DNA from: a virus | Lineage: Duplodnaviria; Caudoviricetes | Virus record (IMG/VR): IMGVR_UViG_3300031998_000005 | Direction: 5' to 3' (one strand) | Length of the DNA: 64,000 nt | Part shown: positions 1 through 64,000 of the stretch, piece after piece | Layout: each line of letters opens with the position of its first letter | Position numbering within the stretch: position 1 is the stretch's first letter | Made by a program: the position numbers and the translations under genes | Notes under the pieces: generated by a model | What the model was told of the DNA's origin: nothing | Database searches by the model: none | The model's input: the letters and a program-made list of their open reading frames with translations, nothing else

Positions 1-563
1 GCTTTCTTGCCAATTTTGGAACGGAATTTCGCACGGGCTTCGTTGCAAGCCTTTTTACGGGCTTCGGCAGAACCCTGCTTGGATTCAGCCTTCTTCGCAG
101 CACGGCGGGCTTCAAGACGCTTGCGGAACGCTTCTGCACGAGCCTCATTACGGGCGGGAGCAGTAGCCTTGTTAGCAGAACGTCTGGCTTCAAGACGCTT
201 GCGGAATGCTTCGCGGCGGGCAGCCTTGCGGGATTCTTCTGCGTCCTTGGGTTCTTCGCTACCTTCAACAGACGCAGAACCGAGAACTTCCTCTTCTTCC
301 ACATCTTCCTTGGAGTTAGTGAGAACAGCGACAGTCACCGAGTTTTCGTTTTCCGGGTCGGGAGAAACGACAACCTGGATGTCCTTGTCTTCATCAGCGA
401 AAACGACTTCCGTTTCAGCAGCGTCCAACTTAACGTCGCCAACTTCAACGATGTTGTCATCTTCACGGAGTTTCTTTTCGGCTCTACGGGCTTCAAGACG
501 CTTGCGGAAAGCAAGAGTGCGAGCCTCGTTGCGAGCAGAGATAGAGCGTTTGTGAGTAACCAT
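1..563 (-). CDS. Putative prohead scaffold/core protein (or capsid-protein propeptide), truncated at window edge
   Basis: Not in ORF track. ATG at 563 with AAGGAG SD; MVTHKRSISARNEARTLAFRKRLEARR...; three FRKRLEARR repeats around an acidic block; downstream of the prohead protease. Confidence 0.6.
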   Translation of the reverse strand, partial: MVTHKRSISARNEARTLAFRKRLEARRAEKKLREDDNIVEVGDVKLDAAETEVVFADEDKDIQVVVSPDPENENSVTVAVLTNSKEDVEEEEVLGSASVEGSEEPKDAEESRKAARREAFRKRLEARRSANKATAPARNEARAEAFRKRLEARRAAKKAESKQGSAEARKKACNEARAKFRSKIGKK

Positions 564-842
564 AATAATGGTCTCCTTGTTAGGGTTCTTGTTTTTTCTA
601 GTGAAGCGGGAAACCCGCTCTCCTACAAGGGTTAATTTGTGCGTAATGCACGAATTGGCAGGGAAATTGCCTACCCTTTGACAACAGAATATAATAAAAA
701 AATTATGCGATTTCGCAAAAATCGCAAAGAAAATGTCAAAAAATGTCAAATATAACAAGATACCTAATTCTACGTTGTAGGTAATTTGTTATATAAGGTA
801 GATATAGTATTATATTTATTTTGTATGTAATCCTGTGTGCAT

Positions 843-872
843 ACAAAAAGAGTTCCGATTGCTCGGAACTCT
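843..872 (-). terminator. Intrinsic terminator
   Basis: AGAGTTCCGA-ttgc-TCGGAACTCT stem with T-run on the minus strand, after the 904-2310 gene. Confidence 0.8.
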
Positions 873-903
873 CTTGATGATTTTGTCGTAATTGGAATAC
901 GGG

Positions 904-2310
904 TTAATCCTCTTCGGACCAAATTTTACGAGCGTATTCAGTTGCTTCCGCAGAACCAAAAGGAGAGCCATCCAAAGGACTACCACTCAACACGCCATCC
1001 ACCCATTCTGCAAATTCATCGGCAGTTCCAGAATAACCACCAAAGCCATCCAATTCTCGCATAATGGCATACTTACCAACGATTTCGGCGGCATCAGCAT
1101 CGTTAATCACAAAGTCATCGTTAGTATGCGACAAGATTTCATCACATACTGTATCTAATGCGGTTTCTGCGTTAGATACAACAAAGTGCGAAAGGCTACT
1201 CTCGTTCTTCTTGGAAACACTCTCTTTCTTCTTCTGCATAGAACAGATGTTGGACTTGCTTTCAAAACTACCCCAACCCGTTGCAGGAGTCAGTCCACTA
1301 GGAACATCAAAGCCCTTTTCCTTAACAATCTTAATAAGTTCGGGCATATCTTGGGGGCATTCTGCCATCGCCAACCGCAGGGTATTATTAACCTGGGCTT
1401 GATTACGAGGATTCCAATTTTTGAACATCGGGTGCATTTCTTGTAGTTTGGCAAGGCTTTCCTTCTTCTTCTGCATAGAACAGGTGTGCTTCTTGGCTTC
1501 CTTCTTCTTGGATTCATCCACATAAACAGCATTATACGGACCCATTTCCTTACCCGTAGCACCACGATAAATCATAGACAAGTCATCACGGAAACCAAAT
1601 CCAGGATGCTTAAAGCCACTACCGTCTTCAGCCGTTGCACGATGACGACCGTTCTTCCAAGAATAGTTCATAATGAACTTACCGTTAGAAGTCACATCCA
1701 CGGAGTCATTATCCTTCATCGTAATCTTTATCCCCATTGTGGGATATGCCTTACTGTAATAGTCCTCGTAGTCCTTCCAAAACTGCGGATTACGCCAACA
1801 AGACATCTTACCAAAATCGGGATAGTTCTGGTGAATGTCATACAACATAAACATCTTTTCGTTTTTCTTGGCTTCCTTCTTCTTGGACTCCATCAAATCC
1901 AAAGCAGTAGTCCCTTCCTCGTTCGGCTCGCCATACTTCTTCCAAATGGCTTGGGCTTCATCGTTATACCACTTGACATCAAAATTGTCATCGGTATAAA
2001 CAACCTTGCCAACCGCCATATCGGTGTCCCAAACTTCGCCCGACTTTTCATCATAGGGCATATAGAAGTCGGAGTAGTCCATCACCATCAGATTGCGATG
2101 CTTATAGCCAATCTTGGAACAAAGGGTGTAGCCGTCCTGCTGATACAGGTCTTCTTCTTCATCGTAGCCCTCGCCCCAACCCATAACGAAACACAACTCG
2201 GTCCCGTCATCAGTTGTTTCAAGAGTCTTCCACCACACCACCGAACCCGATGTAGTAAGGGTCTTGATAGCGGTGTTAAAGTCCTTTCCTGTAATCTTCT
2301 TCAGTGCCAT
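904..2310 (-). CDS. Multi-module acidic protein, putative head-cargo polyprotein
   Basis: 468 aa; modules separated by ESKKKEAKK (x2) and CSMQKKKES (x2). Confidence 0.6.
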   Translation of the reverse strand: MALKKITGKDFNTAIKTLTTSGSVVWWKTLETTDDGTELCFVMGWGEGYDEEEDLYQQDGYTLCSKIGYKHRNLMVMDYSDFYMPYDEKSGEVWDTDMAVGKVVYTDDNFDVKWYNDEAQAIWKKYGEPNEEGTTALDLMESKKKEAKKNEKMFMLYDIHQNYPDFGKMSCWRNPQFWKDYEDYYSKAYPTMGIKITMKDNDSVDVTSNGKFIMNYSWKNGRHRATAEDGSGFKHPGFGFRDDLSMIYRGATGKEMGPYNAVYVDESKKKEAKKHTCSMQKKKESLAKLQEMHPMFKNWNPRNQAQVNNTLRLAMAECPQDMPELIKIVKEKGFDVPSGLTPATGWGSFESKSNICSMQKKKESVSKKNESSLSHFVVSNAETALDTVCDEILSHTNDDFVINDADAAEIVGKYAIMRELDGFGGYSGTADEFAEWVDGVLSGSPLDGSPFGSAEATEYARKIWSEED

Positions 2311-2329
2311 AATACACCTTTCCTTTGCC

Positions 2330-3001
2330 TTATTCGGCTTCTACGTTAATTTCCTTATATCCGTCCTTGAACGAATAAGTTTCAAACTGCTTTTTGACTT
2401 CTGCCAAGAACTTATCCGCATTCGCCTGCGTCATCTGTTCTTCGGTCAATTTCATAACCACATCCAGGTCATCTTCGGGATGGCGACCATAGGTATAGTC
2501 AAAACTGCGACTAATACGCCCGTGAAGTGTATGTTCACGCCCAAAGTTGTAAAGCCAAATCTCGGCATAAGCGAAAATCTCGCAACCTTCGCTCCACCAC
2601 TGATTTTCAAAGTCGTAGAAGTCATCGGAACGGAGGTCGCATTCCACGCCTTCCTTCTCGCATTGTTCCTTGTAGGCATCTTCGCACTGCTCCTGCAAGT
2701 AATCGTAGTCCTTGTCAATCTTGTCATCTGCGTAGCCTTGACCGACAATGTTGTAGGAAGTGGTCATCCAAGTCTTTTTAACACCGCCATCGTTGTGGGA
2801 GATATATCCGCTGTAATCATCACGCTCAATATCTTCCACACCATCACCTAGTTCATACCAGGCATCACACATACCGCCACAAGACTGATTCACGTCATAG
2901 TTTTCAAGGATTTCGGTAGCCCCGTCCTTGATAAAACTATCGTAGAACTTCGCCCCTGCGGAACCGCTAGACTCGTGAACTCGGATTTTCATTTTAGACA
3001 T
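2330..3001 (-). CDS. Acidic protein with KIRVHE leader
   Basis: Starts MSKMKIRVHES; AAGGAG SD; D/E/Y-rich body. Confidence 0.7.
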   Translation of the reverse strand: MSKMKIRVHESSGSAGAKFYDSFIKDGATEILENYDVNQSCGGMCDAWYELGDGVEDIERDDYSGYISHNDGGVKKTWMTTSYNIVGQGYADDKIDKDYDYLQEQCEDAYKEQCEKEGVECDLRSDDFYDFENQWWSEGCEIFAYAEIWLYNFGREHTLHGRISRSFDYTYGRHPEDDLDVVMKLTEEQMTQANADKFLAEVKKQFETYSFKDGYKEINVEAE

Positions 3002-3045
3002 AGGACTACTCTCCTTAAATCTTTCTCAATGCTGAAATATACATT

Positions 3046-4026
3046 TTATTTTTCAGTGAACTTGGACAGGTCGGCAGAACAAATCTCGTAAGTGCCCAAG
3101 TTGTAGTGGACTTTATCGCCCGAAGGCTTGACAATGCCCAACTCGGCAAGTTTCTGCAACAGCCTGCCGTCCATACTAGAACTTGCAAAAAATTCATTAG
3201 TGTCTAACGAATACCCAGGCAAGCACACAGAAACATCCGTATAAATCTCGCCATCGTCACACTCGGCAATCAAGGCAATACCATTCGTCATAGCGTATTG
3301 TTCCAAGCGGACCGTGAGATTATTTTCTTCCCCATAGGCTTTATACGTGAAATACTCCGTCCGCTTGCCGATAGGCAACTTACTCTTGCGAGCCTCGGCT
3401 ACGCCTTCTTCAACCTTGTATTTGTTATACATTTCAATGGTCCACTGCTCGGCTTCTTCAACCGATGTGGTTTCCTTGATTTCACTACCATTAAAGTTTT
3501 CTGCAACATTGAACGTGAAAACACTTGCACTCAAACACACTTCCGCATCGGGAGAATACCAAGCGTCTACGACACCTGGAATGTCCGCAAGGTCGTTAAT
3601 GTCGGACAACGAGCCAAACAATTCCCAATCCTTGCCGTTGCTATCCGCAGCAATCTGCTGCAAGGCATCACGGATAGATTCAACATCCACAAAAGCCACA
3701 AGTGCAGGAGCGGACGGCAAAACCGCCTTCTTGTATTCCTCCTGCATAACCTTTTCAACTTCTTCCCTGCTCGGACGGTCCTTAAAGGCAACCATAAGGT
3801 AATTATCCTTTACGGTAGCCCTATCCACGTCAAGGGATATGTTTTCAATATCCCAAGCCACATCGGGGTCAAAATCCTCGGTGCCCTTGAATACCGCAAG
3901 TGCGTGTGCGGTATAACAAGACGGCAAGAAATCCCCAATTTCGTTCTTCAAGGACTGGGGAAGAAACAGGCTTTCGGCTTCCTGTTTCTTGCTCTCGTGC
4001 AAACGGATAGACAATTTCTTGGACAT
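3046..4026 (-). CDS. Leader-bearing protein with C-terminal DUF4313-like domain
   Basis: Likely start MSKKLSIRLHESKKQEAES at 4026; C-terminus (YAMTNGIALIA...EIYTDVSVCL...LGIVKPSG...GTYE) resembles DUF4313 from memory. Confidence 0.6.
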   Translation of the reverse strand: MSKKLSIRLHESKKQEAESLFLPQSLKNEIGDFLPSCYTAHALAVFKGTEDFDPDVAWDIENISLDVDRATVKDNYLMVAFKDRPSREEVEKVMQEEYKKAVLPSAPALVAFVDVESIRDALQQIAADSNGKDWELFGSLSDINDLADIPGVVDAWYSPDAEVCLSASVFTFNVAENFNGSEIKETTSVEEAEQWTIEMYNKYKVEEGVAEARKSKLPIGKRTEYFTYKAYGEENNLTVRLEQYAMTNGIALIAECDDGEIYTDVSVCLPGYSLDTNEFFASSSMDGRLLQKLAELGIVKPSGDKVHYNLGTYEICSADLSKFTEK

Positions 4027-4041
4027 TGTGATACACTCCAA

Positions 4042-4317
4042 TTACTTATATTTTTCCAACTGCTGAAAGACATAACTAAACGCATCGTTAATGCGTTCCT
4101 GCTTTCGGGCGAGATTTTCCGCAATTTCAGTAGCAGTGCCATACGCAGAATCGGCAGCACCATCTTGAATGTCTATAATACTCCCCCAAAGGGATTCTAT
4201 GGGAGAGCGACTACCGATGATAGCAGAAATGTCTTTAAGTTCATCCTGCAAATTTTCAAACTCGCCCTGCAAGGACTCGTTGCTTTCGTGCAAACGGATA
4301 GACAACTTTCTAGGCAT
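4042..4317 (-). CDS. Small helical acidic protein with SIRLHE leader
   Basis: MPRKLSIRLHESNES; directly downstream of the protease. Confidence 0.7.
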   Translation of the reverse strand: MPRKLSIRLHESNESLQGEFENLQDELKDISAIIGSRSPIESLWGSIIDIQDGAADSAYGTATEIAENLARKQERINDAFSYVFQQLEKYK

Positions 4318-4320
4318 ACC

Positions 4321-5358
4321 TTAACCTCCAAGGATGTAAGAAATCAGGCTGCCATCATTGGCTTCGTCCTTCTTGATAGCCTTGGCTTCCAAGACCTTGA
4401 ACGTCTGCGGTGCAGGCTGTTCACGCTCAATGCTTTCGTAAGTAGCACCCGCCTTGCGACGCTCCTTAACGTAATCTTCATTAAGCCCGTTCTTGTTGGC
4501 GAATTTCAACTCACGGATAGTTTCTTCGGACATCTTGATTTCTTCCTGCAAGTCTTCCACGAACTTGACGATAGACTGCTTGATGTCCTCGGTCACCTCG
4601 GTAAAGTCTTCAAACTTATACGTGTCGTTAGAGCCGTCATCGCAGTTGGACATTTCACAGCCGTTCTTGTCAAGGCTTTCAACGATGTAGGTGCTTCCGT
4701 CAAGTTCAACGGGTGCCCCAAGTTCGTTAGCCAAGGAAAGCAGGCTTTCAGCAACACGTTCGTTCACGGATTCTTCAAGGGCTTCCTTCTTCTTGGATTC
4801 CGAAATAACCTTGGGCTGTGCGTCAAGGAAACCAGGGTCTTGAACAAAGTCAAAGCGTTCAAGTTTGTAAGTCTTGGGGTCAAGAATGTCGTTGCCATCT
4901 TCGTCCTTGCCTTCGTAGTCGCCATCGGCACGGGAACTGACATACATCGTAGTTCCTGCACGGAGAATGGTGTAAAGGGTCTTACCCATATCCGTATTGT
5001 AGATGACCGATTCAGCAATGCCCGTCTTCCAATCAATGTTGCGGGTAATATGGGAGAACTTGCCCTCGGCAATATCTTCGTCAGTGATTTCGGCTTCGTG
5101 TCCGATACGACCGAACATCTGTCCGTTCTTGAGTTTGCGTTGCACATCTTCGTCTTGACCCGCAACTTCCCAAAGTTCTTCGGTGTAAAGACGATGATTA
5201 CGGCTTACCTTGCCAGGGCAGAAATGCTGACCCTTGACAATGGCGAGAATAGTGCCGCCGCTCTTGGCAACCTCGGATTGAGCGGACTCGTCCACACGGG
5301 CAATATCGTCCACGAACTCGCACTTAAACGGGATATAATCTTCTGCAATTTTCTGCAT
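4321..5358 (-). CDS. Prohead core protease, T4 gp21-like, with acidic C-terminal extension
   Basis: SRNHRLY, MFGRIGH, FSHIT, GKTLYTILRAG, VSSRADG and FDFVQDPGF match the gp21 motif order. Confidence 0.9.
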   Translation of the reverse strand: MQKIAEDYIPFKCEFVDDIARVDESAQSEVAKSGGTILAIVKGQHFCPGKVSRNHRLYTEELWEVAGQDEDVQRKLKNGQMFGRIGHEAEITDEDIAEGKFSHITRNIDWKTGIAESVIYNTDMGKTLYTILRAGTTMYVSSRADGDYEGKDEDGNDILDPKTYKLERFDFVQDPGFLDAQPKVISESKKKEALEESVNERVAESLLSLANELGAPVELDGSTYIVESLDKNGCEMSNCDDGSNDTYKFEDFTEVTEDIKQSIVKFVEDLQEEIKMSEETIRELKFANKNGLNEDYVKERRKAGATYESIEREQPAPQTFKVLEAKAIKKDEANDGSLISYILGG

Positions 5359-5407
5359 AGTAAACTAACCTTCCTTATCTACAATAGGTGTAAATGCTAC
5401 CACAAGT

Positions 5408-5704
5408 TTATTCCTTGTAATCCATAATCTGCCTAATAAGGGCATCTGCCCATTCATCCATCGGGATTTCATCAAAAGACGAACCCCATACATCGGAGTA
5501 GAACTCATTACTAGGTAAATCATTCATCACGTTGTTAATAAGTTTACCAAACGGACCGCTATTAAAAGAACCTAGACCTAGCATCAGTGTCCACCATCCC
5601 TCACGTATTTTTTCAACGGCACGGATAAGGTCTTCTTTAGATTTTGGTTTTTCAAAATCTTCGTTCTGCTTGGTTTCGTGAACCTTGATAGTCATTCTAC
5701 CCAT
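5408..5704 (-). CDS. Small protein with TIKVHE leader, paralog of 7340-7645
   Basis: MGRMTIKVHET; KEDLIRAVEKIREG...SFDEIPMDEWADAL. Confidence 0.7.
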   Translation of the reverse strand: MGRMTIKVHETKQNEDFEKPKSKEDLIRAVEKIREGWWTLMLGLGSFNSGPFGKLINNVMNDLPSNEFYSDVWGSSFDEIPMDEWADALIRQIMDYKE

Positions 5705-5708
5705 AAGG

Positions 5709-7328
5709 TTATTCTCCTAAAAATTCAATGAGATTTTCATACGGGGTTTCACCGAAATCTTCGTAGTTCAAGTAACTATCGTTAATATCATCCTTATCCC
5801 ATACAGCACGGATATTGTCTAACAACTTGCGGAGCAGTTTCTTATCATATCCTGCAAGGAACGCATTATAGAAATCAATCGCTGTAGGAATAAAGTCGGG
5901 GTCGTGTTCAAGCAACAGGTTAAGTGCTTCTTCATTATTCGTTTCGCCCACGACTCGTTTCCAATCTTCCACAAAATTCAAATCCCGTTCACTATCCCAA
6001 CTATAACGATAGGGATAACTACCATCCTTATCTGCGGGAGCATCTGTGTATTCGTCCCAACCCGCATAAAGCCACGGTTTGTCGGGTGTCGGAGCAGTTC
6101 CCGCAAAAAGTTCCTTCATAGTATCTACATCATTATTGAGAATAGCCCAACCCATAGGGTCGTGGTCATCCACGTAGAACCCATCAGCGGAACTTTCGTG
6201 TGTAACAATATCACCGCTACCATAGACAGAAGCAAGGTCAGCACCGTCGCCACGGGCTTCGGAGTGTTTAGCACGGGGCTTACGAGTAGCCCGCTTTACA
6301 TTTCTTACAAAGTCATCCCACGAATCCCCTGGGTGCTTACGAACGCCTGCTGAAATACCTTTAAGAACAATATCCAAATCGTCCAAAGTATCACAAGTCA
6401 TATGCTGATGACCATACATAATGAAAGACACTTCATAATGCGTTTGAATATCACTAGAACCACCAAGACCCGTGAAAGTTTCAGTGTAGATAATGACTTC
6501 GCCATAGGGAGAATTATAAACTATCTTCTGCTTTTTCGGGTCAATCTTGGCATCGGGGCTGTATTTCTGTGCGACTTTAAGAGCGTCCTGCAACGCCTTA
6601 CGGTCCTTGGCATACATACTGCGATAAGGTGCTTGGTCGCCTGTGCGTTCAAGTTCATCGTCATCAAAGACGGATTCGGTAGGCTTTTCGTTCTTACGTC
6701 CGACCACGCCTGTCGGTGCGACCCCAAGCGATGATGCAGATGCACCATCTTCGTTCTTAAAACCCTTGGACTTCTTCCAAACCGCATATTCGGACGGGTC
6801 ATCAATCTTTGCAATAACCCCGTGGAAACCATCAGTTACCATATTGAACCAATCCTTCACAATCAGTTCAATCGCATCGTAAGCCATATCAAACGGCTCG
6901 TCCTGCAAGCCTTGATTTACAACCGCCACAATGGGTTCTGCACCAACTACGTGAATATCAAGAAGATGGGAGTCCGTGCCCTTACTATAAACGGAGTGGC
7001 AAGCGTCTTCATCCTTACGATAATCCGACTTGACATAGAAATACTTACCGCTCGGATTGTCAAACCCACGGATAAACAATCCCTTAATCACAGCGTTCAA
7101 GTCATCCCATTGGTTAGACAAATCCACATCGTCCAAGACAGATTCCGAAATCTTCGTAGCAGAACGGATAGGAGCGGTCACACTTGCAAGGTCGCCAAAG
7201 TCGCCATAAGTGCGGGGGAGCAAGGATTCATAACGAGCCTGGGCTTCGTCCTTGTCCTTAAAGGCTTCAACTTTCTTCTTGCCGAAGAAATCCGTATAGG
7301 AAATAGTCCAATTAAGTCCTTTTGTCAT
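5709..7328 (-). CDS. Large acidic multi-module hypothetical protein
   Basis: 539 aa in the cargo block; internal KISES, PTES, HSEA and VTHES segments. Confidence 0.6.
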   Translation of the reverse strand: MTKGLNWTISYTDFFGKKKVEAFKDKDEAQARYESLLPRTYGDFGDLASVTAPIRSATKISESVLDDVDLSNQWDDLNAVIKGLFIRGFDNPSGKYFYVKSDYRKDEDACHSVYSKGTDSHLLDIHVVGAEPIVAVVNQGLQDEPFDMAYDAIELIVKDWFNMVTDGFHGVIAKIDDPSEYAVWKKSKGFKNEDGASASSLGVAPTGVVGRKNEKPTESVFDDDELERTGDQAPYRSMYAKDRKALQDALKVAQKYSPDAKIDPKKQKIVYNSPYGEVIIYTETFTGLGGSSDIQTHYEVSFIMYGHQHMTCDTLDDLDIVLKGISAGVRKHPGDSWDDFVRNVKRATRKPRAKHSEARGDGADLASVYGSGDIVTHESSADGFYVDDHDPMGWAILNNDVDTMKELFAGTAPTPDKPWLYAGWDEYTDAPADKDGSYPYRYSWDSERDLNFVEDWKRVVGETNNEEALNLLLEHDPDFIPTAIDFYNAFLAGYDKKLLRKLLDNIRAVWDKDDINDSYLNYEDFGETPYENLIEFLGE

Positions 7329-7339
7329 ACAAGCGACCC

Positions 7340-7645
7340 CTAGCGGTTATGAACCTTGATTTTAAGATGACTTTCAGTCTTGCCATTACCCAGGCTTTCA
7401 AGATACTCAATCATAGCATCGCAAAATTCTGCAATCCGCAGTTCATCATAGGAACGTGGAGCGAACGAATCGCCATACAACGCATCTATAGCAGGGACAT
7501 CTTCGCAGGCTTGGTTGAACCAACCACCATACTCGTTCTCACGCCCAGGAATTACAACGGCATCGGAGTTTATAAGGGTTTCGTTGAACCCATCACGCAT
7601 TTTCTTAAAGCCGTCTATAAGTTCTTGTTTCGTAATGTTAGACAT
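7340..7645 (-). CDS. Small protein ending in a KIKVH motif, paralog of 5408-5704
   Basis: KQELIDGFKKMRDG...SYDELRIAEFCDAM; ends ESHLKIKVHNR; GGAG SD. Confidence 0.7.
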   Translation of the reverse strand: MSNITKQELIDGFKKMRDGFNETLINSDAVVIPGRENEYGGWFNQACEDVPAIDALYGDSFAPRSYDELRIAEFCDAMIEYLESLGNGKTESHLKIKVHNR

Positions 7646-7756
7646 CGGTTGTCTCCGTAAGTAATAAGTTCATCAGTAAAAATAATAACAAAACCAACCA
7701 AGCGGTATGCACCCTACATCAAAATAAGGCATATCCTACGTGATATAACAAGATAC

Positions 7757-8533
7757 CTACGGCTTTTCCACCTCAACATAAGCGTCTGCGGGAACGATGA
7801 CCCTTGTTCCATCGGTCGCCACGTGTTCTTTCCATTCGGGAGTGCCGTTGAAATCCATAGACGCAAGCGGAATCCCGTTAGGATTATACAAGTCCACGAC
7901 AATGCTACGGAGCGGTGCCATCTTCCAATCTGCGAACTCGGACACAAACTGCAAGAACACCTTGACGTTCCAAGAGTAGGAAAACAGGTTGCCCTGTCGG
8001 AAAGACACGAGTTCTTCTGTTCCCAAGTCCTGTATGACAGTCAAGTTCAAGCCTGCCGTATTATACCCGCCCTCGGACGGGGTGCTTCGGTCATCGTAAG
8101 CAAATCGTAAATTTATCGGGACATTATGGATATTTTGATACTCGGCTGCGAACGCCTCGGCAAAATCTTCAATCAGTTCTGCCTTGTTAGACACCAAGAC
8201 ACAGCCCATACCGAAAGACGCAGAAACTGTCTTTTTGAACTTCAACTTGTCATCGGGGGTCTTTCCATCGGCTATACGGATAGAGCGTCTAACAAGATTC
8301 TCCAAAGAATCCCTAGTCCAAAACAGGTAGGAATACGGGTCTTCTCGGACCGTTTCCCTGTCCGTCTGCGACTTGCGTTCCATTTTCTTATTGGCTATGT
8401 CTTGGTCAAGCAGGCGTTGGGGACCCTCGGCATCCGCACCATAAGCGACTTTCATAGACTTATCAAAGCCCTGCCTAGTAAAGAAATTCCGCATTTGAGC
8501 GAAATAAGCCTTGACAGCAATAGACTGCATCAT
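7757..8533 (-). CDS. Putative tail completion/structural protein
   Basis: 258 aa next to spike gene; assignment from context only. Confidence 0.35.
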   Translation of the reverse strand: MMQSIAVKAYFAQMRNFFTRQGFDKSMKVAYGADAEGPQRLLDQDIANKKMERKSQTDRETVREDPYSYLFWTRDSLENLVRRSIRIADGKTPDDKLKFKKTVSASFGMGCVLVSNKAELIEDFAEAFAAEYQNIHNVPINLRFAYDDRSTPSEGGYNTAGLNLTVIQDLGTEELVSFRQGNLFSYSWNVKVFLQFVSEFADWKMAPLRSIVVDLYNPNGIPLASMDFNGTPEWKEHVATDGTRVIVPADAYVEVEKP

Positions 8534-8548
8534 AAATCAAACACCCCA

Positions 8549-9079
8549 CTAGAACAGGACTTTCTGCTGTGCCGGGGTGTGAAGACCCGTAAGCGGACAA
8601 GCCGTCATACAATTCAAGCCCATACTACTACCATCGCCAATCGTTATCATATCCGCTGCGATAGAGAGAATACCCTTGGTTTCCACATTAGTTCCCGCCA
8701 AGGAATGCTCCACACGGAAACCATCATCGCCACCCTGGAACTCAAACTGCGTTCCGTCCTTGCGACCCTTAAAGATATTCTTGCCCAATCGGATATAAAA
8801 TTCATCTGTGGTGTTAGTCCCGTTCAATTCCTGGGCTAGACCCAAGACATAGGCTTCGCACAGGTTTCGGACTTCCACGATTACTTCGTCATCCACTTCG
8901 TAGGAATAAGAAAGGGGTAGCAGGGGTTTTGCCCAAAAGTCAAGGTGGACTTCTTCCTTGGCGTTCATCGTGCATTGGACTTTATAGAAATCCCCTATCT
9001 CCAATATCTTGCAACGGAGAGTATAAGTTCTAGGCGTGAGAGCCTTGCGGAGTGCAGCAGTGCCAAGGTCAAAATTCAT
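8549..9079 (-). CDS. Putative baseplate central spike protein
   Basis: OB-like N-terminus, beta-rich C-terminus ending CMTACPLTGLH (His/Cys apex like phage spikes). Confidence 0.55.
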   Translation of the reverse strand: MNFDLGTAALRKALTPRTYTLRCKILEIGDFYKVQCTMNAKEEVHLDFWAKPLLPLSYSYEVDDEVIVEVRNLCEAYVLGLAQELNGTNTTDEFYIRLGKNIFKGRKDGTQFEFQGGDDGFRVEHSLAGTNVETKGILSIAADMITIGDGSSMGLNCMTACPLTGLHTPAQQKVLF

Positions 9080-9121
9080 ACCCTAAATATAAGTAAATTT
9101 TGTTATATTAGTAAATACCCT

Positions 9122-9772
9122 ATGAAAGCATATAACCACGAAAAAGCCATAATTTCCCTAACTACGTGGAAAGCCCGCATAAATACGGCAGGGCTAACCC
9201 TGTTTAGCCTAATCAAGAAATGTCCAGGTTTCCACATCGTCCTAGTCCTGTCCGAGGACGAGTTCCCCGAAAAGGAAAAAGAACTCCCCGACACCATTAT
9301 GGCTTTCGTGAATCAAGACCTAGTTGAACTACTTTGGGTCAAACGGAACTACAAGGCTTTCAAAAAAGTAATCTTCACGATTGAGAAATATAAGGGAATA
9401 CCTGTCATCAGTGCGGACGATGACTGCCTATACACGTGCAACTATGCCGAAAAACTCTACAAGCGGTGGTTGCAAACGAAGGCTGACGTGGTTAGATACA
9501 CCCCAAGGACAAAACAGATTACCCAAGGTCCTTGCACCCTATATTGTCTATCGCCCACGCTAGTCCAAGAGTTCATCAACTCCCTTACCGATGAACAGAT
9601 TAAGGCTTCACAAGACGATAACGTATTCTCGCAGTTCCTAACCAAGAACGGGATTAAAATTACCACGAACGTCAATAGCAAGTCCTTGCCGTTCGTATTC
9701 CACAACAGCAACAAACCCCTAACCAAAGGGCAACGGAACAAAGCCTGTTATGCCCAATGTTTTTGGTATTGA
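9122..9772 (+). CDS. GT-A fold glycosyltransferase-like protein
   Basis: Likely start ATG 9122; IISLTTWKARI, YKAFKK, ISADDDCLY (DxD). Confidence 0.75.
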   Translation: MKAYNHEKAIISLTTWKARINTAGLTLFSLIKKCPGFHIVLVLSEDEFPEKEKELPDTIMAFVNQDLVELLWVKRNYKAFKKVIFTIEKYKGIPVISADDDCLYTCNYAEKLYKRWLQTKADVVRYTPRTKQITQGPCTLYCLSPTLVQEFINSLTDEQIKASQDDNVFSQFLTKNGIKITTNVNSKSLPFVFHNSNKPLTKGQRNKACYAQCFWY

Positions 9773-9774
9773 CA

Positions 9775-10380
9775 ATGAAACAATATAACGGAGAAAAGGC
9801 GATTATCAGCCTAACCACTTGGAAAGCCCGTATAAATACAGTAGGCTTGACACTATTCAGCCTTTATACGCAGTGTCCTAGTTTCCATATCGTGCTTGTT
9901 TTAAGCGAAGAGGAATTTCCTAAAAAGGAAGCCGAACTGCCCGACAGCGTTATGGCATTCGTAAACAAGAACATAGTTGAACTCTTATGGGTTTACAAGA
10001 ACTATAAGTCGTTCAAGAAAGTCCTATTCACTATGGAAAAATATAAGGACGTTCCAATCATATCTGCCGATGATGATTGTATCTATGTCTGCAACTACGC
10101 TGAAAAACTATACGACTATTGGAGAACCACAGGAACACAAGTAATCAGTTATCGTATGTCCAAGAAAGACCCTATGTGTCCAATAGGATGTAGTGTGCTA
10201 TACGCACCAACGACGTTTGATAAGTTTATCAAGGCGTTCAAGACCTACAAGATAATGAATATGCAGGATGACGGGTTCTACAAAAAAGTCTGTAAGGCAC
10301 AGCACCTGTCATTCGCAGCACTCTATAAAAAATTCCCGTGTTATTTCCACGACCAAATAAAGCCCATAAACGGAGTATAA
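9775..10380 (+). CDS. GT-A fold glycosyltransferase-like protein, tandem paralog
   Basis: MKQYNGEKAIISLTTWKARI...ISADDDCIY; N-terminal half nearly colinear with upstream gene. Confidence 0.75.
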   Translation: MKQYNGEKAIISLTTWKARINTVGLTLFSLYTQCPSFHIVLVLSEEEFPKKEAELPDSVMAFVNKNIVELLWVYKNYKSFKKVLFTMEKYKDVPIISADDDCIYVCNYAEKLYDYWRTTGTQVISYRMSKKDPMCPIGCSVLYAPTTFDKFIKAFKTYKIMNMQDDGFYKKVCKAQHLSFAALYKKFPCYFHDQIKPINGV

Positions 10381-11007
10381 ATGAACTTAATCGGCAATTC
10401 CTGTGTAAGTGCATTTATCAGCAAACTTTGCCTAAAAGAACCTTACGAAAATCCGTTCTGTTGGGCTAAACTAGACTTTGATAGTATCTACGCACTTATA
10501 ACAAAATACGACAGCCTTGACTACAACAATGTAGAGTTTATCAAAACAGAAAACTACTACACGGCTGTAATAGACAACTGCGTAAAAGTCCAATATATCC
10601 ATTACCTAGAAGACCCCAATACACCAGAACTTACCTTTGAAAGAGCGAACGTAAAGTGTAGGGATATTCTGCCTTATGTTAAAGAAAAGTATTTTGCCCG
10701 TGTCGCTAAAATGCAAGCCGACAAAAAAGAACCCATATTCATCCTTGCTGCGGGATATTGGCAAGAATACTATCTATCCGATGAACAGATACAAAAAATC
10801 ATAGACGCAGACCCGAAATACAAAATAATCGTATGTATGCCTGTCAGTGAAAAGAACAGACTGACTAGCCAAGGAAACGTGCGAATACACAACCACACCT
10901 ACAAGATGGGCGTGGACGGAGTTCACAAAAAGATAGCCATATACCTGGCAAGTTATTTCTTCGGAACTAAAGTTTCAGCAACTGACCAAATTTCAAATCT
11001 GTCGTAG
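10381..11007 (+). CDS. DUF1919-like polysaccharide-locus protein
   Basis: LIGNSC...NPFCW...QYIHY pattern; glycan-gene context. Confidence 0.5.
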   Translation: MNLIGNSCVSAFISKLCLKEPYENPFCWAKLDFDSIYALITKYDSLDYNNVEFIKTENYYTAVIDNCVKVQYIHYLEDPNTPELTFERANVKCRDILPYVKEKYFARVAKMQADKKEPIFILAAGYWQEYYLSDEQIQKIIDADPKYKIIVCMPVSEKNRLTSQGNVRIHNHTYKMGVDGVHKKIAIYLASYFFGTKVSATDQISNLS

Positions 11008-11824
11008 GGTTCTTATATGTGATATTGCCCGATGCGGGTATGAACGTCAGTTCGGACAAATAAGTTTTTCCGTTAATGGAATAAAAATCCACACGGACAC
11101 ACTTGAAATCCACACACAACTTTTTAGCGAACGCCAACATTTCTTCGTAATTGCTAGGCTTTTCGTCTAACAAGTCATACCTAGCAGGGTGAGCATTCCA
11201 ACTAACATCCAACATCGGCTTAAAATCCGTAGTATAATAGTTGAAATGCAAGCCCTGTGTAAACCTACCATTTATAACTTGCAAGTATTTAACATCCCCA
11301 TTAAAGCACACGAACTTATAATCAGTCAAAGATGTCTTTCCAAGATTTTCTTCGTAGCGTTCTATAAAGACCTTACGAGGTATCACGCTATAAAACAACT
11401 CATAAGATAGCGACCCGTAATCAACACGAAGCCACTTATTAAGAGTTTCCACTATCTTACGCTTATCTACCGACTGCTTGTCTTTAACAATGATATTGTA
11501 GCCACTCCCGTGATTGCATTTTATTACAAACTGACGGGGCAACTTATCAAAGTCAATCTGTTCGGGTCTGTCATACACAGCCAAGATAGGCAGACACAAA
11601 TCCCGACCAAGTTTAATCTTACAATACTCACGCAAAGTAATCTTATCAGCACAAAACGCTTTAAGGAACGTGGAGTCGTGTATCTTCAACCACTGCAACT
11701 TATCTGTGAGTGTTTTAGGGTTCTTCAAGTTTGCAGTAGGGAACATCTTTTTCAAAAGAGGCTCTTTGCTCAAACAAAATTCTTCCCAGGTCATACCATC
11801 TTTTGCCATACGAACTCCCGACAC
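10967..11824 (-). CDS. TupA-like ATP-grasp protein
   Basis: LKNPKTLTDKLQWLK, ADK, FVIKCNHGSG, DYKFVCFNG, RVDFY, SELTFIPASG. Confidence 0.9.
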   Translation of the reverse strand: MSGVRMAKDGMTWEEFCLSKEPLLKKMFPTANLKNPKTLTDKLQWLKIHDSTFLKAFCADKITLREYCKIKLGRDLCLPILAVYDRPEQIDFDKLPRQFVIKCNHGSGYNIIVKDKQSVDKRKIVETLNKWLRVDYGSLSYELFYSVIPRKVFIERYEENLGKTSLTDYKFVCFNGDVKYLQVINGRFTQGLHFNYYTTDFKPMLDVSWNAHPARYDLLDEKPSNYEEMLAFAKKLCVDFKCVRVDFYSINGKTYLSELTFIPASGNITYKNPTTDLKFGQLLKL

Positions 11825-12636
11825 TTTTGATAGAGTTTGCCATTACTCATAGACACACGGCTTCTATGATTACATTTCCAAATCCATTCTTTTTTAGACT
11901 TGAATTGGTAATGTAATAACTTCAAGGCAGTATCTGTATCAGCCCCAAGATACCAATTACCTTTCAAACGTTCTCCATTACACATATAAGATAACTGATT
12001 ACCCACAATAGGGTTATGCGTTTCTTTCGTAGGTAATGAATAGTTCACGAGACCCGTAGTCCTAACAAAAGTCTTAACAGGCTTGTTGCCCCCGTCAAAT
12101 AAGTTAGCCCACTTGTCGTTAGACTCACTGCAATACTCCATAAGGGACATTGAACCCCTATCCGTATTGACATCTTTCGGGAACATATTTTTCCAACGAA
12201 TAGACAACTTACACATATCACGCCACTTTGACTGATAGTGTAGAATCATATCGTTCACATCGGAAAAATCACGCATCCACAGGAACTCGTCATCATCAAT
12301 AGGCAAAACCCACCACGCCTTGCTATCGTTATTGATATAACGATTATACAGGCTATACTGATTTGGGAAACCCTTGACTAATTCATAAGAAACGGCATCG
12401 CCATAACTATCGCAAACACCCTTGATATTCACAGGGCTTTCATTATCAAATATATGGCAATGCTCAAAACGACACGTAGTCAAATGCCATTCCAACCAAT
12501 CCTTAAAATCATTCAAGTTGGTTGTCTTGGTCAATAAGACTACTTCAGTTAGATAAATCTTCGGTTGCATTTTCGTCCACAACAGGTTTAGTCGTTGAGC
12601 GTTTGTTCTTGATATAGTCCTGCACAAACGCTTCAT
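11791..12636 (-). CDS. Glycosyltransferase, GT92/GT2-like
   Basis: DWLEWH, HIFDNES, WVLPIDDDEF, HYQFKS; true start probably a little downstream. Confidence 0.8.
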   Translation of the reverse strand: MKRLCRTISRTNAQRLNLLWTKMQPKIYLTEVVLLTKTTNLNDFKDWLEWHLTTCRFEHCHIFDNESPVNIKGVCDSYGDAVSYELVKGFPNQYSLYNRYINNDSKAWWVLPIDDDEFLWMRDFSDVNDMILHYQSKWRDMCKLSIRWKNMFPKDVNTDRGSMSLMEYCSESNDKWANLFDGGNKPVKTFVRTTGLVNYSLPTKETHNPIVGNQLSYMCNGERLKGNWYLGADTDTALKLLHYQFKSKKEWIWKCNHRSRVSMSNGKLYQKCREFVWQKMV

Positions 12637-12874
12637 ATTTCAAAACAAATTGTGTATGTTCTGCGGGAGTATAATACGGAACGATACTAGCAGACGCAAT
12701 AGCCCTGCGACGCCCCACAGTAGCCTTCAAATCCGCTACCTTATTAGTCTTGTTCGGAGTATTCTGCCCGCAGATAGCCTGCACAGCGGGTGCAGACATA
12801 GCCGCCTTCGGTCGGGGCATCTTCTTCAATTTCTTAATGGTGGCAAGCACGTTCCCACGGGTCAATTTATTCAT
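12545..12874 (-). CDS. Basic hypothetical protein
   Basis: 109 aa with GGAG SD, follows the neck gene. Confidence 0.55.
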   Translation of the reverse strand: MNKLTRGNVLATIKKLKKMPRPKAAMSAPAVQAICGQNTPNKTNKVADLKATVGRRRAIASASIVPYYTPAEHTQFVLKYEAFVQDYIKNKRSTTKPVVDENATEDLSN

Positions 12875-12880
12875 AGTAAA

Positions 12881-13501
12881 CTATCTCCAAAAGCCACGAC
12901 CTGTATTAGTTGCCCCAAAAGTAGTTCCCGAAAAGAAATAGGGTTTCGGGATTCCCGTGTAGGCTTCATTACGCAAGTCGGTTATGTTTTCGGGGTCTTC
13001 ATCCCTGTTAATCATTATAAATTCTTCCCACTCCTTACGTTCTTCTTCGCCCTTGGATTTCAAATACTCGGCATCCAAGTCAAACGGCTGTGTGGGATAT
13101 TTAGCAAATGCCAAACGCTCACCTATCGCTTTCTTGCAATAGGCAACAAACAGACACTCCAATTCGTGTGGCAGACCCGCCAAGTATGCGTTGTTCGCAG
13201 TCAAGGCGATAGTCACAGTTATAGTTCCCGTTCCGTTAAATATCCTGGTCTTGGTATTCACGAACTCGGACAACTTGCCCGTCTTACCACCGATGGTAAC
13301 CACCTGGTCTAAAAGAATATCGGGAACGTAATCGCCACTTTCAATAGAGTAGTTATACGTGTTCGTGCGGGGGAACAGGCGATACTTACGATACCAATGC
13401 ACCGCTTTCTTATACATACGACGAAGGACTTTTTCCGAAATCAGTTCTTCGGTGTCAAGGTCCATTTCTTCGTCAAGAACTTCTCGCAAATCAACAGCCA
13501 T
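12881..13501 (-). CDS. Putative neck protein, gp13-like
   Basis: C-terminal FDLDAEYLKSKGEEERKEWEE helix pattern; structural context. Confidence 0.5.
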   Translation of the reverse strand: MAVDLREVLDEEMDLDTEELISEKVLRRMYKKAVHWYRKYRLFPRTNTYNYSIESGDYVPDILLDQVVTIGGKTGKLSEFVNTKTRIFNGTGTITVTIALTANNAYLAGLPHELECLFVAYCKKAIGERLAFAKYPTQPFDLDAEYLKSKGEEERKEWEEFIMINRDEDPENITDLRNEAYTGIPKPYFFSGTTFGATNTGRGFWR

Positions 13502-14317
13502 TTAAGACCTCCCCGCCCGTTGAACAGCCACATCACGAATATGCTTCATAGATTGTGCAAAGTAAGCCAACAAGTCCATCTGCGTGGATGACATAAATTC
13601 GGGACCAAGCGTATCAAAAACAATGTAGTTCTTGACATAGCGTTCATCGTCCGCAGTGTTCGTCACGCCTTCCAAATACAGACGAACCTTGTAGTCTATT
13701 TCCATTTCGGGACCGACCTTAATCACACCCGATGTCTTGGAAATATACAACAAAACAGGCGTTTCCGTAGTAGTCATATAATGCAAGTTTTCATAAACCT
13801 GTGTATCAAGTTCGTCATACACATCCACGGATTCCCAATGCGTAGAATCGTTCGGGGGCAGAACCTCGGCATTATCCACATCTTCTATGCACCTGTAATA
13901 CGTGTATTCGCCCAAGTTATCTACAACCCACACCGTCGCCCCGACCCTGTAAGGGTCATTGATAGCAAACGGGGCAAACATATCATACAGGTCGGCAAGG
14001 ACAGCGATGACATTATACTCCACGTCCTCCGAAGGCATATAGGTAAACTCAATGTCCAAAGCAGTAACAGGCTTGCCCGTTTCTCCCCCGTCCTTTTCAT
14101 ACAGGCTCGGCAAAAAACTCGTGCAGGGCATTTCATCGCCCTTGGCTTCGGAAGGAATAGCATCCCAAGTAAGTGCTGCCACTTGCGATACATCTTCCAT
14201 ACCGCTCGTCACATTACAAAGGACAGCCCTCAAATTGGAAAGTTTAGCACCCGTAGCGACAGCCCTAGCCAACGCAAGGTTGCCTTCGTTTGTAAGCATA
14301 TCATACTTGGTAGCCAT
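13502..14317 (-). CDS. Baseplate/tail-fibre attachment protein
   Basis: N-terminal LTNEGNLALARAVATG resembles tail-collar fibre N-termini. Confidence 0.55.
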   Translation of the reverse strand: MATKYDMLTNEGNLALARAVATGAKLSNLRAVLCNVTSGMEDVSQVAALTWDAIPSEAKGDEMPCTSFLPSLYEKDGGETGKPVTALDIEFTYMPSEDVEYNVIAVLADLYDMFAPFAINDPYRVGATVWVVDNLGEYTYYRCIEDVDNAEVLPPNDSTHWESVDVYDELDTQVYENLHYMTTTETPVLLYISKTSGVIKVGPEMEIDYKVRLYLEGVTNTADDERYVKNYIVFDTLGPEFMSSTQMDLLAYFAQSMKHIRDVAVQRAGRS

Positions 14318-14319
14318 AA

Positions 14320-14586
14320 CTAAAATCCTTCTAATTCAGTGTCAATTTTCTTCTTCGCTTTCCCCTGCGACAGACCGCCAACAGGGATAGTCAAAACCAC
14401 CACATCGCTGTCATACACATCCAGGGTCAAGCCCCTATCGTCAGCCGAAATCGCTGCGGAACACCCCGCAGGCAGAATGCGGTTGGCATACTGCTTTAAT
14501 TCCTGCATATCCAATTCGGACGCTTCGGTTCTCTTAAACTTTGCCATATACCCTACCAATATACCTTTTTTAGTCTTCTTCTTCAA
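14320..14586 (-). CDS. Hypothetical protein
   Basis: 88 aa ORF filling the operon gap. Confidence 0.5.
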   Translation of the reverse strand: MKKKTKKGILVGYMAKFKRTEASELDMQELKQYANRILPAGCSAAISADDRGLTLDVYDSDVVVLTIPVGGLSQGKAKKKIDTELEGF

Positions 14587-17500
14587 ACGTAAATTTCAAC
14601 AGGTAGTCCGAACTATCCCCATCTAACACCAACCTATCGGTAAACGGCACTACAATCATACCACGGATATATCCGATGGCATCCCAAAAATACAGGAAAC
14701 GGGGAACACCCCCACCAATCTTGATGGTATCGCCATCCCACTCAAAGGTCAAGTTCTTCACTTCGGGAGAAGAAACACGGACAACCATATCCTTGAACGA
14801 AGCGACATCGCTGACCCAACAGCCCCACAACTTAACCCCATCAAGGGTTTCCCAATCCGCAAACGGGGTGGTTTCATCCATAACCCATTCCGACCCGTCA
14901 TCAGTCAAGACATACTGCCACATAAGGGCTTCTGCCGACACTTTCAATGTGCTAGTAGCAAGACGGAGCGTAATGGCTGCCATACCCTTGCACAAGTAAA
15001 CATCCGAACCATAGCGGTCGGGGTCGGTCGGGTTCATTTGGGTAGCGTCCATAAACCCATCAAATCCGTGGTCGCCCGCACGAGCCTTGTAATCATCCGT
15101 GCCAGGAGATTCGGGATTTCCTATACAACCTATCGTATAGCGGGATGTCCAACACCACTTGTATCGGAGTTCTTCGCTCTCATAGTCAATACCCGTAGCA
15201 ACCTTGAACACAAACGAGGCTGTCCCCTGCTTGAATTTCAAGCGGAGATATACTGCGTGGTCAAACGAGAAATAGCGGTAGCCATCCCTTTGGTCGTATT
15301 CAACATATTCAGTCCACTCGTCATCCTGCGAATATCTATACAGAACAGACGGATAAACTTCGTTCACTACAAGATTGACGAAATCAAAATACTTTCCTGG
15401 GAACAACTTTAAGCCGACCGAACCGCCCCAAGCGTCCTGCAAAGCGACAGGCTTGGAAACACCTATCATACGAGCGTGTCCGACGGTGGCAAGACGAATC
15501 TTCAAACGGAAATAGATATAGATAGGAATTTCGTAAGAAAGCAGGCTACCCAAAGCGACAGCCAAACTTGCAAAGGAATCGTCATCTATCCACTGAACAC
15601 CATCGCCCAAGTCAATGGTGCAGTCCGCAGCCAAGCGGTCTAACAAGTTCGCATCAGCACGATAATATCTGTTGTTCACAGACATATCATAGTCAGCAAC
15701 ATTCCTGTCCGAACCGATATGCGTAAACTTGTAGAACTGCTCCCACGTTTGCGTGTCCTTATTAAACCGCCACACAACATCGGGGTCTTCGCCCTCAACG
15801 GAATACCTAATCCAAGGCGGTCCAAATTCTTCATACGCTTCGTTAGGAACACCCCTAGACGGAATGGTATTACCTTCATACCAAATCCTGTCTGCCTTGA
15901 CAGACTTTGCGATTTCCTTAACCTTGTCTATCTCGGTATAGATGTCCTTGATTTCAGTTTCAAGACCACCTTCAAACTGCGAATACACCACGGATGGATA
16001 AGCCCTACGCAAGTTTTTAAGGTCCATACCGATGGCGTTCATCGCAGCCTTAATGCCTGGGAATGTTTCCCTAGTCCTGTAAAGCAACGCCCACAGGATA
16101 ACACTATACTTTGAACCAAGAGCGTCCACGAGCGGATATGGAATATCCACCAACTTTGCATACAGACGGAACGCTTCTTCTCGGACAGGACAGGTCTTAC
16201 ACACAACAGCGTTGGCTGCATTCGTATAAGGCTTGATAATCGGGTCGCTCAACAGCGTATCGTTGCTTTCGCTATACACTTCCGTCCAATGCGGATTCCT
16301 GTAATGTCCAGGTCTGTAAGTTTCTTCAAGACCCTTTTCTTCAATAGTCGTATCGTTTCGCTGATATATCGTAAGGACGTTATCCTTAATCACCGAAACC
16401 AAGTCGCCCGCAGCATAGTCATAAAAATACTTGCGGTCGTAATAGCCCCAATAATGATGGACAGGGAACGCACGGAGCAAGTCCATCTTGAACATATAGC
16501 CACCGACATCAAGCACAGCCCACAAGGATGTAAGGTCATACTCGCCATCGGGCAAACCCATAGGCTCAACGCTGTAATAAACACCCTGCAACCAATAAAC
16601 GTGCTTTGACCCATCATCATCTTCACCAAAAGCCGTAGGTAGCACACTAGCAATAATAGTCTTGGTTTCATCATTAGGGTCGGGAATTTCCCTAGTCGGG
16701 ATATTTTCAAGAGCGTAGTAATCCGAACCGCAGTAAGATACCAAACTGCCCGCTTCATAGGTGTCCTGCTTGGAGAACAGCGGACACAGGAGATTTACTC
16801 CAAGAGTTCTCGTCAATCCGTTCACGACAACTTCCGTTCCCGCAGGCAAACGAGGACCGGTTATGAACAGGCGATTATCCACCACGATAGCACGGGCATC
16901 CCTGTATTTCATAACGGCAAACTGACTTACCGCAGCCGAAAGGTTAGCCTGTTGGAAATTGTAGATAGGAACACCCGCTTCGTAAAGGGCTTCCAAGAAC
17001 TGCGGTTCAATAACCTGTCGGTTCAAGTCTGCCACAGCCCTGTTTTCCCTATTCCACGGAGTAATGATATGTCGGAGAAGCGGGGGTTCTTCAATAGACA
17101 CCCAAGACCGCCAAATCGGGGTCATCTTCTCGCCACTCACAGAAAGCGTAAAATCCAAAGAATAAAGACCAGGCGTTTCGGGGTTCGGATGGTTTACCGC
17201 CACCCTATCCGAAACGTCAATAACGTGGTCGCCATAATACACCTCAACACGGGGGTATTCAATAGTGTAATCCACGTATGCGTCCACTTTAAGAACTTCT
17301 GCGGGCAACTGCGTAAGGTGTATCGTAGGCTTAACATCCGTAGGAACAGGACCGTCAATGTAGCCACCCAAAAATTCCTGCCAATAAGTAGATAAGGCTT
17401 CGTCATCAACAGGACGAAGAATAACGCCTTCCGCAGAAGCCGACACAACAATGTAATACTGCTGATACGAAGTGTTAATAAAATCTGCCATTAGAACCAC
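14570..17500 (-). CDS. Large baseplate wedge-like structural protein
   Basis: 976 aa in baseplate operon; LLYRTRETFPGIKAAM resembles tail-P2-I/gp7 motif; aromatic CBM-like inserts. Confidence 0.55.
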   Translation of the reverse strand: MVLMADFINTSYQQYYIVVSASAEGVILRPVDDEALSTYWQEFLGGYIDGPVPTDVKPTIHLTQLPAEVLKVDAYVDYTIEYPRVEVYYGDHVIDVSDRVAVNHPNPETPGLYSLDFTLSVSGEKMTPIWRSWVSIEEPPLLRHIITPWNRENRAVADLNRQVIEPQFLEALYEAGVPIYNFQQANLSAAVSQFAVMKYRDARAIVVDNRLFITGPRLPAGTEVVVNGLTRTLGVNLLCPLFSKQDTYEAGSLVSYCGSDYYALENIPTREIPDPNDETKTIIASVLPTAFGEDDDGSKHVYWLQGVYYSVEPMGLPDGEYDLTSLWAVLDVGGYMFKMDLLRAFPVHHYWGYYDRKYFYDYAAGDLVSVIKDNVLTIYQRNDTTIEEKGLEETYRPGHYRNPHWTEVYSESNDTLLSDPIIKPYTNAANAVVCKTCPVREEAFRLYAKLVDIPYPLVDALGSKYSVILWALLYRTRETFPGIKAAMNAIGMDLKNLRRAYPSVVYSQFEGGLETEIKDIYTEIDKVKEIAKSVKADRIWYEGNTIPSRGVPNEAYEEFGPPWIRYSVEGEDPDVVWRFNKDTQTWEQFYKFTHIGSDRNVADYDMSVNNRYYRADANLLDRLAADCTIDLGDGVQWIDDDSFASLAVALGSLLSYEIPIYIYFRLKIRLATVGHARMIGVSKPVALQDAWGGSVGLKLFPGKYFDFVNLVVNEVYPSVLYRYSQDDEWTEYVEYDQRDGYRYFSFDHAVYLRLKFKQGTASFVFKVATGIDYESEELRYKWCWTSRYTIGCIGNPESPGTDDYKARAGDHGFDGFMDATQMNPTDPDRYGSDVYLCKGMAAITLRLATSTLKVSAEALMWQYVLTDDGSEWVMDETTPFADWETLDGVKLWGCWVSDVASFKDMVVRVSSPEVKNLTFEWDGDTIKIGGGVPRFLYFWDAIGYIRGMIVVPFTDRLVLDGDSSDYLLKFTFEEED

Positions 17501-18855
17501 CCTATCCTTACTCGCATATTAGCACTTGTCATCGGGAGCATATAGGCTTCCCATCTATCCTTGCTTTTTAGACTCCACGTAAACAAAAAGTCAATAGCCG
17601 AATGTGGGGGAATCCTAATAAAATTCAAGGCTTCAACTTCACCATCATAGTTATTAGAACTGCTACTGCTTTCGCTACTATCGCCCTTAACCGAATTAGC
17701 AACAGCCATACCGATAGATGTGGCAGCACCCACCACTACACCCAAACCAAAGGACGTGCCTTTATTGCTAGACACAGACTTATCTTCTACCTTCGGAGAA
17801 AGCCTACCGAACGACCAAGCATTACAGGCTATCACAGCAGTGTCCGTTGGATTTTGAACCGTCAAAATCATATCCCTTTCCGAAACAGACGGGGGCAATA
17901 TAGTAATCTTCACGTGTCCATTTCTATAACCACTCGTTTCCTTTAACGGGTAGAGCATAGTAATACTAGGCGGGGATGTCAAAGGTAGCGGAGCAGAACG
18001 GTCCTCCCCAAATTGGGTAAACTCCGTTCGGACATACTCGGAATTATACTTAATACCCCCAAAAGAAAGTCCAACCGACAATATAGGAATGGCTACGTTT
18101 ATACCCGCCCCGTCCCGTTGCAATCTATACCAATCCTGGTCGGTCTGTGCATCACCAAATCTAAACTGACCCGTCACACGATACACAGGACGGATTACGT
18201 GGTTCATACCAATCTGCGTCCATTGGGATAAATCATAGCCCACACGATACTGCGAAATAACTTGCACAGGCATAGACACTCGCAGATTGGACAGGTTAAG
18301 CGTAGGATAAGCGGAGTCATCATTAAACCGCTTAATATAGCCATCATCACATTCATACCTGTCTATGGTTGCCGTGTCGCTTACATTACAATACGACGTG
18401 GTTAAATTACCCGAAACCTCTATCCTGGAAATTTCTGCGTCATACGGGAGCGATACATCGTTAGCGACCAACTCCTTAATAATACCGCCAACAATCTGCA
18501 TATCCTCTTCTTCACTGCCGATTTCCCGCATAGGGGCTTTAAGCGGTGCAGACTGAATGAGCAGTTTCATCGTGTCCCGATAATACTTTCCGTTCTGCAC
18601 AGAAACAGACGTAGGTTCGGGTATAAGTTCTGCAACCCCGCCAATAAGCAACTGCATATAGGTGGAATCACAAATACTCCGTATAAGTTCAAAAGTCGGA
18701 ACGATGTCCACGGAACCATCAGCCCACTTAATCTCCACTATACCCTTATCTTCGTGACCATCTGCGGGCATTACGTCATACAAGGCTTGTAGAAAAGCCT
18801 TGACATCAAACTGCAATTCACGAAAAGTGCGGGTAGCGGTATGGGCGTTAAGCAT
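17491..18855 (-). CDS. Putative tail fibre/receptor-binding protein
   Basis: 454 aa, beta-rich, one of three similar adjacent genes. Confidence 0.45.
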   Translation of the reverse strand: MLNAHTATRTFRELQFDVKAFLQALYDVMPADGHEDKGIVEIKWADGSVDIVPTFELIRSICDSTYMQLLIGGVAELIPEPTSVSVQNGKYYRDTMKLLIQSAPLKAPMREIGSEEEDMQIVGGIIKELVANDVSLPYDAEISRIEVSGNLTTSYCNVSDTATIDRYECDDGYIKRFNDDSAYPTLNLSNLRVSMPVQVISQYRVGYDLSQWTQIGMNHVIRPVYRVTGQFRFGDAQTDQDWYRLQRDGAGINVAIPILSVGLSFGGIKYNSEYVRTEFTQFGEDRSAPLPLTSPPSITMLYPLKETSGYRNGHVKITILPPSVSERDMILTVQNPTDTAVIACNAWSFGRLSPKVEDKSVSSNKGTSFGLGVVVGAATSIGMAVANSVKGDSSESSSSSNNYDGEVEALNFIRIPPHSAIDFLFTWSLKSKDRWEAYMLPMTSANMRVRIGWF

Positions 18856-20093
18856 TATGCCATCTCCAAAGCGTAGACAACTTCCCTAGCAGTAGAACCA
18901 CTGCCAGGTTTGTTAAGGCAATTCACGATATAACGAACACAGGAATAAGGCGGGATAGTCACCATATCCCCAAACTCAACAGATAGCGGAACGTCCGAAT
19001 TAACCATACACGTGACTTTCATAGTCCTATAAATCTTCCATTCCTTGTCAAGCGTTTGGTAATAGACTTCCTTGCCTATATCCGTTTGGGCAAAGTTGGT
19101 AAGATACCACATACCATTACCACTACCGCCATTACTATAAGCACCCGTAGGAAACGCCAACAACGCTGCGAACTGACATTCATCCCTATTGACAATGTTA
19201 GTAACGGGATAGAAAGCAGTAGAGTTCGGAAGGTTCACGAACACCGCCAAGTTAGCCGGTGCAGACATAGTAGAATAACGAATCCACGCAAACCGATACT
19301 TGAAATCGTCATACTCATTATTACCGCATAACTTAATCATATCGGGAACAGCCGTAGCATTCTGTATCGGAGCATCCGAAGAAAGCAACGGGAATCCTGC
19401 ATCAGCAGGGGTCAAGGCGTTGCCACCCTCGTTTATCTTCCATTCCCAATAAGACGCACTGCCTTCCACACCAACAAGGTTCGCAGCATTGTTTATAGCA
19501 GAATTATTCCGATAGAATATATTACGGACATTCTTCGGACGGAACTGCCTAGCACCCAAGAGCGTCAAACCTTCGCAAGTCAAAGAACTATTCACGTTCA
19601 AATTCTCCACACGAAGGTTCTTTGATTTAAGGGATGTCGCTGTGAGCCTTTCAAAGTTCATAGACCCGAAACTGACATTACCGCCCGATACGGACACTTT
19701 ACCCTTGATAGATTGAATATACGCACTATCCACGTTCACGTGCTTGGCGATACAATTCTCAATAATGGATGCGACAAGTTTGCTACAAGACACGGACGTA
19801 GCATACCCATTACCATCGGTCACGCACAGATAGCCGTTAGCGTCCACCGACAACTTTACCTGTTTACCGCCCGTGGTCTGCCCACCCAACAAAATCTCGT
19901 CAAACTTGCCATTCTTGTAGTTGCTGACAAGTTCAAGGATAGTATTCACAGTAATGGTGTATTTGCCCATAGTGAACGTGACAGGCTCTTTTCCACTGAA
20001 CAAAGCCTTCAGTTTCAAAATGAGTTCAACAAAGTCATCATTAGCCGACTTCATCACTTCAAGGGCGGTAGAACTATCTGCAATACTAGACAT
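18855..20093 (-). CDS. Putative tail fibre/receptor-binding protein
   Basis: 412 aa; beta-helix-like NLRVENLNVNSSLTC segment. Confidence 0.5.
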   Translation of the reverse strand: MSSIADSSTALEVMKSANDDFVELILKLKALFSGKEPVTFTMGKYTITVNTILELVSNYKNGKFDEILLGGQTTGGKQVKLSVDANGYLCVTDGNGYATSVSCSKLVASIIENCIAKHVNVDSAYIQSIKGKVSVSGGNVSFGSMNFERLTATSLKSKNLRVENLNVNSSLTCEGLTLLGARQFRPKNVRNIFYRNNSAINNAANLVGVEGSASYWEWKINEGGNALTPADAGFPLLSSDAPIQNATAVPDMIKLCGNNEYDDFKYRFAWIRYSTMSAPANLAVFVNLPNSTAFYPVTNIVNRDECQFAALLAFPTGAYSNGGSGNGMWYLTNFAQTDIGKEVYYQTLDKEWKIYRTMKVTCMVNSDVPLSVEFGDMVTIPPYSCVRYIVNCLNKPGSGSTAREVVYALEMA

Positions 20094-20114
20094 CAGTAAT
20101 GCTCCTTATGCGTG

Positions 20115-20897
20115 TTAATCGGTAATCTCTTGGTCAAGAACTCGTAAAATAGGAACGGAGTTTTGACCAGGTGCAGCCCATACCAAGAACGTAGCCATCT
20201 TGCCAAGTTCAATAGAAACCGTCGTCACCTGTTGGTCATCATCACTATGGTGGATATGCAACGTAACCGCCCCATAGGACACAGACCCATCATAACTTGT
20301 GTTCGCCCCAATAAACGTAACGAGTGTGCAATACTGCCTGTTAGACGCATACAGGGTTTCATTCACAGCGGGTGCTTTGATATACAGGTTGTATTCCGAA
20401 ATATGTTCATCAGTAGCCGAAGCAGGGTAGCCCAACCAAATAAACCTTGCAAGTTCAAACAGGCTCACACGGATTTCGGGCTTTTGGGCTACACGGCAGG
20501 AATAATAAGTATTGTTCAAATTACGAACAATGCCCAAATTACTCTCATACTTTTCATAGGGGTCTGTAAAACTACCGCCATCGCCCGAAATCCACGTTTT
20601 AGCCGTCTGCTGTGTCGTAGAAATATGACCTGTTCCGGGGCCATATTTAGTCTTTAACTTTATTGAAAAAACTTCGGGGTAGTCCAACGACAACCCTTTA
20701 ACAAGGTCTTCACGTATCTTCGCAAGGTTATCTACCTCGTGGACGTGATTAGACAACACTATCTTCACGGTCCGTGGAGTAGTCGTATCACAAATCAAAT
20801 CCCATTTGGTAACGATTTCGGCAATATCGCTCTGTGCTTCCGCAAGCATTTTCAATGCGGAAGCGAAATCTACGAGTGCAGCAGGCATTTGTTCCAT
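20115..20897 (-). CDS. Putative tail fibre/receptor-binding protein
   Basis: 260 aa directly after the wedge gene. Confidence 0.45.
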   Translation of the reverse strand: MEQMPAALVDFASALKMLAEAQSDIAEIVTKWDLICDTTTPRTVKIVLSNHVHEVDNLAKIREDLVKGLSLDYPEVFSIKLKTKYGPGTGHISTTQQTAKTWISGDGGSFTDPYEKYESNLGIVRNLNNTYYSCRVAQKPEIRVSLFELARFIWLGYPASATDEHISEYNLYIKAPAVNETLYASNRQYCTLVTFIGANTSYDGSVSYGAVTLHIHHSDDDQQVTTVSIELGKMATFLVWAAPGQNSVPILRVLDQEITD

Positions 20898-20900
20898 AGG

Positions 20901-22901
20901 TTATTTCCTCGCTCCAAGAATTTCAGTAAGGTCCACAGACAGCATACTAGGTGGAACATAAGTCGCAGACGGCAACGGCAACTCTACTTCCATCTTTGAG
21001 TTATCCACCGCCACCAACCGCAACATCACATACACGGAGGACAGGTTGAACTTTTCCGTCAGCAACGAGTTCAACGTATCGGCTCGCAACACCTTACCAA
21101 CGTGATAGCAAATATAATCTTCAATCGTTGCACGAACTTGCTGTTGCATAGTATAGGGGGCGGTATATTTGATTTCAACCTCAACCCCGACTTGCCCAAG
21201 CGGTTCAACCACCACGGACGTGAACCCAAGTTTACCCGATATGTTGAAATACCCCTTAATCTCGGATTCAAAGATAGACTGCGTAAGTTGCTCGTAATCA
21301 TCAAACCGATAACTGACGTTATAGGCTACACCCGTAGACTCGTCATCTTCAAGTTCAAGGGCTTCTTCACGGGTAACCCAAAAGCGGTCTTCGCTATACA
21401 ACGAAATATCTTCTTCACTACCAGGTTCAACAGTCTGCCCACCATCACGCAAAGCAAGCCAAAGTTGCTTCGTCTTGGAATGATACACGACATCGCCTTG
21501 ATAGTAAACCCCGTGTTCATCCCAATATCTGCGGTTCTTCAAGACAAGCCCCGACAGCACGATAGTCGCATTGTCATACACACAAGCAGACGGATAATAG
21601 CGATTGTAAATCTGCGACAGGGAGTTCCCGTTAGCCAAAGACATATAGAACACCCAACCTCGTTTGGACGAAGGCAAGCCCCTATGGTTCGGGTCGGAAC
21701 AGATATACACGTTCCCCATATGGACAACCATTTCCCCAGGATTGTATCGCTTATACTGATTAAACTTGTAGCGTTCAAAGAAAATCTTGGCTTCGGTCTT
21801 TCGTCCGTTCTTGGCATCCACGTAGCCTTGGTTCAAAAGCGACATAGTTTTCCAAGTAGCCCAATTATACTCCCTACGAGCAAAACAGGACTTAACGAAC
21901 GGAACTTTACTGACCTCGGTAACAAGGTCACGTTCGTCCGTAATCTTACTAGCAGCAAAAAATTCAGCAACCGCACGGGAACGCAACGTAGTAGCAGAAT
22001 CCCCCGTATTCATCGGAGAAAGCATAGGGGTGCTTTCGCCATTCAAAACCACTTCCGTAATATCACGATTGAACTTGATAGACGAATGGTCCACGGGTGC
22101 AAGACTTTCGCACTTAACATAGGACACGATGACCCGCTTAATCGGGGCTTTACCCTTGCTGTTATAACCCTTACCGAAGATTTCGCCATCCCCAAGGGTC
22201 AAGGTCATACCACGAGGAGTATGCTGTAACAACGCCGCCTTGGAGTTATCGGGCATACCCAAAAGTTCATCAAGCGACCAAGCCAAGTCCAACCAAATGG
22301 GGGCTTCGTCATTGTCCATTTCCAACTTGATTTCAACGGATTCCGACCATATAGACTTATAAGTTTCCCCGATATAGACAGGGGCAAAAATACCTGGGGT
22401 ATATCCGTCAAATCCCGAATCTATGGTCTGTTGGACATAATCGCCTGCACAAAACAAGGCTTCGTATTCCGTTCCCTTTTCGGAACCCTCAACGTGTCCT
22501 GTTTCGTTAATCTTGAATACAATAAGGTTAGTCTTCGTGCCATCTTTAAGAGCGATAGTTCCCAAAGAACTCCAACGAGTATAAGTCCGCTCCGACCAAA
22601 AACGGAACGGAGTAGCATAGTTAATCTTCGGGGGAGTAATAGACTCAATGCTGTTAAGCAAGACACCTTCCGCAAGTTTGAGCAGATATGCGTCATTACT
22701 ATACAGGACATCCATATTCAACAAATGGGACGCAGCACGGGCGGTCACAGCGTCAAGCCCATAAACGAGCATTTGCAGGAAAGAGCGGGTCTGCTGTCCA
22801 AATACTGCGGAGTCCTTGTTGAGCGTGGCTGCGGAACGCCCCAACCTTTCCTGTATAGAAAGGTTAGCCAGGGCAAAATGGTCAAAGAACTGCTGTGCCA
22901 T
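20901..22901 (-). CDS. Baseplate wedge subunit, gp6/J-like
   Basis: LTLGDGEIFGK, GDSATTLRSRA and KITDERDL match the gp6 FGDG...G.E...IR...VT..DY pattern. Confidence 0.75.
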   Translation of the reverse strand: MAQQFFDHFALANLSIQERLGRSAATLNKDSAVFGQQTRSFLQMLVYGLDAVTARAASHLLNMDVLYSNDAYLLKLAEGVLLNSIESITPPKINYATPFRFWSERTYTRWSSLGTIALKDGTKTNLIVFKINETGHVEGSEKGTEYEALFCAGDYVQQTIDSGFDGYTPGIFAPVYIGETYKSIWSESVEIKLEMDNDEAPIWLDLAWSLDELLGMPDNSKAALLQHTPRGMTLTLGDGEIFGKGYNSKGKAPIKRVIVSYVKCESLAPVDHSSIKFNRDITEVVLNGESTPMLSPMNTGDSATTLRSRAVAEFFAASKITDERDLVTEVSKVPFVKSCFARREYNWATWKTMSLLNQGYVDAKNGRKTEAKIFFERYKFNQYKRYNPGEMVVHMGNVYICSDPNHRGLPSSKRGWVFYMSLANGNSLSQIYNRYYPSACVYDNATIVLSGLVLKNRRYWDEHGVYYQGDVVYHSKTKQLWLALRDGGQTVEPGSEEDISLYSEDRFWVTREEALELEDDESTGVAYNVSYRFDDYEQLTQSIFESEIKGYFNISGKLGFTSVVVEPLGQVGVEVEIKYTAPYTMQQQVRATIEDYICYHVGKVLRADTLNSLLTEKFNLSSVYVMLRLVAVDNSKMEVELPLPSATYVPPSMLSVDLTEILGARK

Positions 22902-22911
22902 CGTTCATACC

Positions 22912-23253
22912 TCAAACTATCGCATTTACGTCAAATGTTTCAGTTCCAAAAGTCAGTTGCAAGTCCACTGTAAAATGGTCATCCCCTTGGGGAGAAATAA
23001 CGTCTATCCCCAAGATTTCGTCCTCACGAACCACCTGTGAACGGATTAAAATTTCGTGGATTTTCCGCTTGACGGACGCAATACCTTGAAAATCCGTATA
23101 ATCGCCAATAGCATCCCCAAGACTAGGAATCGGGGGGTCAGTATAGCCCAAATCCCCAAAAGCCAAGATAACGCACTTACAAGCCTGCAAGCGTTCTTTG
23201 CTACCGACTATTAAAAGTTCGTTTGTTCCGTCATAATCGTGGTTAAAATCCAT
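22912..23253 (-). CDS. Baseplate gp25-like subunit
   Basis: 113 aa, PSLG motif, immediately upstream of gp6-like gene. Confidence 0.5.
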   Translation of the reverse strand: MDFNHDYDGTNELLIVGSKERLQACKCVILAFGDLGYTDPPIPSLGDAIGDYTDFQGIASVKRKIHEILIRSQVVREDEILGIDVISPQGDDHFTVDLQLTFGTETFDVNAIV

Positions 23254-23282
23254 ACCTTAAATATATATATTTTAAGGCAGGA

Positions 23283-24182
23283 TTAAACCTCAAAGGAACT
23301 CTTATTCGGGTATTTGCCTGCCAAATAGTCCTTTGTAAGCCTTACGTGCTTGCCATCTGTGTCATTAAAGCACACAACCTGGCGGGTATCGGCTTCTGCG
23401 AACATCTGCTTGGAGAACGTAGGCATTTCAAAATAACCCTTATGGGGGAACTTGTCGCTGTGGACAGACATCCCCGCCACATTTTGAGCCATCATCAACA
23501 TCATATGGTTATAGTCGTGGTCTCTACGCCACTTGCCCAAACCCTTGGAAATTCTATCCCACTCGTCATTCAAGAACGCCTTACAGAACTCGGCATTGTA
23601 AACCTGGAACAAGTGATGCCAATGATAATAGGGCAATGGCTTGGCATAGTGGTCCATAACCAACTTATGCCCGTTCGTCAAGGTTTTACGGAACTGATTG
23701 AACACGCCATAAGCATCACGGCTCTCAAAGAAAGCCAAAGGTTTCCCGTCCTGCTCAAAGCAAGAATCATCCACAGGGGCATTGACATACATATCGTCAT
23801 TTGACAAAATGAAATTGCCCTTCAAGTCCAATTCCTTAATGGCACAAAGTTCAATAGTGCTACTATTGAAACAGGGTCTATGCTTATCGGGAATAAACTC
23901 GTTATGGTAATGGGCTACAATGCGAGGGTCATCTTTACGCAAGAATGACGGGAACTGCGACGGTTGCATTAAGAGCAGATGAACCTTGGTCAAAGACTTG
24001 TAGTTCTGCTCCAACGCCCGCCACCAATACTTGAAAAGCCCGTGGCTAGAATACCTACGACGAAATGGCACGAAGAAAATCTGTCGTGCCTTTTCATTCT
24101 TGGGGTGTAAGTTCTTCGCTTTTAGAAAAACATCAAGCCAAGCATCGTCATCGGATTCCACAAAGGGAATGACTATATCCAA
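23283..24182 (-). CDS. Stealth-family hexose-1-phosphate transferase
   Basis: CR1 DIVIPFVESDDDAW, CR2 HNEFIP..HRPCFNSSTIE and FILSNDDMY, CR4 VVCFND; TTG start with AAGGAG SD. Confidence 0.88.
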   Translation of the reverse strand: MDIVIPFVESDDDAWLDVFLKAKNLHPKNEKARQIFFVPFRRRYSSHGLFKYWWRALEQNYKSLTKVHLLLMQPSQFPSFLRKDDPRIVAHYHNEFIPDKHRPCFNSSTIELCAIKELDLKGNFILSNDDMYVNAPVDDSCFEQDGKPLAFFESRDAYGVFNQFRKTLTNGHKLVMDHYAKPLPYYHWHHLFQVYNAEFCKAFLNDEWDRISKGLGKWRRDHDYNHMMLMMAQNVAGMSVHSDKFPHKGYFEMPTFSKQMFAEADTRQVVCFNDTDGKHVRLTKDYLAGKYPNKSSFEV

Positions 24183-24197
24183 AAGGGTGTTGCTCCT

Positions 24198-24329
24198 TTA
24201 ATCGCAAATCTTCTTACGGGTGTTTTTGTTAGACGCACTTTCAGCGGTCTGCTTGCCATCAAACTCAATCTTGACGGTCTTGACACCCTGCGGAATTTTG
24301 ACGATTACTTCGTCCATCTTCTGTGCCAT
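24198..24329 (-). CDS. 43 aa hypothetical protein
   Basis: Not in ORF track; MAQKMDEVIVKIPQGVKTVKIEFDG...; TAATG overlap with upstream gene and GGAG SD. Confidence 0.65.
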   Translation of the reverse strand: MAQKMDEVIVKIPQGVKTVKIEFDGKQTAESASNKNTRKKICD

Positions 24330-24685
24330 TAGAAATTCTCCTTGTTCCTACGACGACGCTTTCTCGGAGTTTCTTCGGTCGGAACTACGTCAGTCGGAGT
24401 TTCATCGCTCGGAACAGACGGCTGTTCAACAGAAGTTTCTACGGGTTCTTCAACCTTGGTTTCCACGACAGGTTCTACCACCTTGGGCTGTTCAACGGGA
24501 GTTTCCACAACCTTGGGAATTTCCACCTTGGGGGCTTCAACCTTGGGCTGTTCCACAGGCTTTGTAGCCTTGGGAGCGACAGGCTGTTCCTTCTTTACGG
24601 GCTTCGGCTGTGCAGGCTTCGTCTGCGTGGGCTTGGCACGACGCTTGTTAATGAGCGACTTGAGTTCGGACAGTTTCTTGTTCAT
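24329..24685 (-). CDS. Low-complexity P/V/E/K repeat protein with basic ends
   Basis: PVEQPKVEAPKVEIPKVVETPVEQPKV repeats; C-terminal PRKRRRR. Confidence 0.7.
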   Translation of the reverse strand: MNKKLSELKSLINKRRAKPTQTKPAQPKPVKKEQPVAPKATKPVEQPKVEAPKVEIPKVVETPVEQPKVVEPVVETKVEEPVETSVEQPSVPSDETPTDVVPTEETPRKRRRRNKENF

Positions 24686-24854
24686 CTTTCAGTTCCTTTT
24701 TGTTCTTGGGAGCAAGGCGAGCCTCAATCTCCCCCATTCGTGTTTCAAATAAATGTAAATAATTTCGGAGAACTGCGACACGGATTATGAGAAAAATATC
24801 AAGGATTACCGCTAGAATCAGCAGAATCGTGAGAATTAGTGTTGATGTTGCCAT
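24648..24854 (-). CDS. Single-pass membrane protein, lysis-cluster accessory
   Basis: Hydrophobic N-terminus then short coiled coil. Confidence 0.55.
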   Translation of the reverse strand: MATSTLILTILLILAVILDIFLIIRVAVLRNYLHLFETRMGEIEARLAPKNKKELKDEQETVRTQVAH

Positions 24855-25131
24855 TTTCCACCTCGGTTTTATTAGGACGTAAGAGAATATCTACTTGTGC
24901 CTGCAAGTCATCCAAAAGTGTTTCTTGGAATGCCAACCTGTCTTTCACGCCCGTTATTCCAAAACGAACCTTGGTATTGGCTTCCCGCAAAGCACGAAAC
25001 AACTTTTCAAACTTTTGGAACTGCTCCATAGCCTTGCGAACCTGTATCACAAGATACACACAGGAAATCAGCAAAGCCAATGGCAAAATGCAAGATACAA
25101 TTTGACTTAACAATTCCATAGACATACTCAT
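24799..25131 (-). CDS. Membrane-anchored coiled-coil protein, possibly spanin-like
   Basis: N-terminal TM helix plus coiled coil, next to the endopeptidase. Confidence 0.45.
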   Translation of the reverse strand: MSMSMELLSQIVSCILPLALLISCVYLVIQVRKAMEQFQKFEKLFRALREANTKVRFGITGVKDRLAFQETLLDDLQAQVDILLRPNKTEVENGNINTNSHDSADSSGNP

Positions 25132-25152
25132 ACAATAAATATAGCACCATAC

Positions 25153-25566
25153 TTACTTTTTCAAGTAAACACAAGCAACTACATCCTTACGAATAGGGCG
25201 AATACGGATAAATCCCGTAGATGTCGCAGCCGTCTTACAAGACGAGCCACCGCCCCCCGCTTCAAGCATCAAACCATCCCCAAGGGCTACAGCAACGTGA
25301 GTAATCTTGGATGTAGATTTCCCAAAGAATAGAATATCCCCATCGTGGGCATTATCCACATTCCCTTCTTTCCAAGTAGCCGTCTTGGTAAGGTGGTCAT
25401 ACAATCCCTGTGCGGTCGTATCAGCACCTGTGTATAGACCAAAAGCCCAAAGACCTTCTAGGACAAGCCCACTGCAATCAAAGCCGTGGGCAGTCTTTCC
25501 TGTTCCATTCCCACCCCAAATATACGGGCGACCAATAAAGGTTTTCAAATACTCCGTAAGCGTCAT
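25153..25566 (-). CDS. NlpC/P60 cell-wall peptidase, probable endolysin
   Basis: GRPYIWGG, GFDCSGLV, GDILFF, HVAV. Confidence 0.92.
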   Translation of the reverse strand: MTLTEYLKTFIGRPYIWGGNGTGKTAHGFDCSGLVLEGLWAFGLYTGADTTAQGLYDHLTKTATWKEGNVDNAHDGDILFFGKSTSKITHVAVALGDGLMLEAGGGGSSCKTAATSTGFIRIRPIRKDVVACVYLKK

Positions 25567-25570
25567 ACAA

Positions 25571-26041
25571 CTACCCCGCTTCCTTTGCAGACCATCTAAA
25601 CGTGAAAAGCGTCCTGTTCGTGTCCGTCAAGAAATCATCTTCTTCATAGGCAGACTTTCCAAATGCACGAACAGAATAATAAACCACGTTCCGCTTAATT
25701 TTACCCATACCCGCCCATTCAAGACCATCACGCAAGAACTCGTCCGAAAGTTCACGGGTAGCAGGGTGTTCCCCCTCGCAGGCATCACAGGGAGTGTAGA
25801 ACGCATCGTGAATAAGATAAATCAGTGATTTCTTTTCATCGCCAACCTGGTCAATGAACCCGTCCACAAAGCGACCGCCACTGCGGAAATTCGTAACAAA
25901 CCCTGCCTTAAAACCAAACTCAAAGCAACCAATATCCGTAATCACGGATATGTTCGTGTCCTGGGATAACTTGTAATAGCGATTTCCCGTGGGAGTAACC
26001 GCCAAGCAAGGTTTATCCATAACTATGGAATAGATATTCAT
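25571..26041 (-). CDS. DUF1353-like protein
   Basis: AGFVTNFRS, LIHDAFY, RELSDEFL, YYSVRAFG. Confidence 0.75.
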   Translation of the reverse strand: MNIYSIVMDKPCLAVTPTGNRYYKLSQDTNISVITDIGCFEFGFKAGFVTNFRSGGRFVDGFIDQVGDEKKSLIYLIHDAFYTPCDACEGEHPATRELSDEFLRDGLEWAGMGKIKRNVVYYSVRAFGKSAYEEDDFLTDTNRTLFTFRWSAKEAG

Positions 26042-26298
26042 TTAGAACCCCCCTGCTTATACCTTTCGGATAATGCACCTTTAATGAAAGCAACATCACC
26101 CGCCATTGTGTTTATACGCTCGTAGATAGCGTTAAGTTCACCCGACCGAGCCTTGTTTGCTTCCTCAAGGTCTTCTTCAAGTTTCTGTATTCGCTTGGCG
26201 TGGTCACGTATCACAAATGCAGCCCACGCTAAACATAAAGCAGCAGGCACACCTATAACACTAGATAAATTCGTAAGCACATCTAAAAGTTGTTCCAT
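26038..26298 (-). CDS. Holin-like protein
   Basis: One TM helix plus coiled coil, upstream of the peptidase. Confidence 0.5.
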   Translation of the reverse strand: MEQLLDVLTNLSSVIGVPAALCLAWAAFVIRDHAKRIQKLEEDLEEANKARSGELNAIYERINTMAGDVAFIKGALSERYKQGGSK

Positions 26299-26316
26299 AA
26301 ACTAACCCTCCATTGA

Positions 26317-27735
26317 TTACGAATTTGCAGTAGCAATCGGAGTAAAACCTACGGCTGACCACCCGCCCCCAGATGTAATGGTAGCACCAATATACCCATA
26401 CTGACCATCTGCCGTAATCGGAGTAGAAGCAAAGAAATATACAAGACCAGCGTGTGCCCTAACCGCACGATGCGACAGAAACAACTCGGCATCATCATTT
26501 TCACTTACAGAAACGTGCGAAATCAGCAAAGTCTTACCCGCTTCGTAAGCATTATGCAATTCTTGATAAGTTGTAGTTCCGTAAGTCACAAGGAATATAG
26601 GAGAACTACCACTAATAGATTTAGGAGTAGCCGTCCAATCGTAAGTGCTGGAATAAAAACTATTACTATACTCCATAAACGAACCATCGTCCTTCGGACT
26701 TTCCCTAAACAGGACAGAAGTTCCCCCACTAACTACCATAGCAGTTCCGCATACAGTTCCATCACGACTTGTGCGGATAAGCATTATCGGCATCTTACCT
26801 TCAGCCATAGCCGTAAGAATATCCGTAGCCTTCACCAAATGACCATCACTATCCCTACAGCGGTTCGTATCACTTTCATACTCATAAACCGCAACGGGAG
26901 GTATCTTATCCAATGTATAATTGAGAGCAATTACTAACCCATCAACCCCTGTAAAGTTTGCCTGTGTGGAAGTAGCACTATCACAGATAAACAGGGAGTC
27001 GCCAAATACATAATACCAACCCTTTGTATAACGCAAATCCGTTCCTGTAATCTCCAATTCTTCGCCCGCATTAGGGTCATACAGATTAGGGTCAATCAAA
27101 TGGCGAACACCATACACTGCACCGCTAGTAATAGGGTCTTTACTATTTTCTACAGGTAGAGCATCGGGATGTTTCCATACAAGAAACGGGGGATTAGCAT
27201 TAGTCTTGGCTACCAACACGTCCCCAGGGGCAAACTCACCATCTGCATCGGGCGGGGTAATCGGAATAATAGCACCCAAATCGTTGCCACTACCCATACG
27301 GATAACGACAAGTCCCGTGCCCATCTTCTTTTCAAGATTTACGGGAGCAAACACAGGCGGTTCAGCACGACCACTGCTAGTATATGCCTGGAACATAGAA
27401 GACTTGATGTCGTGTCCATCTGCGTCCTTATAAGCCATTTCCGCAGCAAATTTAACATCATCAAGACTAACCCACAATTCAGTGTTCTCATCATAGGGAG
27501 ATTCAGCCTTGACCACCGATGTCCAATCGCTAGTCCCGTCTTCTTCTCCCATAAACAAACTCTTGCTAGTAGGAACAGGAATAGCCCCATCGCCTGCGGG
27601 GATAAGTTCATCGCCATACTTGACATACAGCAAACGGTCCGTAGTGCATAAGCCCAACTCACGCTCAATAAGTTTTTCTTGGAGAGTTGCCAAATCTCCC
27701 GCCCGAATCAACTGCTTGGATGCTATCTTTGCCAT
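26317..27735 (-). CDS. Putative tail fibre/spike protein
   Basis: N-terminal LIERELGLCTTDRLLYVKYGD fibre-anchor pattern; PVENSKDPITSGAVY fibre repeat. Confidence 0.6.
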   Translation of the reverse strand: MAKIASKQLIRAGDLATLQEKLIERELGLCTTDRLLYVKYGDELIPAGDGAIPVPTSKSLFMGEEDGTSDWTSVVKAESPYDENTELWVSLDDVKFAAEMAYKDADGHDIKSSMFQAYTSSGRAEPPVFAPVNLEKKMGTGLVVIRMGSGNDLGAIIPITPPDADGEFAPGDVLVAKTNANPPFLVWKHPDALPVENSKDPITSGAVYGVRHLIDPNLYDPNAGEELEITGTDLRYTKGWYYVFGDSLFICDSATSTQANFTGVDGLVIALNYTLDKIPPVAVYEYESDTNRCRDSDGHLVKATDILTAMAEGKMPIMLIRTSRDGTVCGTAMVVSGGTSVLFRESPKDDGSFMEYSNSFYSSTYDWTATPKSISGSSPIFLVTYGTTTYQELHNAYEAGKTLLISHVSVSENDDAELFLSHRAVRAHAGLVYFFASTPITADGQYGYIGATITSGGGWSAVGFTPIATANS

Positions 27736-27770
27736 AAGACTAAATCCTCATATTCAACTTAAATATAATT

Positions 27771-27798
27771 AAAAAGCCCGATACAGGGTATCGGGGTT
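27771..27798 (-). terminator. Intrinsic terminator
   Basis: CCCGATAC-agg-GTATCGGG stem followed by T-run on the minus strand. Confidence 0.7.
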
Positions 27799-27806
27799 CT
27801 TCACAT

Positions 27807-28169
27807 TTAGACCGCTACGGCTACATTATCCTGTCCGATTAACTGCTCTGCCCTTTTCCTAGCCCTCGCAGCCTTCTTCCACGCAGCCCTTTTAGCCTTA
27901 AATTCGGGGTCGTTCTTATGCTTCTCGTAATATCTCCGTTTCTTTTCTTTGACCTTTTCGGGATTGGCTTTCTCCCACTCCCGTTGCAATCGCAGACATT
28001 CTTCCCTATTAGCCCAATATCGTTTCTTACTCCGTGCCCTAGCCCCAACCTTTCTCTTTTCCTGGGATTCGGGAGAGCGATTAGGATGCTTTATGTGCTT
28101 GGGCTTCACCACGATAGGTGTTTCAAGTAGTCTAGCACGGAGTTTAGACCAATCTATTGTATCAGCCAC
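27807..28169 (-). CDS. Highly basic helical protein
   Basis: Likely GTG start at 28169 with AAGGA SD; RYWANRE/WEKANPEK/RYYEKH repeats; no nuclease motif. Confidence 0.6.
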   Translation of the reverse strand: MADTIDWSKLRARLLETPIVVKPKHIKHPNRSPESQEKRKVGARARSKKRYWANREECLRLQREWEKANPEKVKEKKRRYYEKHKNDPEFKAKRAAWKKAARARKRAEQLIGQDNVAVAV

Positions 28170-28185
28170 AAATATCCTTTGTTTG

Positions 28186-28335
28186 AAAAAGGCGGTGCAG
28201 GGAACCGAGAACCCGCACCGCCCCGCCACACGCCAATGAGCCTGCTACAAAAGTAGCGACGTGTGACTGTTTCCACCCTTATGGAAGCAGACAGGACGGA
28301 ATGGCTACAAACCGAACCTGTCCTTTCCAAATATA
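28186..28335 (-). ncRNA. Structured leader or small RNA with its own -10 box and terminator
   Basis: TATATT at 28335-28330; stems GACAGG/CCUGUC and GUCACACGUC/GGCGUGUGGC enclosing GCUAC-UUUU-GUAGC; terminator GGCGGUGCGGG/CCUGCACCGCC-U5. Confidence 0.55.
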
Positions 28336-28373
28336 CTCAATTACAGGCGAGTGCGTCTTATGTGTCTTGGCTT

Positions 28374-28631
28374 TCACGTGCCCATCGGGGGTATTTTAAC
28401 CCGAACTACAAGTCCATTCTCGTCCTCCTTCCAATAGACATTAGCCCGCCTAAACGCCTTGCCCATTTGTGATACAAGCAATTCAGCCTGGGGTGAGGCT
28501 ACCTTATGAAAATGGAGAGATATGGACGTATAGCCATCGTGTTCAAGAACATCCTTGCCTTCAAGCGACAAGCCCTGCCGTTGCCAAATACCCTCTGCTC
28601 TCACAAGCAACTTATGAGCGTATGCGTTCAC
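28374..28631 (-). CDS. Hypothetical protein
   Basis: 85 aa; GTGA overlap with upstream ORF. Confidence 0.55.
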   Translation of the reverse strand: MNAYAHKLLVRAEGIWQRQGLSLEGKDVLEHDGYTSISLHFHKVASPQAELLVSQMGKAFRRANVYWKEDENGLVVRVKIPPMGT

Positions 28632-28762
28632 TTCTGCTTGCCTTCGTCAGCCGTGGGCTTGGGGAACTTGTTATAGTTAATACAAGCCTTAACCCCGCCC
28701 ATACGATTGGCACAATAAGTCTTGGAATTACACGTATTGCAAAGAGATTCTTTTGCCATCAT
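28628..28762 (-). CDS. 44 aa Cys-rich protein, possibly Zn-binding
   Basis: Not in ORF track; MMAKESLCNTCNSKTYCANRMGGVKAC...; overlapping start/stop coupling at both ends. Confidence 0.6.
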   Translation of the reverse strand: MMAKESLCNTCNSKTYCANRMGGVKACINYNKFPKPTADEGKQK

Positions 28763-29223
28763 TATTCCTTTGGTTCAACTACATCTGCGGTGTTAAGCAA
28801 GATGTGATACAACTGCTCCGACAGCCCAAAGCGGTCTTTGTTCACTTCAAGCGACTGCCGAATGTTGCCACCCTTGTTTCGCTTACAGGCTGCAAGCCAA
28901 TCAAGCCACATTTCTACCAACTGCATAAGGTTCATCCCATCTATGCCGTTTTCAAAATGTTGCGGGTGGTGGTCATTGACCTCGTAGTGATGGTCAAGAG
29001 CAGGACCAAGATATTCAAGCGATTTCTTGTATTCGTCCGAACCATACTGATGCTTGGACAGATGTTGGTGTGTGCCAACATAATCAAAGCGTTCCTTTTC
29101 GGGGTCGTGCAGTTTAGATTCATCGTGTCTTTCCGCACGGTCCATAATGTCCGTGCAGAAATCCGTGGCAAAGTCCACGACCATTTGACGATGGGCAAGC
29201 GTATCTTGTGTAGAGTCAGCCAT
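28762..29223 (-). CDS. DUF5662-like HD-type protein
   Basis: RHDESKL, ALDHHYEVNDHHPQHF, MNLMQLVEMWLDWLAA. Confidence 0.75.
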   Translation of the reverse strand: MADSTQDTLAHRQMVVDFATDFCTDIMDRAERHDESKLHDPEKERFDYVGTHQHLSKHQYGSDEYKKSLEYLGPALDHHYEVNDHHPQHFENGIDGMNLMQLVEMWLDWLAACKRNKGGNIRQSLEVNKDRFGLSEQLYHILLNTADVVEPKE

Positions 29224-29519
29224 TAGACCTTACCCGCCTTCTTGCTGATTTCATTTTCAATCGCCTTGGCATTAGCACGACGGAGCAAGGACAGACGAAC
29301 AGCAAGCGTATCACGATAGTCACGCATAAAGTTGAACTGCTCACAAAGCAGTCCATACTGTTCTTCGCCTACCTTTTTGATAAAGGTATCGCCCAAGTTC
29401 AACGCAGCATTCAAGCGTTCAACCCTGCCTGCAATTTCGTCAAATTCCACTTCAAGAGAAACGATGACTTCGGCAACGCTCTTTACAGGGGTCTTCTTGA
29501 TATTCTTCTTTTTAGCCAT
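29223..29519 (-). CDS. crAss001_48-like helical hairpin protein
   Basis: E..E...RVERL...F......Q..LL.EQ...M..Y...L..RL pattern. Confidence 0.6.
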   Translation of the reverse strand: MAKKKNIKKTPVKSVAEVIVSLEVEFDEIAGRVERLNAALNLGDTFIKKVGEEQYGLLCEQFNFMRDYRDTLAVRLSLLRRANAKAIENEISKKAGKV

Positions 29520-29534
29520 TGTAGTAATCCTCCA

Positions 29535-30056
29535 TTAAACCTTGGATGTTCCTTCCACGCCACGCTTTACACGGGCATTAGTTCTCTTACGAAGCCACAT
29601 AAGGGCTTCTTCAATCTTCGTAATAGCACAAGCGTTTTCACGGCACTTGTATTCGGACTTTTGGAAACTTTCAAGACGGCACAAGACCATACCAAGCAAG
29701 TCTTCATTGGCAACGCCATTCACACCATTTTCCTTGATAGGACCTTCCTGGAAATTCACAACACCGACCACAAGGTTCTGCCCCTTGTGTTCACCTTCGG
29801 TATCGGGCTTGGCTGCGATAACCTTAAAGTGGTGCGGAGCATTGAACTTGTAATCCGCTTCGTGAATAATCATCGTGTAATTCTGCGTTAGCAAGTCGTG
29901 ATTGAGAACCACATAACTAGGTGCATTATTCACATCGGATTTCTTGGCAGCACCTTTCTTCACTGCGGTCTTTGCACCCTTTTTCGGAGTAGCCTTGACC
30001 GCCTTCTTCGGAGCGGTTTTCTTTTCTGTCTTCGGAGCAACTTTTTTAGTAGCCAT
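29535..30056 (-). CDS. tad1: Tad1-like immune-signal sponge with Lys/Ala-rich N-terminal tail
   Basis: NFQEGPIKENGVNGVANEDLL...RLESFQ...CRENACAITKIEEALMWLRKRT..R..RGVEGT closely follows the Tad1 sequence pattern. Confidence 0.8.
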   Translation of the reverse strand: MATKKVAPKTEKKTAPKKAVKATPKKGAKTAVKKGAAKKSDVNNAPSYVVLNHDLLTQNYTMIIHEADYKFNAPHHFKVIAAKPDTEGEHKGQNLVVGVVNFQEGPIKENGVNGVANEDLLGMVLCRLESFQKSEYKCRENACAITKIEEALMWLRKRTNARVKRGVEGTSKV

Positions 30057-30077
30057 TGGTATCTTCCTTTTTTAGAG

Positions 30078-31202
30078 TTAAACACTATACATTCCGTAGA
30101 TAACACCCAGGATAAACACAAAGATTACCCCGATGAAATACATTACGAACCTACTGATTTCCGTCTTCTCATTAAAGAGCAAAATGAACGGGTCAAAAAT
30201 TTCCTTACGCATAGTAAGTTCGGGTCGCTTGAGTGCAGGCTTTTTCACGGGAACACCCGCCAACTCCACGAGAGCCGTATAAATATCCCTTTGGAAATCT
30301 TCCAAGTATTCCACAGGAACACGCTTGACACGTCCGTGCAAATTATCGCCACCGATTTCGCCATCTTGTAGGATTCTAGGTTCTTCGGTATCATCGCCAA
30401 TAAAAACAGTAAAGGTATCGCCACAATAGATACCCTTGTGTGCAGATACCTCCCAAATAGTCGGTTCTACAACCAAGGTATGCGGGCGACACTTATAAGA
30501 ATCCCAAGAGTCACCCAAGAAAGTAGAAAGCACACCACTAGCCGAAGATATTGTCCATATACGGCAAGGCACGATACCATCATTCCCCATAAATCGGGCG
30601 AACATACGACGGTGGCAGATGTCATAGCATTTCTTTACAGCGTGGTCGGCATCTACACAGGAACTATGCCATTCTTCAAACAAAGCACCTACAATCGCCC
30701 TGCCGATATAGAAATGATGGGTTGTAATCGGAATTATCCCAATGTTATTCGGGAACATATTTTCTTCAAGAACGATACCCTTGTTCGGAAGCAGAACCTC
30801 TCTAAAATACGGAGATACAGACAAGCCGTCAAGTATCATAGCCATATACGGACTATCATCATCCGTAATATAAAGAGCCATATCTATCGGAGTGCCTGGT
30901 ATCAAAGTCCACTTGCTATGCGGGTCTTTAACCAATGTAAGAATATACAGGTCATACAAGAAGCCAACCACCGCAGCGGTAGTCCTGCCTGCACCCAAAC
31001 AACCCGCCATAATCACGTCCGTATATTGAGAACGCAACGGGTCTGCATACACATCCTTGAGAACACCCAACCAATAAGGATAGATGTCTTTGAACACCTT
31101 ACCCAAGTATTCGGGGTCTTTTATGAATGTTTCAATATCTACAGGAATAGCCTTCAAGTCCTGTGGTTCTAGGTTTATCATAACTGCTCTCTCCTTGCCC
31201 AT
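30078..31202 (-). CDS. Degenerate terminase-ATPase paralog with C-terminal TM helix
   Basis: Colinear with the N-terminal domain of 39879-41684; Walker A GAGRTT, Walker B ALFEE; no nuclease domain. Confidence 0.8.
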   Translation of the reverse strand: MGKERAVMINLEPQDLKAIPVDIETFIKDPEYLGKVFKDIYPYWLGVLKDVYADPLRSQYTDVIMAGCLGAGRTTAAVVGFLYDLYILTLVKDPHSKWTLIPGTPIDMALYITDDDSPYMAMILDGLSVSPYFREVLLPNKGIVLEENMFPNNIGIIPITTHHFYIGRAIVGALFEEWHSSCVDADHAVKKCYDICHRRMFARFMGNDGIVPCRIWTISSASGVLSTFLGDSWDSYKCRPHTLVVEPTIWEVSAHKGIYCGDTFTVFIGDDTEEPRILQDGEIGGDNLHGRVKRVPVEYLEDFQRDIYTALVELAGVPVKKPALKRPELTMRKEIFDPFILLFNEKTEISRFVMYFIGVIFVFILGVIYGMYSV

Positions 31203-31690
31203 TCTGCAATAAGGATAGCGTCAGCGTCCTTATGCTTGCGAATAACCTTTTCTTGGTCGGGGAACAAACGAAGCCCGATGTCCATAGACGCTTTCTTCAG
31301 TTCTGGGGCACCCTGCACACCTTTAGGCAACAAAGCCCCCTGCCACTGACGGGAGTCAGCATACAGATGGGGGATTCCCAAATCTTCAATGACACACAAG
31401 GTCGCTTCAAGCGAACGGGCTGCTGACACGGATGCCTGGAAACGCATAGGGTTAATCATAGGTCGCTCAATCACAGCAACAATTTCGCTAGAAGCAATAC
31501 CACTACCCATAAGGTCAATGAGCCACTGCTTCAAAGCAAGATGGTCAATGCGAGAAATAATCTTCTTCGCCTTGGTATAACTCTGTTCCTTGATAATCGG
31601 AGTTTCAATGATTTGGGCAGGACAATCGCCTACACAGGCAATAGTTCCCGTAGTTCCGTTATCCACGCCAACATAGATTTTATGTGCCAT
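31178..31690 (-). CDS. RuvC-like Holliday junction resolvase
   Basis: YVGVDNG, AVIERP, QWQ, DADAILIA. Confidence 0.82.
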   Translation of the reverse strand: MAHKIYVGVDNGTTGTIACVGDCPAQIIETPIIKEQSYTKAKKIISRIDHLALKQWLIDLMGSGIASSEIVAVIERPMINPMRFQASVSAARSLEATLCVIEDLGIPHLYADSRQWQGALLPKGVQGAPELKKASMDIGLRLFPDQEKVIRKHKDADAILIAEWARREQL

Positions 31691-31691
31691 A

Positions 31692-32315
31692 TTAACCTAA
31701 TGCCTCATCTATCTGCTTAAAAAGTTCTCGTTCTGCAACCACATCGCCTGCACAATACTGACCGATTTCGTCCGTCCTACCCTGTCGGAAAAGGGATGGA
31801 ACTTCCGAACCGCAAACAGAACCCTTGGGGTCTTCAATGTTAAGGAGCAGGCAAGCGGAGCGTAGCGACATTGATGCACCGCCACCGAAACGCATAAGTT
31901 CCATCGTGTCAATATGCGGAATATCCCACGGCTTCTTTCCGCTGAAATTAAGAGATTTCGGCACATACCTACGCTGTGCCATAAAACGCTTTGCCAAGAA
32001 AGGAATGTCAAAACCCTTAATGTTATGACCAATCAGTATCACGTTTTCGCTGTCAAGGAACGATTCAAGAGTTTCAAGCATTTCTGCTTCTTCTTCTACA
32101 CTCCCTGCCGTCAATACCTTTGGAGCGTCATCACCATAGGCATTGGCATAGGCAACTGCACAAACCATACCAAACTCTGCGTGGAGAGCAGCCATATCTT
32201 CCAATTCCTGCCCTTCCTTGCCAGGGTATTTTGTCGCAGCCCAAATCGGGTAGAACGTGTCCATAATCCCAGGACGGGGAGTAGTTTCTATGTCTATAAC
32301 GAATTTTCTAGCCAT
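31692..32315 (-). CDS. 3'-5' exonuclease, DnaQ/PolB-exo-like
   Basis: IDIET, GHNIKGFDIPFL, HIDTM, YCAGDV. Confidence 0.88.
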   Translation of the reverse strand: MARKFVIDIETTPRPGIMDTFYPIWAATKYPGKEGQELEDMAALHAEFGMVCAVAYANAYGDDAPKVLTAGSVEEEAEMLETLESFLDSENVILIGHNIKGFDIPFLAKRFMAQRRYVPKSLNFSGKKPWDIPHIDTMELMRFGGGASMSLRSACLLLNIEDPKGSVCGSEVPSLFRQGRTDEIGQYCAGDVVAERELFKQIDEALG

Positions 32316-32352
32316 CAGTAATACCTCTTAATTAAGATATAGCAACATACTC

Positions 32353-32715
32353 TCAATTTACAACAACGCCCTTCGGAATAAACACCCGAAGAACTCTCTC
32401 ACCCTGTTCCTTTTCTTTCTCTATGGTCATCCCGTCCTGCGAAGCAATCGCCATTTCCTTACGTTCTTCGGAGAACATACGAATGTCCTTTTCAGCCTTG
32501 TCCAACAGGTCATTAAGTTGCTTAATCCGTTCCATAAGAATAGGAACTGACACGGAAGCGACACACGCCTCCGCAACAACGTGCATATCTACCTTACCAT
32601 CTTGGAGTAATCCATACATACGACCTACGCTCACATCGTAGGTCTCGTTATCGTTAAGCAATCCCCGAATAATCTCAAACGGAGTCTTCTGCGGGTTCTG
32701 CGAGTTCTTGGACAT
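32353..32715 (-). CDS. Hypothetical coiled-coil protein
   Basis: 120 aa ORF. Confidence 0.55.
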   Translation of the reverse strand: MSKNSQNPQKTPFEIIRGLLNDNETYDVSVGRMYGLLQDGKVDMHVVAEACVASVSVPILMERIKQLNDLLDKAEKDIRMFSEERKEMAIASQDGMTIEKEKEQGERVLRVFIPKGVVVN

Positions 32716-33091
32716 TAGGCTTATTACGGGGGATTATGTTAATCTTGTTATTCTTACGCTTTTCGTTAAAAGCACGGAAATCGGAGAAACGGGGTTTGGC
32801 TTCACGGGGAATACCCAACTTTTCTTTGTGCTGTCGGATAGATTCCCAAGAGCGGTTCGGAACAATCTTGCCATCTAGCAAGAGAGCGTCTTCGGACTCC
32901 GTCCACCACCAATTACAGGTGTTCTTACGGAGTTCTTTCCAAGGAATGCCGTGCTTGTGAGCGTAGGATGCCGCCTGCAAGTAAGTGCGTCCTTCGGGAA
33001 CTTTCCCACGCCTTACATCTGCGATTTCGGGTGCAAGCCATCTTTTCTTCGGCACATTTCTTGACATAGCCACCAATTCCTTTGTTCCCAC
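32675..33091 (-). CDS. Basic protein, possibly Myb-like DNA-binding
   Basis: WTESEDALL...RSWESIRQHKEKLG motif. Confidence 0.5.
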   Translation of the reverse strand: MGTKELVAMSRNVPKKRWLAPEIADVRRGKVPEGRTYLQAASYAHKHGIPWKELRKNTCNWWWTESEDALLLDGKIVPNRSWESIRQHKEKLGIPREAKPRFSDFRAFNEKRKNNKINIIPRNKPNVQELAEPAEDSV

Positions 33092-33172
33092 CTTGTCTAT
33101 GGGAAACAGTCTATCGTGGCTGTCTAACGGCTAATATAATAAAATATCACAGAAAAAGCAATAGATTATCTG

Positions 33173-33742
33173 TTATTTTTCATCTTTTTTAGGAACGAGA
33201 TATTCCGCATCGGGGTTCGCCTGCCGAAAATCACGAAGCATATAGGTCATCGCTTCACTGCTGTCAGCGTCTTCGGGCTTGTGAACCTTACCGCAAACCA
33301 CCCGCCCCTCCTTTGATACGGGGGGAACAAAGATTTCTTCATCCTTGAACATATCCAAAAGTTTGGTATGGTTTCGGATAGCCGACCGCAACTGCAAGGC
33401 AACCCAATGGAACGAATCGGCTATGTTCTCCCGCTCGGTAATCTTTTCGGCATTGGTTACAAATTCTTCCAACTTGGATATAAGAGCCGATGTATAAGCC
33501 CATATCGCCCGTTTCAAATCCTTGTCAAGCCCCTGTTTCTTACAGGCATACAAGAAAAGAGCGGACTGCACCCACTCCATTGAACACGGTCCATTCTTCT
33601 CCCGTATCTGTCTAGCCCGCTCACGGGCTTCCCTACGAGCCTTGATATACTGCGATGTTCCCTTATTAAACGATAAAGCCTCCGCAAACTTTTTGGAGTG
33701 CATTGGCTTTCCGTGAATATAGATGTAATCTTTTTTAGCCAT
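33173..33742 (-). CDS. Hypothetical protein
   Basis: 189 aa directly after the portal gene. Confidence 0.6.
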   Translation of the reverse strand: MAKKDYIYIHGKPMHSKKFAEALSFNKGTSQYIKARREARERARQIREKNGPCSMEWVQSALFLYACKKQGLDKDLKRAIWAYTSALISKLEEFVTNAEKITERENIADSFHWVALQLRSAIRNHTKLLDMFKDEEIFVPPVSKEGRVVCGKVHKPEDADSSEAMTYMLRDFRQANPDAEYLVPKKDEK

Positions 33743-33745
33743 CTA

Positions 33746-35314
33746 CTAATCAGTCTGTTTCAGCGGGGCATCCCTACCGCTCATAGACTTGGCATCGGAG
33801 TTATTCACGTCCACGTTAATAATCTGCGAAGCACCCGCAAGCCCGTCAAGCAGGGATTCAATGTAAGCGACATACGCCTTGATGTTCACATACGGAGCAA
33901 TCTTCTCGTTGTTCACAATGCCGTCTAACATATTGAATACGTTGCCAATCACAGTTGCCGAAGCGTCCGCATATTCCAGGCGGTCAAGTTCGGACGTGTT
34001 AATCGCACAATACTGATTGATAACGATATTGCCCGTAACATCGTGTCCATAGGACATCAGCAAATCCGTAATCATCTTTTCAAGGAACATCTGCAACGCA
34101 GCCTGTCCCGCCTTGACCTTTCGGGCATATCGGGCATAGCGTCTTAATGCACCGCCAACCTTGGTTTCATCACGACCTGTAAACACGAACTCGGCAGGAA
34201 TAGACTTGATGTCAAGAATCAAGTTTCGCATATTGTTAATGCGGTCGGGCAGACCTTCCACACTAGCATTCTCGGTAGCACCCAAGGACGCAGCAATCGC
34301 ACCCCTTTGGCTCTGTTGCGGGATTACACGGAGTTTCGTGGCTTCCGCAGCATACATACGGATAGTGTCAATGTTATAAGCCGTAACGGAGTCGCCACCC
34401 GTATTATTTATCGCTTTTTCATACCAGGCTGTAAACTCTTTCAACTGCTCCAAGTCAAGACCATCGGGAGCGGTCACGGACACAAGGGAATTTCGTTGGA
34501 GCGAAGCGTTTATAGAAGCCAAGTCCAACTGCTCAAGCATTTCAAGGGATGTCAGTTTGTCATAGATTTCAAAGCAGAACGGGCGACCAAGACTGCCATT
34601 CTGTGCGATGGTAGCATCCCTAGACTGCAAGGACACATTCATAGCCGACAGGGAATAGCGGTAGCGGTCGGACTGCATATCCAGGCACAGGATTTCCTTG
34701 TTATCCAAAAGGTCAATCTTGTTCACTTGGTCCACCGACAACTTGTAATACATCGGAGTAGCATTAAGACCTTCCAACGAAATCGTAAACACCGACCCCG
34801 GTTGGAACGTATCTTTCAAACCAACAATATGACCTTCCTTATCACGGATATATTCAACGAAATACTGACCATAGAAAATAGCGTCAAACAAAATCTTGGA
34901 GATATACTTGTCCAACTGCGTAGAGCGTCTAAAATTCCGAACAATCTTATTCGCAGCATTGGACTTGTTATACCGCTTGTCTATGGTAATGTCAAAAGTA
35001 AGGTTCGTGCGAGGGTCCACTGCTAGAATATCATAGGACAGCGTTTCAATCATCGCCATCACAAGATAGTTAGACTTCAACGGCTCATACTTATTCACGT
35101 CTTCACGATAGCGGGTAAACTGCTCGTAAAGTTGTGTAAGCAGGCTAATTTCGGTCGCCCCGTTAGCGGAGATTTGACGGATAACTTGGCGGTCGTGTTC
35201 GTTAGACGCAATCAGTTCTTCCACGGAGGTCATACGCCTTCCGATGTCTCGGAAAGTCGTATAGTCCGTAAAAGTGCTTAAAAACCGCTGTATAAATTGT
35301 CCATATATATTCAT
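33746..35314 (-). CDS. Portal protein, T4 gp20-like (divergent)
   Basis: 522 aa; DAIFYGQYF, LEQLDLASINASLQR, IPAEFV, RYARYARKVKAGQ; T4-type protease and terminase nearby. Confidence 0.7.
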   Translation of the reverse strand: MNIYGQFIQRFLSTFTDYTTFRDIGRRMTSVEELIASNEHDRQVIRQISANGATEISLLTQLYEQFTRYREDVNKYEPLKSNYLVMAMIETLSYDILAVDPRTNLTFDITIDKRYNKSNAANKIVRNFRRSTQLDKYISKILFDAIFYGQYFVEYIRDKEGHIVGLKDTFQPGSVFTISLEGLNATPMYYKLSVDQVNKIDLLDNKEILCLDMQSDRYRYSLSAMNVSLQSRDATIAQNGSLGRPFCFEIYDKLTSLEMLEQLDLASINASLQRNSLVSVTAPDGLDLEQLKEFTAWYEKAINNTGGDSVTAYNIDTIRMYAAEATKLRVIPQQSQRGAIAASLGATENASVEGLPDRINNMRNLILDIKSIPAEFVFTGRDETKVGGALRRYARYARKVKAGQAALQMFLEKMITDLLMSYGHDVTGNIVINQYCAINTSELDRLEYADASATVIGNVFNMLDGIVNNEKIAPYVNIKAYVAYIESLLDGLAGASQIINVDVNNSDAKSMSGRDAPLKQTD

Positions 35315-35337
35315 ACCAAAGACCTGTTAAAGTATTA

Positions 35338-37185
35338 CTAGAAGATGTAAGTATTACCCGAAGCGTCAGTTATCATACAGACCATAGAACCCGCAGATGC
35401 CACCATTTCATTAGTAGCAGCCTGCTGAGGATTATAGTAATCTCCAACCAACAAAACATCTTTATTCGGAGCGTCTGCGGGCGTAACGTATTCTACAATC
35501 GGGGTAGATGTGACGGGATTATCACAACACAACATCGCAGCCACCCAATATGTCTGACCCGCAACCATTTCCAAATCAGTATTCAAAGTATATTCGTGCA
35601 GATAATGGACACCATCAATGGTAGCCCCATCCTTATTTCCCCTAGTTATCGTAGCGTCTTGATTATTCTTACGCAGGGCAGCATAACTAAACCCGTCCAT
35701 TATAAGCGGTGTAGGTGCATCTGCCCAATACTCATTAGGACCTGCATAGTTGTGTGTATCTATGTAGGTTATCTTATGAACAACGATATTCTTGGCGGGT
35801 GTGACTCGTTGCATTACGATAGCGTTTTGATAGTTAGACACAGTAGAACCACTACAAATATCTCCAAGAGTCTGTGCAGTTCCCAAAGCATAACTATCAT
35901 AATTCGGGAATGGGTCTTCACTAGGCGGGGCTTCACCCACCAACCTATTACTTATCAGCATAAAAAATCTAGGAACATCCTTCAATTCCCTATGACCATT
36001 GAACCAAAAATTCCTTAAAACCGATACATCAGCAGTTTCCCAATCAACCCTAAAACTACTACCTGTTTCCGCAACATTATCTTCAAATTGAGTAATACCC
36101 GGAATAGTATTATTAAATGCCACATTACACGAAGGAGCAACGGCTAGGGTCAAGCCACTAGCACCCTGTCCTGGGGCATTATCACGTCTATATGCCAAAA
36201 CAGCATAATAATAACGAGAACTCTCTAACCGAATAACAGGTCTATCCCCCGTAGGGGCTATCATATACTTCAACTGACAATGATTTACCCCACTATGCAG
36301 TTGAACTTTTCCCGTATCACCTAGCCAAGAAGTGCTACCGCCCCCATTAGTATCGGGAACGAACTCATAAATACCAAAACAGACATCCCCACTATAAACA
36401 GTATCACCCACATAAACAGACAAGAAAGTAGGGGCTTCTCCATCAACACGCAATTCTTGAGCAATCGGAACTAGAAAAAGTTGTCCTAAAACAACATTTG
36501 AAGAAGGTGTCCACCCCGAAATGGCTGACCTAAAATCAAACTGACCTGTTATTTGAGCAAACGGAAAAGTGCTAGTTATCTTTTGGTCCATATCATCAAG
36601 AAGAACCAACATTTCATCTGTCACATCTAGCACCTCCTCCTTGATAATAATTTGACCCCCTTCAATGTCAAGCCCCTCACCGACTTGCACATCCAAGGCA
36701 TTAGTTTCGGGATTAACATAAAGACCATCACCAGGGATAACACTAATCACGTCATTTTCGTCAATATCTATGGCATCACCCGCAGTATAAGAGCCACCGC
36801 CACCACCATCACGACCATCATAAATCTCAAAAGACTGCGGTCCTTCTGCGGACGTAATAGTAATCTCATAACCACCAGGATTTCCACCACTCGGTTCTAT
36901 TGGCTCAATAGAAATTTCGGGAGAGAACCCATCAGCACCCTGCGGGCCTTGTTCGCCCTGTGGACCTTGCGGACCGGTATCGCCCTGTGGACCTTGCGGA
37001 CCGGTATCGCCCTTATCGCCTTTATCTCCCTTATCGCCCTTTTGACCCTTAATCTTGGAAAGGGGTAATTTTTTGAGTTTATGGCTAGGAACGCCATCGT
37101 CAATCACAACGTAGGATTTAGCATCATACGTTCCTTCGTCCAACATATAAATGCGTTTTACAACGATTTCCTTATCTTTAGCCAT
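35338..37185 (-). CDS. Collagen-repeat fibre protein
   Basis: [40 protein letters not shown]; YTAGDAIDI and VGEGLDI fibre repeats. Confidence 0.8.
36937..37048 (-). repeat. Gly-X-Y coding tandem repeats
   Basis: Direct 27 bp repeat tcgccctgtggaccttgcggaccggta plus 9 bp units. Confidence 0.85.
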
Positions 37186-37201
37186 AATAAACCTCAGTCG
37201 T

Positions 37202-37570
37202 TTACTCGTCGTTCAACATAGGGTCGCATACATTATCGGTGTCAAGACCCGAATCCTCGGTAGTATCTAACAATACCGCAAAATTGCCATCTTCAAAACC
37301 GATGACAAACTCCACATCCATATCACGGGCTTCTTCCGATACATTATCGCCTATCACGACAGGCGGGGACATAGCGTCAAAAACGGCATCGCCTATGGCA
37401 TCGCCATTAACAGGTTCTTCCATTTCCATCGGGTCACGGATTGCACAATCTATCGGTTCTTCCTTGACGTGCGTTACAAGGACCGTTTCACCCTTTGACA
37501 CACGAGAACCATCTATCGGCAGATAGACTAAACCCTTAACCCTATTTACTCTGTCCCGCTTTAATGTCAT
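37202..37570 (-). CDS. Acidic hypothetical protein
   Basis: 122 aa ORF. Confidence 0.55.
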   Translation of the reverse strand: MTLKRDRVNRVKGLVYLPIDGSRVSKGETVLVTHVKEEPIDCAIRDPMEMEEPVNGDAIGDAVFDAMSPPVVIGDNVSEEARDMDVEFVIGFEDGNFAVLLDTTEDSGLDTDNVCDPMLNDE

Positions 37571-37634
37571 ACTGCCTTAAATATAAATAAATCCGACCGA
37601 CAAGCAAACAGCGATTTACCCGAAAAGGGCTATT

Positions 37635-38012
37635 TTACTCCGCAAGCGACAAAAGCCTACCCACGTCCTTATCCGTATGCCCGTCAAAATGCTTTGCCCG
37701 TTCAAGTTCGGGGCATTTGAACATATCCCAATCCTTATCTTCATAGTGATAGGAATACGGACCATCGGGGGTATCTATGCAGACAACAAACCACCCGCCC
37801 CCGAAACAAAGTTCCCCATCTTCGTGCCTATGCGATTTCCAGGACAGGTCGGGAAACAGGTTCACGAGCGTAGCAAACAAGACGCACCGCTGTCTGTAAA
37901 GACTATTGAACGTATGAAACCCATCCGAAAGTTCCCCTACATCCGACACGCCCGCCATTTCAGCCGCGGTCTGCATAATCTCTTTCATCTGTTCATCACT
38001 TACTCTTGTCAT
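37635..38012 (-). CDS. WDGH-domain phage protein
   Basis: SDGFHTFNSLY, WKSHRHEDG, WFVV, SYHY, FDGHT. Confidence 0.75.
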   Translation of the reverse strand: MTRVSDEQMKEIMQTAAEMAGVSDVGELSDGFHTFNSLYRQRCVLFATLVNLFPDLSWKSHRHEDGELCFGGGWFVVCIDTPDGPYSYHYEDKDWDMFKCPELERAKHFDGHTDKDVGRLLSLAE

Positions 38013-38797
38013 ACAATACCTAACTTTTGGTCAATGATTTTACGGGTAAGCCCCTCAAGGGTTTCCACTTTCCTGTTTCCCAAGTATGCCCCGATTTCAA
38101 CGCTGAAATCTCGGCAGGGAATATACTCCCACCCATCACGCTTCAAATGGACTAGGGCTAACTCCCCGACCCGCAAATTGGTCATACGCTCTATAAGCAA
38201 CTTATAAGTGCTTAATTGTGCAGAATAGTGGATGTAATTGCAATCGGGCAAACCTTCAAGCGGTCCGATACATTGTTGGAACGGGTTTTCCTTTTTGATT
38301 TCCTTGTTCGTCTTCCAATCCAGGATAGCAATACAATCTTCCCCCCTATCCCAACAAAGGTAGTCAATCGTTCCACACAAAGCCCATTCGGGCTTATAAA
38401 CAATGAACTCATTACGAATAGGCACAAACCGTCGGCACAGACGATTGTAGGCTTCCAATCCGTTCTTCCTAACACGCTCGTAATCGCCAACAGGTTCTAC
38501 GGGCTGATAGTGCTTACGTTTCCACAAGTTCTCCATATAACTATGGACTTGCGTTCCCATAGACGCAGCCTCGTTCTTGTTCTTATCCCACATAGCCTTG
38601 ACATCGGCTACCGCCATATTGTGCTTGACGGCATACTTTTCGGCTATCTTATCCCAATCTTGTTCTTCACAGAACTCGTGGACGAACTTGGTGACGGACG
38701 TGTATTTTGTTCCAAGGGAATCCGTGTAAGTATGAGTTTCTTCTTCAAAGAAAATATCACGGAATTTCCACAATTCTATGTCCAAATCACAGACCAT
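38009..38797 (-). CDS. PD-(D/E)XK exonuclease
   Basis: Likely start ATG 38797; SVT, GTQVH, CGTID, ILDWKT, YSAQLSTY. Confidence 0.85.
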   Translation of the reverse strand: MVCDLDIELWKFRDIFFEEETHTYTDSLGTKYTSVTKFVHEFCEEQDWDKIAEKYAVKHNMAVADVKAMWDKNKNEAASMGTQVHSYMENLWKRKHYQPVEPVGDYERVRKNGLEAYNRLCRRFVPIRNEFIVYKPEWALCGTIDYLCWDRGEDCIAILDWKTNKEIKKENPFQQCIGPLEGLPDCNYIHYSAQLSTYKLLIERMTNLRVGELALVHLKRDGWEYIPCRDFSVEIGAYLGNRKVETLEGLTRKIIDQKLGIV

Positions 38798-39857
38798 AAA
38801 CAGATGCCTTTTCGCAGAACACGTTATGGTCCCAATACTGAATAGCGTTGGCAAACCATTCCACCTGTTCCATAGAAATAGGTGTAAAATTGTGATAGTC
38901 CGCAGCCAGGTCAAACCCGTTCTTCTTGGCGAACGCCCTGCCGTGGATATGACCATACAGCACAATGTTATCGGGGTATTCGGGGGTCATCGTTCCTTCA
39001 TCGGGTTCGTGAACCACGTAGTAAGTCCGTCCGTTCTGCTTGAACTGCTCCGCAGACGAAAGCACAATATCCCTGCCCATATAGGAAAGTTCCTTTTCAA
39101 CCTCGGACATAATCTCTCGGTCGTAGTTCCCAAGGACAAAATACAGGGTCTTGAAATTAAGGCAGGACACAATATCCCGCATAGTGGAAATATCCCCGAA
39201 ATCCCCTGCGTGGTAAACATCATCGTTCATCGTGACGGACTTGTTCCAATTAGAAATCATCGTCAAGTCCATAAAGTTCGTGTCCACGAAAGGTCTGCGG
39301 GAAAGTTCAAGAGTTCTCTGCTGTGAGAAATGAGTATCGGAGATAAAGAACTTTGTGGTCGCCCTGTTCAACCTGGACACCACAGCAGTCAGCATTTCTT
39401 CCAAGTCAGTCCAATATGGGATTTTCTCCTGTTCAAGTCGGACTTTAAGGTAATCGTTCTTTTCTGCGTCATCGGGGAAACCGCAGAACACGCCAGGCTT
39501 GTTATACCAATCCCCGAACTCAATGTTTGTCGTGAAAGCGGGGAAACCCCTGTCTATGTGTCTATCCACCCAAAAGACGATGGCAGATGCCTTGTGCATA
39601 GCGATGGTTTCCCACTCGGTCTGCACCCGCAAGGATTCCTTGCCATACTTATCACGCAGTTCTTGAAACCTATCGTTTGTCGGGGTAATCACGTTCCCGT
39701 CAAAGCCAAGGCGTTCCAAGATGTCAAACGCCTCGTTTCGCCAATCGTTAGAGTAATCTTCACGGGGACACGGTCCTGCCAAGAAGATGGAATTATTCAA
39801 CCCACAGGCTAGTTGTTCCTGCGGGGCAAGTTCGGGATTTACTTTAATTATCTTCAT
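38787..39857 (-). CDS. Fusion of nucleoside 2-deoxyribosyltransferase-like and calcineurin-like metallophosphoesterase domains
   Basis: SIFLAGP, WR, QTEWE, TTNIEFG; then SDTHF, GDFG, GNYD, HEP, GHIH. Confidence 0.82.
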   Translation of the reverse strand: MKIIKVNPELAPQEQLACGLNNSIFLAGPCPREDYSNDWRNEAFDILERLGFDGNVITPTNDRFQELRDKYGKESLRVQTEWETIAMHKASAIVFWVDRHIDRGFPAFTTNIEFGDWYNKPGVFCGFPDDAEKNDYLKVRLEQEKIPYWTDLEEMLTAVVSRLNRATTKFFISDTHFSQQRTLELSRRPFVDTNFMDLTMISNWNKSVTMNDDVYHAGDFGDISTMRDIVSCLNFKTLYFVLGNYDREIMSEVEKELSYMGRDIVLSSAEQFKQNGRTYYVVHEPDEGTMTPEYPDNIVLYGHIHGRAFAKKNGFDLAADYHNFTPISMEQVEWFANAIQYWDHNVFCEKASVYGL

Positions 39858-39878
39858 ATCTATAATATAGCAAGATAC

Positions 39879-41684
39879 CTACGATTTCTTCATTTTGAAG
39901 AAATTTTCCATAATGTATTCCTTGCGTTGGTTCATCGTCATAGATGTCGGCTTGGACTTTTGGAGTTCCAACAGCGAGGATGCACCAAGGGTCATAGACG
40001 CTCCGATGGCTTCATAGGAACTTGACGCAACGGAGTCGGCAATATCCTTACCGCCCTCCTGCTGTTTGCCATCCACGACAATCACGGCAGGGTGGTCAAT
40101 CTTCTTCGGTAGGTTCTGCAAGTTAATCAGTTCGTTTCTCAAAATCTGCGACTTGGGCATTTTTATCAAGCCCAACAGGATATTACTACTCAATTTCAAA
40201 TACGGGTCTTTGGTCTTATCCACGGACGCATACTTGACATTAAATCCCATCTTCGTGAGCAACTGCATCATATCTGCGGATTGGTAGCCATCGCACGTAA
40301 TCTGTGCAATACTAATCCCGTTGCTACGCAGATAGTTAAGGAACACACGGACTTTCCAAAACGGGACCTCGCTCCCAGGTAGAGCCTTGATACCGAACAC
40401 AAGCGGGGTTTCAATGGCGGGGCTAATCTTACTCACAGGGCTTCCGTCAATAGCCGACACGGAATTTACCCTAATGTTCTCCGTAACTCGGCTCATAGCA
40501 AAGCCAAATCGGTCGCTACGCAGACCGCCATCCAAGTGGACGTAGTATTGACCTTTCGGCAAGTTCCCCTTGTAAAAATCGCTGATTTGGTCGTTCTCGT
40601 TCAAGGTCAAATGCAACTCGTCCGTTGTCATACAATTTTCAAGGCACATTGACTTGTCAAGGGCTTCCACATTGTAAATCAAGTTCACGCCATTACGGGT
40701 AGCAACACCCGCCAAGTCCTGCAAAGCACCTGGAAGGTTCGTTTCAAATTCAGTCCTGTATTCAACAGGCACTTGTATCGTCCTGCCCGTGTAATCGTCC
40801 ATTTCCTTTTCGGACGTGATGATTTTCGGCTGTTCAACATCCGAACCGATAAACACGGGGAAAGTCTTACCGCTATAAATCCCCTTGTAGGACTGCACAT
40901 CCCAAATGGCAGGCTCAAAGATAATCACGTGCGGGTCGTTTCGCACTGCGTCAATGTGGCTTTCCAAGAATGACGAACTATCGTTTCTTGACGAGATAAG
41001 CCACCTACGGCACGGGAGCGTTCCACCCTTGAGCATAAAACGGGATTTCATTCTTCGGGTAATCGTATCGTAGTTCTTCACAGCCTGGTCTGCCACCTTG
41101 TCTTGGAAGTTGGCTTCGTCTATGATAGCCCCGATAACAGCCTTACCCAAGTTATGACCGCCACGAGAGCCGTAGCCGATACCTACGTGATGGGGAAACA
41201 TATCTTCATCAAGCCGTTCGCCCTTTTTCGGGTTGAACTTGGAGCAGAAATAGGGGGATGCCCCCATAGCGTCTAGGAATTGGTTAGCCATAACCGCCGA
41301 TGCCAGGTCCATCGTGGCGGTAACGAGCGAAAAAATGATGGACGTGGTAGAGAGCAGTTTATACTTGCGGTGGGGGTCTTTCAGCAGGGTCACGTGGTAA
41401 AGGTCATACATCGCACCCATCAAGGCAAAGGAGGTCTTTCCCGCACCGATACAGCCCGTAACACAGACCTCTTCGTAGGGCGAGTAGAGCGGGTTCGGGA
41501 ATACCTTGTGCAAAGCGTCCATCCAATAGGGATAGACCTGTCCGTTTCCGTAAATCTGCCCAAGGTAGTAGGGGTCGTTCAAAAAGGTATCTATGTCCAC
41601 GGGAACAGACTCGTAGCCCTCCGCCATCGCGGCAGCCTTATACAAGTCAGTTGTGCTTAATCCCGAAAGTCCGCTTTCAGCCAT
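39879..41684 (-). CDS. terL: Terminase large subunit
   Basis: Walker A GCIGAGKT, Walker B AIIDE, motif III LISS, nuclease YVHLDG, DGYQS, KIDHP, KDIADS. Confidence 0.92.
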   Translation of the reverse strand: MAESGLSGLSTTDLYKAAAMAEGYESVPVDIDTFLNDPYYLGQIYGNGQVYPYWMDALHKVFPNPLYSPYEEVCVTGCIGAGKTSFALMGAMYDLYHVTLLKDPHRKYKLLSTTSIIFSLVTATMDLASAVMANQFLDAMGASPYFCSKFNPKKGERLDEDMFPHHVGIGYGSRGGHNLGKAVIGAIIDEANFQDKVADQAVKNYDTITRRMKSRFMLKGGTLPCRRWLISSRNDSSSFLESHIDAVRNDPHVIIFEPAIWDVQSYKGIYSGKTFPVFIGSDVEQPKIITSEKEMDDYTGRTIQVPVEYRTEFETNLPGALQDLAGVATRNGVNLIYNVEALDKSMCLENCMTTDELHLTLNENDQISDFYKGNLPKGQYYVHLDGGLRSDRFGFAMSRVTENIRVNSVSAIDGSPVSKISPAIETPLVFGIKALPGSEVPFWKVRVFLNYLRSNGISIAQITCDGYQSADMMQLLTKMGFNVKYASVDKTKDPYLKLSSNILLGLIKMPKSQILRNELINLQNLPKKIDHPAVIVVDGKQQEGGKDIADSVASSSYEAIGASMTLGASSLLELQKSKPTSMTMNQRKEYIMENFFKMKKS

Positions 41685-41879
41685 ACGTCAGTCCTTGTCC
41701 CGTAATAGAACGGGCATTCTGCGTGGCTGTCTTGTAGAGAAATATAACAAATAATCAGTTAGATAGGGAGATACCCGAATTACTTATATCTTTTTGTTAT
41801 ACGAGTTCCTGTGCCTACAACACGAAATCCACCCCAAAAACCAACCCACCCCAACCCATCCTCATTCCGAAGCATTCGC

Positions 41880-42120
41880 AAGATTTGTTCGCTGACGCTC
41901 ACAAACTTGTTCACGCTTCACGGACCTTGGACTGCGAACAACCCTATTAGCCATATCAACCCTTCTTGACAACCACGCCCGCTAGGGCGTGGTAGGCACA
42001 CACGGGGGAGCGTAGCGACCCCTGTGTGCCCATAACTAGATTTCTTGGATTACGAGCGTTACCTTTTTCTTTTCGTATAGCAGGGGACATATATATACGG
42101 AAGGAAAAAGGTAACGTTTT
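41880..42120. other. Hairpin-rich intergenic region, candidate replication origin or pac region
   Basis: ACCACGCCC/GGGCGTGGT (41972-41993), GGCACA...TGTGCC (about 41995-42030) and an imperfect inverted repeat with about 22 bp arms (about 42058-42115). Confidence 0.45.
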
Positions 42121-42128
42121 TCAAGAAT

Positions 42129-42152
42129 AAAAAACCACCGAATTTCGGTGGT
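42129..42152 (-). terminator. Intrinsic terminator
   Basis: ACCACCGAA-t-TTCGGTGGT with T-run on the minus strand. Confidence 0.7.
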
Positions 42153-42158
42153 CTTGGA

Positions 42159-43022
42159 TTACAAAAATGCTTCCTTGTGCATACATTTGAACTTGCGTTC
42201 TGCGGGGGATAATGGTATCTTGTTTGCCTGTTTCCATAGGATTTCGGTAGCCCTGTCAGTTTTGCTCATATAACTAGATTTCAAGAGATTTCTAGTCCAC
42301 AGCCATTTAAGAATGCTTGTTTTTGTTTCTTTTTTCAAGTGGGAGAACATTTCCAGGCTCAACACGGAGTCTATAAGTTTTTCCTGCTGTGTTCTTGTTT
42401 GAAGCCTGCCGATACCCCGCTTTATGAGCATTTGGCGTAAGTTTTCACGGGCAGTGTAGTCCGTAGCCCCTTTCCCCATTCTTTCTTTCTTGTTAATTGT
42501 TTTTAGTCCATCCAATGTGCTGTCGGAGAACATATCTATATAGACCTTGGACACAAACGATAATGTATCAGTCACACGATTTAACAGGTCTATGGGGCAA
42601 TCCGTGAACTTTTGCAAGTAGTAGTGGATTGTATTGTTTACAGCACTTACGTGGACAGGGATTTTGCCTAATTTGCTACAAATAAGCGTGTTTCGGGTCA
42701 TCGCCCATACAATGCGTCCTGCCAAGGAACTATAACACTTGATTAGGCTTTGGTGGACATACCCCTTTCTATCCTTGAAGATGTTTCCAGGTTTTAGCCA
42801 TAATAGACCTGTATGTGGCGGGGTTTCTTTTCCCGTGAGTTGAATCCACTGCTTGTTCGTAAAGGGTATGGCGGTAATCCCTTCTTCGCTGTATTCAAAG
42901 CGTTTGTGTGGTTCAATGGCTTCTTCAAGGAATACATCTAGGGATTCTATAACGGAGAGCCATTCTTCTGCGGGGTTATAAACTTTTCTTAATGATACAT
43001 TCGTGGTTGTTTGCTCGGTCAT
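42159..43022 (-). CDS. Basic hypothetical protein, possibly replication initiator
   Basis: Likely ATG 43022 with AGGA SD; lies beside the hairpin cluster; function from context only. Confidence 0.4.
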   Translation of the reverse strand: MTEQTTTNVSLRKVYNPAEEWLSVIESLDVFLEEAIEPHKRFEYSEEGITAIPFTNKQWIQLTGKETPPHTGLLWLKPGNIFKDRKGYVHQSLIKCYSSLAGRIVWAMTRNTLICSKLGKIPVHVSAVNNTIHYYLQKFTDCPIDLLNRVTDTLSFVSKVYIDMFSDSTLDGLKTINKKERMGKGATDYTARENLRQMLIKRGIGRLQTRTQQEKLIDSVLSLEMFSHLKKETKTSILKWLWTRNLLKSSYMSKTDRATEILWKQANKIPLSPAERKFKCMHKEAFL

Positions 43023-43026
43023 TGGG

Positions 43027-43098
43027 TCAGTCCTAAATTTCAAGGTGCGGGGGTCTGCCGACAGGCTCTAGGACTGATGATACAGCCGACAGACCCCC
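43027..43098 (-). promoter_or_regulatory. 5' leader hairpin whose loop can pair with the SD (pseudoknot)
   Basis: 14 bp stem with G-U pairs on the minus strand; loop UCAGUCCUA complementary to UAGGACUGA at 43035-43027. Confidence 0.6.
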
Positions 43099-43144
43099 AC
43101 GAAACTTATGCACTTATAATATAGCAACTGACTTCCGAAACGGC

Positions 43145-43468
43145 TCACTCCCCCGTTTCTTCGCACAGGTATTTGAGCATAAGTGTTCCCTTGTGGTTTC
43201 CAAGGAGCAGAACCCCGCTCTTGCCCGACCCAAGGTATTCGTGTTCCCCGACCAACCACAGGAGGTGGTCGCACCTAATTCCGAAGATTTCTTCATCGCC
43301 CAAGGTAACGCACCCGCAACAGCCGTTCGGGTGGAATCCCATATCTTCGGGGTCAATCCCGTCCTCACCACCATATATTGTGTGGACGCAGACCTGTTCA
43401 AGATTTTCGGGTTTCCAGGGGCAACCGCTGTATGCCAACTTCGTGATACATTCTTCAAGATTAGTCAT
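43145..43468 (-). CDS. Cys-rich hypothetical protein
   Basis: 107 aa with AAGGA SD. Confidence 0.55.
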   Translation of the reverse strand: MTNLEECITKLAYSGCPWKPENLEQVCVHTIYGGEDGIDPEDMGFHPNGCCGCVTLGDEEIFGIRCDHLLWLVGEHEYLGSGKSGVLLLGNHKGTLMLKYLCEETGE

Positions 43469-43485
43469 ATATTTATTCCTTACAA

Positions 43486-44376
43486 TTATGCTGCGGACAC
43501 CTTACAGCGGGTAAGTTCTGTGCGGAAACCTTCATCGCTCCAATCGTGGTATTCCTTGACAGTGGCGATGATGTTCACGCTCGTATCTACCGCAAGTTCA
43601 AGGTTCTTGGAGGTGTCCCACACCATCACGTTAAAATCCCTGTCAAGGAACTTGTAATAGTATTTCGGTCCGAAATGGGTGTTGTATTCATCTACCGATG
43701 CGATACGGGCTGTAATCGTAATGCGTTCGCCCACACTGCCAAGTTTCTTGCTTGCAGGGATTCTCGGATAGGTATAGTCGTATTTTGCGTGAAATGCAGT
43801 GCTGATTTCCCCATCGTCCTGCCAATCAAGTTCCATACGAACCCTGTCCACCTTGATTATTTCTTCCCAACCCATCGGAACGATTTGGAAAATCCCGCCC
43901 TTGTAGGCAAGGACATCGGCATTGTCCACCGCAGACAGGTAGTAGCCCCGTTTGGCAAGGCACTTGCTCTTGTTGCTGTCATAGAGCCAATCACTGCCCT
44001 CATCGTGGCGTTGGACGGGCTTACCGCTCTTGGCGTTTATTACGATACCGATGATTTCACCGAAATTGAAGAAACGCAACTTTTCCTTGATGATTTCAAG
44101 GGGTTTCCAGGCGTCACGGATAGCCTGTTCTTCCCTAGCCTTTGCGTCTGCCTTGGCTTGACGCTTGGCATTCAACTTGGCTGCATAGGCTTCCGTGTAT
44201 TCCTTTACATCACGGAGTCGGAAACCCGACCCGTTGCAGTCAAAGCACACACCGCCTTCAATGTGAGTAAAGCAGGGGATTTTACCCTTGCCGTGGCACT
44301 TATTACACTCGTATTTCACTTCGTAATACTTTGTGCCGTTCCTGTCGGTCTTGATGTAGGTGCGGGAAAGTTCCAT
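43486..44376 (-). CDS. Zn-finger plus OB-fold protein, probable early gene
   Basis: CNKCHGKG...CFDCNGSG; C-terminal GSVGERIT...ATVKEY...TELTRCK; consensus promoter upstream. Confidence 0.65.
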   Translation of the reverse strand: MELSRTYIKTDRNGTKYYEVKYECNKCHGKGKIPCFTHIEGGVCFDCNGSGFRLRDVKEYTEAYAAKLNAKRQAKADAKAREEQAIRDAWKPLEIIKEKLRFFNFGEIIGIVINAKSGKPVQRHDEGSDWLYDSNKSKCLAKRGYYLSAVDNADVLAYKGGIFQIVPMGWEEIIKVDRVRMELDWQDDGEISTAFHAKYDYTYPRIPASKKLGSVGERITITARIASVDEYNTHFGPKYYYKFLDRDFNVMVWDTSKNLELAVDTSVNIIATVKEYHDWSDEGFRTELTRCKVSAA

Positions 44377-44406
44377 AGGTGGTTGCCTCTCGGTTTTGAC
44401 ACCTAT

Positions 44407-44435
44407 AATATAACAAAATACCCAGCAGTTGTCAA
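44407..44435 (-). promoter_or_regulatory. Sigma70-type promoter
   Basis: TTGACA-17-TATATT with extended TG and GGTATTTTGT spacer. Confidence 0.85.
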
Positions 44436-44468
44436 TAGTATTTCTTAAAATAATTTCTTACGAAATTC

Positions 44469-44891
44469 TTATTTTACGATTTCAGCGTCCTGCACATCAA
44501 CAGGGTTTCCCGTGCTACGCTTGAAGATTTCGGACTTGATACGCTCGGCATCGTCCTCGGAAAACACCGTCGTGTCCACCTTTTCATCGGACTTGTCCAC
44601 TTCCACATTGGACGTGTCGGTGGCGTAGCCGTTGATTGCCCGCAGGATGTCCAGGCGTAGTCTTACGGATTCGTTGGTCTGCCTAGACATATCCATCAGT
44701 TCACGCAGGGTCGCTTGGTCAAGGTTCGTGCTGTTGGCGATGGCGTTGTCAATAGCGTCCATTCGGTGCAGAAGGGCAGCCATACTCTCCATTGAGTTCT
44801 TGGAGATATTTACCCCTAGAAGGTTCATTTTAGCCTGTAATTCGGCTAGTTCCTTTTTCGGAACGGCTACCTGTGTATTTTCTTCGCTCAT
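44469..44891 (-). CDS. Helical protein, possible terminase small subunit
   Basis: 140 aa, helical, C-terminal VDVQDAEIV; weak evidence. Confidence 0.35.
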   Translation of the reverse strand: MSEENTQVAVPKKELAELQAKMNLLGVNISKNSMESMAALLHRMDAIDNAIANSTNLDQATLRELMDMSRQTNESVRLRLDILRAINGYATDTSNVEVDKSDEKVDTTVFSEDDAERIKSEIFKRSTGNPVDVQDAEIVK

Positions 44892-44931
44892 AGTTCCTAA
44901 TCTAACAAATTATCGGGTGTGTGTCAATAGG

Positions 44932-44958
44932 AAAACACCCGCCCTTGCGGACGGGTGC
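44932..44958 (-). terminator. Intrinsic terminator
   Basis: CACCCG...CGGGTG stem plus T-run, ends the cargo block. Confidence 0.7.
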
Positions 44959-44979
44959 TTACTATGCAATGGAAATCTG

Positions 44980-46755
44980 TTAGGACATCTTGTAGACATC
45001 TACTTCGTAGCACGGTCCACCATATTCGTCAAAGTCGTTCCTGCTACGGAAATCGGCTTCTTCACTGCGGTCATCCAAGTAATACTGCTTGCCGTATTCT
45101 TCTTCAAACTTGGCAAGGATTTCCTGTTCGTGTTCGTCAAGGTCTTCGCCATATTCATTTCCGAACGTGTGGGCTTCCCACAGCCATTTCGGAACGATAA
45201 TGGTGTCAATGAGTTCAAGATGAACTTCGGACTGCTTGGATTCCGTTTTCTTGCGGGATTCGGTCAAGTTTTCCTGCCCTGCGATGAACTTGGCGGTTTC
45301 GGCTGCGGACAGGTCGCCATCGGTGTAGTTCTGCTGAATGACATCGGCATACTTGTCGGCAAGACGTTTGGCACCGTTCGTTCCACAAGCCCAAATGACA
45401 TCAAGTTCGGAAATGATGTCGGACGTGTAGTTCTTCAAGTCGTGGGCTTCGGACTTTTTAGGGTCATCGCCAACTTTCTTCAAAGCGTCAAGAACTTCAC
45501 CAACGGACTTAAATCTTACAGGGTGTTCGTCCTGGATGTCGCCTCTATACATACTCCCACCGAAAACTTCAATAGATTCAAGATATTCGCCTGTGCGGTC
45601 TTCATTAAGCGAAAAATAATACTTAATGCCATCTTTGGTAGCAGTGAAACGTGTCCGATACGGATAAATCATACCATTACGGACATTGGACGAAGGCTCA
45701 AACCCAAGGGCTTTAAGACCATCAATAAGAGTCCAATAGTTATCATAGGCGGTTTCATCGTCCTCGTTCGCTTCGGACTTCTTGGATTCCTTTGGCTTGT
45801 AGGGTCCGTCAACGTATTTGGTTCCAATGAAATCGTAGAAAAGTGCGTCCTGTATGGGCTGCTTAACGGTTTCTTCTCCGTAGTTCCAACCCAACAGGTC
45901 TATGATACCCTCGGTTACGTTGTAGCAGGCGTTCCACTGATAGGCTTCGTCCTCATCGTCATAGCAGTCGCCGTGTTCATTATCGGGGTCAACGATATGG
46001 ACGGTAGTCACGAACTCGCCGTCGTCAAATTCAAACCACCCATTGAATAAATCCAAGAGGGCTTCCATATTTTCATTGACAAATTCTTCGCCAAAGTTTG
46101 ACTTTTCATTTTCGGGCACGTGTTCTACGATACTCTTGAATGCTTTGCGGATAGCGTCTTCTTCGGTGGTTGCACTTTCGGATTTCTTGCTTTCGCTCTT
46201 GCTATACTGCTTCATTCTCTGCATTTGGTCCTCTGCTTGTTTCTTTGTCGGGAACGACGCAAGAACTCGGTTATCTTCGTGGCTACGGATTACCCACGGA
46301 GCGTCTTCGCCCTTGCTGTTCTTATGTCCTTTTTCATAACCTAACTTTTCGTCAGTGTCCTTGGACTCGTTTTCGTGTTCTGCCGTCCATCGGGCATCAC
46401 AATCGCTACAAAAGCCCCCGTGTGCGTCAAGTTCATAACTAGGGGTGACTCGTCCACATCTGTGGCAATAGTAGTAATCTTCGGAGTCATCCCCATCCAT
46501 ATAGAACTCGGATTTCTTTTCAATACCAATATCCTTCAGCGGGATTTCAGTTTCGGTAGTGTCCTTGATTCCGTATAACGTGGCTGTGGTCGCTCCGTGT
46601 CGGAGAGCCATTTCCAATGTTCCACGGGCATCTACGATACCACTGGTATTCTTGAAATAGGGTTCACCATCAATGATGTAGTGAACCTTAAAGTAGTCAT
46701 ACTGCGAAGGGTCAAACCTACTTTCGTGAACTTTGATAGTAAAAGGCATATCCAT
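44980..46755 (-). CDS. Leader-bearing polyprotein of about 7 modules
   Basis: MDMPFTIKVHES; linkers EKKSE, ENESK, ESKKSES, ESKKSEA, KKSEA, ESRKKTESKQSE. Confidence 0.7.
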   Translation of the reverse strand: MDMPFTIKVHESRFDPSQYDYFKVHYIIDGEPYFKNTSGIVDARGTLEMALRHGATTATLYGIKDTTETEIPLKDIGIEKKSEFYMDGDDSEDYYYCHRCGRVTPSYELDAHGGFCSDCDARWTAEHENESKDTDEKLGYEKGHKNSKGEDAPWVIRSHEDNRVLASFPTKKQAEDQMQRMKQYSKSESKKSESATTEEDAIRKAFKSIVEHVPENEKSNFGEEFVNENMEALLDLFNGWFEFDDGEFVTTVHIVDPDNEHGDCYDDEDEAYQWNACYNVTEGIIDLLGWNYGEETVKQPIQDALFYDFIGTKYVDGPYKPKESKKSEANEDDETAYDNYWTLIDGLKALGFEPSSNVRNGMIYPYRTRFTATKDGIKYYFSLNEDRTGEYLESIEVFGGSMYRGDIQDEHPVRFKSVGEVLDALKKVGDDPKKSEAHDLKNYTSDIISELDVIWACGTNGAKRLADKYADVIQQNYTDGDLSAAETAKFIAGQENLTESRKKTESKQSEVHLELIDTIIVPKWLWEAHTFGNEYGEDLDEHEQEILAKFEEEYGKQYYLDDRSEEADFRSRNDFDEYGGPCYEVDVYKMS

Positions 46756-46764
46756 TCTCCGTTG

Positions 46765-47781
46765 TTAAAATCCGCAATCGCCCAAGGCACAGCCTACATC
46801 GTCAAGCGACCCTGCGAGTATAATTTCATCTTCGGCATATTTGGGAACTTCCATATACACGTGCCATTTCTTTGCCCAGGGTTCAATGTCCGCAGGCTTG
46901 CAACGACTCCACTTGCTATTGATAGTAGCGTAGTGGAACGCAGTTATATCAAAGAAACTATCGGATAGTGTCTTGTCTTCGGAACTATCAAGGAAATCTA
47001 CCAATTCATCTATCGTGTTCACGTAGATGTTCGTGTAGTCCTTGTCGGGGATAACGATGACATTTTCATTGTTCTTGGCTGCGTTTACCGCCCATTCAGT
47101 AGCGTCCGCAGGAACGTCAAAGGTGAAGCACAGGTTACGATGGATAGGCATTAAATCTTCGTTTCGCATAGTCTTTTTACCTTTTGCAACTTCTCTTGCG
47201 AGTTCCATAGATGAAGCGGACGGTCCTACGCCCATACCCCACCCATTGCAGTCCGACCACTTTTGCAGTTCGCTAACGTCATCGCAGTAAATGTCAAATT
47301 CATCGGACGGCTTGCGTTCGGGGCCATAGACAGGGTAATACCCGTGTATGACGCACTTGGCATTTCCCGCATCGGGGTAAAGGTCGGGGTCTGCTTCCCC
47401 GAAGCCCATCACACGGAAAGTAAACGCACCCCTGCGGAGGCAACGGATAGTCGCACGAACAGGAACGCACACTCCGTTCGGGAGTTCCAAGGTGCTACCA
47501 TATCGCAGGCAGTCAAATTCCACGTCGGGGTGGACTACCTGTAAGGATTCATACCTACCCGCATTTACGGCATTGAACCTAGACAACTTGTGTATGTGGC
47601 GTTTGCCCGCAAAGGATTTAATCCACCCGTTGAGTTCCTTGGTTCTTTTCCTGCGGGTCAGCGGATTATTCCAGGTGTGCTTCGCACGAGCGGACTGAAT
47701 GTAGCCCGTGTGCGAAGAATGGTCATCCTTGAACCTGTCAAGGAGCGACTTTTTATGCAGGAAATATCCGTTGTTAGGCAT
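46765..47781 (-). CDS. Hypothetical protein with basic N-terminus and acidic remainder
   Basis: 338 aa; basic part ends at RYES. Confidence 0.6.
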   Translation of the reverse strand: MPNNGYFLHKKSLLDRFKDDHSSHTGYIQSARAKHTWNNPLTRRKRTKELNGWIKSFAGKRHIHKLSRFNAVNAGRYESLQVVHPDVEFDCLRYGSTLELPNGVCVPVRATIRCLRRGAFTFRVMGFGEADPDLYPDAGNAKCVIHGYYPVYGPERKPSDEFDIYCDDVSELQKWSDCNGWGMGVGPSASSMELAREVAKGKKTMRNEDLMPIHRNLCFTFDVPADATEWAVNAAKNNENVIVIPDKDYTNIYVNTIDELVDFLDSSEDKTLSDSFFDITAFHYATINSKWSRCKPADIEPWAKKWHVYMEVPKYAEDEIILAGSLDDVGCALGDCGF

Positions 47782-47790
47782 TGTGAACCT

Positions 47791-48369
47791 TTATGTTTTG
47801 TTGGACTTGATTTCCTCGTCCACGATAGAATCAACTATTCGTAGGATATGGGATTTCGCCTGTTCAAAGTTTTCAGTCTTTTCTATCTCGTCACGGATTT
47901 TATTACGCAACTTGATACGGGACGGACCACGGGTGTCGTTAAGATTATATTGCTTGGCGAGGCTCTTGGCTGCTATACCCATCTGTGTAATGTCATCGGC
48001 AAGAGCACGATAAGACACGTGTTCCTTAACGAAATCTTCAATGTCGTTATAGGAATTAAACGCTTCCTTTTTCTTGGATTCATCAGCGTCATCGTTTTCA
48101 ATGGAAACAAGTTCGCCATCGTCATCCCACTCCAAGCCGTCTTCTTCAAGAGCGTCATCGGTCGGGATAAGTTCGTCCTGCTTCATCCACCCGTAGGCTT
48201 TTTCAACCATATCTTCGGACAAACCACGGGCGAGAAATTCACCGATGGTCGCCCAGTCAATGTAGCCCTGTTCAACAAGGCAATACAGGCGGTTCATATA
48301 CGGACGAGCGGAGTCTTCGTTCTTCTTGAGAGATTCAATCTTCTTCTGCATAGAGCACTGATGTTTCAT
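47791..48369 (-). CDS. Protein with CSMQKK leader and internal ESKKKEA linker
   Basis: MKHQCSMQKKIESLKKNED; GGAGG SD. Confidence 0.7.
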   Translation of the reverse strand: MKHQCSMQKKIESLKKNEDSARPYMNRLYCLVEQGYIDWATIGEFLARGLSEDMVEKAYGWMKQDELIPTDDALEEDGLEWDDDGELVSIENDDADESKKKEAFNSYNDIEDFVKEHVSYRALADDITQMGIAAKSLAKQYNLNDTRGPSRIKLRNKIRDEIEKTENFEQAKSHILRIVDSIVDEEIKSNKT

Positions 48370-48381
48370 AGTGTGTCCTCC

Positions 48382-48852
48382 TTAATCTGCTTGGAGAGCA
48401 TTGAAAGCGTTTTGTGCAAGGTCTATGGCTCGTTGAATTGCCTTCATACAACTATTCACATCCTTGGAGTAGGTGTGAGTAAGCGGGATGTAGTTCACAG
48501 GACGCTTGTAGTCGGCTGTTCTTGCGTCTACACTGATGGTCTGTGTTTTTTCGGCATATTCATTGAGTTCATAGTTTACAACGATACAACTACCGATTGC
48601 CAATTCAAATTTCTTAATGTAGATACGACGGTTCGGAGTGTCGTAGGTGTAAGGCATATTCAAGCGGACAAGGGCTTCAATGAAAACCTTGTCGCTCGGA
48701 CCTAATGTCTTGAAATGCGTTTCAATTTCTTCAATGTGACTGCTCACTTTGAGATTCGCTGCATCCCTTTCAAGGTCATCGGCAGTGTAGAGGGCTTCGG
48801 ACTTTTTCTTCTTAAGCGATTCAATCTTTTTCTGCATAGAGCATTTAGCCAT
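48382..48852 (-). CDS. Protein with CSMQKK leader
   Basis: MAKCSMQKKIESLKKKKSEA; GGAGG SD. Confidence 0.7.
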   Translation of the reverse strand: MAKCSMQKKIESLKKKKSEALYTADDLERDAANLKVSSHIEEIETHFKTLGPSDKVFIEALVRLNMPYTYDTPNRRIYIKKFELAIGSCIVVNYELNEYAEKTQTISVDARTADYKRPVNYIPLTHTYSKDVNSCMKAIQRAIDLAQNAFNALQAD

Positions 48853-48864
48853 AACAAGCCCTCC

Positions 48865-49851
48865 TTAAATGTCGGTCATACCCTTCTTGGCGATTTCAAT
48901 GCCTGTCTTTCCCTGTTCGCCAGGAACTTCCGTCTGTGGCATCACATCACGGGTCGGGGCATTCTTGATAGGCTTGTTGGACTTGTTCATAAGACCCGAA
49001 TTTGCAAGAATGGCATTCTTGATGTCGTTCTTGTCAATTTCGCTGTTGTAGTATTCACGGTAAGCATTCACCATACCTTCCTTGATATTCTCGTCAAGGT
49101 AGTCTTTGAGTTTCGGGGCACCGCTTTCAGCCATCCAATCAAAGATGTTGTAACCCGACTCAACTGTGCTGGAAGGCATTTCGCCATCGTTGGCAACGGC
49201 AATAGCACCTTGGAAATCTCGGAGCATATCTGCGGGGTCTTGGGCGGTGTTGCCTGCCGAGTTCTTGAACACAAGGCAAGAAATCTTGCAGTTCGGGTTG
49301 AGCAGGAAAATCTGCGACCATCTGTGATGCCCGTCTACAATGTAATATGTGCCGTTGTAGTCATATACGACCACGGGTGCCTTGATGGTGACAGGACCAT
49401 TTTCAAGAATCTGCTTGATTTGGGTCGGGTTCTGTCCACTGCACTGATAACCCAAGGATTTCTTCACGTCAATTTCGTTCTGCGTGGGGTGCAGGTCCTT
49501 TGCAGAAATATCCATAACTTCGGTGTTCATCTTGGTAGCCTTTTCGCCATCACCGAAACCCATTTCAAGTAAGTCAAGTTGTTCATCGGTAAGTCCGTCA
49601 AGAGCATCTACAAGATTACCCATATCGGACTTGGACTTCAAGTCCTTAATTTCCTTGTCAAAATCGGCATCGTCATCTTCGTAGATACCTTCAAGGGCTT
49701 CGTTGTAGCCTTTCTTGTAGGTAAGGAACGCAGCACGGGACGAGAACGACTCTTGGGTCTTCATCGGGGCATACTTTCTGCCGTCCTTGTTCCCCATAGA
49801 GTAGTAGGATTCTTTCTTCTTGTTTTCTTTGATTTTGATTGTCAAACCCAT
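48865..49851 (-). CDS. ParB/Srx-like domain protein with leader variant
   Basis: Likely start MGLTIKIKENKKKES at 49851; LHPTQNEI, IVDGHHRW. Confidence 0.8.
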   Translation of the reverse strand: MGLTIKIKENKKKESYYSMGNKDGRKYAPMKTQESFSSRAAFLTYKKGYNEALEGIYEDDDADFDKEIKDLKSKSDMGNLVDALDGLTDEQLDLLEMGFGDGEKATKMNTEVMDISAKDLHPTQNEIDVKKSLGYQCSGQNPTQIKQILENGPVTIKAPVVVYDYNGTYYIVDGHHRWSQIFLLNPNCKISCLVFKNSAGNTAQDPADMLRDFQGAIAVANDGEMPSSTVESGYNIFDWMAESGAPKLKDYLDENIKEGMVNAYREYYNSEIDKNDIKNAILANSGLMNKSNKPIKNAPTRDVMPQTEVPGEQGKTGIEIAKKGMTDI

Positions 49852-49869
49852 AGTGGTAATCCTCACTGG

Positions 49870-50175
49870 TTAATAAACACTCGTAATGTTTTCAAGGGCG
49901 GTTTCAACATCGTTAGCCATCTTGACCGAAGCACCTTCGGGGAGAGATTGCATAACAAAGTCTTTCCAATCTTCTACGTTAGTGATACCCCTAAACTGAC
50001 CTTCTTCAAGATAATCGCTAGTTTCCTGCATAGCGATAGACAATTCTTCCAAGTTAAGTCCAAGGTCGGAGGGAACTCCCAATCCTTTTTCCTTGCGGTA
50101 TCTATAGTCGTTTAAGATATAGTTAAGGGTCTTGATGTTGGATTCCAACATAAATTTGGCTTCTTGAAAATCCAT
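49870..50175 (-). CDS. Small acidic protein
   Basis: MDFQEAKFMLES; AAGGA SD. Confidence 0.65.
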   Translation of the reverse strand: MDFQEAKFMLESNIKTLNYILNDYRYRKEKGLGVPSDLGLNLEELSIAMQETSDYLEEGQFRGITNVEDWKDFVMQSLPEGASVKMANDVETALENITSVY

Positions 50176-50235
50176 ACTAATCGTTCCTTTACAAAGGTGG
50201 ATTGGTTATACATATCCTAAAATAACAATTTGACC

Positions 50236-50820
50236 CTAGACGTGCAACACCAAGTCCAGGTAAATGAGCGATTCTTCGTTCTCTTTCTTGGCGTTCGGGT
50301 TTCTCAAAGTCCTAATGTTCTTCACGAAATAGGACAAATCTTCATCCCCGTAGTGGACGAGCAACTTGGAATGTAATACAATATCGCCTGGGCAGTAGTT
50401 CCTGTGTCCATTGGTATTCTTTAAGGTATAAGCCGTATTTTCTTCGTCAAGGAACATTTCTGTTCCACGGATTACGGGCTGTTCCTGCGGGTCAAGGAAC
50501 GCTATGCGGGCGATAAAGTCGGGTTCTTCGTTATACCTGTATTCGTGGTCTTTGTCGTTGTAAACCGACCCTGTGCGGTCTTCTTCGTTGTAATCGCCCA
50601 TAAAGGGCATACCGCTGTAAATGGATTGGTCGCCACGGTCCTCAATCGGGTAGTCGGGCGTTCCTTCGGAAGCCACAGGCAGATACACTTCGGCATTAAG
50701 TCCGATGATAGAAATAGCGTGTTTCAAGGCGACATACACGTGTAGGTCGGCTATGTTGGTAATCACGTTTTGGGCGTGTTTACCTTTCAAGTATTCCATA
50801 TCATCTAAAGATTGGGGCAT
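50236..50820 (-). CDS. Putative head-completion/structural protein
   Basis: 194 aa; HAISIIGLNAEVYLP weakly gp14-like. Confidence 0.35.
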   Translation of the reverse strand: MPQSLDDMEYLKGKHAQNVITNIADLHVYVALKHAISIIGLNAEVYLPVASEGTPDYPIEDRGDQSIYSGMPFMGDYNEEDRTGSVYNDKDHEYRYNEEPDFIARIAFLDPQEQPVIRGTEMFLDEENTAYTLKNTNGHRNYCPGDIVLHSKLLVHYGDEDLSYFVKNIRTLRNPNAKKENEESLIYLDLVLHV

Positions 50821-51044
50821 AATTCCTCTTTGCGGATAATCTTACCTTTCCAATTCGGTCCCATCTTGTGAGCCTGTTCGGTGTCCGAACAATAACTGCA
50901 TACTGCTCGTCCACCGATGAACCTGTATGTCTTACGCTCGTGGCAAATGCAACAGGTTTCCTTTGTCCCCGCAGTATGTCTTTTGCGGTGGAGCGGGGGT
51001 AGTCCGTCAATCGTTATCGGCTTTGGGTATTCTTCGTATATCAA
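50805..51044 (-). CDS. Small Zn-finger protein
   Basis: CCIC...CSYC. Confidence 0.55.
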   Translation of the reverse strand: MIYEEYPKPITIDGLPPLHRKRHTAGTKETCCICHERKTYRFIGGRAVCSYCSDTEQAHKMGPNWKGKIIRKEELCPNL

Positions 51045-51047
51045 GAA

Positions 51048-51365
51048 TTAGCCCTCGCAATACCGATTGAAGATTTCTTCTAACTTGTGGAACACGTCCA
51101 AATCGCAGTGCCAATCAAAGGTAGAGTCGGCATCCCACGTGCGAATTTTGAAACTGCCCCCGTTGTAAGCCAACTCATAGGAACACACAAATTCTCCGAC
51201 ACCCTTTACGTTGATGACAAGTTGTTGCACCCCATATTTGGTCGGTTCGCTGTATGCCTGCATCTTGAAATCACTGCCACCAAGAGCCTGCTTGAACTCG
51301 GACATCATAGCGTTCAAGTCCACATCGCCCTTCTTTTCGTGAACACGGATTTTCATATTAGTCAT
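51048..51365 (-). CDS. Protein with KIRVHE leader
   Basis: MTNMKIRVHEKK; GGAG SD. Confidence 0.7.
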   Translation of the reverse strand: MTNMKIRVHEKKGDVDLNAMMSEFKQALGGSDFKMQAYSEPTKYGVQQLVINVKGVGEFVCSYELAYNGGSFKIRTWDADSTFDWHCDLDVFHKLEEIFNRYCEG

Positions 51366-51394
51366 AGTAAATCTCCAAGTGGTGTCCTATCCGA

Positions 51395-51730
51395 TTAGTA
51401 GGTAATGTGGATAAGGTTTTGGAGTTTCTTCAACAGGTAATCCCTGTATTCGGGAGTATGCCCCGTTTCTTCATTCAGCCAACCATCCTGCTTGGTCTTG
51501 AAGAAATAGGTGTCCCATTCATCCGTGCCTGCGTGGAAACTGATGGGCGTGACCTTGCTTTCTTCCAACTTGAAGTAATAGGTGCAGTCATCGCTTTTCC
51601 CATCTTCATCAAGCATATAGTATGCGAAAATTCCTGGATAGGCAGGGTTCATTTCAACGATACCATCCTTTCCGTAGAAAAGGGTGGTTTCGCTTACAGA
51701 CTCGTGGAGTTTGATTTTCATTTTAGACAT
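51395..51730 (-). CDS. Protein with KIKLHE leader
   Basis: MSKMKIKLHES at 51730; AGGAG SD. Confidence 0.7.
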   Translation of the reverse strand: MSKMKIKLHESVSETTLFYGKDGIVEMNPAYPGIFAYYMLDEDGKSDDCTYYFKLEESKVTPISFHAGTDEWDTYFFKTKQDGWLNEETGHTPEYRDYLLKKLQNLIHITY

Positions 51731-51740
51731 AGTGTTGCTC

Positions 51741-52397
51741 CTAGTAAATTTCAACTGTCATATCGTAGCGGTCAAACGGGGCTTCCTTTGTTCCCGCAGC
51801 GAAACACTTGATTCTGCCGAACAATTCATAGCCTTCGGGGGTGCTGGCTGAAAAGTCATAGGTCTTGGTATTTCCGTTATATCCCCCCGTGCGGTTGTCT
51901 GCCCACATTTCAAATTTGACTTTCGGGAAAGCGTCTTTGAGAGCATCACGGATTTTCCAAACAGCACTCCAATCGGTATCGTGGAAGAAACCCTTGGAAA
52001 GCGGATTCACAATACGTTGCATTTCTGTGCGATACTCGTTTCGGGTGTGCTTGTCCGCATCAGCATCCCACTTTTCGTGAACCTTGATTTTCAATTTACT
52101 TTCCATTTTCTTCTCTCCGATGGCATACAGGCTGTAAATCCTAGACCCTGCGGTGTAGAACTTTTTGCCCCATACACGAACACCCGAACCAACGTAGGTA
52201 GTGCTGTCATTCAAGACCACTACCCCCTGTCCTGTTTGGTCATCGGTGTCCAAAGCACGGATAGGCTTGTTGAACGTATATGCGTGTTGCCAAGCGGTCA
52301 TAGGACCGAACGGCTTTTTAGACCACAGCAGTTCGCAGGGGTTCTTCGGGTTTACCCGATAGGTAATGCCGTATTTTGGAACGTATAGTGTCTGCAT
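51741..52397 (-). CDS. Two-module protein with internal KIKVHE motif
   Basis: Internal MESKLKIKVHEK at about residue 98. Confidence 0.65.
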   Translation of the reverse strand: MQTLYVPKYGITYRVNPKNPCELLWSKKPFGPMTAWQHAYTFNKPIRALDTDDQTGQGVVVLNDSTTYVGSGVRVWGKKFYTAGSRIYSLYAIGEKKMESKLKIKVHEKWDADADKHTRNEYRTEMQRIVNPLSKGFFHDTDWSAVWKIRDALKDAFPKVKFEMWADNRTGGYNGNTKTYDFSASTPEGYELFGRIKCFAAGTKEAPFDRYDMTVEIY

Positions 52398-52399
52398 AA

Positions 52400-53170
52400 C
52401 TAATGGGTGTCAATCCACTTGCGGATGTCATCAAAGGTTTCAAGCCCTACGTTTTGAGTGCCGATGGTCACGTCATAGTAGTTGGGGTCAAACAACTTTT
52501 CAGTAGTCGCCCATTCTTCCTGCGTAGGCATATCTACACCCGCAGTGTAATCCTGGGTGTCCTTTTGATACGGAATACCCAAGCAGATTTCAGTGAACAT
52601 ATTGTCCTTGCTAATCTTGCCATTTTTAATAGATGACCTAATGGCTTCTTGCCATTCGTCAATTTGGCTGTCCACCGAAACATTACTTTTCTTTCCACCG
52701 ATTTCCATAAGATTGCCGTCTGCGTCATAGATTTCGGGGTAAGCCTTGCCACCGTCGTAGTAGCAGACGTAATCGGGGTTGCTATCCACGATACTTTCAA
52801 CCTTGTATGCGAGTTCGGTCAAGAGGTCAAGGATTTCGTCATCGCTCGCAGATTCGGATTTCTTGCTTTCAAACTCGTAGTTGAACAACAGGTCTTCCAC
52901 TTCTTTCGGGGCGACAATTTTTTCAATCTTGTTGTTCGGAAACCACTCACGGACAATCTTTTCAATCTTTTCGGGGGTCATCTTGTTAATTTCATCGCCC
53001 TCGCATTCCACGTAGATGGTGTCGCCAAGGACGGCTGTATTAACAAACGGTCCCCAACCATCACGGAGATAGTATTCTTCATCGGAAGCGGTGTCTGCGT
53101 CATCGCACTTGATAGCCCATACTTGCATAGAGCCGTGGGATTCGTGAACCTTGATTTTCATTTTGGACAT
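52400..53170 (-). CDS. Two-module protein with KIKVHE leader
   Basis: MSKMKIKVHES; internal FESKKSES. Confidence 0.7.
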   Translation of the reverse strand: MSKMKIKVHESHGSMQVWAIKCDDADTASDEEYYLRDGWGPFVNTAVLGDTIYVECEGDEINKMTPEKIEKIVREWFPNNKIEKIVAPKEVEDLLFNYEFESKKSESASDDEILDLLTELAYKVESIVDSNPDYVCYYDGGKAYPEIYDADGNLMEIGGKKSNVSVDSQIDEWQEAIRSSIKNGKISKDNMFTEICLGIPYQKDTQDYTAGVDMPTQEEWATTEKLFDPNYYDVTIGTQNVGLETFDDIRKWIDTH

Positions 53171-53190
53171 AGTGTTATCCCCTGTAAAAA

Positions 53191-53568
53191 TTAGTAGATG
53201 GCTGCAATCTTACCATCTTCAATGAGAATGCCGTGTTCATCGGAATCGGCTTGGTTAGCATCAGTATCGTTGTAATACACTTCAAGGTCTCCCGCACGGA
53301 TTATTTCGGGGATGCTCTCAATTTCCTTGGTAATGGCTTCCAAAGAGAAGTCAATATCCCAATCGTTCCAATCACGGTCGCCACAATGATACCCATTGCG
53401 GATGTCATAACCGCCCGAAGGGGGGTTCTTGCTATCAAACGGGTCGTTCTTGATGTTGTTGTTGAGTTCATCCCAAGCGTTCTTGAGTTCCCCATAAGTG
53501 ATTTTCTGCACACCGATAAAGTCGGTGTCAGTGTGGGATTCGTGCAGGGTAATCTTCATATTAGACAT
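53191..53568 (-). CDS. Acidic protein with KITLHE leader
   Basis: MSNMKITLHES at 53568; GGAG SD. Confidence 0.7.
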   Translation of the reverse strand: MSNMKITLHESHTDTDFIGVQKITYGELKNAWDELNNNIKNDPFDSKNPPSGGYDIRNGYHCGDRDWNDWDIDFSLEAITKEIESIPEIIRAGDLEVYYNDTDANQADSDEHGILIEDGKIAAIY

Positions 53569-53582
53569 ACAGGTATCTCCCA

Positions 53583-53870
53583 TTAGCGGTAGTATGTAAG
53601 ACTATCCACATTGTTTCTTACAGCAATATCTTCAGCCGTTCCCTTAAAGTAGTGGACGGCATCATACAGGTTCGTTTCTTGGTTGTCAAGTATCATACCA
53701 TCCATATCAAAAAGGGTCGTTACAAACTCCCTACTACCATTTTCGGGGGATTGGATGATTACAACTATCCTGTCGTGTCCAAGAGCGTAGTCCAAGGAAT
53801 GTTCCACAAGGGTTTCCAGGGAATCGGGGATTTTGTTGGATTCGTGAACCTTGATTTTCATATTGGACAT
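53583..53870 (-). CDS. Protein with KIKVHE leader
   Basis: MSNMKIKVHES at 53870; GAGG SD. Confidence 0.7.
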   Translation of the reverse strand: MSNMKIKVHESNKIPDSLETLVEHSLDYALGHDRIVVIIQSPENGSREFVTTLFDMDGMILDNQETNLYDAVHYFKGTAEDIAVRNNVDSLTYYR

Positions 53871-53919
53871 AAAATGCCTCATTTGGTTATACATTTCCTA
53901 ATATAACTAATTTGCCGAC

Positions 53920-54132
53920 CTAGCGGGAAATCCAATCTTCAAATCTTGCGTCACTTTCATCTTCTAGTGATTGCAAGATTTCCAAGTCCATAACACGCAG
54001 TTCACCACAATGGGCTTCAACTGCCGTCCGTGCGACTGCATACAGGGTGTTGATGTAGAGTTTCTGCTTTTCTTCGGGGAGCATTGCAAGCATTCCCGAA
54101 ATGTCGGTCAGTGGTGGTTGTCTATCGGTCAT
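53920..54132 (-). CDS. 70 aa helical protein on a leaderless transcript
   Basis: ATG at 54132, 6 nt after the -10 box. Confidence 0.6.
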   Translation of the reverse strand: MTDRQPPLTDISGMLAMLPEEKQKLYINTLYAVARTAVEAHCGELRVMDLEILQSLEDESDARFEDWISR

Positions 54133-54138
54133 ACGCTG

Positions 54139-54167
54139 AATATAATAAATTATCAACCCATTGTCAA
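54139..54167 (-). promoter_or_regulatory. Sigma70-type promoter, leftward
   Basis: TTGACA-17-TATATT. Confidence 0.8.
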
Positions 54168-54216
54168 TACCAATTATTAAATTTTTATAAGTAAAACAAA
54201 GTTTACATACCTGTGA

Positions 54217-54270
54217 TTGACATAGATTAGGTATTTTGTTATATTTCAAGCAGACCACTTTAACCGAGGA
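54217..54270 (+). promoter_or_regulatory. Sigma70-type promoter, rightward, with conserved leader
   Basis: TTGACA-17-TATATT then CAGACCACTTTAACCGAGGA. Confidence 0.85.
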
Positions 54271-54278
54271 ATAGATAA

Positions 54279-54665
54279 ATGGAACACGTAGTCTGCCCGT
54301 TCGTGGGGTATTATCCCGATTTCAAGCACCCGTTCTCCGTTGCCAACTCGCATAACACTGCCCGTCAATACCTTATGGATGACCGCAGGGAGAAGAATAT
54401 CATCGTCAAGGGGCTTCCCGAATGTTTCGGGTTCGTTATCAAGTCCGATGACGGCTCTATCCGATATGCCGACCGACAGGAAGCATTCGCTGTCGCCAAG
54501 GCTGCGGGGCAACTTAAAGAAGATTACACGACTACCACTTGCCTTGAATCCTATATGATTGGCAAGTATGATGGCAAGGAAATGTCCTCTCTTTGGCAGT
54601 TGGCTGAAAAGGTCAGCACTGCCTTTACAGGACATACGATAGACTCCGATATTGAAATTGGATAG
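54279..54665 (+). CDS. Conserved-looking early phage hypothetical protein
   Basis: GF...RYADRQEAFAVAKAAGQL...LES pattern. Confidence 0.65.
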   Translation: MEHVVCPFVGYYPDFKHPFSVANSHNTARQYLMDDRREKNIIVKGLPECFGFVIKSDDGSIRYADRQEAFAVAKAAGQLKEDYTTTTCLESYMIGKYDGKEMSSLWQLAEKVSTAFTGHTIDSDIEIG

Positions 54666-54720
54666 TATGTTGCTATATAGGTAATGTGAAGGATGATTTT
54701 TTTAATCCAGGTGGTATTTA

Positions 54721-55311
54721 ATGGTTAAGGCTAGACTTACCCGAAAGAAACCAAAGCAAGCCCCGTCCAAGACGGAGCAGAAGAAAGTATCTGCGGAGCA
54801 GTTGCTTTCCGATGAAGTGCCGAAAGTTCTCTCCCGCTACAAGGGCAATAAATACAATATCTCCAAGGCAAGCAAGTTGGTAAAGGACTTGCAGGCGGTT
54901 ATCGTCCGTGCCTGTTGCATTGAACCGACTTGGCAGAAGCGGGTAGCGGAAATCCACTATCAACTTATGGGCAAGACCCTGCTCGTTCCGCTCCCGACGG
55001 TTGCCCGAAATGACGGGTTTATGTTCGTGTCTGCCGTAGGAATTTTGGATAATCAGCAACACGATACCTTGTGCATTGACGGAATTTTTGCTAAACTTGG
55101 CGAAGACGGCAGTATTTCGTATGTTCGCCCTGCCACTTGGTATTTCCCCTTACGGTCCACCTGTGTCCGTGACGAGAAAATGCGAGTGTTCCTTGCACGA
55201 GAACATCAGTATATCGCCTATCCGATTCTTACCGATGCTGAAAGCAAGGCGGCGAAAAGGTTGGCGAAGATGGTTCTTGTGAAGATTGACAAACGTTTGG
55301 ACGAATTTTAA
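54721..55311 (+). CDS. Basic hypothetical protein
   Basis: 196 aa, preceded by TGCTATAT box. Confidence 0.6.
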   Translation: MVKARLTRKKPKQAPSKTEQKKVSAEQLLSDEVPKVLSRYKGNKYNISKASKLVKDLQAVIVRACCIEPTWQKRVAEIHYQLMGKTLLVPLPTVARNDGFMFVSAVGILDNQQHDTLCIDGIFAKLGEDGSISYVRPATWYFPLRSTCVRDEKMRVFLAREHQYIAYPILTDAESKAAKRLAKMVLVKIDKRLDEF

Positions 55312-55317
55312 TAATTT

Positions 55318-55398
55318 ACCCCGCCCCCTAATTTTCTCCTACTATCCTCGGTCGTGGTTGTCTGTGAACGGTATGGAGTGGGGGCGGGGTTTCTTTTT
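55318..55398 (+). terminator. Long hairpin/terminator with large structured loop
   Basis: ACCCCGCCCCC...GGGGGCGGGGT then TTCTTTTT. Confidence 0.6.
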
Positions 55399-55415
55399 AT
55401 CAACCGAGAAACCTT

Positions 55416-55703
55416 ATGCGATTATACCGAGTTTGTTTAACTGATATTGACTATGATACCTATGACGCAGCCATCATCGGTTGCGAGTCCAAGCAGAAAT
55501 TGGAAGAACTGCTTGCAGATGGCGTATTTAACCGAGAAGACGCTAATGGGGTATATCGGGGCAACAGCCCCCGTGTGGAATATCAGTATAACTTTGAAAT
55601 CGGTAGATGGCAAAAGGTGGACACCATTGAAGCCATCGGGTTCAACGATTACGAATCCGATAAGGAAGCCGTGGTGTTCCTTTCAAGTTTTAACGCAGGA
55701 TAA
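55416..55703 (+). CDS. Hypothetical protein
   Basis: DYDTYDAAII...VFLSSFNAG, a common small phage protein pattern. Confidence 0.65.
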   Translation: MRLYRVCLTDIDYDTYDAAIIGCESKQKLEELLADGVFNREDANGVYRGNSPRVEYQYNFEIGRWQKVDTIEAIGFNDYESDKEAVVFLSSFNAG

Positions 55704-55706
55704 ATT

Positions 55707-55931
55707 ATGAAAACCGAATATAAAGTATTTATCAATATGAACCCGACCGGTCCTTTCGGGGAGAAATCTTGGTATTTTACCGATGAAGACCTTGCCATCC
55801 GATTCCTTACCTTGAAGAAGAAGGAATTGGGTATCTCCGATAGCACCCCTGTTAGGCGGGGTTCTTGTGGTATCGTTTCCATTGAAGTGATGGAAGCCGA
55901 AAGTGACTTTTACAAAAAGGAGTTAAGATAA
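55707..55931 (+). CDS. Hypothetical protein
   Basis: 74 aa, operonic. Confidence 0.55.
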   Translation: MKTEYKVFINMNPTGPFGEKSWYFTDEDLAIRFLTLKKKELGISDSTPVRRGSCGIVSIEVMEAESDFYKKELR

Positions 55932-56236
55932 TGCCGTTAGATATTACTATCCACACTCACGAAGACACCCCGCAGACTTATCGCAAGAAGCCTGTTGAAG
56001 TCCAGGCTATCAAGTGGACGGGCAAGAACTTTGATGCCGTCAAGGAATTTGCGGGCGATGACGTGGACTTGGATGGCGAGGAACTCGTCATCAAGACCCT
56101 TGAAGATGGTTCAAAGGGGCAGGCAAAGCACGTGGCGACCATTGGGGATTTTGTCATCCGTGGTGTCGCAGGCGAGTTCTATTTCTGCAAGCCGAAGATT
56201 TTTAAGGACACTTACGAACTTGTGGAGAACGCCTAA
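55931..56236 (+). CDS. PGDYG-type protein, candidate Acb4-like nucleotide sponge
   Basis: YRKKPVEVQAI, IKTLE, GDFVIRGVAGEFYFCKPKIFKDTYE; the link to Acb4 is from memory. Confidence 0.6.
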   Translation: MPLDITIHTHEDTPQTYRKKPVEVQAIKWTGKNFDAVKEFAGDDVDLDGEELVIKTLEDGSKGQAKHVATIGDFVIRGVAGEFYFCKPKIFKDTYELVENA

Positions 56237-57177
56237 TGCGTGTATTGCTCACAGCGGATTGGCACTTGCGTGGCGATGCTCCCGTATGTCGTGTGAACCC
56301 CGATGAATGGCTTGAAGACCAACGCAAATCGGTGGAACAACTCTACCCCATCGTGGAGCAGGAACACTGCGATGAGGTGTGGGTTCTTGGCGATATATTC
56401 CATCGCTCTCGCACGTCCACGGAAGCGACCAACCAGGCTCTTGCCTTGCTTGGCGGGTTCAGTCCTACGCCTGTGCGTGTTCTTGTAGGAAACCACGATG
56501 AACTGCACCACCAATATGAGAACCTGTCCAAGTCCACTATCGGGGCTATTTTCGCTTTGGCAAATGTGACCGAACTTCGTTCGGATTGGTGGTTTGACCA
56601 CGTGGACCACGAAAATATCAAAACCGAACTCCAAGCCTATCCGTTCGGGGCTGTTCCCGAAAAGATACCCGACTGCGATATTTGGTGCGTCCACGAACTT
56701 GTATTTCCCGACCAGGAATCGTTCCCGTGCGACAAGCAAGGTCATCCCATTGCTAATATCGGGATTACCGCAGAAGACCTTGTGAAGCGGTCTAATGCCC
56801 AACTAATCCTTACGGGCGACTACCATCACGGGTATATCAAGAAATTCAAGGACACGACGGTTGTCACTTGCGGGTGCTTGAACATACAGGCATCCGATAT
56901 GGACGATTACAAGCCCCGTTGCTATATCTTGGACACATCGGATTTCTCCATCAAGGAAATCCCGCTCAAGACTTTCGGCAAGGTTCATCCCGACCCGAAA
57001 CGTGAATCCCGACAGGAAATTGAAACCTATATGGAAGGGTTGCAGGACTTTGAAGTTCCGCACCTTGATTTCATCGCCAATGTGCAGGCTGCGATGGCAA
57101 AGGAAAAGGATAAGGCTGTTCGTGAAGCGACACAGGAAGTCCTTGATTCCTATGTTCCTGGTGTAAAGGACGAGTAG
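56236..57177 (+). CDS. Mre11/SbcD-like nuclease (gp47-like)
   Basis: ADWHL, GDIFH, GNHD, GDYHH. Confidence 0.88.
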   Translation: MRVLLTADWHLRGDAPVCRVNPDEWLEDQRKSVEQLYPIVEQEHCDEVWVLGDIFHRSRTSTEATNQALALLGGFSPTPVRVLVGNHDELHHQYENLSKSTIGAIFALANVTELRSDWWFDHVDHENIKTELQAYPFGAVPEKIPDCDIWCVHELVFPDQESFPCDKQGHPIANIGITAEDLVKRSNAQLILTGDYHHGYIKKFKDTTVVTCGCLNIQASDMDDYKPRCYILDTSDFSIKEIPLKTFGKVHPDPKRESRQEIETYMEGLQDFEVPHLDFIANVQAAMAKEKDKAVREATQEVLDSYVPGVKDE

Positions 57178-57224
57178 CCTGCTATATATTTATTAGAAAC
57201 CCAAACGAAAAGGAAAACCCCAAA

Positions 57225-57467
57225 ATGGCAAATGTAGATATTGAAAATATCAAGACCCGCATTGATGACCTTAAACAGAAAAAGGCACAGGCAGAGGGTC
57301 AAAAGAAAGCGATTGAAGACTCTTGGGAACGTGATTATGGCGTTTCCACGCTTGAAGATGCCGAAGCCTTGAAAGACAAGATTGAAAAGGAATTGGAAGA
57401 AAGCCGTGTGGCACAGGAAGAATACCTTACCGCTGCCGACAAACTCCTTACCGAAGCGGGTGTGTAA
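57225..57467 (+). CDS. Coiled-coil protein
   Basis: 80 aa heptad-rich; TAATG-coupled to the Rad50 C-half. Confidence 0.7.
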   Translation: MANVDIENIKTRIDDLKQKKAQAEGQKKAIEDSWERDYGVSTLEDAEALKDKIEKELEESRVAQEEYLTAADKLLTEAGV

Positions 57468-58045
57468 TGCTCGCACTTGAAGATTTACAGAAAAAGGTGC
57501 TGTCGGGTCGTGCCCACCTTGACCTTGCCGAGAAGAACCTTGCAGTAAAGCAGGGGGAACTTGACAAGTTGCAAAAGGACTGCGAAAGTCAAAAGAAGGC
57601 TCTCGCACTTTTGCAGGACGTGGCATCCAAGACCCAAGACCAACTGAAAGACGCTATCCAACAGACTGTGCAGGGCTGTGTGGACTTGCTGTTTCCAGGA
57701 TATGAGTTCAAGGTTAATTTTGTTCCCAAGCGTGGCAAGGTGGACGCTGAATTTCGTATCTGTAAGGACAAGGCTGAATTAGACCCGTTTGATTCTTCGG
57801 GTGGCGGTCTAGTGGACTCCGTCAGTTTCGCCTTGCGTGTCGGCTGTATGCGTCTTGCAGGCAAGCGTCCGCTCCTGCTCCTTGACGAGCCGTTCGGACA
57901 TCTGCGTGATGGCGAAGAAGACAAGCCCCGCAGGGAGTTGGGTCGTGTAGTCGCTACGCTCGTTGAAAAGTTGGGTGTTCAAGTGATTATGGTTGGCGAC
58001 GTGGCGGGAACGGACATTGACGCTGACAAGGAATATAGTTTCTAG
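57467..58045 (+). CDS. Rad50/SbcC C-terminal half
   Basis: Coiled coil, signature SSGGG, Walker B LLLLDEPFGHL; no Walker A. Confidence 0.85.
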   Translation: MLALEDLQKKVLSGRAHLDLAEKNLAVKQGELDKLQKDCESQKKALALLQDVASKTQDQLKDAIQQTVQGCVDLLFPGYEFKVNFVPKRGKVDAEFRICKDKAELDPFDSSGGGLVDSVSFALRVGCMRLAGKRPLLLLDEPFGHLRDGEEDKPRRELGRVVATLVEKLGVQVIMVGDVAGTDIDADKEYSF

Positions 58046-58254
58046 TGGAAGATGGGATTAAGACAACAAGGAATATCACGGATGAGGAATTTGAAGAACT
58101 CGTCCGCAGGGGTATGTATCTTTCGGAACGGAATGGTAAACCTTGCTATATAATTCCTGCTCGTGTAAAGTGGGAGGACTATTGCAGGATGGAGAAACTT
58201 GAAAACTATTTGAACACCCACTGCTTGTTGGAACTGCAAAAGAAACACCGCTGA
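58045..58254 (+). CDS. Hypothetical protein
   Basis: 69 aa, operonic. Confidence 0.5.
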   Translation: MEDGIKTTRNITDEEFEELVRRGMYLSERNGKPCYIIPARVKWEDYCRMEKLENYLNTHCLLELQKKHR

Positions 58255-58320
58255 TTTTACTACCTTGCGTTTGAGCCGAATGGCTATGTGTCAAACGAAC
58301 TTTATAAGGATTGTTGAGAA

Positions 58321-58524
58321 ATGGAAAACATCGTCAATGAATACAATGTGACCTGGTATGATAGGGAAGCCCACGAAACTTTTACTGCCACTTTTGGGGA
58401 TTTCAAGGGTGCGAAAGAACACGCAAACTTTATCAAGCAACAGGAATTGGGCGATAGTGTATTTATTACGGAAGTCAAGAAACATTTGCGGGTGATGTCC
58501 GAAGAGGAATGGGTAGATGGATAA
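58321..58524 (+). CDS. Hypothetical protein
   Basis: 67 aa. Confidence 0.55.
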   Translation: MENIVNEYNVTWYDREAHETFTATFGDFKGAKEHANFIKQQELGDSVFITEVKKHLRVMSEEEWVDG

Positions 58525-58735
58525 TGAAACCGAGATTGAATACATCACGACGGTGGAGTATGCCGTAAGGGTGTTCGCTAGTAGTCCTACCCTGTCCGAA
58601 CAGGAACTGCGACAAATCGTCAAGAAATCCGTTGAAGAAGACCTTGCCCGTGATAGCACGTCCATTAACGGGCAGTGCGGTGGTAATGGTTATTCCTATC
58701 GCTATGAGGCTATTTCTCCCGTAAAGGACAAGTAG
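58517..58735 (+). CDS. Hypothetical protein
   Basis: 72 aa with GAGG SD. Confidence 0.55.
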   Translation: MDNETEIEYITTVEYAVRVFASSPTLSEQELRQIVKKSVEEDLARDSTSINGQCGGNGYSYRYEAISPVKDK

Positions 58736-58736
58736 T

Positions 58737-58826
58737 ATGATTAAGAACATCTTGCTTTATGGGTCGGCATTTATTCTTGGGGCAGTCGGTATGCTGTTCC
58801 TGTGTATCGCAAACAAAGGAGTCTAG
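58737..58826 (+). CDS. 29 aa membrane peptide
   Basis: MIKNILLYGSAFILGAVGMLFLCIANKGV; AAGGA SD; fills the gap exactly. Confidence 0.5.
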   Translation: MIKNILLYGSAFILGAVGMLFLCIANKGV

Positions 58827-59903
58827 ATGAACTACCACGGAATGCCTGTTAAGGAATTTACGAGCAACTATCCTATGCAGTTTAAGGAACATACGGATAT
58901 GCTCGTGTGGAACGATAACTCGTCCACGGAAATTCCCACTATCGTGTATGCCCACGAGGTAATCTATTACGACCCCCGTGTTCCCAAGAACAGGGTGCTT
59001 ACCCTGTATGGGGAGCATTACGACCATTGTGCTGAAATCCCGAAAGAAACGGATAGTTCCCGCTATGCTACTTGCGGGGAATTGCAGGCGTGGCTGAATC
59101 TCCATCCCGAAACCTATGTCATCGGTAAGGCGTTCAAGGACGGGTTCAAGGAAACCCGTAGCACAAAAGCGACTGACTACCACCCGCATCCCGCGGCTGT
59201 AAATCGCCCCTGTAATGACAGTGGTATGTTCAATGTGTCGGGTATCTTGTTCCCTGCCAATTTGACAAAGCCGATGTTACCGACTACGAGCAACTTGATT
59301 TATGGCGTGGAAGACCTGTATGAACCGAGTGCCGAGCAGATACAGAAGAACGAAACTGCATTTACAAACAACTATTCCATTATCGTAGTTGAGCATAAGG
59401 CTGTTAAGGGTGTGAACCGCTATGCGTTCGGCAAGTTCCAGGAAAAGGAACAGGCTGTGTCCGTGGCGAACGGGATTATTGAATACTTGGGGGGCAACGC
59501 CTCCGAGGGTTCAAAGGACGTGTATGTAATCCCGACCGCAAGCGTCCTTGACATCCCCAAGTGCGACTGCGAAGATAATGTGAATGCCGAGTTAATCCCT
59601 GCTTATATTAAGTCTGCCTATTTCTGTTCTATGGACAGGATTATCCCGAAGAAATGCGACCCTATCACGGGTATCAGTATGACCGAGCGTGTCGCTATGG
59701 TGAACAAACTCCGTCAAGAGACGGAACGGGGCTTGATGCCGTGCAAGAGGGCACTTGATGAATGCGGGTGGGATTACGATAAAGCCTATGCTCTTGTAAA
59801 GGGTCTCCCGCCCGTCAAGGCTTCCCCGCTTGATACGGTCCGTGCTGAAATTGCCAAGCGTTGCGAGGACGATAATCCTTTTATGCCGAAGGTGTGGATG
59901 TGA
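58827..59903 (+). CDS. Protein with C-terminal EF-Ts N-domain (UBA)-like module
   Basis: AMVNKLRQETERGLMPCKRALDECGWDYDKA versus EF-Ts [21 protein letters not shown]. Confidence 0.7.
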   Translation: MNYHGMPVKEFTSNYPMQFKEHTDMLVWNDNSSTEIPTIVYAHEVIYYDPRVPKNRVLTLYGEHYDHCAEIPKETDSSRYATCGELQAWLNLHPETYVIGKAFKDGFKETRSTKATDYHPHPAAVNRPCNDSGMFNVSGILFPANLTKPMLPTTSNLIYGVEDLYEPSAEQIQKNETAFTNNYSIIVVEHKAVKGVNRYAFGKFQEKEQAVSVANGIIEYLGGNASEGSKDVYVIPTASVLDIPKCDCEDNVNAELIPAYIKSAYFCSMDRIIPKKCDPITGISMTERVAMVNKLRQETERGLMPCKRALDECGWDYDKAYALVKGLPPVKASPLDTVRAEIAKRCEDDNPFMPKVWM

Positions 59904-60106
59904 TGGACGGGGTTTGCAGTCGTTGTCATAGGAAACCCGCCCGATACCATAACACATTGGATATGGGCGGTAGTCTTACGTTCGTGGCTGATACCGATGG
60001 GAATAGTTGCCACGTGGAAGATTTGCATACCTACACGGAATGCAACCTGTGTGAAGATTGCCAACAGAAACTGCAAGAGTTTATGAACGGGGGTTTTCCG
60101 TGCTAG
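59894..60106 (+). CDS. Small Zn-binding protein
   Basis: CSRC...LCEDC. Confidence 0.6.
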   Translation: MDVMDGVCSRCHRKPARYHNTLDMGGSLTFVADTDGNSCHVEDLHTYTECNLCEDCQQKLQEFMNGGFPC

Positions 60107-60108
60107 AA

Positions 60109-60966
60109 ATGAAACCCCTGTTCAATCTGCCGAAACCCCGCAAGCATACCTCGCAGTGCCAAGGTAATGCCATACACGTTTTGGACCTTGACCAATACTA
60201 CACCCCCGATGACGTAGCCGTGGAGTGCGTCAAGATAATCAAGGGGCTAGGTTTGCCCATAACTGAAATGTTTGAAGCGTCTGCGGGCGAGGGGGCGTTT
60301 ATCCGAGCGTCCAAGGCTGTTATGCCCGACATCCCCATCAAGGCGGTGGACATTGAGCCGAAAGCCGATGGTATTACGCAGGCTGATTTCTTGAAGGTCT
60401 ATATGCTCTACAAGCAGGGCAGAATGTTCCTTGGAAATCCCCCGTTCGGGTCAAGGCTTTCCTTGGCTGTCAAGTTCTTCAAGCGGTGCGTAGCCCTTGG
60501 GGATTATGTTGCTTGGATTTTGCCTATTTCGCAGTTCAACAGCAACAGCCTGTATGAGTTTGACCTTGTGCATAGCCAAGACATCGGGGAAATCGTGTTT
60601 TCGGGGCAAAAGCCGGTCCGTTGCTGTTTCAACGTGTATAGGCGACCCGCCAACGGGAACTTGAATCCGAACCCCGTTGAGGATTGTTCGGTCGTAAAGT
60701 TTATGCGTTCCGACAATCCGAACTATGCCACGTTCCAATACGATTTTCGGATTTGCACTTGGGGTGGTTCTACGGGCAAGGTTCTGGAAGATGGCGAACC
60801 CGACTACGCCTCCACCTATCGGGTAAAGGTCGCCCCCGAATATCTTGAACGGGTAAAGGAAATCCTGCGGAATGCCGATTGGAAAAAGGAAAGACCTAGC
60901 GTGTCCTGTAAGAAATTGAATAAGGCTACCATCGTGGCTGTCTTGAAGAAGAATGGCATTCCGTGA
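60109..60966 (+). CDS. N6-adenine DNA methyltransferase-like protein
   Basis: DQYYTP, EASAGEGAF, DIEP, DFL, GNPPFG; likely start ATG 60109. Confidence 0.82.
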   Translation: MKPLFNLPKPRKHTSQCQGNAIHVLDLDQYYTPDDVAVECVKIIKGLGLPITEMFEASAGEGAFIRASKAVMPDIPIKAVDIEPKADGITQADFLKVYMLYKQGRMFLGNPPFGSRLSLAVKFFKRCVALGDYVAWILPISQFNSNSLYEFDLVHSQDIGEIVFSGQKPVRCCFNVYRRPANGNLNPNPVEDCSVVKFMRSDNPNYATFQYDFRICTWGGSTGKVLEDGEPDYASTYRVKVAPEYLERVKEILRNADWKKERPSVSCKKLNKATIVAVLKKNGIP

Positions 60967-60987
60967 TAGTTTCGTGCTATATATCTA

Positions 60988-62304
60988 TTGAAGACCAAAG
61001 GAAAACCGATTGTGATTACCAAGATTAAACTCCATAATTTTCAGTGCCACCGAAATCTTGAACTAGACCTGGGGCGTTCTACTGTTTTGCAGGGTGGTTC
61101 TAACCACGGAAAGACTGCCGTTCTCCGTGCCTTCTATTGGGTCTTGTTTAACGAAGCACCCCACGACTTTGTGTCCTATTGGGTGCAGAAAAAACTGAAA
61201 AAAGGATTCGCTTTCAAGGATGACGCTTATACGTCTGTCGTGGTTGAAGTGGACGGACACGTTATTGAGCGTAAACGCTCCAATGACTTTAACGGCTACA
61301 TCGTGGACGGCACGATATACGAAGCACTCCGAACCGACGTTCCCGAAGCGGTCACCAAGATTTTCAACCTTGCGGACGCTTCCGTTCAAAAGCAGTTTGA
61401 CGTTCCGTTCCTGCTTGCGGAAACCCCTGGTGAAGCCTCCCGCTATTTGAACTCCCTTGCGGGTCTTGAATGCGTAGATGAAATCCTGTCCATCGCCAAG
61501 CGTAAAGTTGCCGAAACTACCGACCTTGTGAACGGGGCAACTGAATCCGTGGAATCTCTTGAAAAAGACGTAAAGTCCTACGGGTGGGTAAAGGACGCAG
61601 AAGACCTGTATGAGAAGGCTCGTGCCGAACAGCCCCGCATTGAACGGCTGACCCGTATGCGTGATAATCTTGCCCGCTCCATTGAAACCTACAAGGCGAT
61701 TAAGGACTACCCCGAAATCCCCGATTGGCTCACTATGGGCGACAGGACGGACAAGATACACAGCCTGGAACAGAACCTTGTAGCCGTGAAGAACTACGTG
61801 GAAACCTGTAAGACGCTCGCCCGTATCTCCCCCGCCCTTGATGGCATTAACGCTCTCGTAGAACCGAAGAAACCCAAATACGATGAAGAAGACGTTGCCT
61901 CGCTTACCGATAGCATACGGTCCTATCGCTCGTCCGTTTCGGATTTCAAGAAATTGTCATCGGTGGTTTCTGCCCTGTCCAAGTTGAAAGAACCTAAACC
62001 GAGCAAGTGGGATGGTAAACTCCGTCCGCTTATTCAGTCTATTCGCAACTACGGGGAGTTCGTGGAAACTTTGGACGGAACGGAGGCTGTCCTTGCCGAG
62101 ATTGCCAAGTTGAAAGAACCCAAGCCTTGCAAGTGGTCGGAGCGTGATTTGTCGGGTCTTATCCGCTCTCTCCGCAACTATCATTCGGCAGTGAATATGG
62201 TAGCGGATTGCACGGATTATTTAGACGATGCCTACGACTCCCTTGAAGGGGTAGCCTGCCCTGTCTGCGGTCGCCCGCTCTCCAAGGACACCTGTTTATT
62301 GTAA
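60988..62304 (+). CDS. Rad50/SbcC N-terminal half ending at the zinc hook
   Basis: LHNFQCH, Walker A GGSNHGKT, Q-loop QKQFD, terminal CPVCG; no Walker B. Confidence 0.88.
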   Translation: MKTKGKPIVITKIKLHNFQCHRNLELDLGRSTVLQGGSNHGKTAVLRAFYWVLFNEAPHDFVSYWVQKKLKKGFAFKDDAYTSVVVEVDGHVIERKRSNDFNGYIVDGTIYEALRTDVPEAVTKIFNLADASVQKQFDVPFLLAETPGEASRYLNSLAGLECVDEILSIAKRKVAETTDLVNGATESVESLEKDVKSYGWVKDAEDLYEKARAEQPRIERLTRMRDNLARSIETYKAIKDYPEIPDWLTMGDRTDKIHSLEQNLVAVKNYVETCKTLARISPALDGINALVEPKKPKYDEEDVASLTDSIRSYRSSVSDFKKLSSVVSALSKLKEPKPSKWDGKLRPLIQSIRNYGEFVETLDGTEAVLAEIAKLKEPKPCKWSERDLSGLIRSLRNYHSAVNMVADCTDYLDDAYDSLEGVACPVCGRPLSKDTCLL

Positions 62305-62337
62305 GCAAAATATAACATATTATATTCACAATGCCTA

Positions 62338-62398
62338 TTGACGGAAAGTAGGTATTTTGTTATATTCTGTAAAAACAGACCACTTTAACCGAGGATAG
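62338..62398 (+). promoter_or_regulatory. Sigma70-type promoter with conserved leader
   Basis: TTGACG-17-TATATT then CAGACCACTTTAACCGAGGA. Confidence 0.85.
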
Positions 62399-62402
62399 CA
62401 TA

Positions 62403-62606
62403 ATGGTAACTGTCACCGAAACAAAGCAGAACTTTCAGTCTTTCGTAGAAATGCTCAACGCTTCTATGGGTTGGGATAACAAGGTCACTATCGTGGGCGA
62501 TTTCGTCCGTGCCAACGGCAAGGAAGTCAATGTCTGTGGCTATAACTTTGCCTACAAAGTCAAATTGACGATGGACTTGTTGCAGGAAACGGGAGAATTT
62601 GAATAG
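62403..62606 (+). CDS. Early hypothetical protein
   Basis: 67 aa after strong promoter and GAGG SD. Confidence 0.7.
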   Translation: MVTVTETKQNFQSFVEMLNASMGWDNKVTIVGDFVRANGKEVNVCGYNFAYKVKLTMDLLQETGEFE

Positions 62607-62883
62607 TATGCAAGACCATCACGTAATTGCCATCTATTATCATAGCAAGGCATACAATGGCTCTAACGACATCCTGGTTCATTTTGAAGAAACCGAGTTG
62701 GACGCACATCAGTGGGTCTTTTCCCATTATTTCAAGGGAAGGATTGATGACATATCGGAGCAGATGGAGTTTATTGAACAGCACATCACGTTCGTTGAAC
62801 GCAGTGTTTCCGAGTGTCTAAATATCCTGCTTGAATCCGAGTCCTTGAATATCCTGCTTAAAGAAACACGGAGGCAGAAATGA
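62599..62883 (+). CDS. Hypothetical protein
   Basis: 94 aa, operonic. Confidence 0.55.
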   Translation: MNSMQDHHVIAIYYHSKAYNGSNDILVHFEETELDAHQWVFSHYFKGRIDDISEQMEFIEQHITFVERSVSECLNILLESESLNILLKETRRQK

Positions 62884-63056
62884 CCCCTTACATCATCTTG
62901 ACTATTGGCATCTGCATAATCGTGATGGGTGCTATCCTGTGGATTAAGGATAATACGTTGTGCTATTTGTTTGATGGTCAATATACTTGGGCGATATTCG
63001 GGGTATTCGGATTGTCGCTCGTTGTCCATTCCCTAATCTACATCAACGCAGGATAA
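62880..63056 (+). CDS. 58 aa two-TM membrane protein
   Basis: Not in ORF track; ATGA overlap, GGAGG SD, two hydrophobic segments. Confidence 0.6.
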   Translation: MTPYIILTIGICIIVMGAILWIKDNTLCYLFDGQYTWAIFGVFGLSLVVHSLIYINAG

Positions 63057-63066
63057 GGGGGCTGTT

Positions 63067-63537
63067 ATGGCTATTCCCAAGGATTTCCAGGAAACGATTA
63101 AACGCACCTTTGAGTTGTCTAGCACCCTGCTAGACCAGGCGTCCATCTTGAAACAGAAGGTGGATTCCATTGAACACGATAAGGCGGTTGCCGAACTGAA
63201 CAACAAGATTATCCGCATCAAGGCACGTGAGAATTGGGCTAATGCCGAAGTCCGCTACTACCGAGCCTTGAAGGGCGACCAATGGTGTGCTGCGTCTTTC
63301 TATGATGTGCGAGGACAGGTTTTTGTGGAAAAGCCATTACCGCCTACTCTTTACAAGGGTGACTATAAGCCTAACATTCCTCCTAGTTGCCGACATCCCG
63401 AAGATTGGGTTCGCATTTGGAGCAGTGTGGCTGAAAAACTCCACAAGTATCGTAAGAATCTCGTATTGCAATATGTGTATGGACGCAATCCCGCAGAAAT
63501 CTGTAGTTCGCCTACTATAATCATAAACAAGGACTAG
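63067..63537 (+). CDS. Hypothetical protein
   Basis: 156 aa. Confidence 0.6.
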   Translation: MAIPKDFQETIKRTFELSSTLLDQASILKQKVDSIEHDKAVAELNNKIIRIKARENWANAEVRYYRALKGDQWCAASFYDVRGQVFVEKPLPPTLYKGDYKPNIPPSCRHPEDWVRIWSSVAEKLHKYRKNLVLQYVYGRNPAEICSSPTIIINKD

Positions 63538-63541
63538 ACCT

Positions 63542-63745
63542 ATGTGGCACAAGTTTAAGGACGAGAGACCGACCCGTAAGAACCCTTGGGGTTTCCTTGT
63601 GGTCATTGAAGGTTGCACTGACCCCGTGATGGGTCAGTTTAACGAAGAATCCAAGCGGTTCTATGTGTTCTGCCCGCCCATCGGGAAAGCCATCCAAGTT
63701 CCCGTCAAGTCGTGGTTTGAAATCCCTGCTCCCCCGCAGGACTAA
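63542..63745 (+). CDS. DUF551-like small protein
   Basis: MWHKFKDERP...VKSWFEIPAPP. Confidence 0.6.
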   Translation: MWHKFKDERPTRKNPWGFLVVIEGCTDPVMGQFNEESKRFYVFCPPIGKAIQVPVKSWFEIPAPPQD

Positions 63746-63763
63746 TGTATATTTGTAGTGCGT

Positions 63764-64000
63764 ATGGACTTGAACCGAATTTACAACCAGGATTGCCTTG
63801 TCGGGATGAAAGAAATCCCCGATGGTAGCATTGATGCTATTATCTGTGATTTGCCGTATGAAGTTCTGCATAAGGACAATCCCAATGCTCAATGGGATAG
63901 GATTATCCCGTTTGAGCCGTTGTGGGAGCAGTATGAGCGTGTAATCAAGGATAATGGGGCTATCCTGTTGTTCTGCCAAGGTATGTTTACTGCGAAACTT
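63764..64000 (+). CDS. N4/N6 DNA methyltransferase (beta class), truncated at window edge
   Basis: IYNQDCLVGMKEIPDGSIDAIICDLPY...WD...RVIKDNGAILLF. Confidence 0.88.
   Translation, partial: MDLNRIYNQDCLVGMKEIPDGSIDAIICDLPYEVLHKDNPNAQWDRIIPFEPLWEQYERVIKDNGAILLFCQGMFTAKL

Follow-up and report, generated by a model that had tools for sequence, protein, structure and literature searches.

The window (the whole stretch of DNA analyzed, 64,000 nucleotides) belongs to an uncultured 216-kb phage of the cattle gut. Judging from its genes, this phage is likely to carry a capsid-cargo system of the T4 type that has been expanded to cleavable polyproteins, with chains of small modules probably being packaged into the capsid and separated there by cutting. 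About 30 genes bear a short N-terminal tag of either of two types, both with Glu-Ser at the end, internal linkers of the form ES-K/R(1-3)-x-E, or both, and the joined modules are ~80–150 aa long (median 109). The system extends past the window to chains of 1265 and 489 aa downstream of the capsid gene (phrog_138, E 2.7e-8). Chains and tagged genes in the window are as follows.

904..2310, minus strand: 468-aa chain of four modules (~aa 1–140, 152–265, 292–349 and 372–468, from split homology), no N-terminal tag
1858..1890, minus strand: linker ESKKKE-A-KKNE, aa 141–151 of the 468-aa chain
1459..1515, minus strand: linker ESKKKE followed by an internal CSMQKKKE tag, aa 266–284 of the 468-aa chain
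1201..1245, minus strand: internal CSMQKKKE tag and KKNE, aa 356–370 of the 468-aa chain
2330..3001, minus strand: tagged single-module gene, MKIRVHE-S
3046..4026, minus strand: 326-aa tagged protein; ESKKQE (3979–3996) is the tail of the N-terminal tag
4042..4317, minus strand: tagged single-module gene, LSIRLHE-S
5408..5704, minus strand: tagged single-module gene, MTIKVHE-T
5709..7328, minus strand: 539-aa chain; its joints, near aa 215 and 355–365, are degenerate, and modules are swapped in relatives
7340..7645, minus strand: 101-aa gene with a relic tag at its end (TES-HLKIKVHN)
44980..46749, minus strand: 589-aa chain with tag FTIKVHE-S and at least six modules
46177..46194, minus strand: linker ESKKSE, aa 186–191 of the 589-aa chain
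45772..45789, minus strand: linker ESKKSE, aa 321–326 of the 589-aa chain; crossover point in close strains
45448..45462, minus strand: short linker PKKSE, aa 430–434 of the 589-aa chain
45226..45261, minus strand: double linker ESRKKTE-SKQSE, aa 497–508 of the 589-aa chain
47791..48369, minus strand: 192-aa two-module protein with a CSMQKKIE tag (48334–48357) and linker ESKKKE (48064–48081)
48382..48852, minus strand: CSMQKKIE-tagged single-module gene, absent in three strains
48865..49851, minus strand: tagged protein (LTIKIKE-NKKKE-S) with a ParB-like domain (phrog_1033, E 4.3e-7; PF08857 under cut-off)
51048..51730, minus strand: two tagged single-module genes, MKIRVHE-K at 51365 and MKIKLHE-S at 51730
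51741..52397, minus strand: 218-aa fusion with internal tag LKIKVHE (52074–52094)
52400..53170, minus strand: 256-aa tagged two-module protein, linker ESKKSE (52853–52870)
53191..53870, minus strand: pair of tagged single-module genes (MKITLHE-S; MKIKVHE-S) that heads the cluster and is preceded by a promoter-like site with a -10 element only

The preliminary description had singled out ESKK[KSQ]E[AS] motifs, and each one that it quoted is present where it was placed: ESKKKEAKK at aa 141 and 266 of 904–2310, ESKKQEAES at aa 11 of 3046–4026, ESKKSES at aa 186, ESKKSEA at aa 321, PKKSEA at aa 430 and ESRKKTESKQSE at aa 497 of 44980–46755 (likely start 46749), ESKKKEA at aa 97 of 47791–48369 and ESKKSES at aa 101 of 52400–53170. 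An additional EKKSE, absent from its list, lies at aa 77 of 44980–46755. The motif occurs 12 times in the genome against a mean of 0.005 and a maximum of 1 when the proteins of the 330 called genes were each shuffled internally 200 times; the same shuffles gave 18 seen versus 0.39 expected for ES[KR]K.{1,2}E, 9 versus 0.04 for SM[QN]KK and 16 versus 0.51 for the N-terminal tag pattern, ruling out low complexity as the source.

Codon context predicts more variation than linker DNA shows: TCC is the Ser codon at 16/16 and 14/18 linker positions, compared with 53% and 42% where other genes have the matching context (p 8e-5 and 0.005). Linker Ser nevertheless uses AGC as well as TCC, a sign of selection on the peptide that led us to reject a purely DNA-level repeat as the sole cause. 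T4 gp21 cleaves by the rule L/I-x-E, and only 6 of 15 internal linkers are hydrophobic or aromatic at P3, two positions ahead of the first Glu (background 29%), so the T4 rule as it stands fails to explain them. The DNA uniformity and the nine P3 misfits would suit linkers that are uncut spacers or relics of fused tags, aiding core binding or providing only DNA homology for exchange, in proteins that work whole as many polyvalent proteins do; the use of both Ser codon families speaks against this.

Tag structure also lends itself to that reading, since some tags end in linker (LHE-SKKQE, VRE-SKKNE) and some chains contain complete tags internally. A short shared N-terminal peptide ending hydrophobic-x-Glu sits on proteins with unrelated bodies. 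The single targeting tag proposed earlier is not supported in that form: two types are seen, KIKVHE-S and CSMQKKKE-S, which are unlike each other, and 904–2310 has none at its start and two inside, while the 1265-aa and 489-aa chains have no recognizable tag. The modules themselves are not within-genome paralogues, as all-against-all BLAST matched only the tags and one zinc ribbon.

Homology breakpoints, swaps and split homology support the view, already put forward in the preliminary description, that these genes encode strings of independent modules joined at the linker. Of 113 breakpoints, 42 lay no more than 5 residues from a linker (random mean 8.7, maximum 20, 2000 draws), a count drawn from related genomes that takes in both partners of each joint, so that the breakpoints are not independent. 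In a search of 1.84 billion proteins, matches to 904..2310 split into its four module stretches, and the stand-alone search for modules suggested earlier returned short single-module homologues of modules 1, 3 and 4; homologues of module 1 number more than 100. The module at the 1201..1245 tag follows other modules in fusions of L008 and L018 and is alone in P0123; that of 2330..3001 comes after an ESKK[NS]E linker in fusions of relatives L005, L007 and L008; module 1 of 47791..48369 is embedded in other chains (P0093, P0099); and the tagged half of 51741..52397 is a separate gene in L055. One of the proposed joints fell: ESKKQE in 3046–4026 directly follows the N-terminal tag LSIRLHE and splits no modules. 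The real joint there is near aa 204–210; relatives stop at ~205 aa, and the C-terminal part, which is DUF4313-like (E 1.1e-5, under cut-off), is missing in most of them. A single-sequence fold of the 589-aa chain (mean pLDDT 39) was too poor to read linker disorder.

Relatives swap or lose single modules between two linkers. P0077–P0088 and L014 share a module A and a module Z, and between their two KKSE joints the middles are unrelated or, in P0082, absent. Among close strains, loose ends fall at 45771 and 45772 (two studies) and 45429–45808 is replaced (a third study); in one strain the matching segment stops at 46181, inside the linker 46177..46194, and in one strain 47742–48107 is replaced. 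An allele of 52400..53170 found in three samples has the stop codon TAG at the linker's first Glu and lacks module 2.

The candidate processing enzyme is encoded among the cargo genes of the window.

4321..5358, minus strand: T4 gp21-type (S77) prohead protease, 345 aa (phrog_207 E 1.6e-21, Foldseek, invariant columns, model)
4783..4800, minus strand: ESKKKE in the protease, aa 187–192, predicted self-cleavage region (E187 invariance, T4 alignment, pLDDT dip)
1..563, minus strand: scaffold-like gene with ARNE-A repeats, ahead of the major capsid gene and running off the window (role taken from position)

Its earlier assignment to the gp21 type is borne out by the PHROG match and by profile (E 0.0015) and Foldseek (E 2.6e-6, rmsd 2.3) matches to T4 gp21, 5JBL; PF03420 was matched at E 2.5e-4 and 21 bits, under the 27-bit cut-off. 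The predicted triad H87, S142 and D170 is invariant in 61 homologues, and its Ser and Asp align with T4 gp21. In the model the catalytic domain extends to ~aa 187 and is followed by a separate C-terminal domain, with pLDDT dropping to 65–66 at aa 181–200 between the two confident domains. The linker peptide reported behind the catalytic domain is indeed there (ISESKKKEALEES, aa 185–197), seven residues past FDFVQDPGF. Its first Glu, E187, is invariant in the 61 homologues, which is at odds with an uncut spacer, and the region aligns with ITE-S of T4 gp21. E187 and E192 lie 17 and 22 residues after D170; in SPN3US gp245 the self-cleavage site, E203, follows the catalytic Asp by 25 residues (PMC5694885). 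From the invariant E187 and the precedents of T4, phiKZ and SPN3US, we infer that the protease cuts after Glu in a short motif. The KKKE/KKSE that follows ES is kept in closer homologues only, which together with the P3 misfits indicates that the protease's own site and the cargo joint do not follow one rule throughout. The nearest cultured heads are those of RP13, IME392 and Kleczkowskaviridae (protease identity 38–42%). A modelled complex of protease and linker peptide scored 0.01 and weighs on neither side.

A second lineage, a 143-kb rumen phage, has an S77 protease and the same first module as 904–2310, and its joints read [IV]-[KT]-S-[SAG]. Three such peptides are found in its protease and one near the start of its capsid protein. 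Head and cargo genes of the phage studied here contain 33 Glu-type and 0 Ser-type linkers, whereas four loci of the 143-kb lineage contain 0 Glu-type and 12–18 Ser-type linkers each; the two codes are thus mutually exclusive in this comparison, and linker type tracks protease lineage. Because each phage's joint peptide also occurs in its own protease, the chains are probably loaded into capsids and cut there. An uncut spacer would be expected to move with its module, yet the same module has another joint under another protease, and with the evidence above we consider that explanation unlikely.

In the cleavable-cargo system that we favor, cargo proteins would be made late, bind the prohead core via the tag or basic linkers, and be cleaved behind the first Glu, the second or both in every linker as the protease matures the head; the small pieces would remain inside and exit with the DNA, like T4 IPI–III and Alt. 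Judged from sequence, five tagged clusters stand behind -10-only sites, as the head and tail genes do, and not behind perfect TTGACA promoters; one linker-bearing gene outside the window (G000 5288–6238) stands behind a perfect early-type promoter. The chains probably arose by fusion of tagged genes, the tag's tail being retained as the joint, and near-constant linker DNA could supply crossover points for module exchange.

RNA-virus polyproteins likewise encode several products in one reading frame, which a viral protease releases at a fixed motif; this is an analogy only, since the modules here are non-essential and fast-swapped and the protease is one of capsid maturation. T4 IPI, IPII, IPIII and Alt carry a capsid-targeting sequence and are processed by gp21 (PMC9026906, PMC9958956). 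As in T4, a gp21-type protease here accompanies unrelated small proteins with a ~10-residue N-terminal peptide ending hydrophobic-x-Glu, and cargo sets vary between relatives. T4, however, has a handful of such proteins trimmed only at their ends, whereas the putative cargo here spans ~30 genes, two unlike tag types and chains of 2 to ~12 modules in which sites and tags also lie internally. Characterized substrates of the T4, phiKZ and SPN3US proteases are end-trimmed or degraded, none being split into several kept products (PMC9026906, PMC10052503). phiKZ gp175 and SPN3US gp245 resemble the processing predicted here in the Glu motif, the small residue that follows the cut and self-cleavage just behind the catalytic domain; their cuts remove N-terminal propeptides (PMC5694885, PMC10052503), and the phage here is not phiKZ-like.

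Polyvalent proteins are mosaics of 2–15 unrelated domains per chain with predicted DNA co-delivery, for which the authors draw a polyprotein analogy (Iyer et al. 2017, PMC5512222). The chains here similarly hold several unrelated, mobile domains but differ in that no hallmark domain (MPTase, ART, kinases, LPD families) or embedded peptidase was found at E <= 0.01; LPD29 matched at E 0.073 over 17 residues only. That paper describes no repeated linker and does not use the word 'linker'. It was the sole relevant paper in a literature search that covered few subscription journals and found none describing prohead-protease polyproteins.

A broader proposal, which we advance tentatively and do not yet lean towards, is that polyprotein cargo is a general system of large T4-type phages. 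Each joint would match the cleavage code of whichever head protease is resident, and a module entering a phage that uses another code would have its joint rewritten. The proposal would include a gp21-family lineage cutting after Ser ([IV]-[KT]-S, then S/A/G) rather than Glu, and joint DNA would double as a crossover site, generating a shuffled repertoire of injected small proteins, dozens in number and from families not yet described. Should the favored cleavable-cargo reading hold, a phage head protease would unpack strings of small proteins in the capsid, beyond end trimming, each released protein being small enough for portal passage (compare T4 IPI with its 30-A channel; PMC9026906). Injected phage proteins, which are likely to include new counter-defense factors, could in that case be listed by searching for the linker, and head protease specificity could be read from the genome.

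The term 'effectors' in the preliminary description went too far: in Pfam, PHROG and PADLOC scans no module reached the curated cut-off for a known enzyme or anti-defense family, and we do not believe the weak PADLOC matches of the chains (E 0.0008–0.007). By analogy with T4 IPI only, a counter-defense role of the modules may be suspected. The cargo proteins scanned gave no PHROG or Pfam match to the T4 IPI–III or Alt families, an ESM Atlas search gave no usable match, and in tblastn against cultured phages two window chains had no match and the 1265-aa chain matched by its first module only. The chains might instead be packaged and cut as core or filler, like T4 gp22, gp67 and gp68, with pieces that are cleared or inert and no host role. 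The core proteins of T4 are cleaved to numerous fragments (PMC9026906), and the modules are acidic (net 0.062 versus 0.022) and fit no enzyme family above cut-off. However, modules turn over between close strains in which scaffold, protease and capsid remain 80–99% identical, and free-standing, untagged homologues elsewhere suggest that modules have functions of their own; filler is in our judgement quite improbable.

Cutting in the cytoplasm by a phage or host protease, with unpackaged products active in the same infection, appears very improbable. T4 gp21 is active after prohead assembly (PMC9958956), and most of the tagged or linker-bearing genes lie within or beside the head operon, with T4-like 10-residue tags in common. 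The several untagged chains would suit such a route, as would the early-type promoter of the one linker-bearing gene outside the window.

The phage record that carries the window is 215,686 bp long (CheckV completeness, 99%), and the metagenomes that match it best are from bovine gut. Its head genes run from the protease through four cargo genes and a scaffold-like gene to the major capsid gene (phrog_138), and the structural-gene strand carries 30 of the 31 genes in the set made up of cargo genes and protease. The closest cultured heads are distant, with protease identities of 38-42%.

4321-5358, head maturation protease (phrog_207)

Every linker motif quoted in the preliminary description is present in the window; over the genes of the whole genome, ESKK[KSQ]E[AS] was observed 12 times (0.005 expected) and ES[KR]K.{1,2}E 18 times (0.39 expected). 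The accompanying claim, that single genes encode strings of small modules joined at these linkers, is borne out by homology breakpoints, module swaps, single-module homologues and a stop-codon allele. Breakpoints lay no more than 5 residues from a linker in 42 of 113 cases, against 8.7 under random placement (maximum 20 in 2000 draws), a count over 106 cargo-type proteins of the full record (G000) and related contigs that includes kin sequences and both partners of each joint and thus is not a probability. In relatives, module 321-434 of the 589-aa chain (44980-46749, minus strand) occurs in the order tag, module, KKSE, variable middle, KKSE and last module of a 1265-aa chain; several unrelated middles fill the space between the two KKSE joints, and one protein (P0082) has no middle. 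Among close strains, contigs of two studies diverge from the window at 45771-45772, the final bases of the linker at aa 321-326, and in a third study 45429-45808 is replaced. Matches to the 468-aa chain (904-2310, minus strand) among 1.84 billion proteins form four stretches bordered by linkers, and the suggested search for stand-alone homologues recovered short, often untagged single-module proteins for modules 1, 3 and 4, some of which may be contig-end truncations. In three samples, TAG exactly replaces the first Glu codon of the linker in gene 52400-53170; module 2 is gone, the remaining linker DNA is still present, and at that locus a separate gene encodes what is the tagged half of 51741-52397. 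Segments between linkers have a median length of 109 aa. The linkers vary unusually little at the DNA level, which would fit common descent or a role as crossover homology. The best functional labels for modules were ParB-like domain, DUF4313, zinc ribbons and winged helix, each below its curated cut-off or from a functionally uncharacterised family.

Two N-terminal tag types, MSKMKIKVHE-S (16 matches, 0.51 expected) and CSMQKK[KI]E-S (9 matches, 0.04 expected), are spread over about 30 genes with mutually unrelated bodies, replacing the single targeting tag first supposed. The motif in 3046-4026 likewise proved to be the tail of a tag and not a joint. Gene 904-2310 starts without a tag and carries two CSMQ tags internally. 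Just beyond the window lie the 1265-aa chain and a 489-aa linker chain (L001:3268-7065 and L001:8233-9702; G000 156268-160065 and 161233-162702), both lacking a recognisable tag; the opening module of the 1265-aa chain has a match in Pseudomonas phage KPP25, a hypothetical protein.

The structural model of the protease matches T4 gp21, with H87, S142 and D170 invariant. As the preliminary description stated, the protease itself contains the linker peptide (ESKKKE), whose first Glu, E187, lies between two domains where model confidence drops, aligns with ITE-S of T4 gp21 and is invariant in 61 homologues with identities as low as 30%. SPN3US gp245 cleaves itself at E203, 25 residues beyond the catalytic Asp, and for T4, C-terminal self-cleavage has been suggested (PMC5694885). 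Because P3 of the first Glu is hydrophobic or aromatic in only 6 of 15 internal linkers, shortened joints retain just KKSE and the scaffold carries ARNE-A, the linkers agree better with a relaxed predicted rule, Glu at P1 followed by a small P1' residue, than with the L/I-x-E of T4. Remoter relatives (protease identity 47-62%) retain tags and ES and have fewer linkers near the head genes.

The strongest new evidence tying the linker to the protease is an apparent switch of code. A 143-kb rumen phage lineage has chains that likewise begin with module 1 of 904-2310, and its S77-family head protease (L052:334-1206 and L049:13097-13948, in records G005 and G006) exceeds the Pfam cut-off and keeps the triad but lacks the post-catalytic Glu. 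Joints in these chains read K/R-x-[IV]-[KT]-S-[SAG], and [IV][KT]S[SAG] recurs three times in the protease and once in the capsid protein (aa 73-74), where the window phage has VNE-NSS. Head and cargo genes of the window phage hold 33 Glu-type and 0 Ser-type sites, whereas four related loci of the 143-kb lineage hold 0 Glu-type and 18, 14, 12 and 14 Ser-type sites (0.2-0.4 expected). An uncut spacer would be expected to move with its module, and a site recognised by an enzyme of the phage's own genome to change with that genome; the latter pattern was observed. The Ser-type enzyme is possibly a gp21-family protease cleaving after Ser, reminiscent of the V-x-A/S rule of herpes assemblin. Module 1 also occurs with L/V-x-ESKKITE or ESRK[SN]E joints (P0182, P0194, P0211 and P0126), which suggests further lineages with their own codes.

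Modularity, shuffling and the tie between linker and protease lineage are direct observations; for loading, cutting, ejection and a role in the host, the model draws on T4, phiKZ and SPN3US. We consider it probable that the chains are synthesised late, enter the prohead core via tags or basic linkers and are cut after the linker Glu at maturation, and that the resulting 80-150-aa pieces would stay in the head until ejected. That the linkers are uncut spacers seems improbable, that the chains are degraded filler slightly more so, and processing in the cytoplasm is the least likely reading. This cargo would work like the T4 internal-protein system but does not belong to it by homology, and differs in forming multi-module chains with internal sites; polyvalent proteins are alike in architecture, yet these chains lack their hallmark domains and embedded peptidases. 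We found no published account of cargo polyproteins jointed by head-protease sites in the searchable literature.

The evidence for late expression consists of promoter-like sequences, with one exception: L003:1288-2238 (G000 5288-6238), whose product has two modules connected by an internal CSMQKKKE-SLSKKSE joint, is surrounded by early genes and follows a perfect TTGACA promoter. Near-identical promoter-like sites, TATTGACA...TTGTTATATT, occur about two dozen times genome-wide upstream of small genes (window ~44415 and ~54235, for example); structural genes have the -10 part alone.

Several other genes were seen. Fib_succ_major domains (PF09603; L038:9528-9995, L055:3230-3570 and G000 210558-210977), tagged in two relatives, weakly hint at a Fibrobacter or Bacteroidota host. 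At least five paralogues beginning MELNKIYN or MDLNRIYN (G000 48370, 55552, 56323, 71185 and 89461; window 63758-64000) have the appearance of DNA methyltransferases. By eye, the starts of four neighbouring genes at G000 73826-77584 resemble a NAD salvage set (synthetase, nicotinamidase, phosphoribosyltransferase and adenylyltransferase). Long plus-strand open frames antisense to real genes (3298-5427 and 44632-46050) are most likely codon-bias shadows. In a relative, a reverse-transcriptase-like gene (PF00078, weak; L038:17292-18647) lies 3' of the tail-fibre genes and is possibly a diversity-generating retroelement.

Follow-up and report, generated by a model that had tools for sequence, protein, structure and literature searches.

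A short leader on twenty otherwise unrelated proteins of an uncultured phage: a probable cleavable head-targeting tag of the T4 kind

A leader of about 9–13 residues is common to 20 otherwise unrelated open reading frames (ORFs) of an uncultured phage of the Caudoviricetes (IMG/VR record IMGVR_UViG_3300031998_000005). Its best reading, which we consider probable, is that of a cleavable N-terminal head-targeting tag comparable to the capsid-targeting sequence (CTS) of phage T4, and it is most likely an enlarged and differently spelled version of the T4 signal for head loading and clipping off. This reading draws on the spread of the leader among relatives, on bodies that follow a leader in one phage and a joint in another, on the Glu that marks the junction, and on a copy of the tag at a C-terminus. 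The window analysed here is a stretch of 64,000 nucleotides from the 215,686-bp genome; all features located in it by coordinates below lie on the minus strand, and an arrow within a motif marks the putative cleavage junction.

An earlier note on this DNA had listed ten canonical leaders, at 3001, 4026, 4317, 5704, 46755, 51365, 51730, 53170, 53568 and 53870, and a variant at 49851, all of which are indeed starts of minus-strand ORFs. One more canonical copy, absent from that list, starts at 52106 (MESKLKIKVHE), in frame within a 218-aa ORF, so that 12 leader ORFs fall within the window and eight outside. When the suggested profile scan was run as a position-specific scoring matrix (PSSM) on the six frames of the genome, the top 18 matches were N-terminal leaders, all on the coding strand and each within a few residues of an ATG, and the next match was the C-terminal copy, the sole high match away from an N-terminus; two weaker variants (49851, and 195534 in genome coordinates) bring the 18 to 20. 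In internal control windows (about 1,470 ORFs from six genomes), the leader PSSM had no match. A degenerate DNA pattern for I-[KR]-[VL]-H-E matched ten times in the window, always on the minus strand, against an average of 0.37 (at most 2) over 100 shuffles. A Shine-Dalgarno-like (SD) motif stands 5–16 nt upstream of the leader ATG in 18 of the 20 ORFs. The leader consensus is M-S-K-M-K-I-K-V-H-E; [V/L]-H-E is present in 14 of 14 canonical copies, with Val (nine) or Leu (five) as the P3 residue.

The arrangement in two blocks, one of them flanking the protease gene, had been recognized before, to which a third block and scattered copies outside the window can be added. The four leader genes around the protease encode proteins A (223 aa, 2330–3001; MSKMKIRVHE↓S), B (326 aa, 3046–4026; MSKKLSIRLHE↓SKKQE↓A, its leader continuous with a joint motif), C (91 aa, 4042–4317; MPRKLSIRLHE↓S) and D (98 aa, 5408–5704; MGRMTIKVHE↓T), the last immediately upstream of the protease. 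Further along the window, protein E (591 aa, 44980–46755) is a leader-headed polyprotein, in which MDMPFTIKVHE↓S is followed by three ESKK/QSE joints, and protein K (328 aa, 48865–49851) carries the variant leader MGLTIKIKE-NKKKE↓S. Proteins F (105 aa, 51048–51365; MTNMKIRVHE↓K), G (111 aa, 51395–51730; MSKMKIKLHE↓S), H (256 aa, 52400–53170; MSKMKIKVHE↓S, with one internal ESKKSE joint), I (125 aa, 53191–53568; MSNMKITLHE↓S) and J (95 aa, 53583–53870; MSNMKIKVHE↓S) carry canonical leaders. Between G and H lies the 218-aa ORF (51741–52397), which consists of a conserved 105-aa N-domain, the internal leader MESKLKIKVHE↓K with its own SD motif at Met 52106, and a body.

The bodies behind these leaders had been described as otherwise dissimilar and mostly acidic, and both descriptions hold: no within-genome pair is related at BLASTP E<1e-3, and 16 of 19 bodies have a pI of 5.0 or lower, as compared with 27% of all ORFs of at least 80 aa (genome median, 6.8). 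None passes a Pfam cut-off or matches a known effector family; the nearest approach in B is a weak DUF4313 match (25.7 bits, under the cut-off of 27). The AlphaFold2 (AF2) model of A (pLDDT 85) has no confident fold match. The proposal of the earlier note that the cargo comprises anti-defence or host-takeover effectors finds no backing: no body rises above a Pfam cut-off, and the two modelled bodies gave a ParB/sulfiredoxin fold in one case and nothing recognisable in the other; an anti-defence role is speculation. Being acidic, unlike the basic internal proteins of T4, some bodies could belong to the core or scaffold and be expelled instead of injected.

The only body with a recognisable fold is that of K, which is predicted to adopt a ParB/sulfiredoxin fold with a conserved His/Arg-containing motif. 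Its Pfam ParBc_2 match reaches 22 bits, just short of the cut-off (23.6), and the motifs DGHHRW and PTQNEI show no variation. In a Foldseek search with its AF2 model (pLDDT 87), every top match was a ParB, Noc or sulfiredoxin structure (best E 2.6e-3, prob 0.99, TM 0.2–0.5). Both AF2 models predict a disordered leader (residues 1–12 in A, 1–24 in K). The junction of K is sharply defined: of 64 close homologues, 62 have a Glu immediately ahead of the body, the body begins with Ser (51) or Ala (13), the upstream context is variable, and leaderless homologues begin exactly at the body junction.

The head module encodes a prohead protease of the T4 gp21 type (S77; 4321–5358), recognized by phrog_207 at 1.6e-21; its Pfam Peptidase_S77 score of 21 bits is below the cut-off of 27, and closer relatives carry PF03420. 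No paralogue of it was found in the genome at E<=1. The capsid gene lies just outside the window, 22 bases past its edge, and its product scores 38.8 bits for Pfam Gp23, above the cut-off of 24.4. An invariant E-S stands just past the catalytic domain in 13 protease homologues, and in this phage ESKKKE follows the domain. Autocleavage of C-terminal parts is known for T4 gp21 and SPN3US gp245 (PMC5694885). The published gp21 rule is a cut after Glu in L/I-x-E (PMC9026906), which the leader end [V/L]-H-E fits, Val being what would count as a conservative departure.

The leader is real, and it belongs to a wider grammar that had been missed, comprising ESKKxE joints, a second leader class and the C-terminal copy. 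Junctions of tag with body and of module with module have the same form, Glu followed by Ser or Ala, and three leaders continue directly into SKKxE. A 468-aa modular protein (904–2310) has two ESKKKE joints and two internal CSMQKKKES motifs; neither it nor the jointed ORFs of 1265 and 489 aa has a canonical leader, which indicates that the leader is not the sole way in, if leaderless jointed proteins are loaded at all. The second leader class, CSMQKK[IK]ES (CSMQKKIES), with a conserved Cys, heads a 192-aa protein (47791–48369; MKHQCSMQKKIES...), which also has one ESKKKE joint, and a 156-aa protein (48382–48852; MAKCSMQKKIES...). The C-terminal copy belongs to a 101-aa protein (7340–7645), which ends in KTE↓SHLKIKVHNR and a stop, with the tag behind a cut-type site, and the end is kept in the relative L001 (KSE↓SHLKIKVHNR). 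Because the internal joints lack a hydrophobic P3, the protease rule here is not simply that of T4.

Conservation in relatives separates the tag from the bodies. PSSM leaders number 15 in G001, 12 in G004, at least six in G006 and at least four in G007, and the spelling is clade-specific among relatives down to 50% protease identity, where G008 has MxIKLIKKxxEA in place of an IKVHE-type leader. No cultured relative was found. In G001, the protease (87%), a portal-like protein and the capsid protein (91%) are 87–91% identical to those of this phage, and homologues exist for 9 of 20 leader ORFs vs 178 of 264 other ORFs. C and D have no homologue there; the B homologue begins MALRINIHESKKTEA; the F orthologue (66% identity) begins MSSMKIKVHN, with the Glu lost; and only the first module of H has a homologue, likewise leader-headed. 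Bodies also change their setting: homologues of the A body are preceded by a leader of class 1, with or without an added xKKxE, by one of class 2, or by an ESKKSE joint within a polyprotein. In G001 the I body is part of a longer ORF, where a joint of the ESRKKRSE type precedes it, and the E counterpart begins MAKITE↓RFDPSQ, with the E modules split over two places. In the 218-aa ORF the opposite part is exchanged, the N-domain and leader being kept in G001 (79% identity over 123 aa) and the body after the leader being unrelated.

Other explanations can be weighed against these observations. That the tag addresses the prohead and is cut, with most tagged proteins being core or scaffold parts (like gp22, gp67 and gp68) that are degraded or expelled before DNA entry rather than injected, is a possibility that we take seriously and still judge unlikely. 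On the T4 map, the genes for gp67, gp68 and gp22 lie beside the protease gene, and the four tagged genes beside the protease here hold the same positions; the acidity of the bodies, their failure to match effector families and a weak coiled-coil match for C, a protein without a family match above cut-off, point the same way. Essential scaffold parts would, however, be expected to persist, yet even a genome as close as G001 has not kept the tagged proteins next to the protease. Moreover, K has a predicted enzyme-like fold, and many tagged genes are distant from the head module, at 195–204 kb of the genome. An improbable alternative is that the leader has no address function and is a remnant of processing, in which a freed polyprotein module keeps a short start and a cut site and is loaded otherwise or not at all. 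The interchange of leader and joint before the same bodies, the SKKxE directly after three leaders and the leaderless jointed proteins would suit it, but a remnant would not have to preserve I-K-V/L in clades as distant as 50% protease identity, IKV never occurs in internal ESKKxE joints, and the C-terminal copy retains IKVH beyond the cut site. In T4, the targeting and processing determinants likewise share one 10-residue peptide (PMC9026906).

It is very unlikely that conservation acts at the nucleic-acid level, the peptide being functionless and its DNA serving as an A-rich translation-start enhancer or as a homology cassette for gene shuffling. Within the leader, codon choice varies unusually little (CAC in 14 of 14, ATC in 12 of 14, GTT for nine of nine Val), and Lys at position -1 is AAA in nine of ten, against the preference of the capsid and sheath-like genes, which use AAG in 93%. 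Neighbouring leaders also share exact runs of 20–26 nt, and body swaps fall exactly at the leader end. Since this codon use is more uniform than synonymous choice predicts, part of the conservation lies in the DNA itself, owing to recent copying or to constraints on the start region. Nevertheless, the median run shared between leaders is 8 nt and the upstream DNA is not conserved, whereas the K/R and V/L exchanges take 2–3 base changes with the residue class kept, and the amino-acid pattern is kept in distant clades. The last residue of the tag is also invariably the one behind which proteases of this family cut, and the tag occurs inside an ORF and at a C-terminus, where IKVH stands apart from the cut site, so that an effect on translation start cannot explain it. 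Least credible of all is a tag for another enzyme or route, such as a RiPP-like modifying enzyme, secretion, or sorting to another virion part or cell compartment. The conserved Cys of the class-2 leader might speak for such a route, but radical-SAM PF04055 was not found in the 99%-complete genome, while 14 of 14 control genomes were positive. Inspection of the sequence shows no hydrophobic stretch of the Sec, Tat or lipoprotein type in the leader, and the first residues of the bodies are polar or acidic. What points instead to the head protease is the Glu at the end, the proximity to the protease gene and the equivalence of leader and joint.

The T4 tag is spelled MKTYQEFIAE, and by eye the leader shares with it only the terminal Glu and the hydrophobic P3; it is an analogue of the T4 CTS, not a homologue. 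[quoted passage not shown] The earlier note had envisaged a different and much larger address-tag system. Features in common with T4 are a short N-terminal peptide that ends in Glu and sits on unrelated proteins, a capsid protein of the gp23 family and an S77 protease of the gp21 type, tagged genes of which some adjoin the head genes and others do not, and bodies that turn over fast between related phages as the tag persists, a pattern known from the T-even ip loci. The scale is larger, with about 20 tagged ORFs, plus polyproteins, vs three internal proteins and Alt. Sequence similarity to the T4 tag is lacking, and the cargo is acidic here, whereas T4 IPI–III are small, basic and DNA-associated. 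Further departures from T4 are the coupling to ESKKxE-jointed polyproteins, the exchangeability with a second leader class, and the one C-terminal and one intra-ORF copy. Basic cargo is a property of T4's own set, not a definition of the mechanism.

Two other systems invite comparison. In phiKZ, 201phi2-1 and SPN3US, gp21-like proteases remove propeptides from head and ejection proteins, with S/A-x-E or A-x-E as the cut site (PMC5694885, PMC9026906). The phage studied here resembles these jumbo phages in having many candidate substrates for a diverged gp21 homologue, with cutting after Glu under few other determinants, several predicted cut sites per substrate and a predicted autocleavage of the C-terminal part of the protease. 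Their propeptides, in contrast, are mostly longer than 100 residues and protein-specific, whereas the leader is of about ten residues, has Val or Leu at P3 and is nearly identical on 20 proteins; the 218-aa ORF, with its 105-aa N-domain ahead of the leader, is the only case resembling a long propeptide. Their 8 to 19 processed proteins were demonstrated by mass spectrometry, while the candidates here are predicted from the genome. The polyvalent proteins of phages and conjugative elements are multi-module proteins for which packaging and delivery together with the DNA have been predicted (Iyer et al., 2017, PMC5512222). They share with the present set the multi-module build, the location near virion genes, ParB-like domains among modules or solo proteins, and a proposed proteolytic release of modules. 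Processing there is attributed chiefly to protease domains within the proteins (PMC5512222), in contrast to the fixed six-residue joint, the terminal tag matching the head protease, and the predominance of modules without a recognisable domain found here.

Under the head-targeting reading, the alternating hydrophobic and basic residues of (K)-I-K/R-V/L-(H) would dock the protein on the assembling prohead core, and the single gp21-type protease would then cut at the terminal Glu↓Ser/Ala. In ESKKxE, the putative cut may fall at the first or the second Glu. Such a cut would free the body inside the head, with the tag discarded; we infer docking, cleavage, retention in the head and delivery to the host. 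Because Glu↓Ser/Ala also links polyprotein modules and follows the interchangeable CSMQKK[IK]ES, a body could be loaded either alone or as a bead in a chain. The users of this system would be a family of uncultured 130–225-kb phages with T4-type heads.

The window corresponds to the reverse strand of genome positions 90073-154072 in a single virus contig of 215,686 bp, with a genome completeness of 99% (CheckV). An earlier note had listed ten proteins sharing an N-terminal leader of about ten residues (e.g., MSKMKIRVHE), with a variant at 49851, and each of these eleven leaders is indeed the start of a minus-strand ORF (3001, 4026, 4317, 5704, 46755, 49851, 51365, 51730, 53170, 53568 and 53870). 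The listed copies hold, but the tally was understated: the whole genome contains 20 leader ORFs, 12 of them within the window. Two of the 20 are weaker variants, one at 49851 and the other, MSKLTIKSRSVTE, at genome position 195534. An additional copy absent from that list, MESKLKIKVHE at 52106, lies in frame within a 218-aa ORF (51741-52397). Searched as a degenerate pattern at the DNA level, I-[KR]-[VL]-H-E has 10 matches in the window, exclusively on the minus strand; 100 dinucleotide-preserving shuffles averaged 0.37 matches and never exceeded 2. When a position matrix built from 14 canonical copies was scanned over the genome in six frames, ranks 1-18 were all N-terminal leaders, on the coding strand and a few residues from an ATG, and rank 19 was a C-terminal copy in a protein. 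As a control, random internal windows from about 1,470 ORFs of six genomes yielded no hits. Searching for a family-wide leader with a loose regular expression proved too noisy, and the matrix counts were used instead. The exact leader DNA pattern retrieved 16 loci from IMG/VR, of which about half are chance occurrences of the word MKIKVHE in unrelated contexts and the others belong to the same phage clade. A Shine-Dalgarno-like motif is located 5-16 nt 5' of the start codon in 18 of the 20 leader ORFs.

The protein portions behind the leader, referred to here as bodies, are otherwise dissimilar and mostly acidic, as had been proposed: no within-genome pair is found at BLASTP E<1e-3, and the pI is ≤5.0 in 16 of 19 bodies, compared with 27% of all ORFs of at least 80 aa. 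No C-terminal motif common to the leader proteins was found, and PHROGs and Pfam searches with all of them gave no family above the cut-off. The AF2 model of leader protein A (2330-3001, minus strand; pLDDT 85, residues 1-12 disordered) resembles no known fold convincingly: the lowest Foldseek E was 0.12 against PDB and 0.06 against BFVD, and the top VIA-align Z of 7.1 does not rise above noise. For leader protein K (48865-49851, minus strand; pLDDT 87, residues 1-24 disordered), every top PDB structure match is a ParB, Noc or sulfiredoxin (at best E 2.6e-3 with probability 0.99; TM 0.2-0.5); its DGHHRW motif is invariant, and a Pfam ParBc_2 match falls slightly under the cut-off. When searched against cultured phages, K had three matches, none of them annotated: Microcystis phage Mel-JY01 and two uncultured records.

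No near relative was found among cultured phages, using two window stretches as nucleotide queries and ORF 904-2310 as protein query. The head-maturation protease has distant cultured homologues only, with at most 39% identity (E. coli phage IME392 and Ralstonia phage RP13), and the annotation tables of both phages list head genes in the usual order. A clade of contigs of 213-215 kb, with protease identities of 71-93%, is present in IMG/VR, as are other clades down to 50%. The same matrix was run on five of these relative records, covering the entire record for four and nearly all of it for G007. The number of N-terminal leader ORFs that exceed the matrix threshold is 16 in the phage under study, 15 in G001, 12 in G004, at least 6 in G006 and at least 4 in the 37%-complete G007. 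The spelling of the leader drifts with protease identity, from MQIKVKE and MNIKVHE at 70% to MIIKVHE in a clade at 63% and MAMxIKVxE at about 54%; in a 135-kb clade at 50%, M-x-I-K-L-I-K-K-x-x-E-A stands in place of the IKVHE type. What is constant across clades is a short I-K-V/L stretch near the start, followed by Glu and Ser or Ala. Leader ORFs turn over faster than the remaining genome: a homologue in G001 exists for 9 of the 20 leader ORFs versus 178 of the 264 other ORFs. Identity to G001 is 87% for the protease, 88% for the 522-aa portal-like protein and 91% for the capsid protein.

The placement of the leader genes in blocks was also borne out. Genes D (5408-5704), C (4042-4317), B (3046-4026) and A, all on the minus strand, flank the protease gene (4321-5358, minus strand; phrog_207 at 1.6e-21), a second block spans 46755-53870, and a third lies beyond the window at genome 195-204 kb. 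Against Pfam Peptidase_S77 the protease reaches 21 bits where the cut-off is 27; a precomputed PF03420 match is on record for several of its homologues (31-74% identity), and a PDB profile search with the protease alignment returned nothing at E≤0.01. No second S77 protease was found in the genome, leaving 4321-5358 as the sole such gene. A Gp23-type major capsid protein (Pfam Gp23, 38.8 bits vs. a cut-off of 24.4) is encoded at genome 154095-155741, 22 bases past the left edge of the window, and supersedes ORF 904-2310, our first guess for the capsid protein. A plus-strand ORF of 709 aa (3298-5427) overlaps the protease gene and leader genes B and C in antisense. We do not regard it as a gene, since the minus-strand genes there have a family match, Shine-Dalgarno motifs and conserved homologues; it is most likely a by-product of Glu/Asp-rich minus-strand coding. 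The 258-aa protein MMQSIAVKAYF... (7757-8533, minus strand) is 81% identical in G001 and has no family match. Look-alike N-termini occur upstream of the protease, at a distance of no more than about 3 kb, in each of the five non-G0 clade representatives examined. The protein is a candidate partner of the tag in the core or scaffold.

Several other genes of the window were noted. The 615-aa ORF 35338-37185 (minus strand) matches many PHROG tail-fibre families over about residues 42-95, and the 356-aa ORF 38787-39857 (minus strand) matches the phosphoesterase family phrog_547 at 5.9e-31. On the plus strand, the 313-aa ORF 56236-57177 starts with MRVLLTADWHL, from which we take its product to be a putative SbcD/Mre11-type phosphoesterase. 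The 438-aa ORF 60988-62304 starts with ...ITKIKLHNFQCH, presumably the usual N-terminal strand of a putative SMC/SbcC/RecF-type ATPase; its G001 counterpart appeared as a weak false leader in the matrix scan.

The leaders end in [V/L]-H-E, and an E-S pair directly after the catalytic domain is invariant in 13 protease homologues (48-100% identity), reading ISE/SKKKE in the phage under study. The T4 prohead protease gp21 cleaves after Glu within L/I-x-E, and T4 internal proteins carry N-terminal capsid targeting sequences (CTS) of 10-19 residues, with targeting in the N-terminal residues and processing in residues 8 and 10 (PMC9026906). The diverged proteases of phiKZ and SPN3US likewise cleave after Glu and remove their own C-terminal parts (PMC5694885, PMC9026906). 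The junction was further examined in 68 cluster representatives of K homologues with at least 61% identity to K, in 64 of which the body start is recognisable. Glu immediately precedes the body in 62 of the 64, and the first body residue is Ser in 51 and Ala in 13. A leader is present at the start of 55 homologues, 49 of which have at least one unrelated module between leader and body; the few leaderless homologues start precisely at the predicted mature end. More distant K homologues from other phage contigs (P0142-P0193) carry other short Glu-ended N-termini (MIIRVYE, MKIHVNE, MKINMIKKNE and MKLLDLLNE), which hints that this ParB/sulfiredoxin-fold family may be a common head cargo with lineage-specific tags.

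In addition to the leader, joint motifs of the type E-S-K-K-x-E link modules of polyproteins, with 22 such linkers on the coding strand versus 1 on the opposite strand. In three proteins, the leader is directly continuous with a joint-type motif (HE-SKKQE, RE-SKKNE and KE-NKKKE). Body A, located behind MSKMKIRVHE in our phage, is part of a longer ORF in G001, where ...NESKKSE precedes it; body I (53191-53568, minus strand) is leader-headed here and preceded by an ESRKKRSE-type joint in G001; and body K, with its short leader here, is preceded in G001 by a leader plus two extra modules and joints. A second motif with a conserved Cys, C-S-M-Q/N-K-K-I/K-E-S-L/V, heads five genome ORFs and also occurs internally in modular proteins. 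Two of these N-terminal cases are in the window on the minus strand (47791-48369, motif at 48357; 48382-48852, motif at 48843), internal copies lie at 1482 and 1245 in ORF 904-2310, and other genome sites are 160543, 187331, 202085 and, on the minus strand, 5944. Database homologues of body A have three kinds of head: the class-1 leader, the class-1 leader plus xKKxE, or the second leader M-x(2-7)-C-S-M-Q-K-K-I-E-S plus FKKNE. By these sequence comparisons, leader, joint and second leader replace one another before the same bodies, and the equivalence of leader and joint suggests that cargo sets may evolve through module shuffling at the predicted cut sites.

Two odd copies bear on how the leader is built. 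The 218-aa ORF 51741-52397 has a 105-aa N-domain followed by a leader, a stretch 79% identical over 123 residues in G001, and the bodies behind the leader are unrelated between the two phages; the swap point is therefore the leader end. The internal leader Met is preceded by a separate Shine-Dalgarno motif (GGAGAG), and the product may be made as a fusion, from this second start or in both ways. In the 101-aa protein 7340-7645, the C-terminus reads ...KTE/SHLKIKVHNR-stop, and a relative keeps KSE/SHLKIKVHNR, so that the I-K-V-H stretch lies beyond a cut-type site and at the opposite protein end from the usual leader. This layout suggests two elements that can be separated, the stretch and the cut site, with the stretch as the one that would be discarded. 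A 238-aa ORF (genome 162822-163538), directly upstream of a leader gene, ends in ...NKNLKIK-stop (genome 163524), which could represent a further tag at the C-terminal end, or a remnant.

Whether the leader is purely a nucleic-acid-level element deserves consideration, as its codons are near-fixed at the 14 canonical sites (AAA-ATC-AAR/CGN-GTT-CAC-GAA, e.g., window 2972-2986 and 53141-53155). His is CAC in 14/14, Ile is ATC in 12/14 and Val is GTT in 9/9; the Lys preceding Ile (position -1) is AAA in 9/10, whereas capsid and sheath-like genes use AAG at 93%; and CACGAA is found in 13/13 pattern matches from relatives G001-G003. This choice is too uniform, so that some of the identity is due to recent copying or to a constraint on the start region, neither of which can account for the peptide pattern kept in distant clades and at the C-terminus. 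Conservation does not extend into the DNA 5' of the leaders, the codons involved in K/R and V/L exchanges between leaders differ by 2-3 bases, and the longest exact run between two leader regions has a median of 8 nt, with top values of 20-26 nt between neighbours. A purely nucleic-acid-level element is thus unlikely.

At the peptide level, the acidic bodies and the position of tagged genes beside the protease would also suit core or scaffold parts, and the tagged proteins may largely be such parts, expelled from the head, although their poor conservation argues against it. The leader may also be a mere processing remnant, a reading opposed by the conserved I-K-V stretch and by the existence of a C-terminal copy, while a RiPP-like tag is a further rival for which no radical-SAM partner was found in the 99%-complete genome. 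Taking motif, position, phylogenetic behaviour, junction and gene context together, we consider the leader to be probably a T4-like head-targeting tag that is cleaved off. Its I-K-V stretch would dock the protein onto the prohead core, the single S77 protease would cleave after the leader Glu, and the bodies would be retained and injected. The same Glu junction would link polyprotein modules, and the second tag class would serve the same job as the first. A more ambitious and rather doubtful extension is a combinatorial cargo-loading grammar, with two interchangeable N-terminal tags, a C-terminal version, a universal Glu joint and release by one protease, by which any module could enter the head singly or as one bead of a polyprotein. 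Should this hold, and should the bodies remain in the head and reach the host cell, 20 tagged ORFs and the jointed polyproteins would amount to several dozen different delivered polypeptides, an injected arsenal larger and faster-evolving by far than any shown for a phage.

In its proposed function, the system most resembles the T4 CTS with its protease gp21, as well as the polymorphic ip loci found in T-even phages (PMC3012670, PMC4437046). Compared with the T4 CTS, the tag described here is spelled differently and is not a sequence homologue; the phage has about 20 tagged ORFs with acidic bodies, and the tag is coupled to jointed polyproteins, with a second interchangeable tag and a C-terminal copy. 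Our literature search found no paper on this phage family or on an IKVHE-type tag. If the interpretation is true, this is a second, independent case of the T4 "address then clip" principle in another spelling, and comparison with T4 should reveal what an address requires, here an alternating I-K-V strand and a Glu. The T4 CTS has already been used for packaging foreign proteins into heads, and the present tag might then be portable for the same use in large phage heads. If the interpretation holds, the tag would also be a simple, sequence-readable marker of the head-internal proteome in a family of uncultured gut/rumen jumbo phages, and dozens of orphan genes would become candidates for proteins acting in the first seconds of infection.

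Follow-up and report, generated by a model that had tools for sequence, protein, structure and literature searches.

In the 64,000-base stretch of virus DNA analyzed here (hereafter the window), one minus-strand gene encodes a stand-alone copy of the terminase ATPase domain that is under purifying selection and is dispensable within its phage family. Phylogeny points to a single old duplication of the family's own large terminase gene (terL), since which selection appears to have preserved the shape of the domain while its chemistry was lost. We tentatively favor reading the product as a terminase look-alike that lacks catalysis, acts by binding, and is directed against the host; its binding partner and any role in counter-defense are speculative.

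A terminase ATPase domain without its nuclease

The window lies within a 215,686-base virus record (46.8% G+C; 99% complete according to CheckV), the first bases of which recur at 215,171. A frame of 374 codons is open at 30078-31202 on the minus strand. The true start is likely the ATG at 31181 (367 aa) rather than 31202, given that this ATG shares bases with the RuvC-like stop codon (ATGA), is preceded by AAGGAG 8-9 bases upstream, and yields the length of database orthologs (367 aa). Through the ATGA overlap, the paralog is translationally coupled to the RuvC-like gene (Table 1).

Residues 17-352 of the paralog align with residues 25-370 of the 601-aa terL product at 41% identity (349 columns, E 7e-83), and all three segment pairs from which the initial annotation had argued colinearity with TerL fall within this alignment. 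The same comparison confirms the motif changes described there, GAGRT for GAGKT in Walker A and LFEE for IIDE in Walker B, as well as the missing nuclease half, with no alignment of the paralog past TerL residue 370. According to its AF2 model (pLDDT 85) and Foldseek, the paralog has an ASCE ATPase fold with a lid subdomain, the best PDB matches all being terminase ATPase domains (E 3e-5 to 1e-3). Pfam, PHROG, and PADLOC gave no name for it. Complex prediction for TerL (residues 20-575) with the paralog (residues 1-315) scored 0.00, which is evidence in neither direction.

The 601-aa ORF encodes a complete large terminase. Sequence matches to annotated terminases from cultured phages extend over as much as 94% of the protein, and its model best matches the HK97, D6E, T4, and Sf6 terminases in Foldseek, nuclease domains included. 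Pfam and PHROG searches gave no name for the ORF of this genome; its own TerL family carries Pfam PF27249. In many TerL relatives the ATPase domain is interrupted by inteins, which frequently include HNH or LAGLIDADG endonucleases (750-1030 aa); the copy at 39879-41684 contains none. Directly after terL, the gene at 38787-39857 fuses a nucleoside 2-deoxyribosyltransferase-like domain to a calcineurin-like phosphoesterase. The long ORF at 38009-38965 looks like a read-through artifact of the start call, and the close relative L127 has a 262-aa PD-(D/E)XK gene at this place.

Genome-wide, only two copies of the terminase ATPase domain were found, the paralog and TerL, and no separate gene for a C-terminal RNase H-fold nuclease is present in the genome. 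A split terminase was rejected on these grounds, terL being intact and no nuclease half free.

Table 1. Coordinates in the window of the paralog, its motifs, the parent gene, and neighboring genes.
Feature	Coordinates	Strand	Remarks
Terminase-ATPase paralog	30078..31181	-	367 aa from likely ATG start; ORF scan: 31202, 374 aa
Walker A loop, residues 60-67	30981..31004	-	Three glycines family-invariant; Lys to Arg here
Degenerate Walker B, residues 167-170	30672..30683	-	LFEE for IIDE
C-terminal hydrophobic helix, residues 345-364	30090..30149	-	Predicted tail anchor; one subclade only
Shine-Dalgarno-like AAGGAGA	31190..31196	-	Precedes ATG at 31181
Intact large terminase (TerL), parent gene	39879..41684	-	601 aa; 8.7 kb upstream of paralog
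RuvC-like Holliday junction resolvase	31178..31690	-	PHROG 1770; constant upstream neighbor; stop overlaps paralog ATG (ATGA)
PolB-type 3'-5' exonuclease	31692..32315	-	Same gene block as paralog
Acb2/Tad1-like protein	29535..30056	-	PF24729 25.5 bits (just under cut-off of 27); PHROG 2428 E 2e-43
PF21825 (Sequestin)	29223..29519	-	45.7 bits, above cut-off
DUF5662 protein	28762..29223	-	Directly follows paralog where both sponge genes are absent
Putative portal, 522 aa	33746..35314	-	Conserved, same block; no Pfam/PHROG match

Retained fold and relaxed catalytic positions

A protein search recovered 25 short homologs of the paralog (308-367 aa, 36%-93% identity), and further searching enlarged the set to 39 sequences and yielded two others besides. 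In all homologs the similarity to TerL stops at the boundary of the ATPase domain. At the Walker A lysine position, conserved in 58/58 TerLs, 26 of the 39 paralogs have arginine, 12 lysine, and one cysteine, and hence the Lys-to-Arg change on which attention first fell is not the lesion common to the family. The Walker B Asp-Glu pair, by contrast, is found in none of the 39 paralogs (it is Glu-Glu in this copy), and the catalytic glutamate is present in all 58 TerLs. The two serines of motif III occur in 56 and 58 of the 58 TerLs, compared with 15 and 22 of the 39 paralogs. Among 105 positions that are near-invariant in TerL, 54 are kept in the paralogs, comprising the core, the lid, the P-loop glycines, and an Arg-rich helix, while 51 are relaxed, comprising the Walker A lysine, motif III, and a cluster around Walker B with two nearby loops.

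These substitution patterns suggest selection that preserves shape and loses chemistry. The family probably constitutes a pseudo-ATPase without hydrolysis, and nucleotide binding may persist. Lys-to-Arg is the classic change by which nucleotide is bound and not hydrolyzed, as in RecA K72R and Rad51 K191R. The initial description of a probably inactive duplicate is supported; for this particular copy, the two changes are conservative (Lys to Arg, and Asp-Glu to Glu-Glu), and we infer inactivity from the family together with known mutant behavior.

The paralog is under purifying selection, with a pairwise dN/dS of 0.10-0.35, compared with 0.02-0.10 for terL and the portal gene. One relative shares 95%-96% identity with this phage in TerL, portal, and RuvC, and 62% in the paralog. 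We found no positive selection in a comparison of M7 with M8 on 20 sequences (LRT 0.0; all five site classes <0.5), made with our own implementation and on saturated deep branches; the Tad1-like gene was likewise not significant. As no site class exceeded 1, the faster evolution of the paralog may, as far as can be demonstrated, reflect relaxed constraint only.

Origin, loss, and gene neighborhood

In a quick maximum-likelihood tree (midpoint root, without AU test), the 39 paralogs form one clade (SH-aLRT 100) within the clade of their own phages' TerLs (99). Such nesting suggests that all paralogs descend from a single ancient duplication of the terL native to this phage family. Paralog-bearing contigs of up to 213-230 kb also encode a full terL. 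Cultured phages yielded no close relative of the paralog, the tblastn hits listed being distant terminases near 31% identity, with one place per record. A 315-aa ATPase-only terminase copy with the Walker A lysine and no Walker B (P0352, L158:10001-10948) lies within a cluster of replication genes in another phage and is possibly a further independent duplication.

The gene is optional, as three kinds of genome attest. A complete 215-kb relative (G001/L027) has lost its entire ATPase domain through an in-frame deletion that left a 66-aa ORF consisting almost only of tail, a 186-kb record (85% complete) passes directly from RuvC to DUF5662 without the paralog, and three sister phages, complete at 128-135 kb, lack the gene altogether. 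The gene is missing or deleted in complete relatives that share the TerL type. The G001 remnant (L027:19741-19941) joins the first residues to the membrane tail in its 66 aa, and may indicate a role of the tail in its own right or be a fresh remnant. The initial annotation had proposed dN/dS and tail conservation in relatives as a check on function, and decay or absence as evidence against it. Purifying selection and intact frames largely favor function, while the gene is absent from some relatives and the tail is conserved in part of the family only.

The hydrophobic tail itself is confirmed (Kyte-Doolittle 19-mer mean 2.52). It forms a single C-terminal helix with a very short end, spanning residues 341-366 of 367 in the model, through which the paralog would insert into the membrane. 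The same type of tail occurs in 19/39 paralogs, which make up one subclade (support 99), and has been kept across these 19 members though their ATPase domains are only about 50%-60% identical; the other 20 paralogs have no tail and end directly after the lid. In one syntenic family member (P0260, L157:8001-9179), an unrelated small phage domain (PHROG 10928) takes the tail's place. This C-terminal domain of roughly 75 aa is found stand-alone in Staphylococcus, Clostridioides, and Enterocloster phages, and had no match in P1-like plasmids. Being confined to one subclade, the tail is secondary to the family's core function, so that membrane sequestration or tethering, the roles first suggested, cannot be the function of the family as a whole. 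That the gene is dispensable further argues against a tether that packaging motors need.

A conserved series leads up to the paralog, from the putative portal through a 189-aa gene and then small genes to the exonuclease and the RuvC-like gene. We infer the portal from the size of the 522-aa gene and from homologs adjoining terL in distant phages. The paralog always lies downstream of the RuvC-like gene, within about 0.7 kb in syntenic loci. Its position directly upstream of a Tad1-like gene, as first described, holds for this phage, in which the Acb2/Tad1-like gene starts 21 bases past the paralog stop, but not for the family: Acb2/Tad1-like, Sequestin, and DUF5662 genes follow in 12/20 distinct loci, about half of the lineages, and other genes follow in 8/20, the RuvC-like gene being the constant neighbor. 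PF21825 is the published Sequestin 3'cADPR sponge family.

Several features of the surrounding region deserve record. The Acb2/Tad1-like protein (29535-30056) has a Lys/Ala-rich, histone-like N-terminal tail of roughly 40 residues that is kept, at variable length, in relatives. In a contig from another sample, the Sequestin gene (29223-29519) is swapped for 305 different bases between conserved flanks, which suggests allele swapping at this locus. In one relative, a gene of the Tad3 family (L004:15886-16659) lies some 5 kb farther downstream than the paralog, making a third anti-Thoeris family in the region. Elsewhere in the window, orthologs of a 299-aa gene at 23283-24182 match Stealth_CR2, a family of hexose-1-phosphate transferases that is unusual for phages.

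Most sequencing runs in which the stretch is found are metagenomes of the bovine gut. MAG labels conflict (Clostridia, Elusimicrobia, and Bacteroidaceae) and are probably the result of mis-binning; no host genes were found in the first 20 kb of G003. Fib_succ_major genes in relatives, together with a sub-threshold Fib_succ_major hit in the record itself, give only a hint of Fibrobacter or Bacteroidota as host. Contigs from two RNA runs of one study partly cover a roughly 90% identical allele, which we did not count as expression given possible DNA carry-over. A promoter scan gave results at chance level.

Candidate roles and comparison with known systems

Under the look-alike reading, the old terL duplicate would have retained the ATPase fold, lid, and P-loop, lost its nuclease and hydrolysis, and become a dispensable accessory protein that works through binding, with no part in packaging. 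It would occupy or distract a host factor that recognizes the TerL ATPase domain (Avs1-3, Upx, or another) without delivering the full activating signal, and in one branch the C-terminal helix would pin it to the membrane. This reading draws on the retention of 54/105 TerL-invariant positions alongside relaxed catalytic residues, and on a presence as patchy as that of an accessory gene. It draws also on the evolutionary rate, as the codon-model omega of the paralog (0.15) resembles that of the Acb2/Tad1-like (0.15) and Sequestin (0.17) genes and not that of the portal (0.04), RuvC, and exonuclease genes, which with the 189-aa gene and DUF5662 range over 0.04-0.09. Furthermore, two sponge-family genes directly follow the paralog in 12/20 loci, and the altered site is the one that Avs2 reads: in a second Avs2 structure, the ATPase domain alone activates via two ATPs, one of which contacts the catalytic glutamate (10.64898/2026.08.25.746987). 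T4 offers a parallel arrangement, with vs.8, encoding a stand-alone terminase-ATPase homolog, about 0.9 kb from vs.4 (L132:5079-6913), a match to the Acb2/Tad1 family at 71 bits. The authors who described such look-alikes left their role open and suggested that non-terminase look-alikes may be anti-defense proteins (PMC13601566).

Nonetheless, isolated terminase ATPase domains activate EcAvs2, Avs2-trypsin, and Upx (PMC13601566; 10.64898/2026.08.25.746987), Vs.8 with intact Walker motifs is toxic with EcAvs2, and most Walker B/nuclease double mutants remain able to trigger Upx (PMC13601566). The decoy put forward initially is plausible but would need to bind its sensor and leave it inactive, and our literature search turned up no published example of a terminase decoy. 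A look-alike aimed at the host is also weighed down by the absence of positive selection in the M7 vs M8 comparison and by the location of the gene within the portal-exonuclease-RuvC block, with sponge adjacency absent in 8/20 loci.

Alternatively, though we consider this on the unlikely side, the paralog could regulate packaging or DNA processing in its own phage without being essential. A dead subunit would cap TerL, aid its loading, or link the motor or the RuvC-like resolvase to, for example, the membrane. The constant portal-exonuclease-RuvC block, translational coupling to the RuvC-like gene, and the well-preserved lid subdomain are in keeping with this, as are the truncated copies of Rak2-like phages that adjoin terL (PMC5259590). 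However, the TerL ATPase domain is near-frozen within clusters (1-12 of 308 variable sites) compared with 35-77 variable sites in the paralog, which does not track its own TerL: identity is 42% to its own and 43%-44% to other members' TerLs, with no consistent closeness to the former. A regulator also fits poorly with a gene absent or deleted in complete relatives of the same TerL type and with a tail limited to one subclade.

A broader version of the look-alike reading, rather unlikely in our judgment, would have phages repeatedly making non-activating decoys from their most-watched domain by dropping the ATP-site contacts on which terminase-sensing immune receptors depend, the anchor in this case removing the bound sensor from the cytoplasm. 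We regard as quite improbable a re-used nucleotide-binding module, in which ATP or a signaling nucleotide would be bound and not hydrolyzed, the protein serving as a third sponge or a sensor. In its favor, the three P-loop glycines are invariant across the 39 paralogs, followed by Lys or Arg in 38/39 and Ser or Thr in 35/39, the first Walker B acid is Asp or Glu in 37/39, Lys-to-Arg fits binding without hydrolysis, and sponge genes (Acb2/Tad1 and Sequestin) lie next door. Yet a 310-aa fold would make a costly sponge, known sponges being small homo-oligomers often of <100 aa (10.1101/2025.07.12.664507), and the glycines were perhaps kept for folding alone.

The narrower decoy, one that specifically sequesters Avs1/Avs2 at the membrane, is very unlikely. 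Preservation of the tail throughout its 19-member subclade despite ATPase domains of about 50%-60% identity speaks for it, but 20/39 paralogs have no tail, one carries an unrelated domain, one genome kept the tail only and dropped the ATPase domain, and isolated ATPase domains activate Avs2. Ring ATPases are susceptible to poisoning by dead subunits, and a weapon that does this to the terminase ring of a co-infecting competitor would accord with a gene that is optional, variable, and similar to about the same degree to all TerLs of the family. We give this little credence, as the phage's own TerL, 70%-100% identical to those of relatives in the ATPase domain, must be spared, and many TerL-invariant positions near Walker B are lost. 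A decaying pseudogene or neutral duplicate, for which evolution faster than that of the neighbors and loss from two large relatives might be cited, is hardly tenable and was rejected, with 39 intact frames spanning 36%-93% identity, a clean domain boundary, pairwise dN/dS well below 1, and all site classes below 0.5.

The family bears on the general question of how phages respond to terminase sensors (Avs1-3 and Upx), which read a fold that is not easily changed. Stand-alone terminase-ATPase copies recur in unrelated phages, and the present family provides a natural test set of about 40 alleles with or without the Walker A lysine and with or without the membrane tail, in addition to genomes that have lost the gene. 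As far as searches reach, the family is undescribed in the literature. Its new features are an independent origin, a Walker B lost throughout the family, and, in a single branch, a tail anchor; proteins of this kind are themselves known and unexplained.

Like T4 Vs.8, the paralog is a stand-alone homolog of its own phage's terminase ATPase domain, lacks a nuclease, and is encoded near an Acb2/Tad1-family gene. Vs.8 differs in its length (219 aa), its retention of both Walker A and Walker B, its lack of a tail, and its toxicity with EcAvs2 (PMC13601566). Orthology to vs.8 was rejected, as hhalign gave 0.6% (single target sequence) with no significant profile match, and the paralogs nest among their own TerLs. 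Truncated large terminase copies have been reported in Rak2-like jumbo phages (CBB_274) and in the Sinorhizobium phages phiM12 and phiN3. CBB_274 resembles the paralog in being an incomplete copy that accompanies a full terminase in large myophages, a situation called unusual, but it adjoins terL, whereas the paralog lies 8.7 kb away behind RuvC; the TerL lineages differ, and no membrane tail is reported for Rak2-like copies (PMC5259590). With the ATPase domains of T4 gp17, HK97, P74-26, and D6E TerLs, the paralog shares the fold, lid, and P-loop glycines; in contrast to TerL, it has no nuclease, N-terminal extension, Walker B Asp-Glu, or motif III, shows several times higher dN/dS, and is optional. 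Ksap1 and Ksap2 are likewise lineage-specific phage proteins with a terminase-ATPase-like structure, and these engage Avs2; they differ from the paralog in being small, in having no sequence homology to TerL, and in activating Avs2 (PMC11564622).
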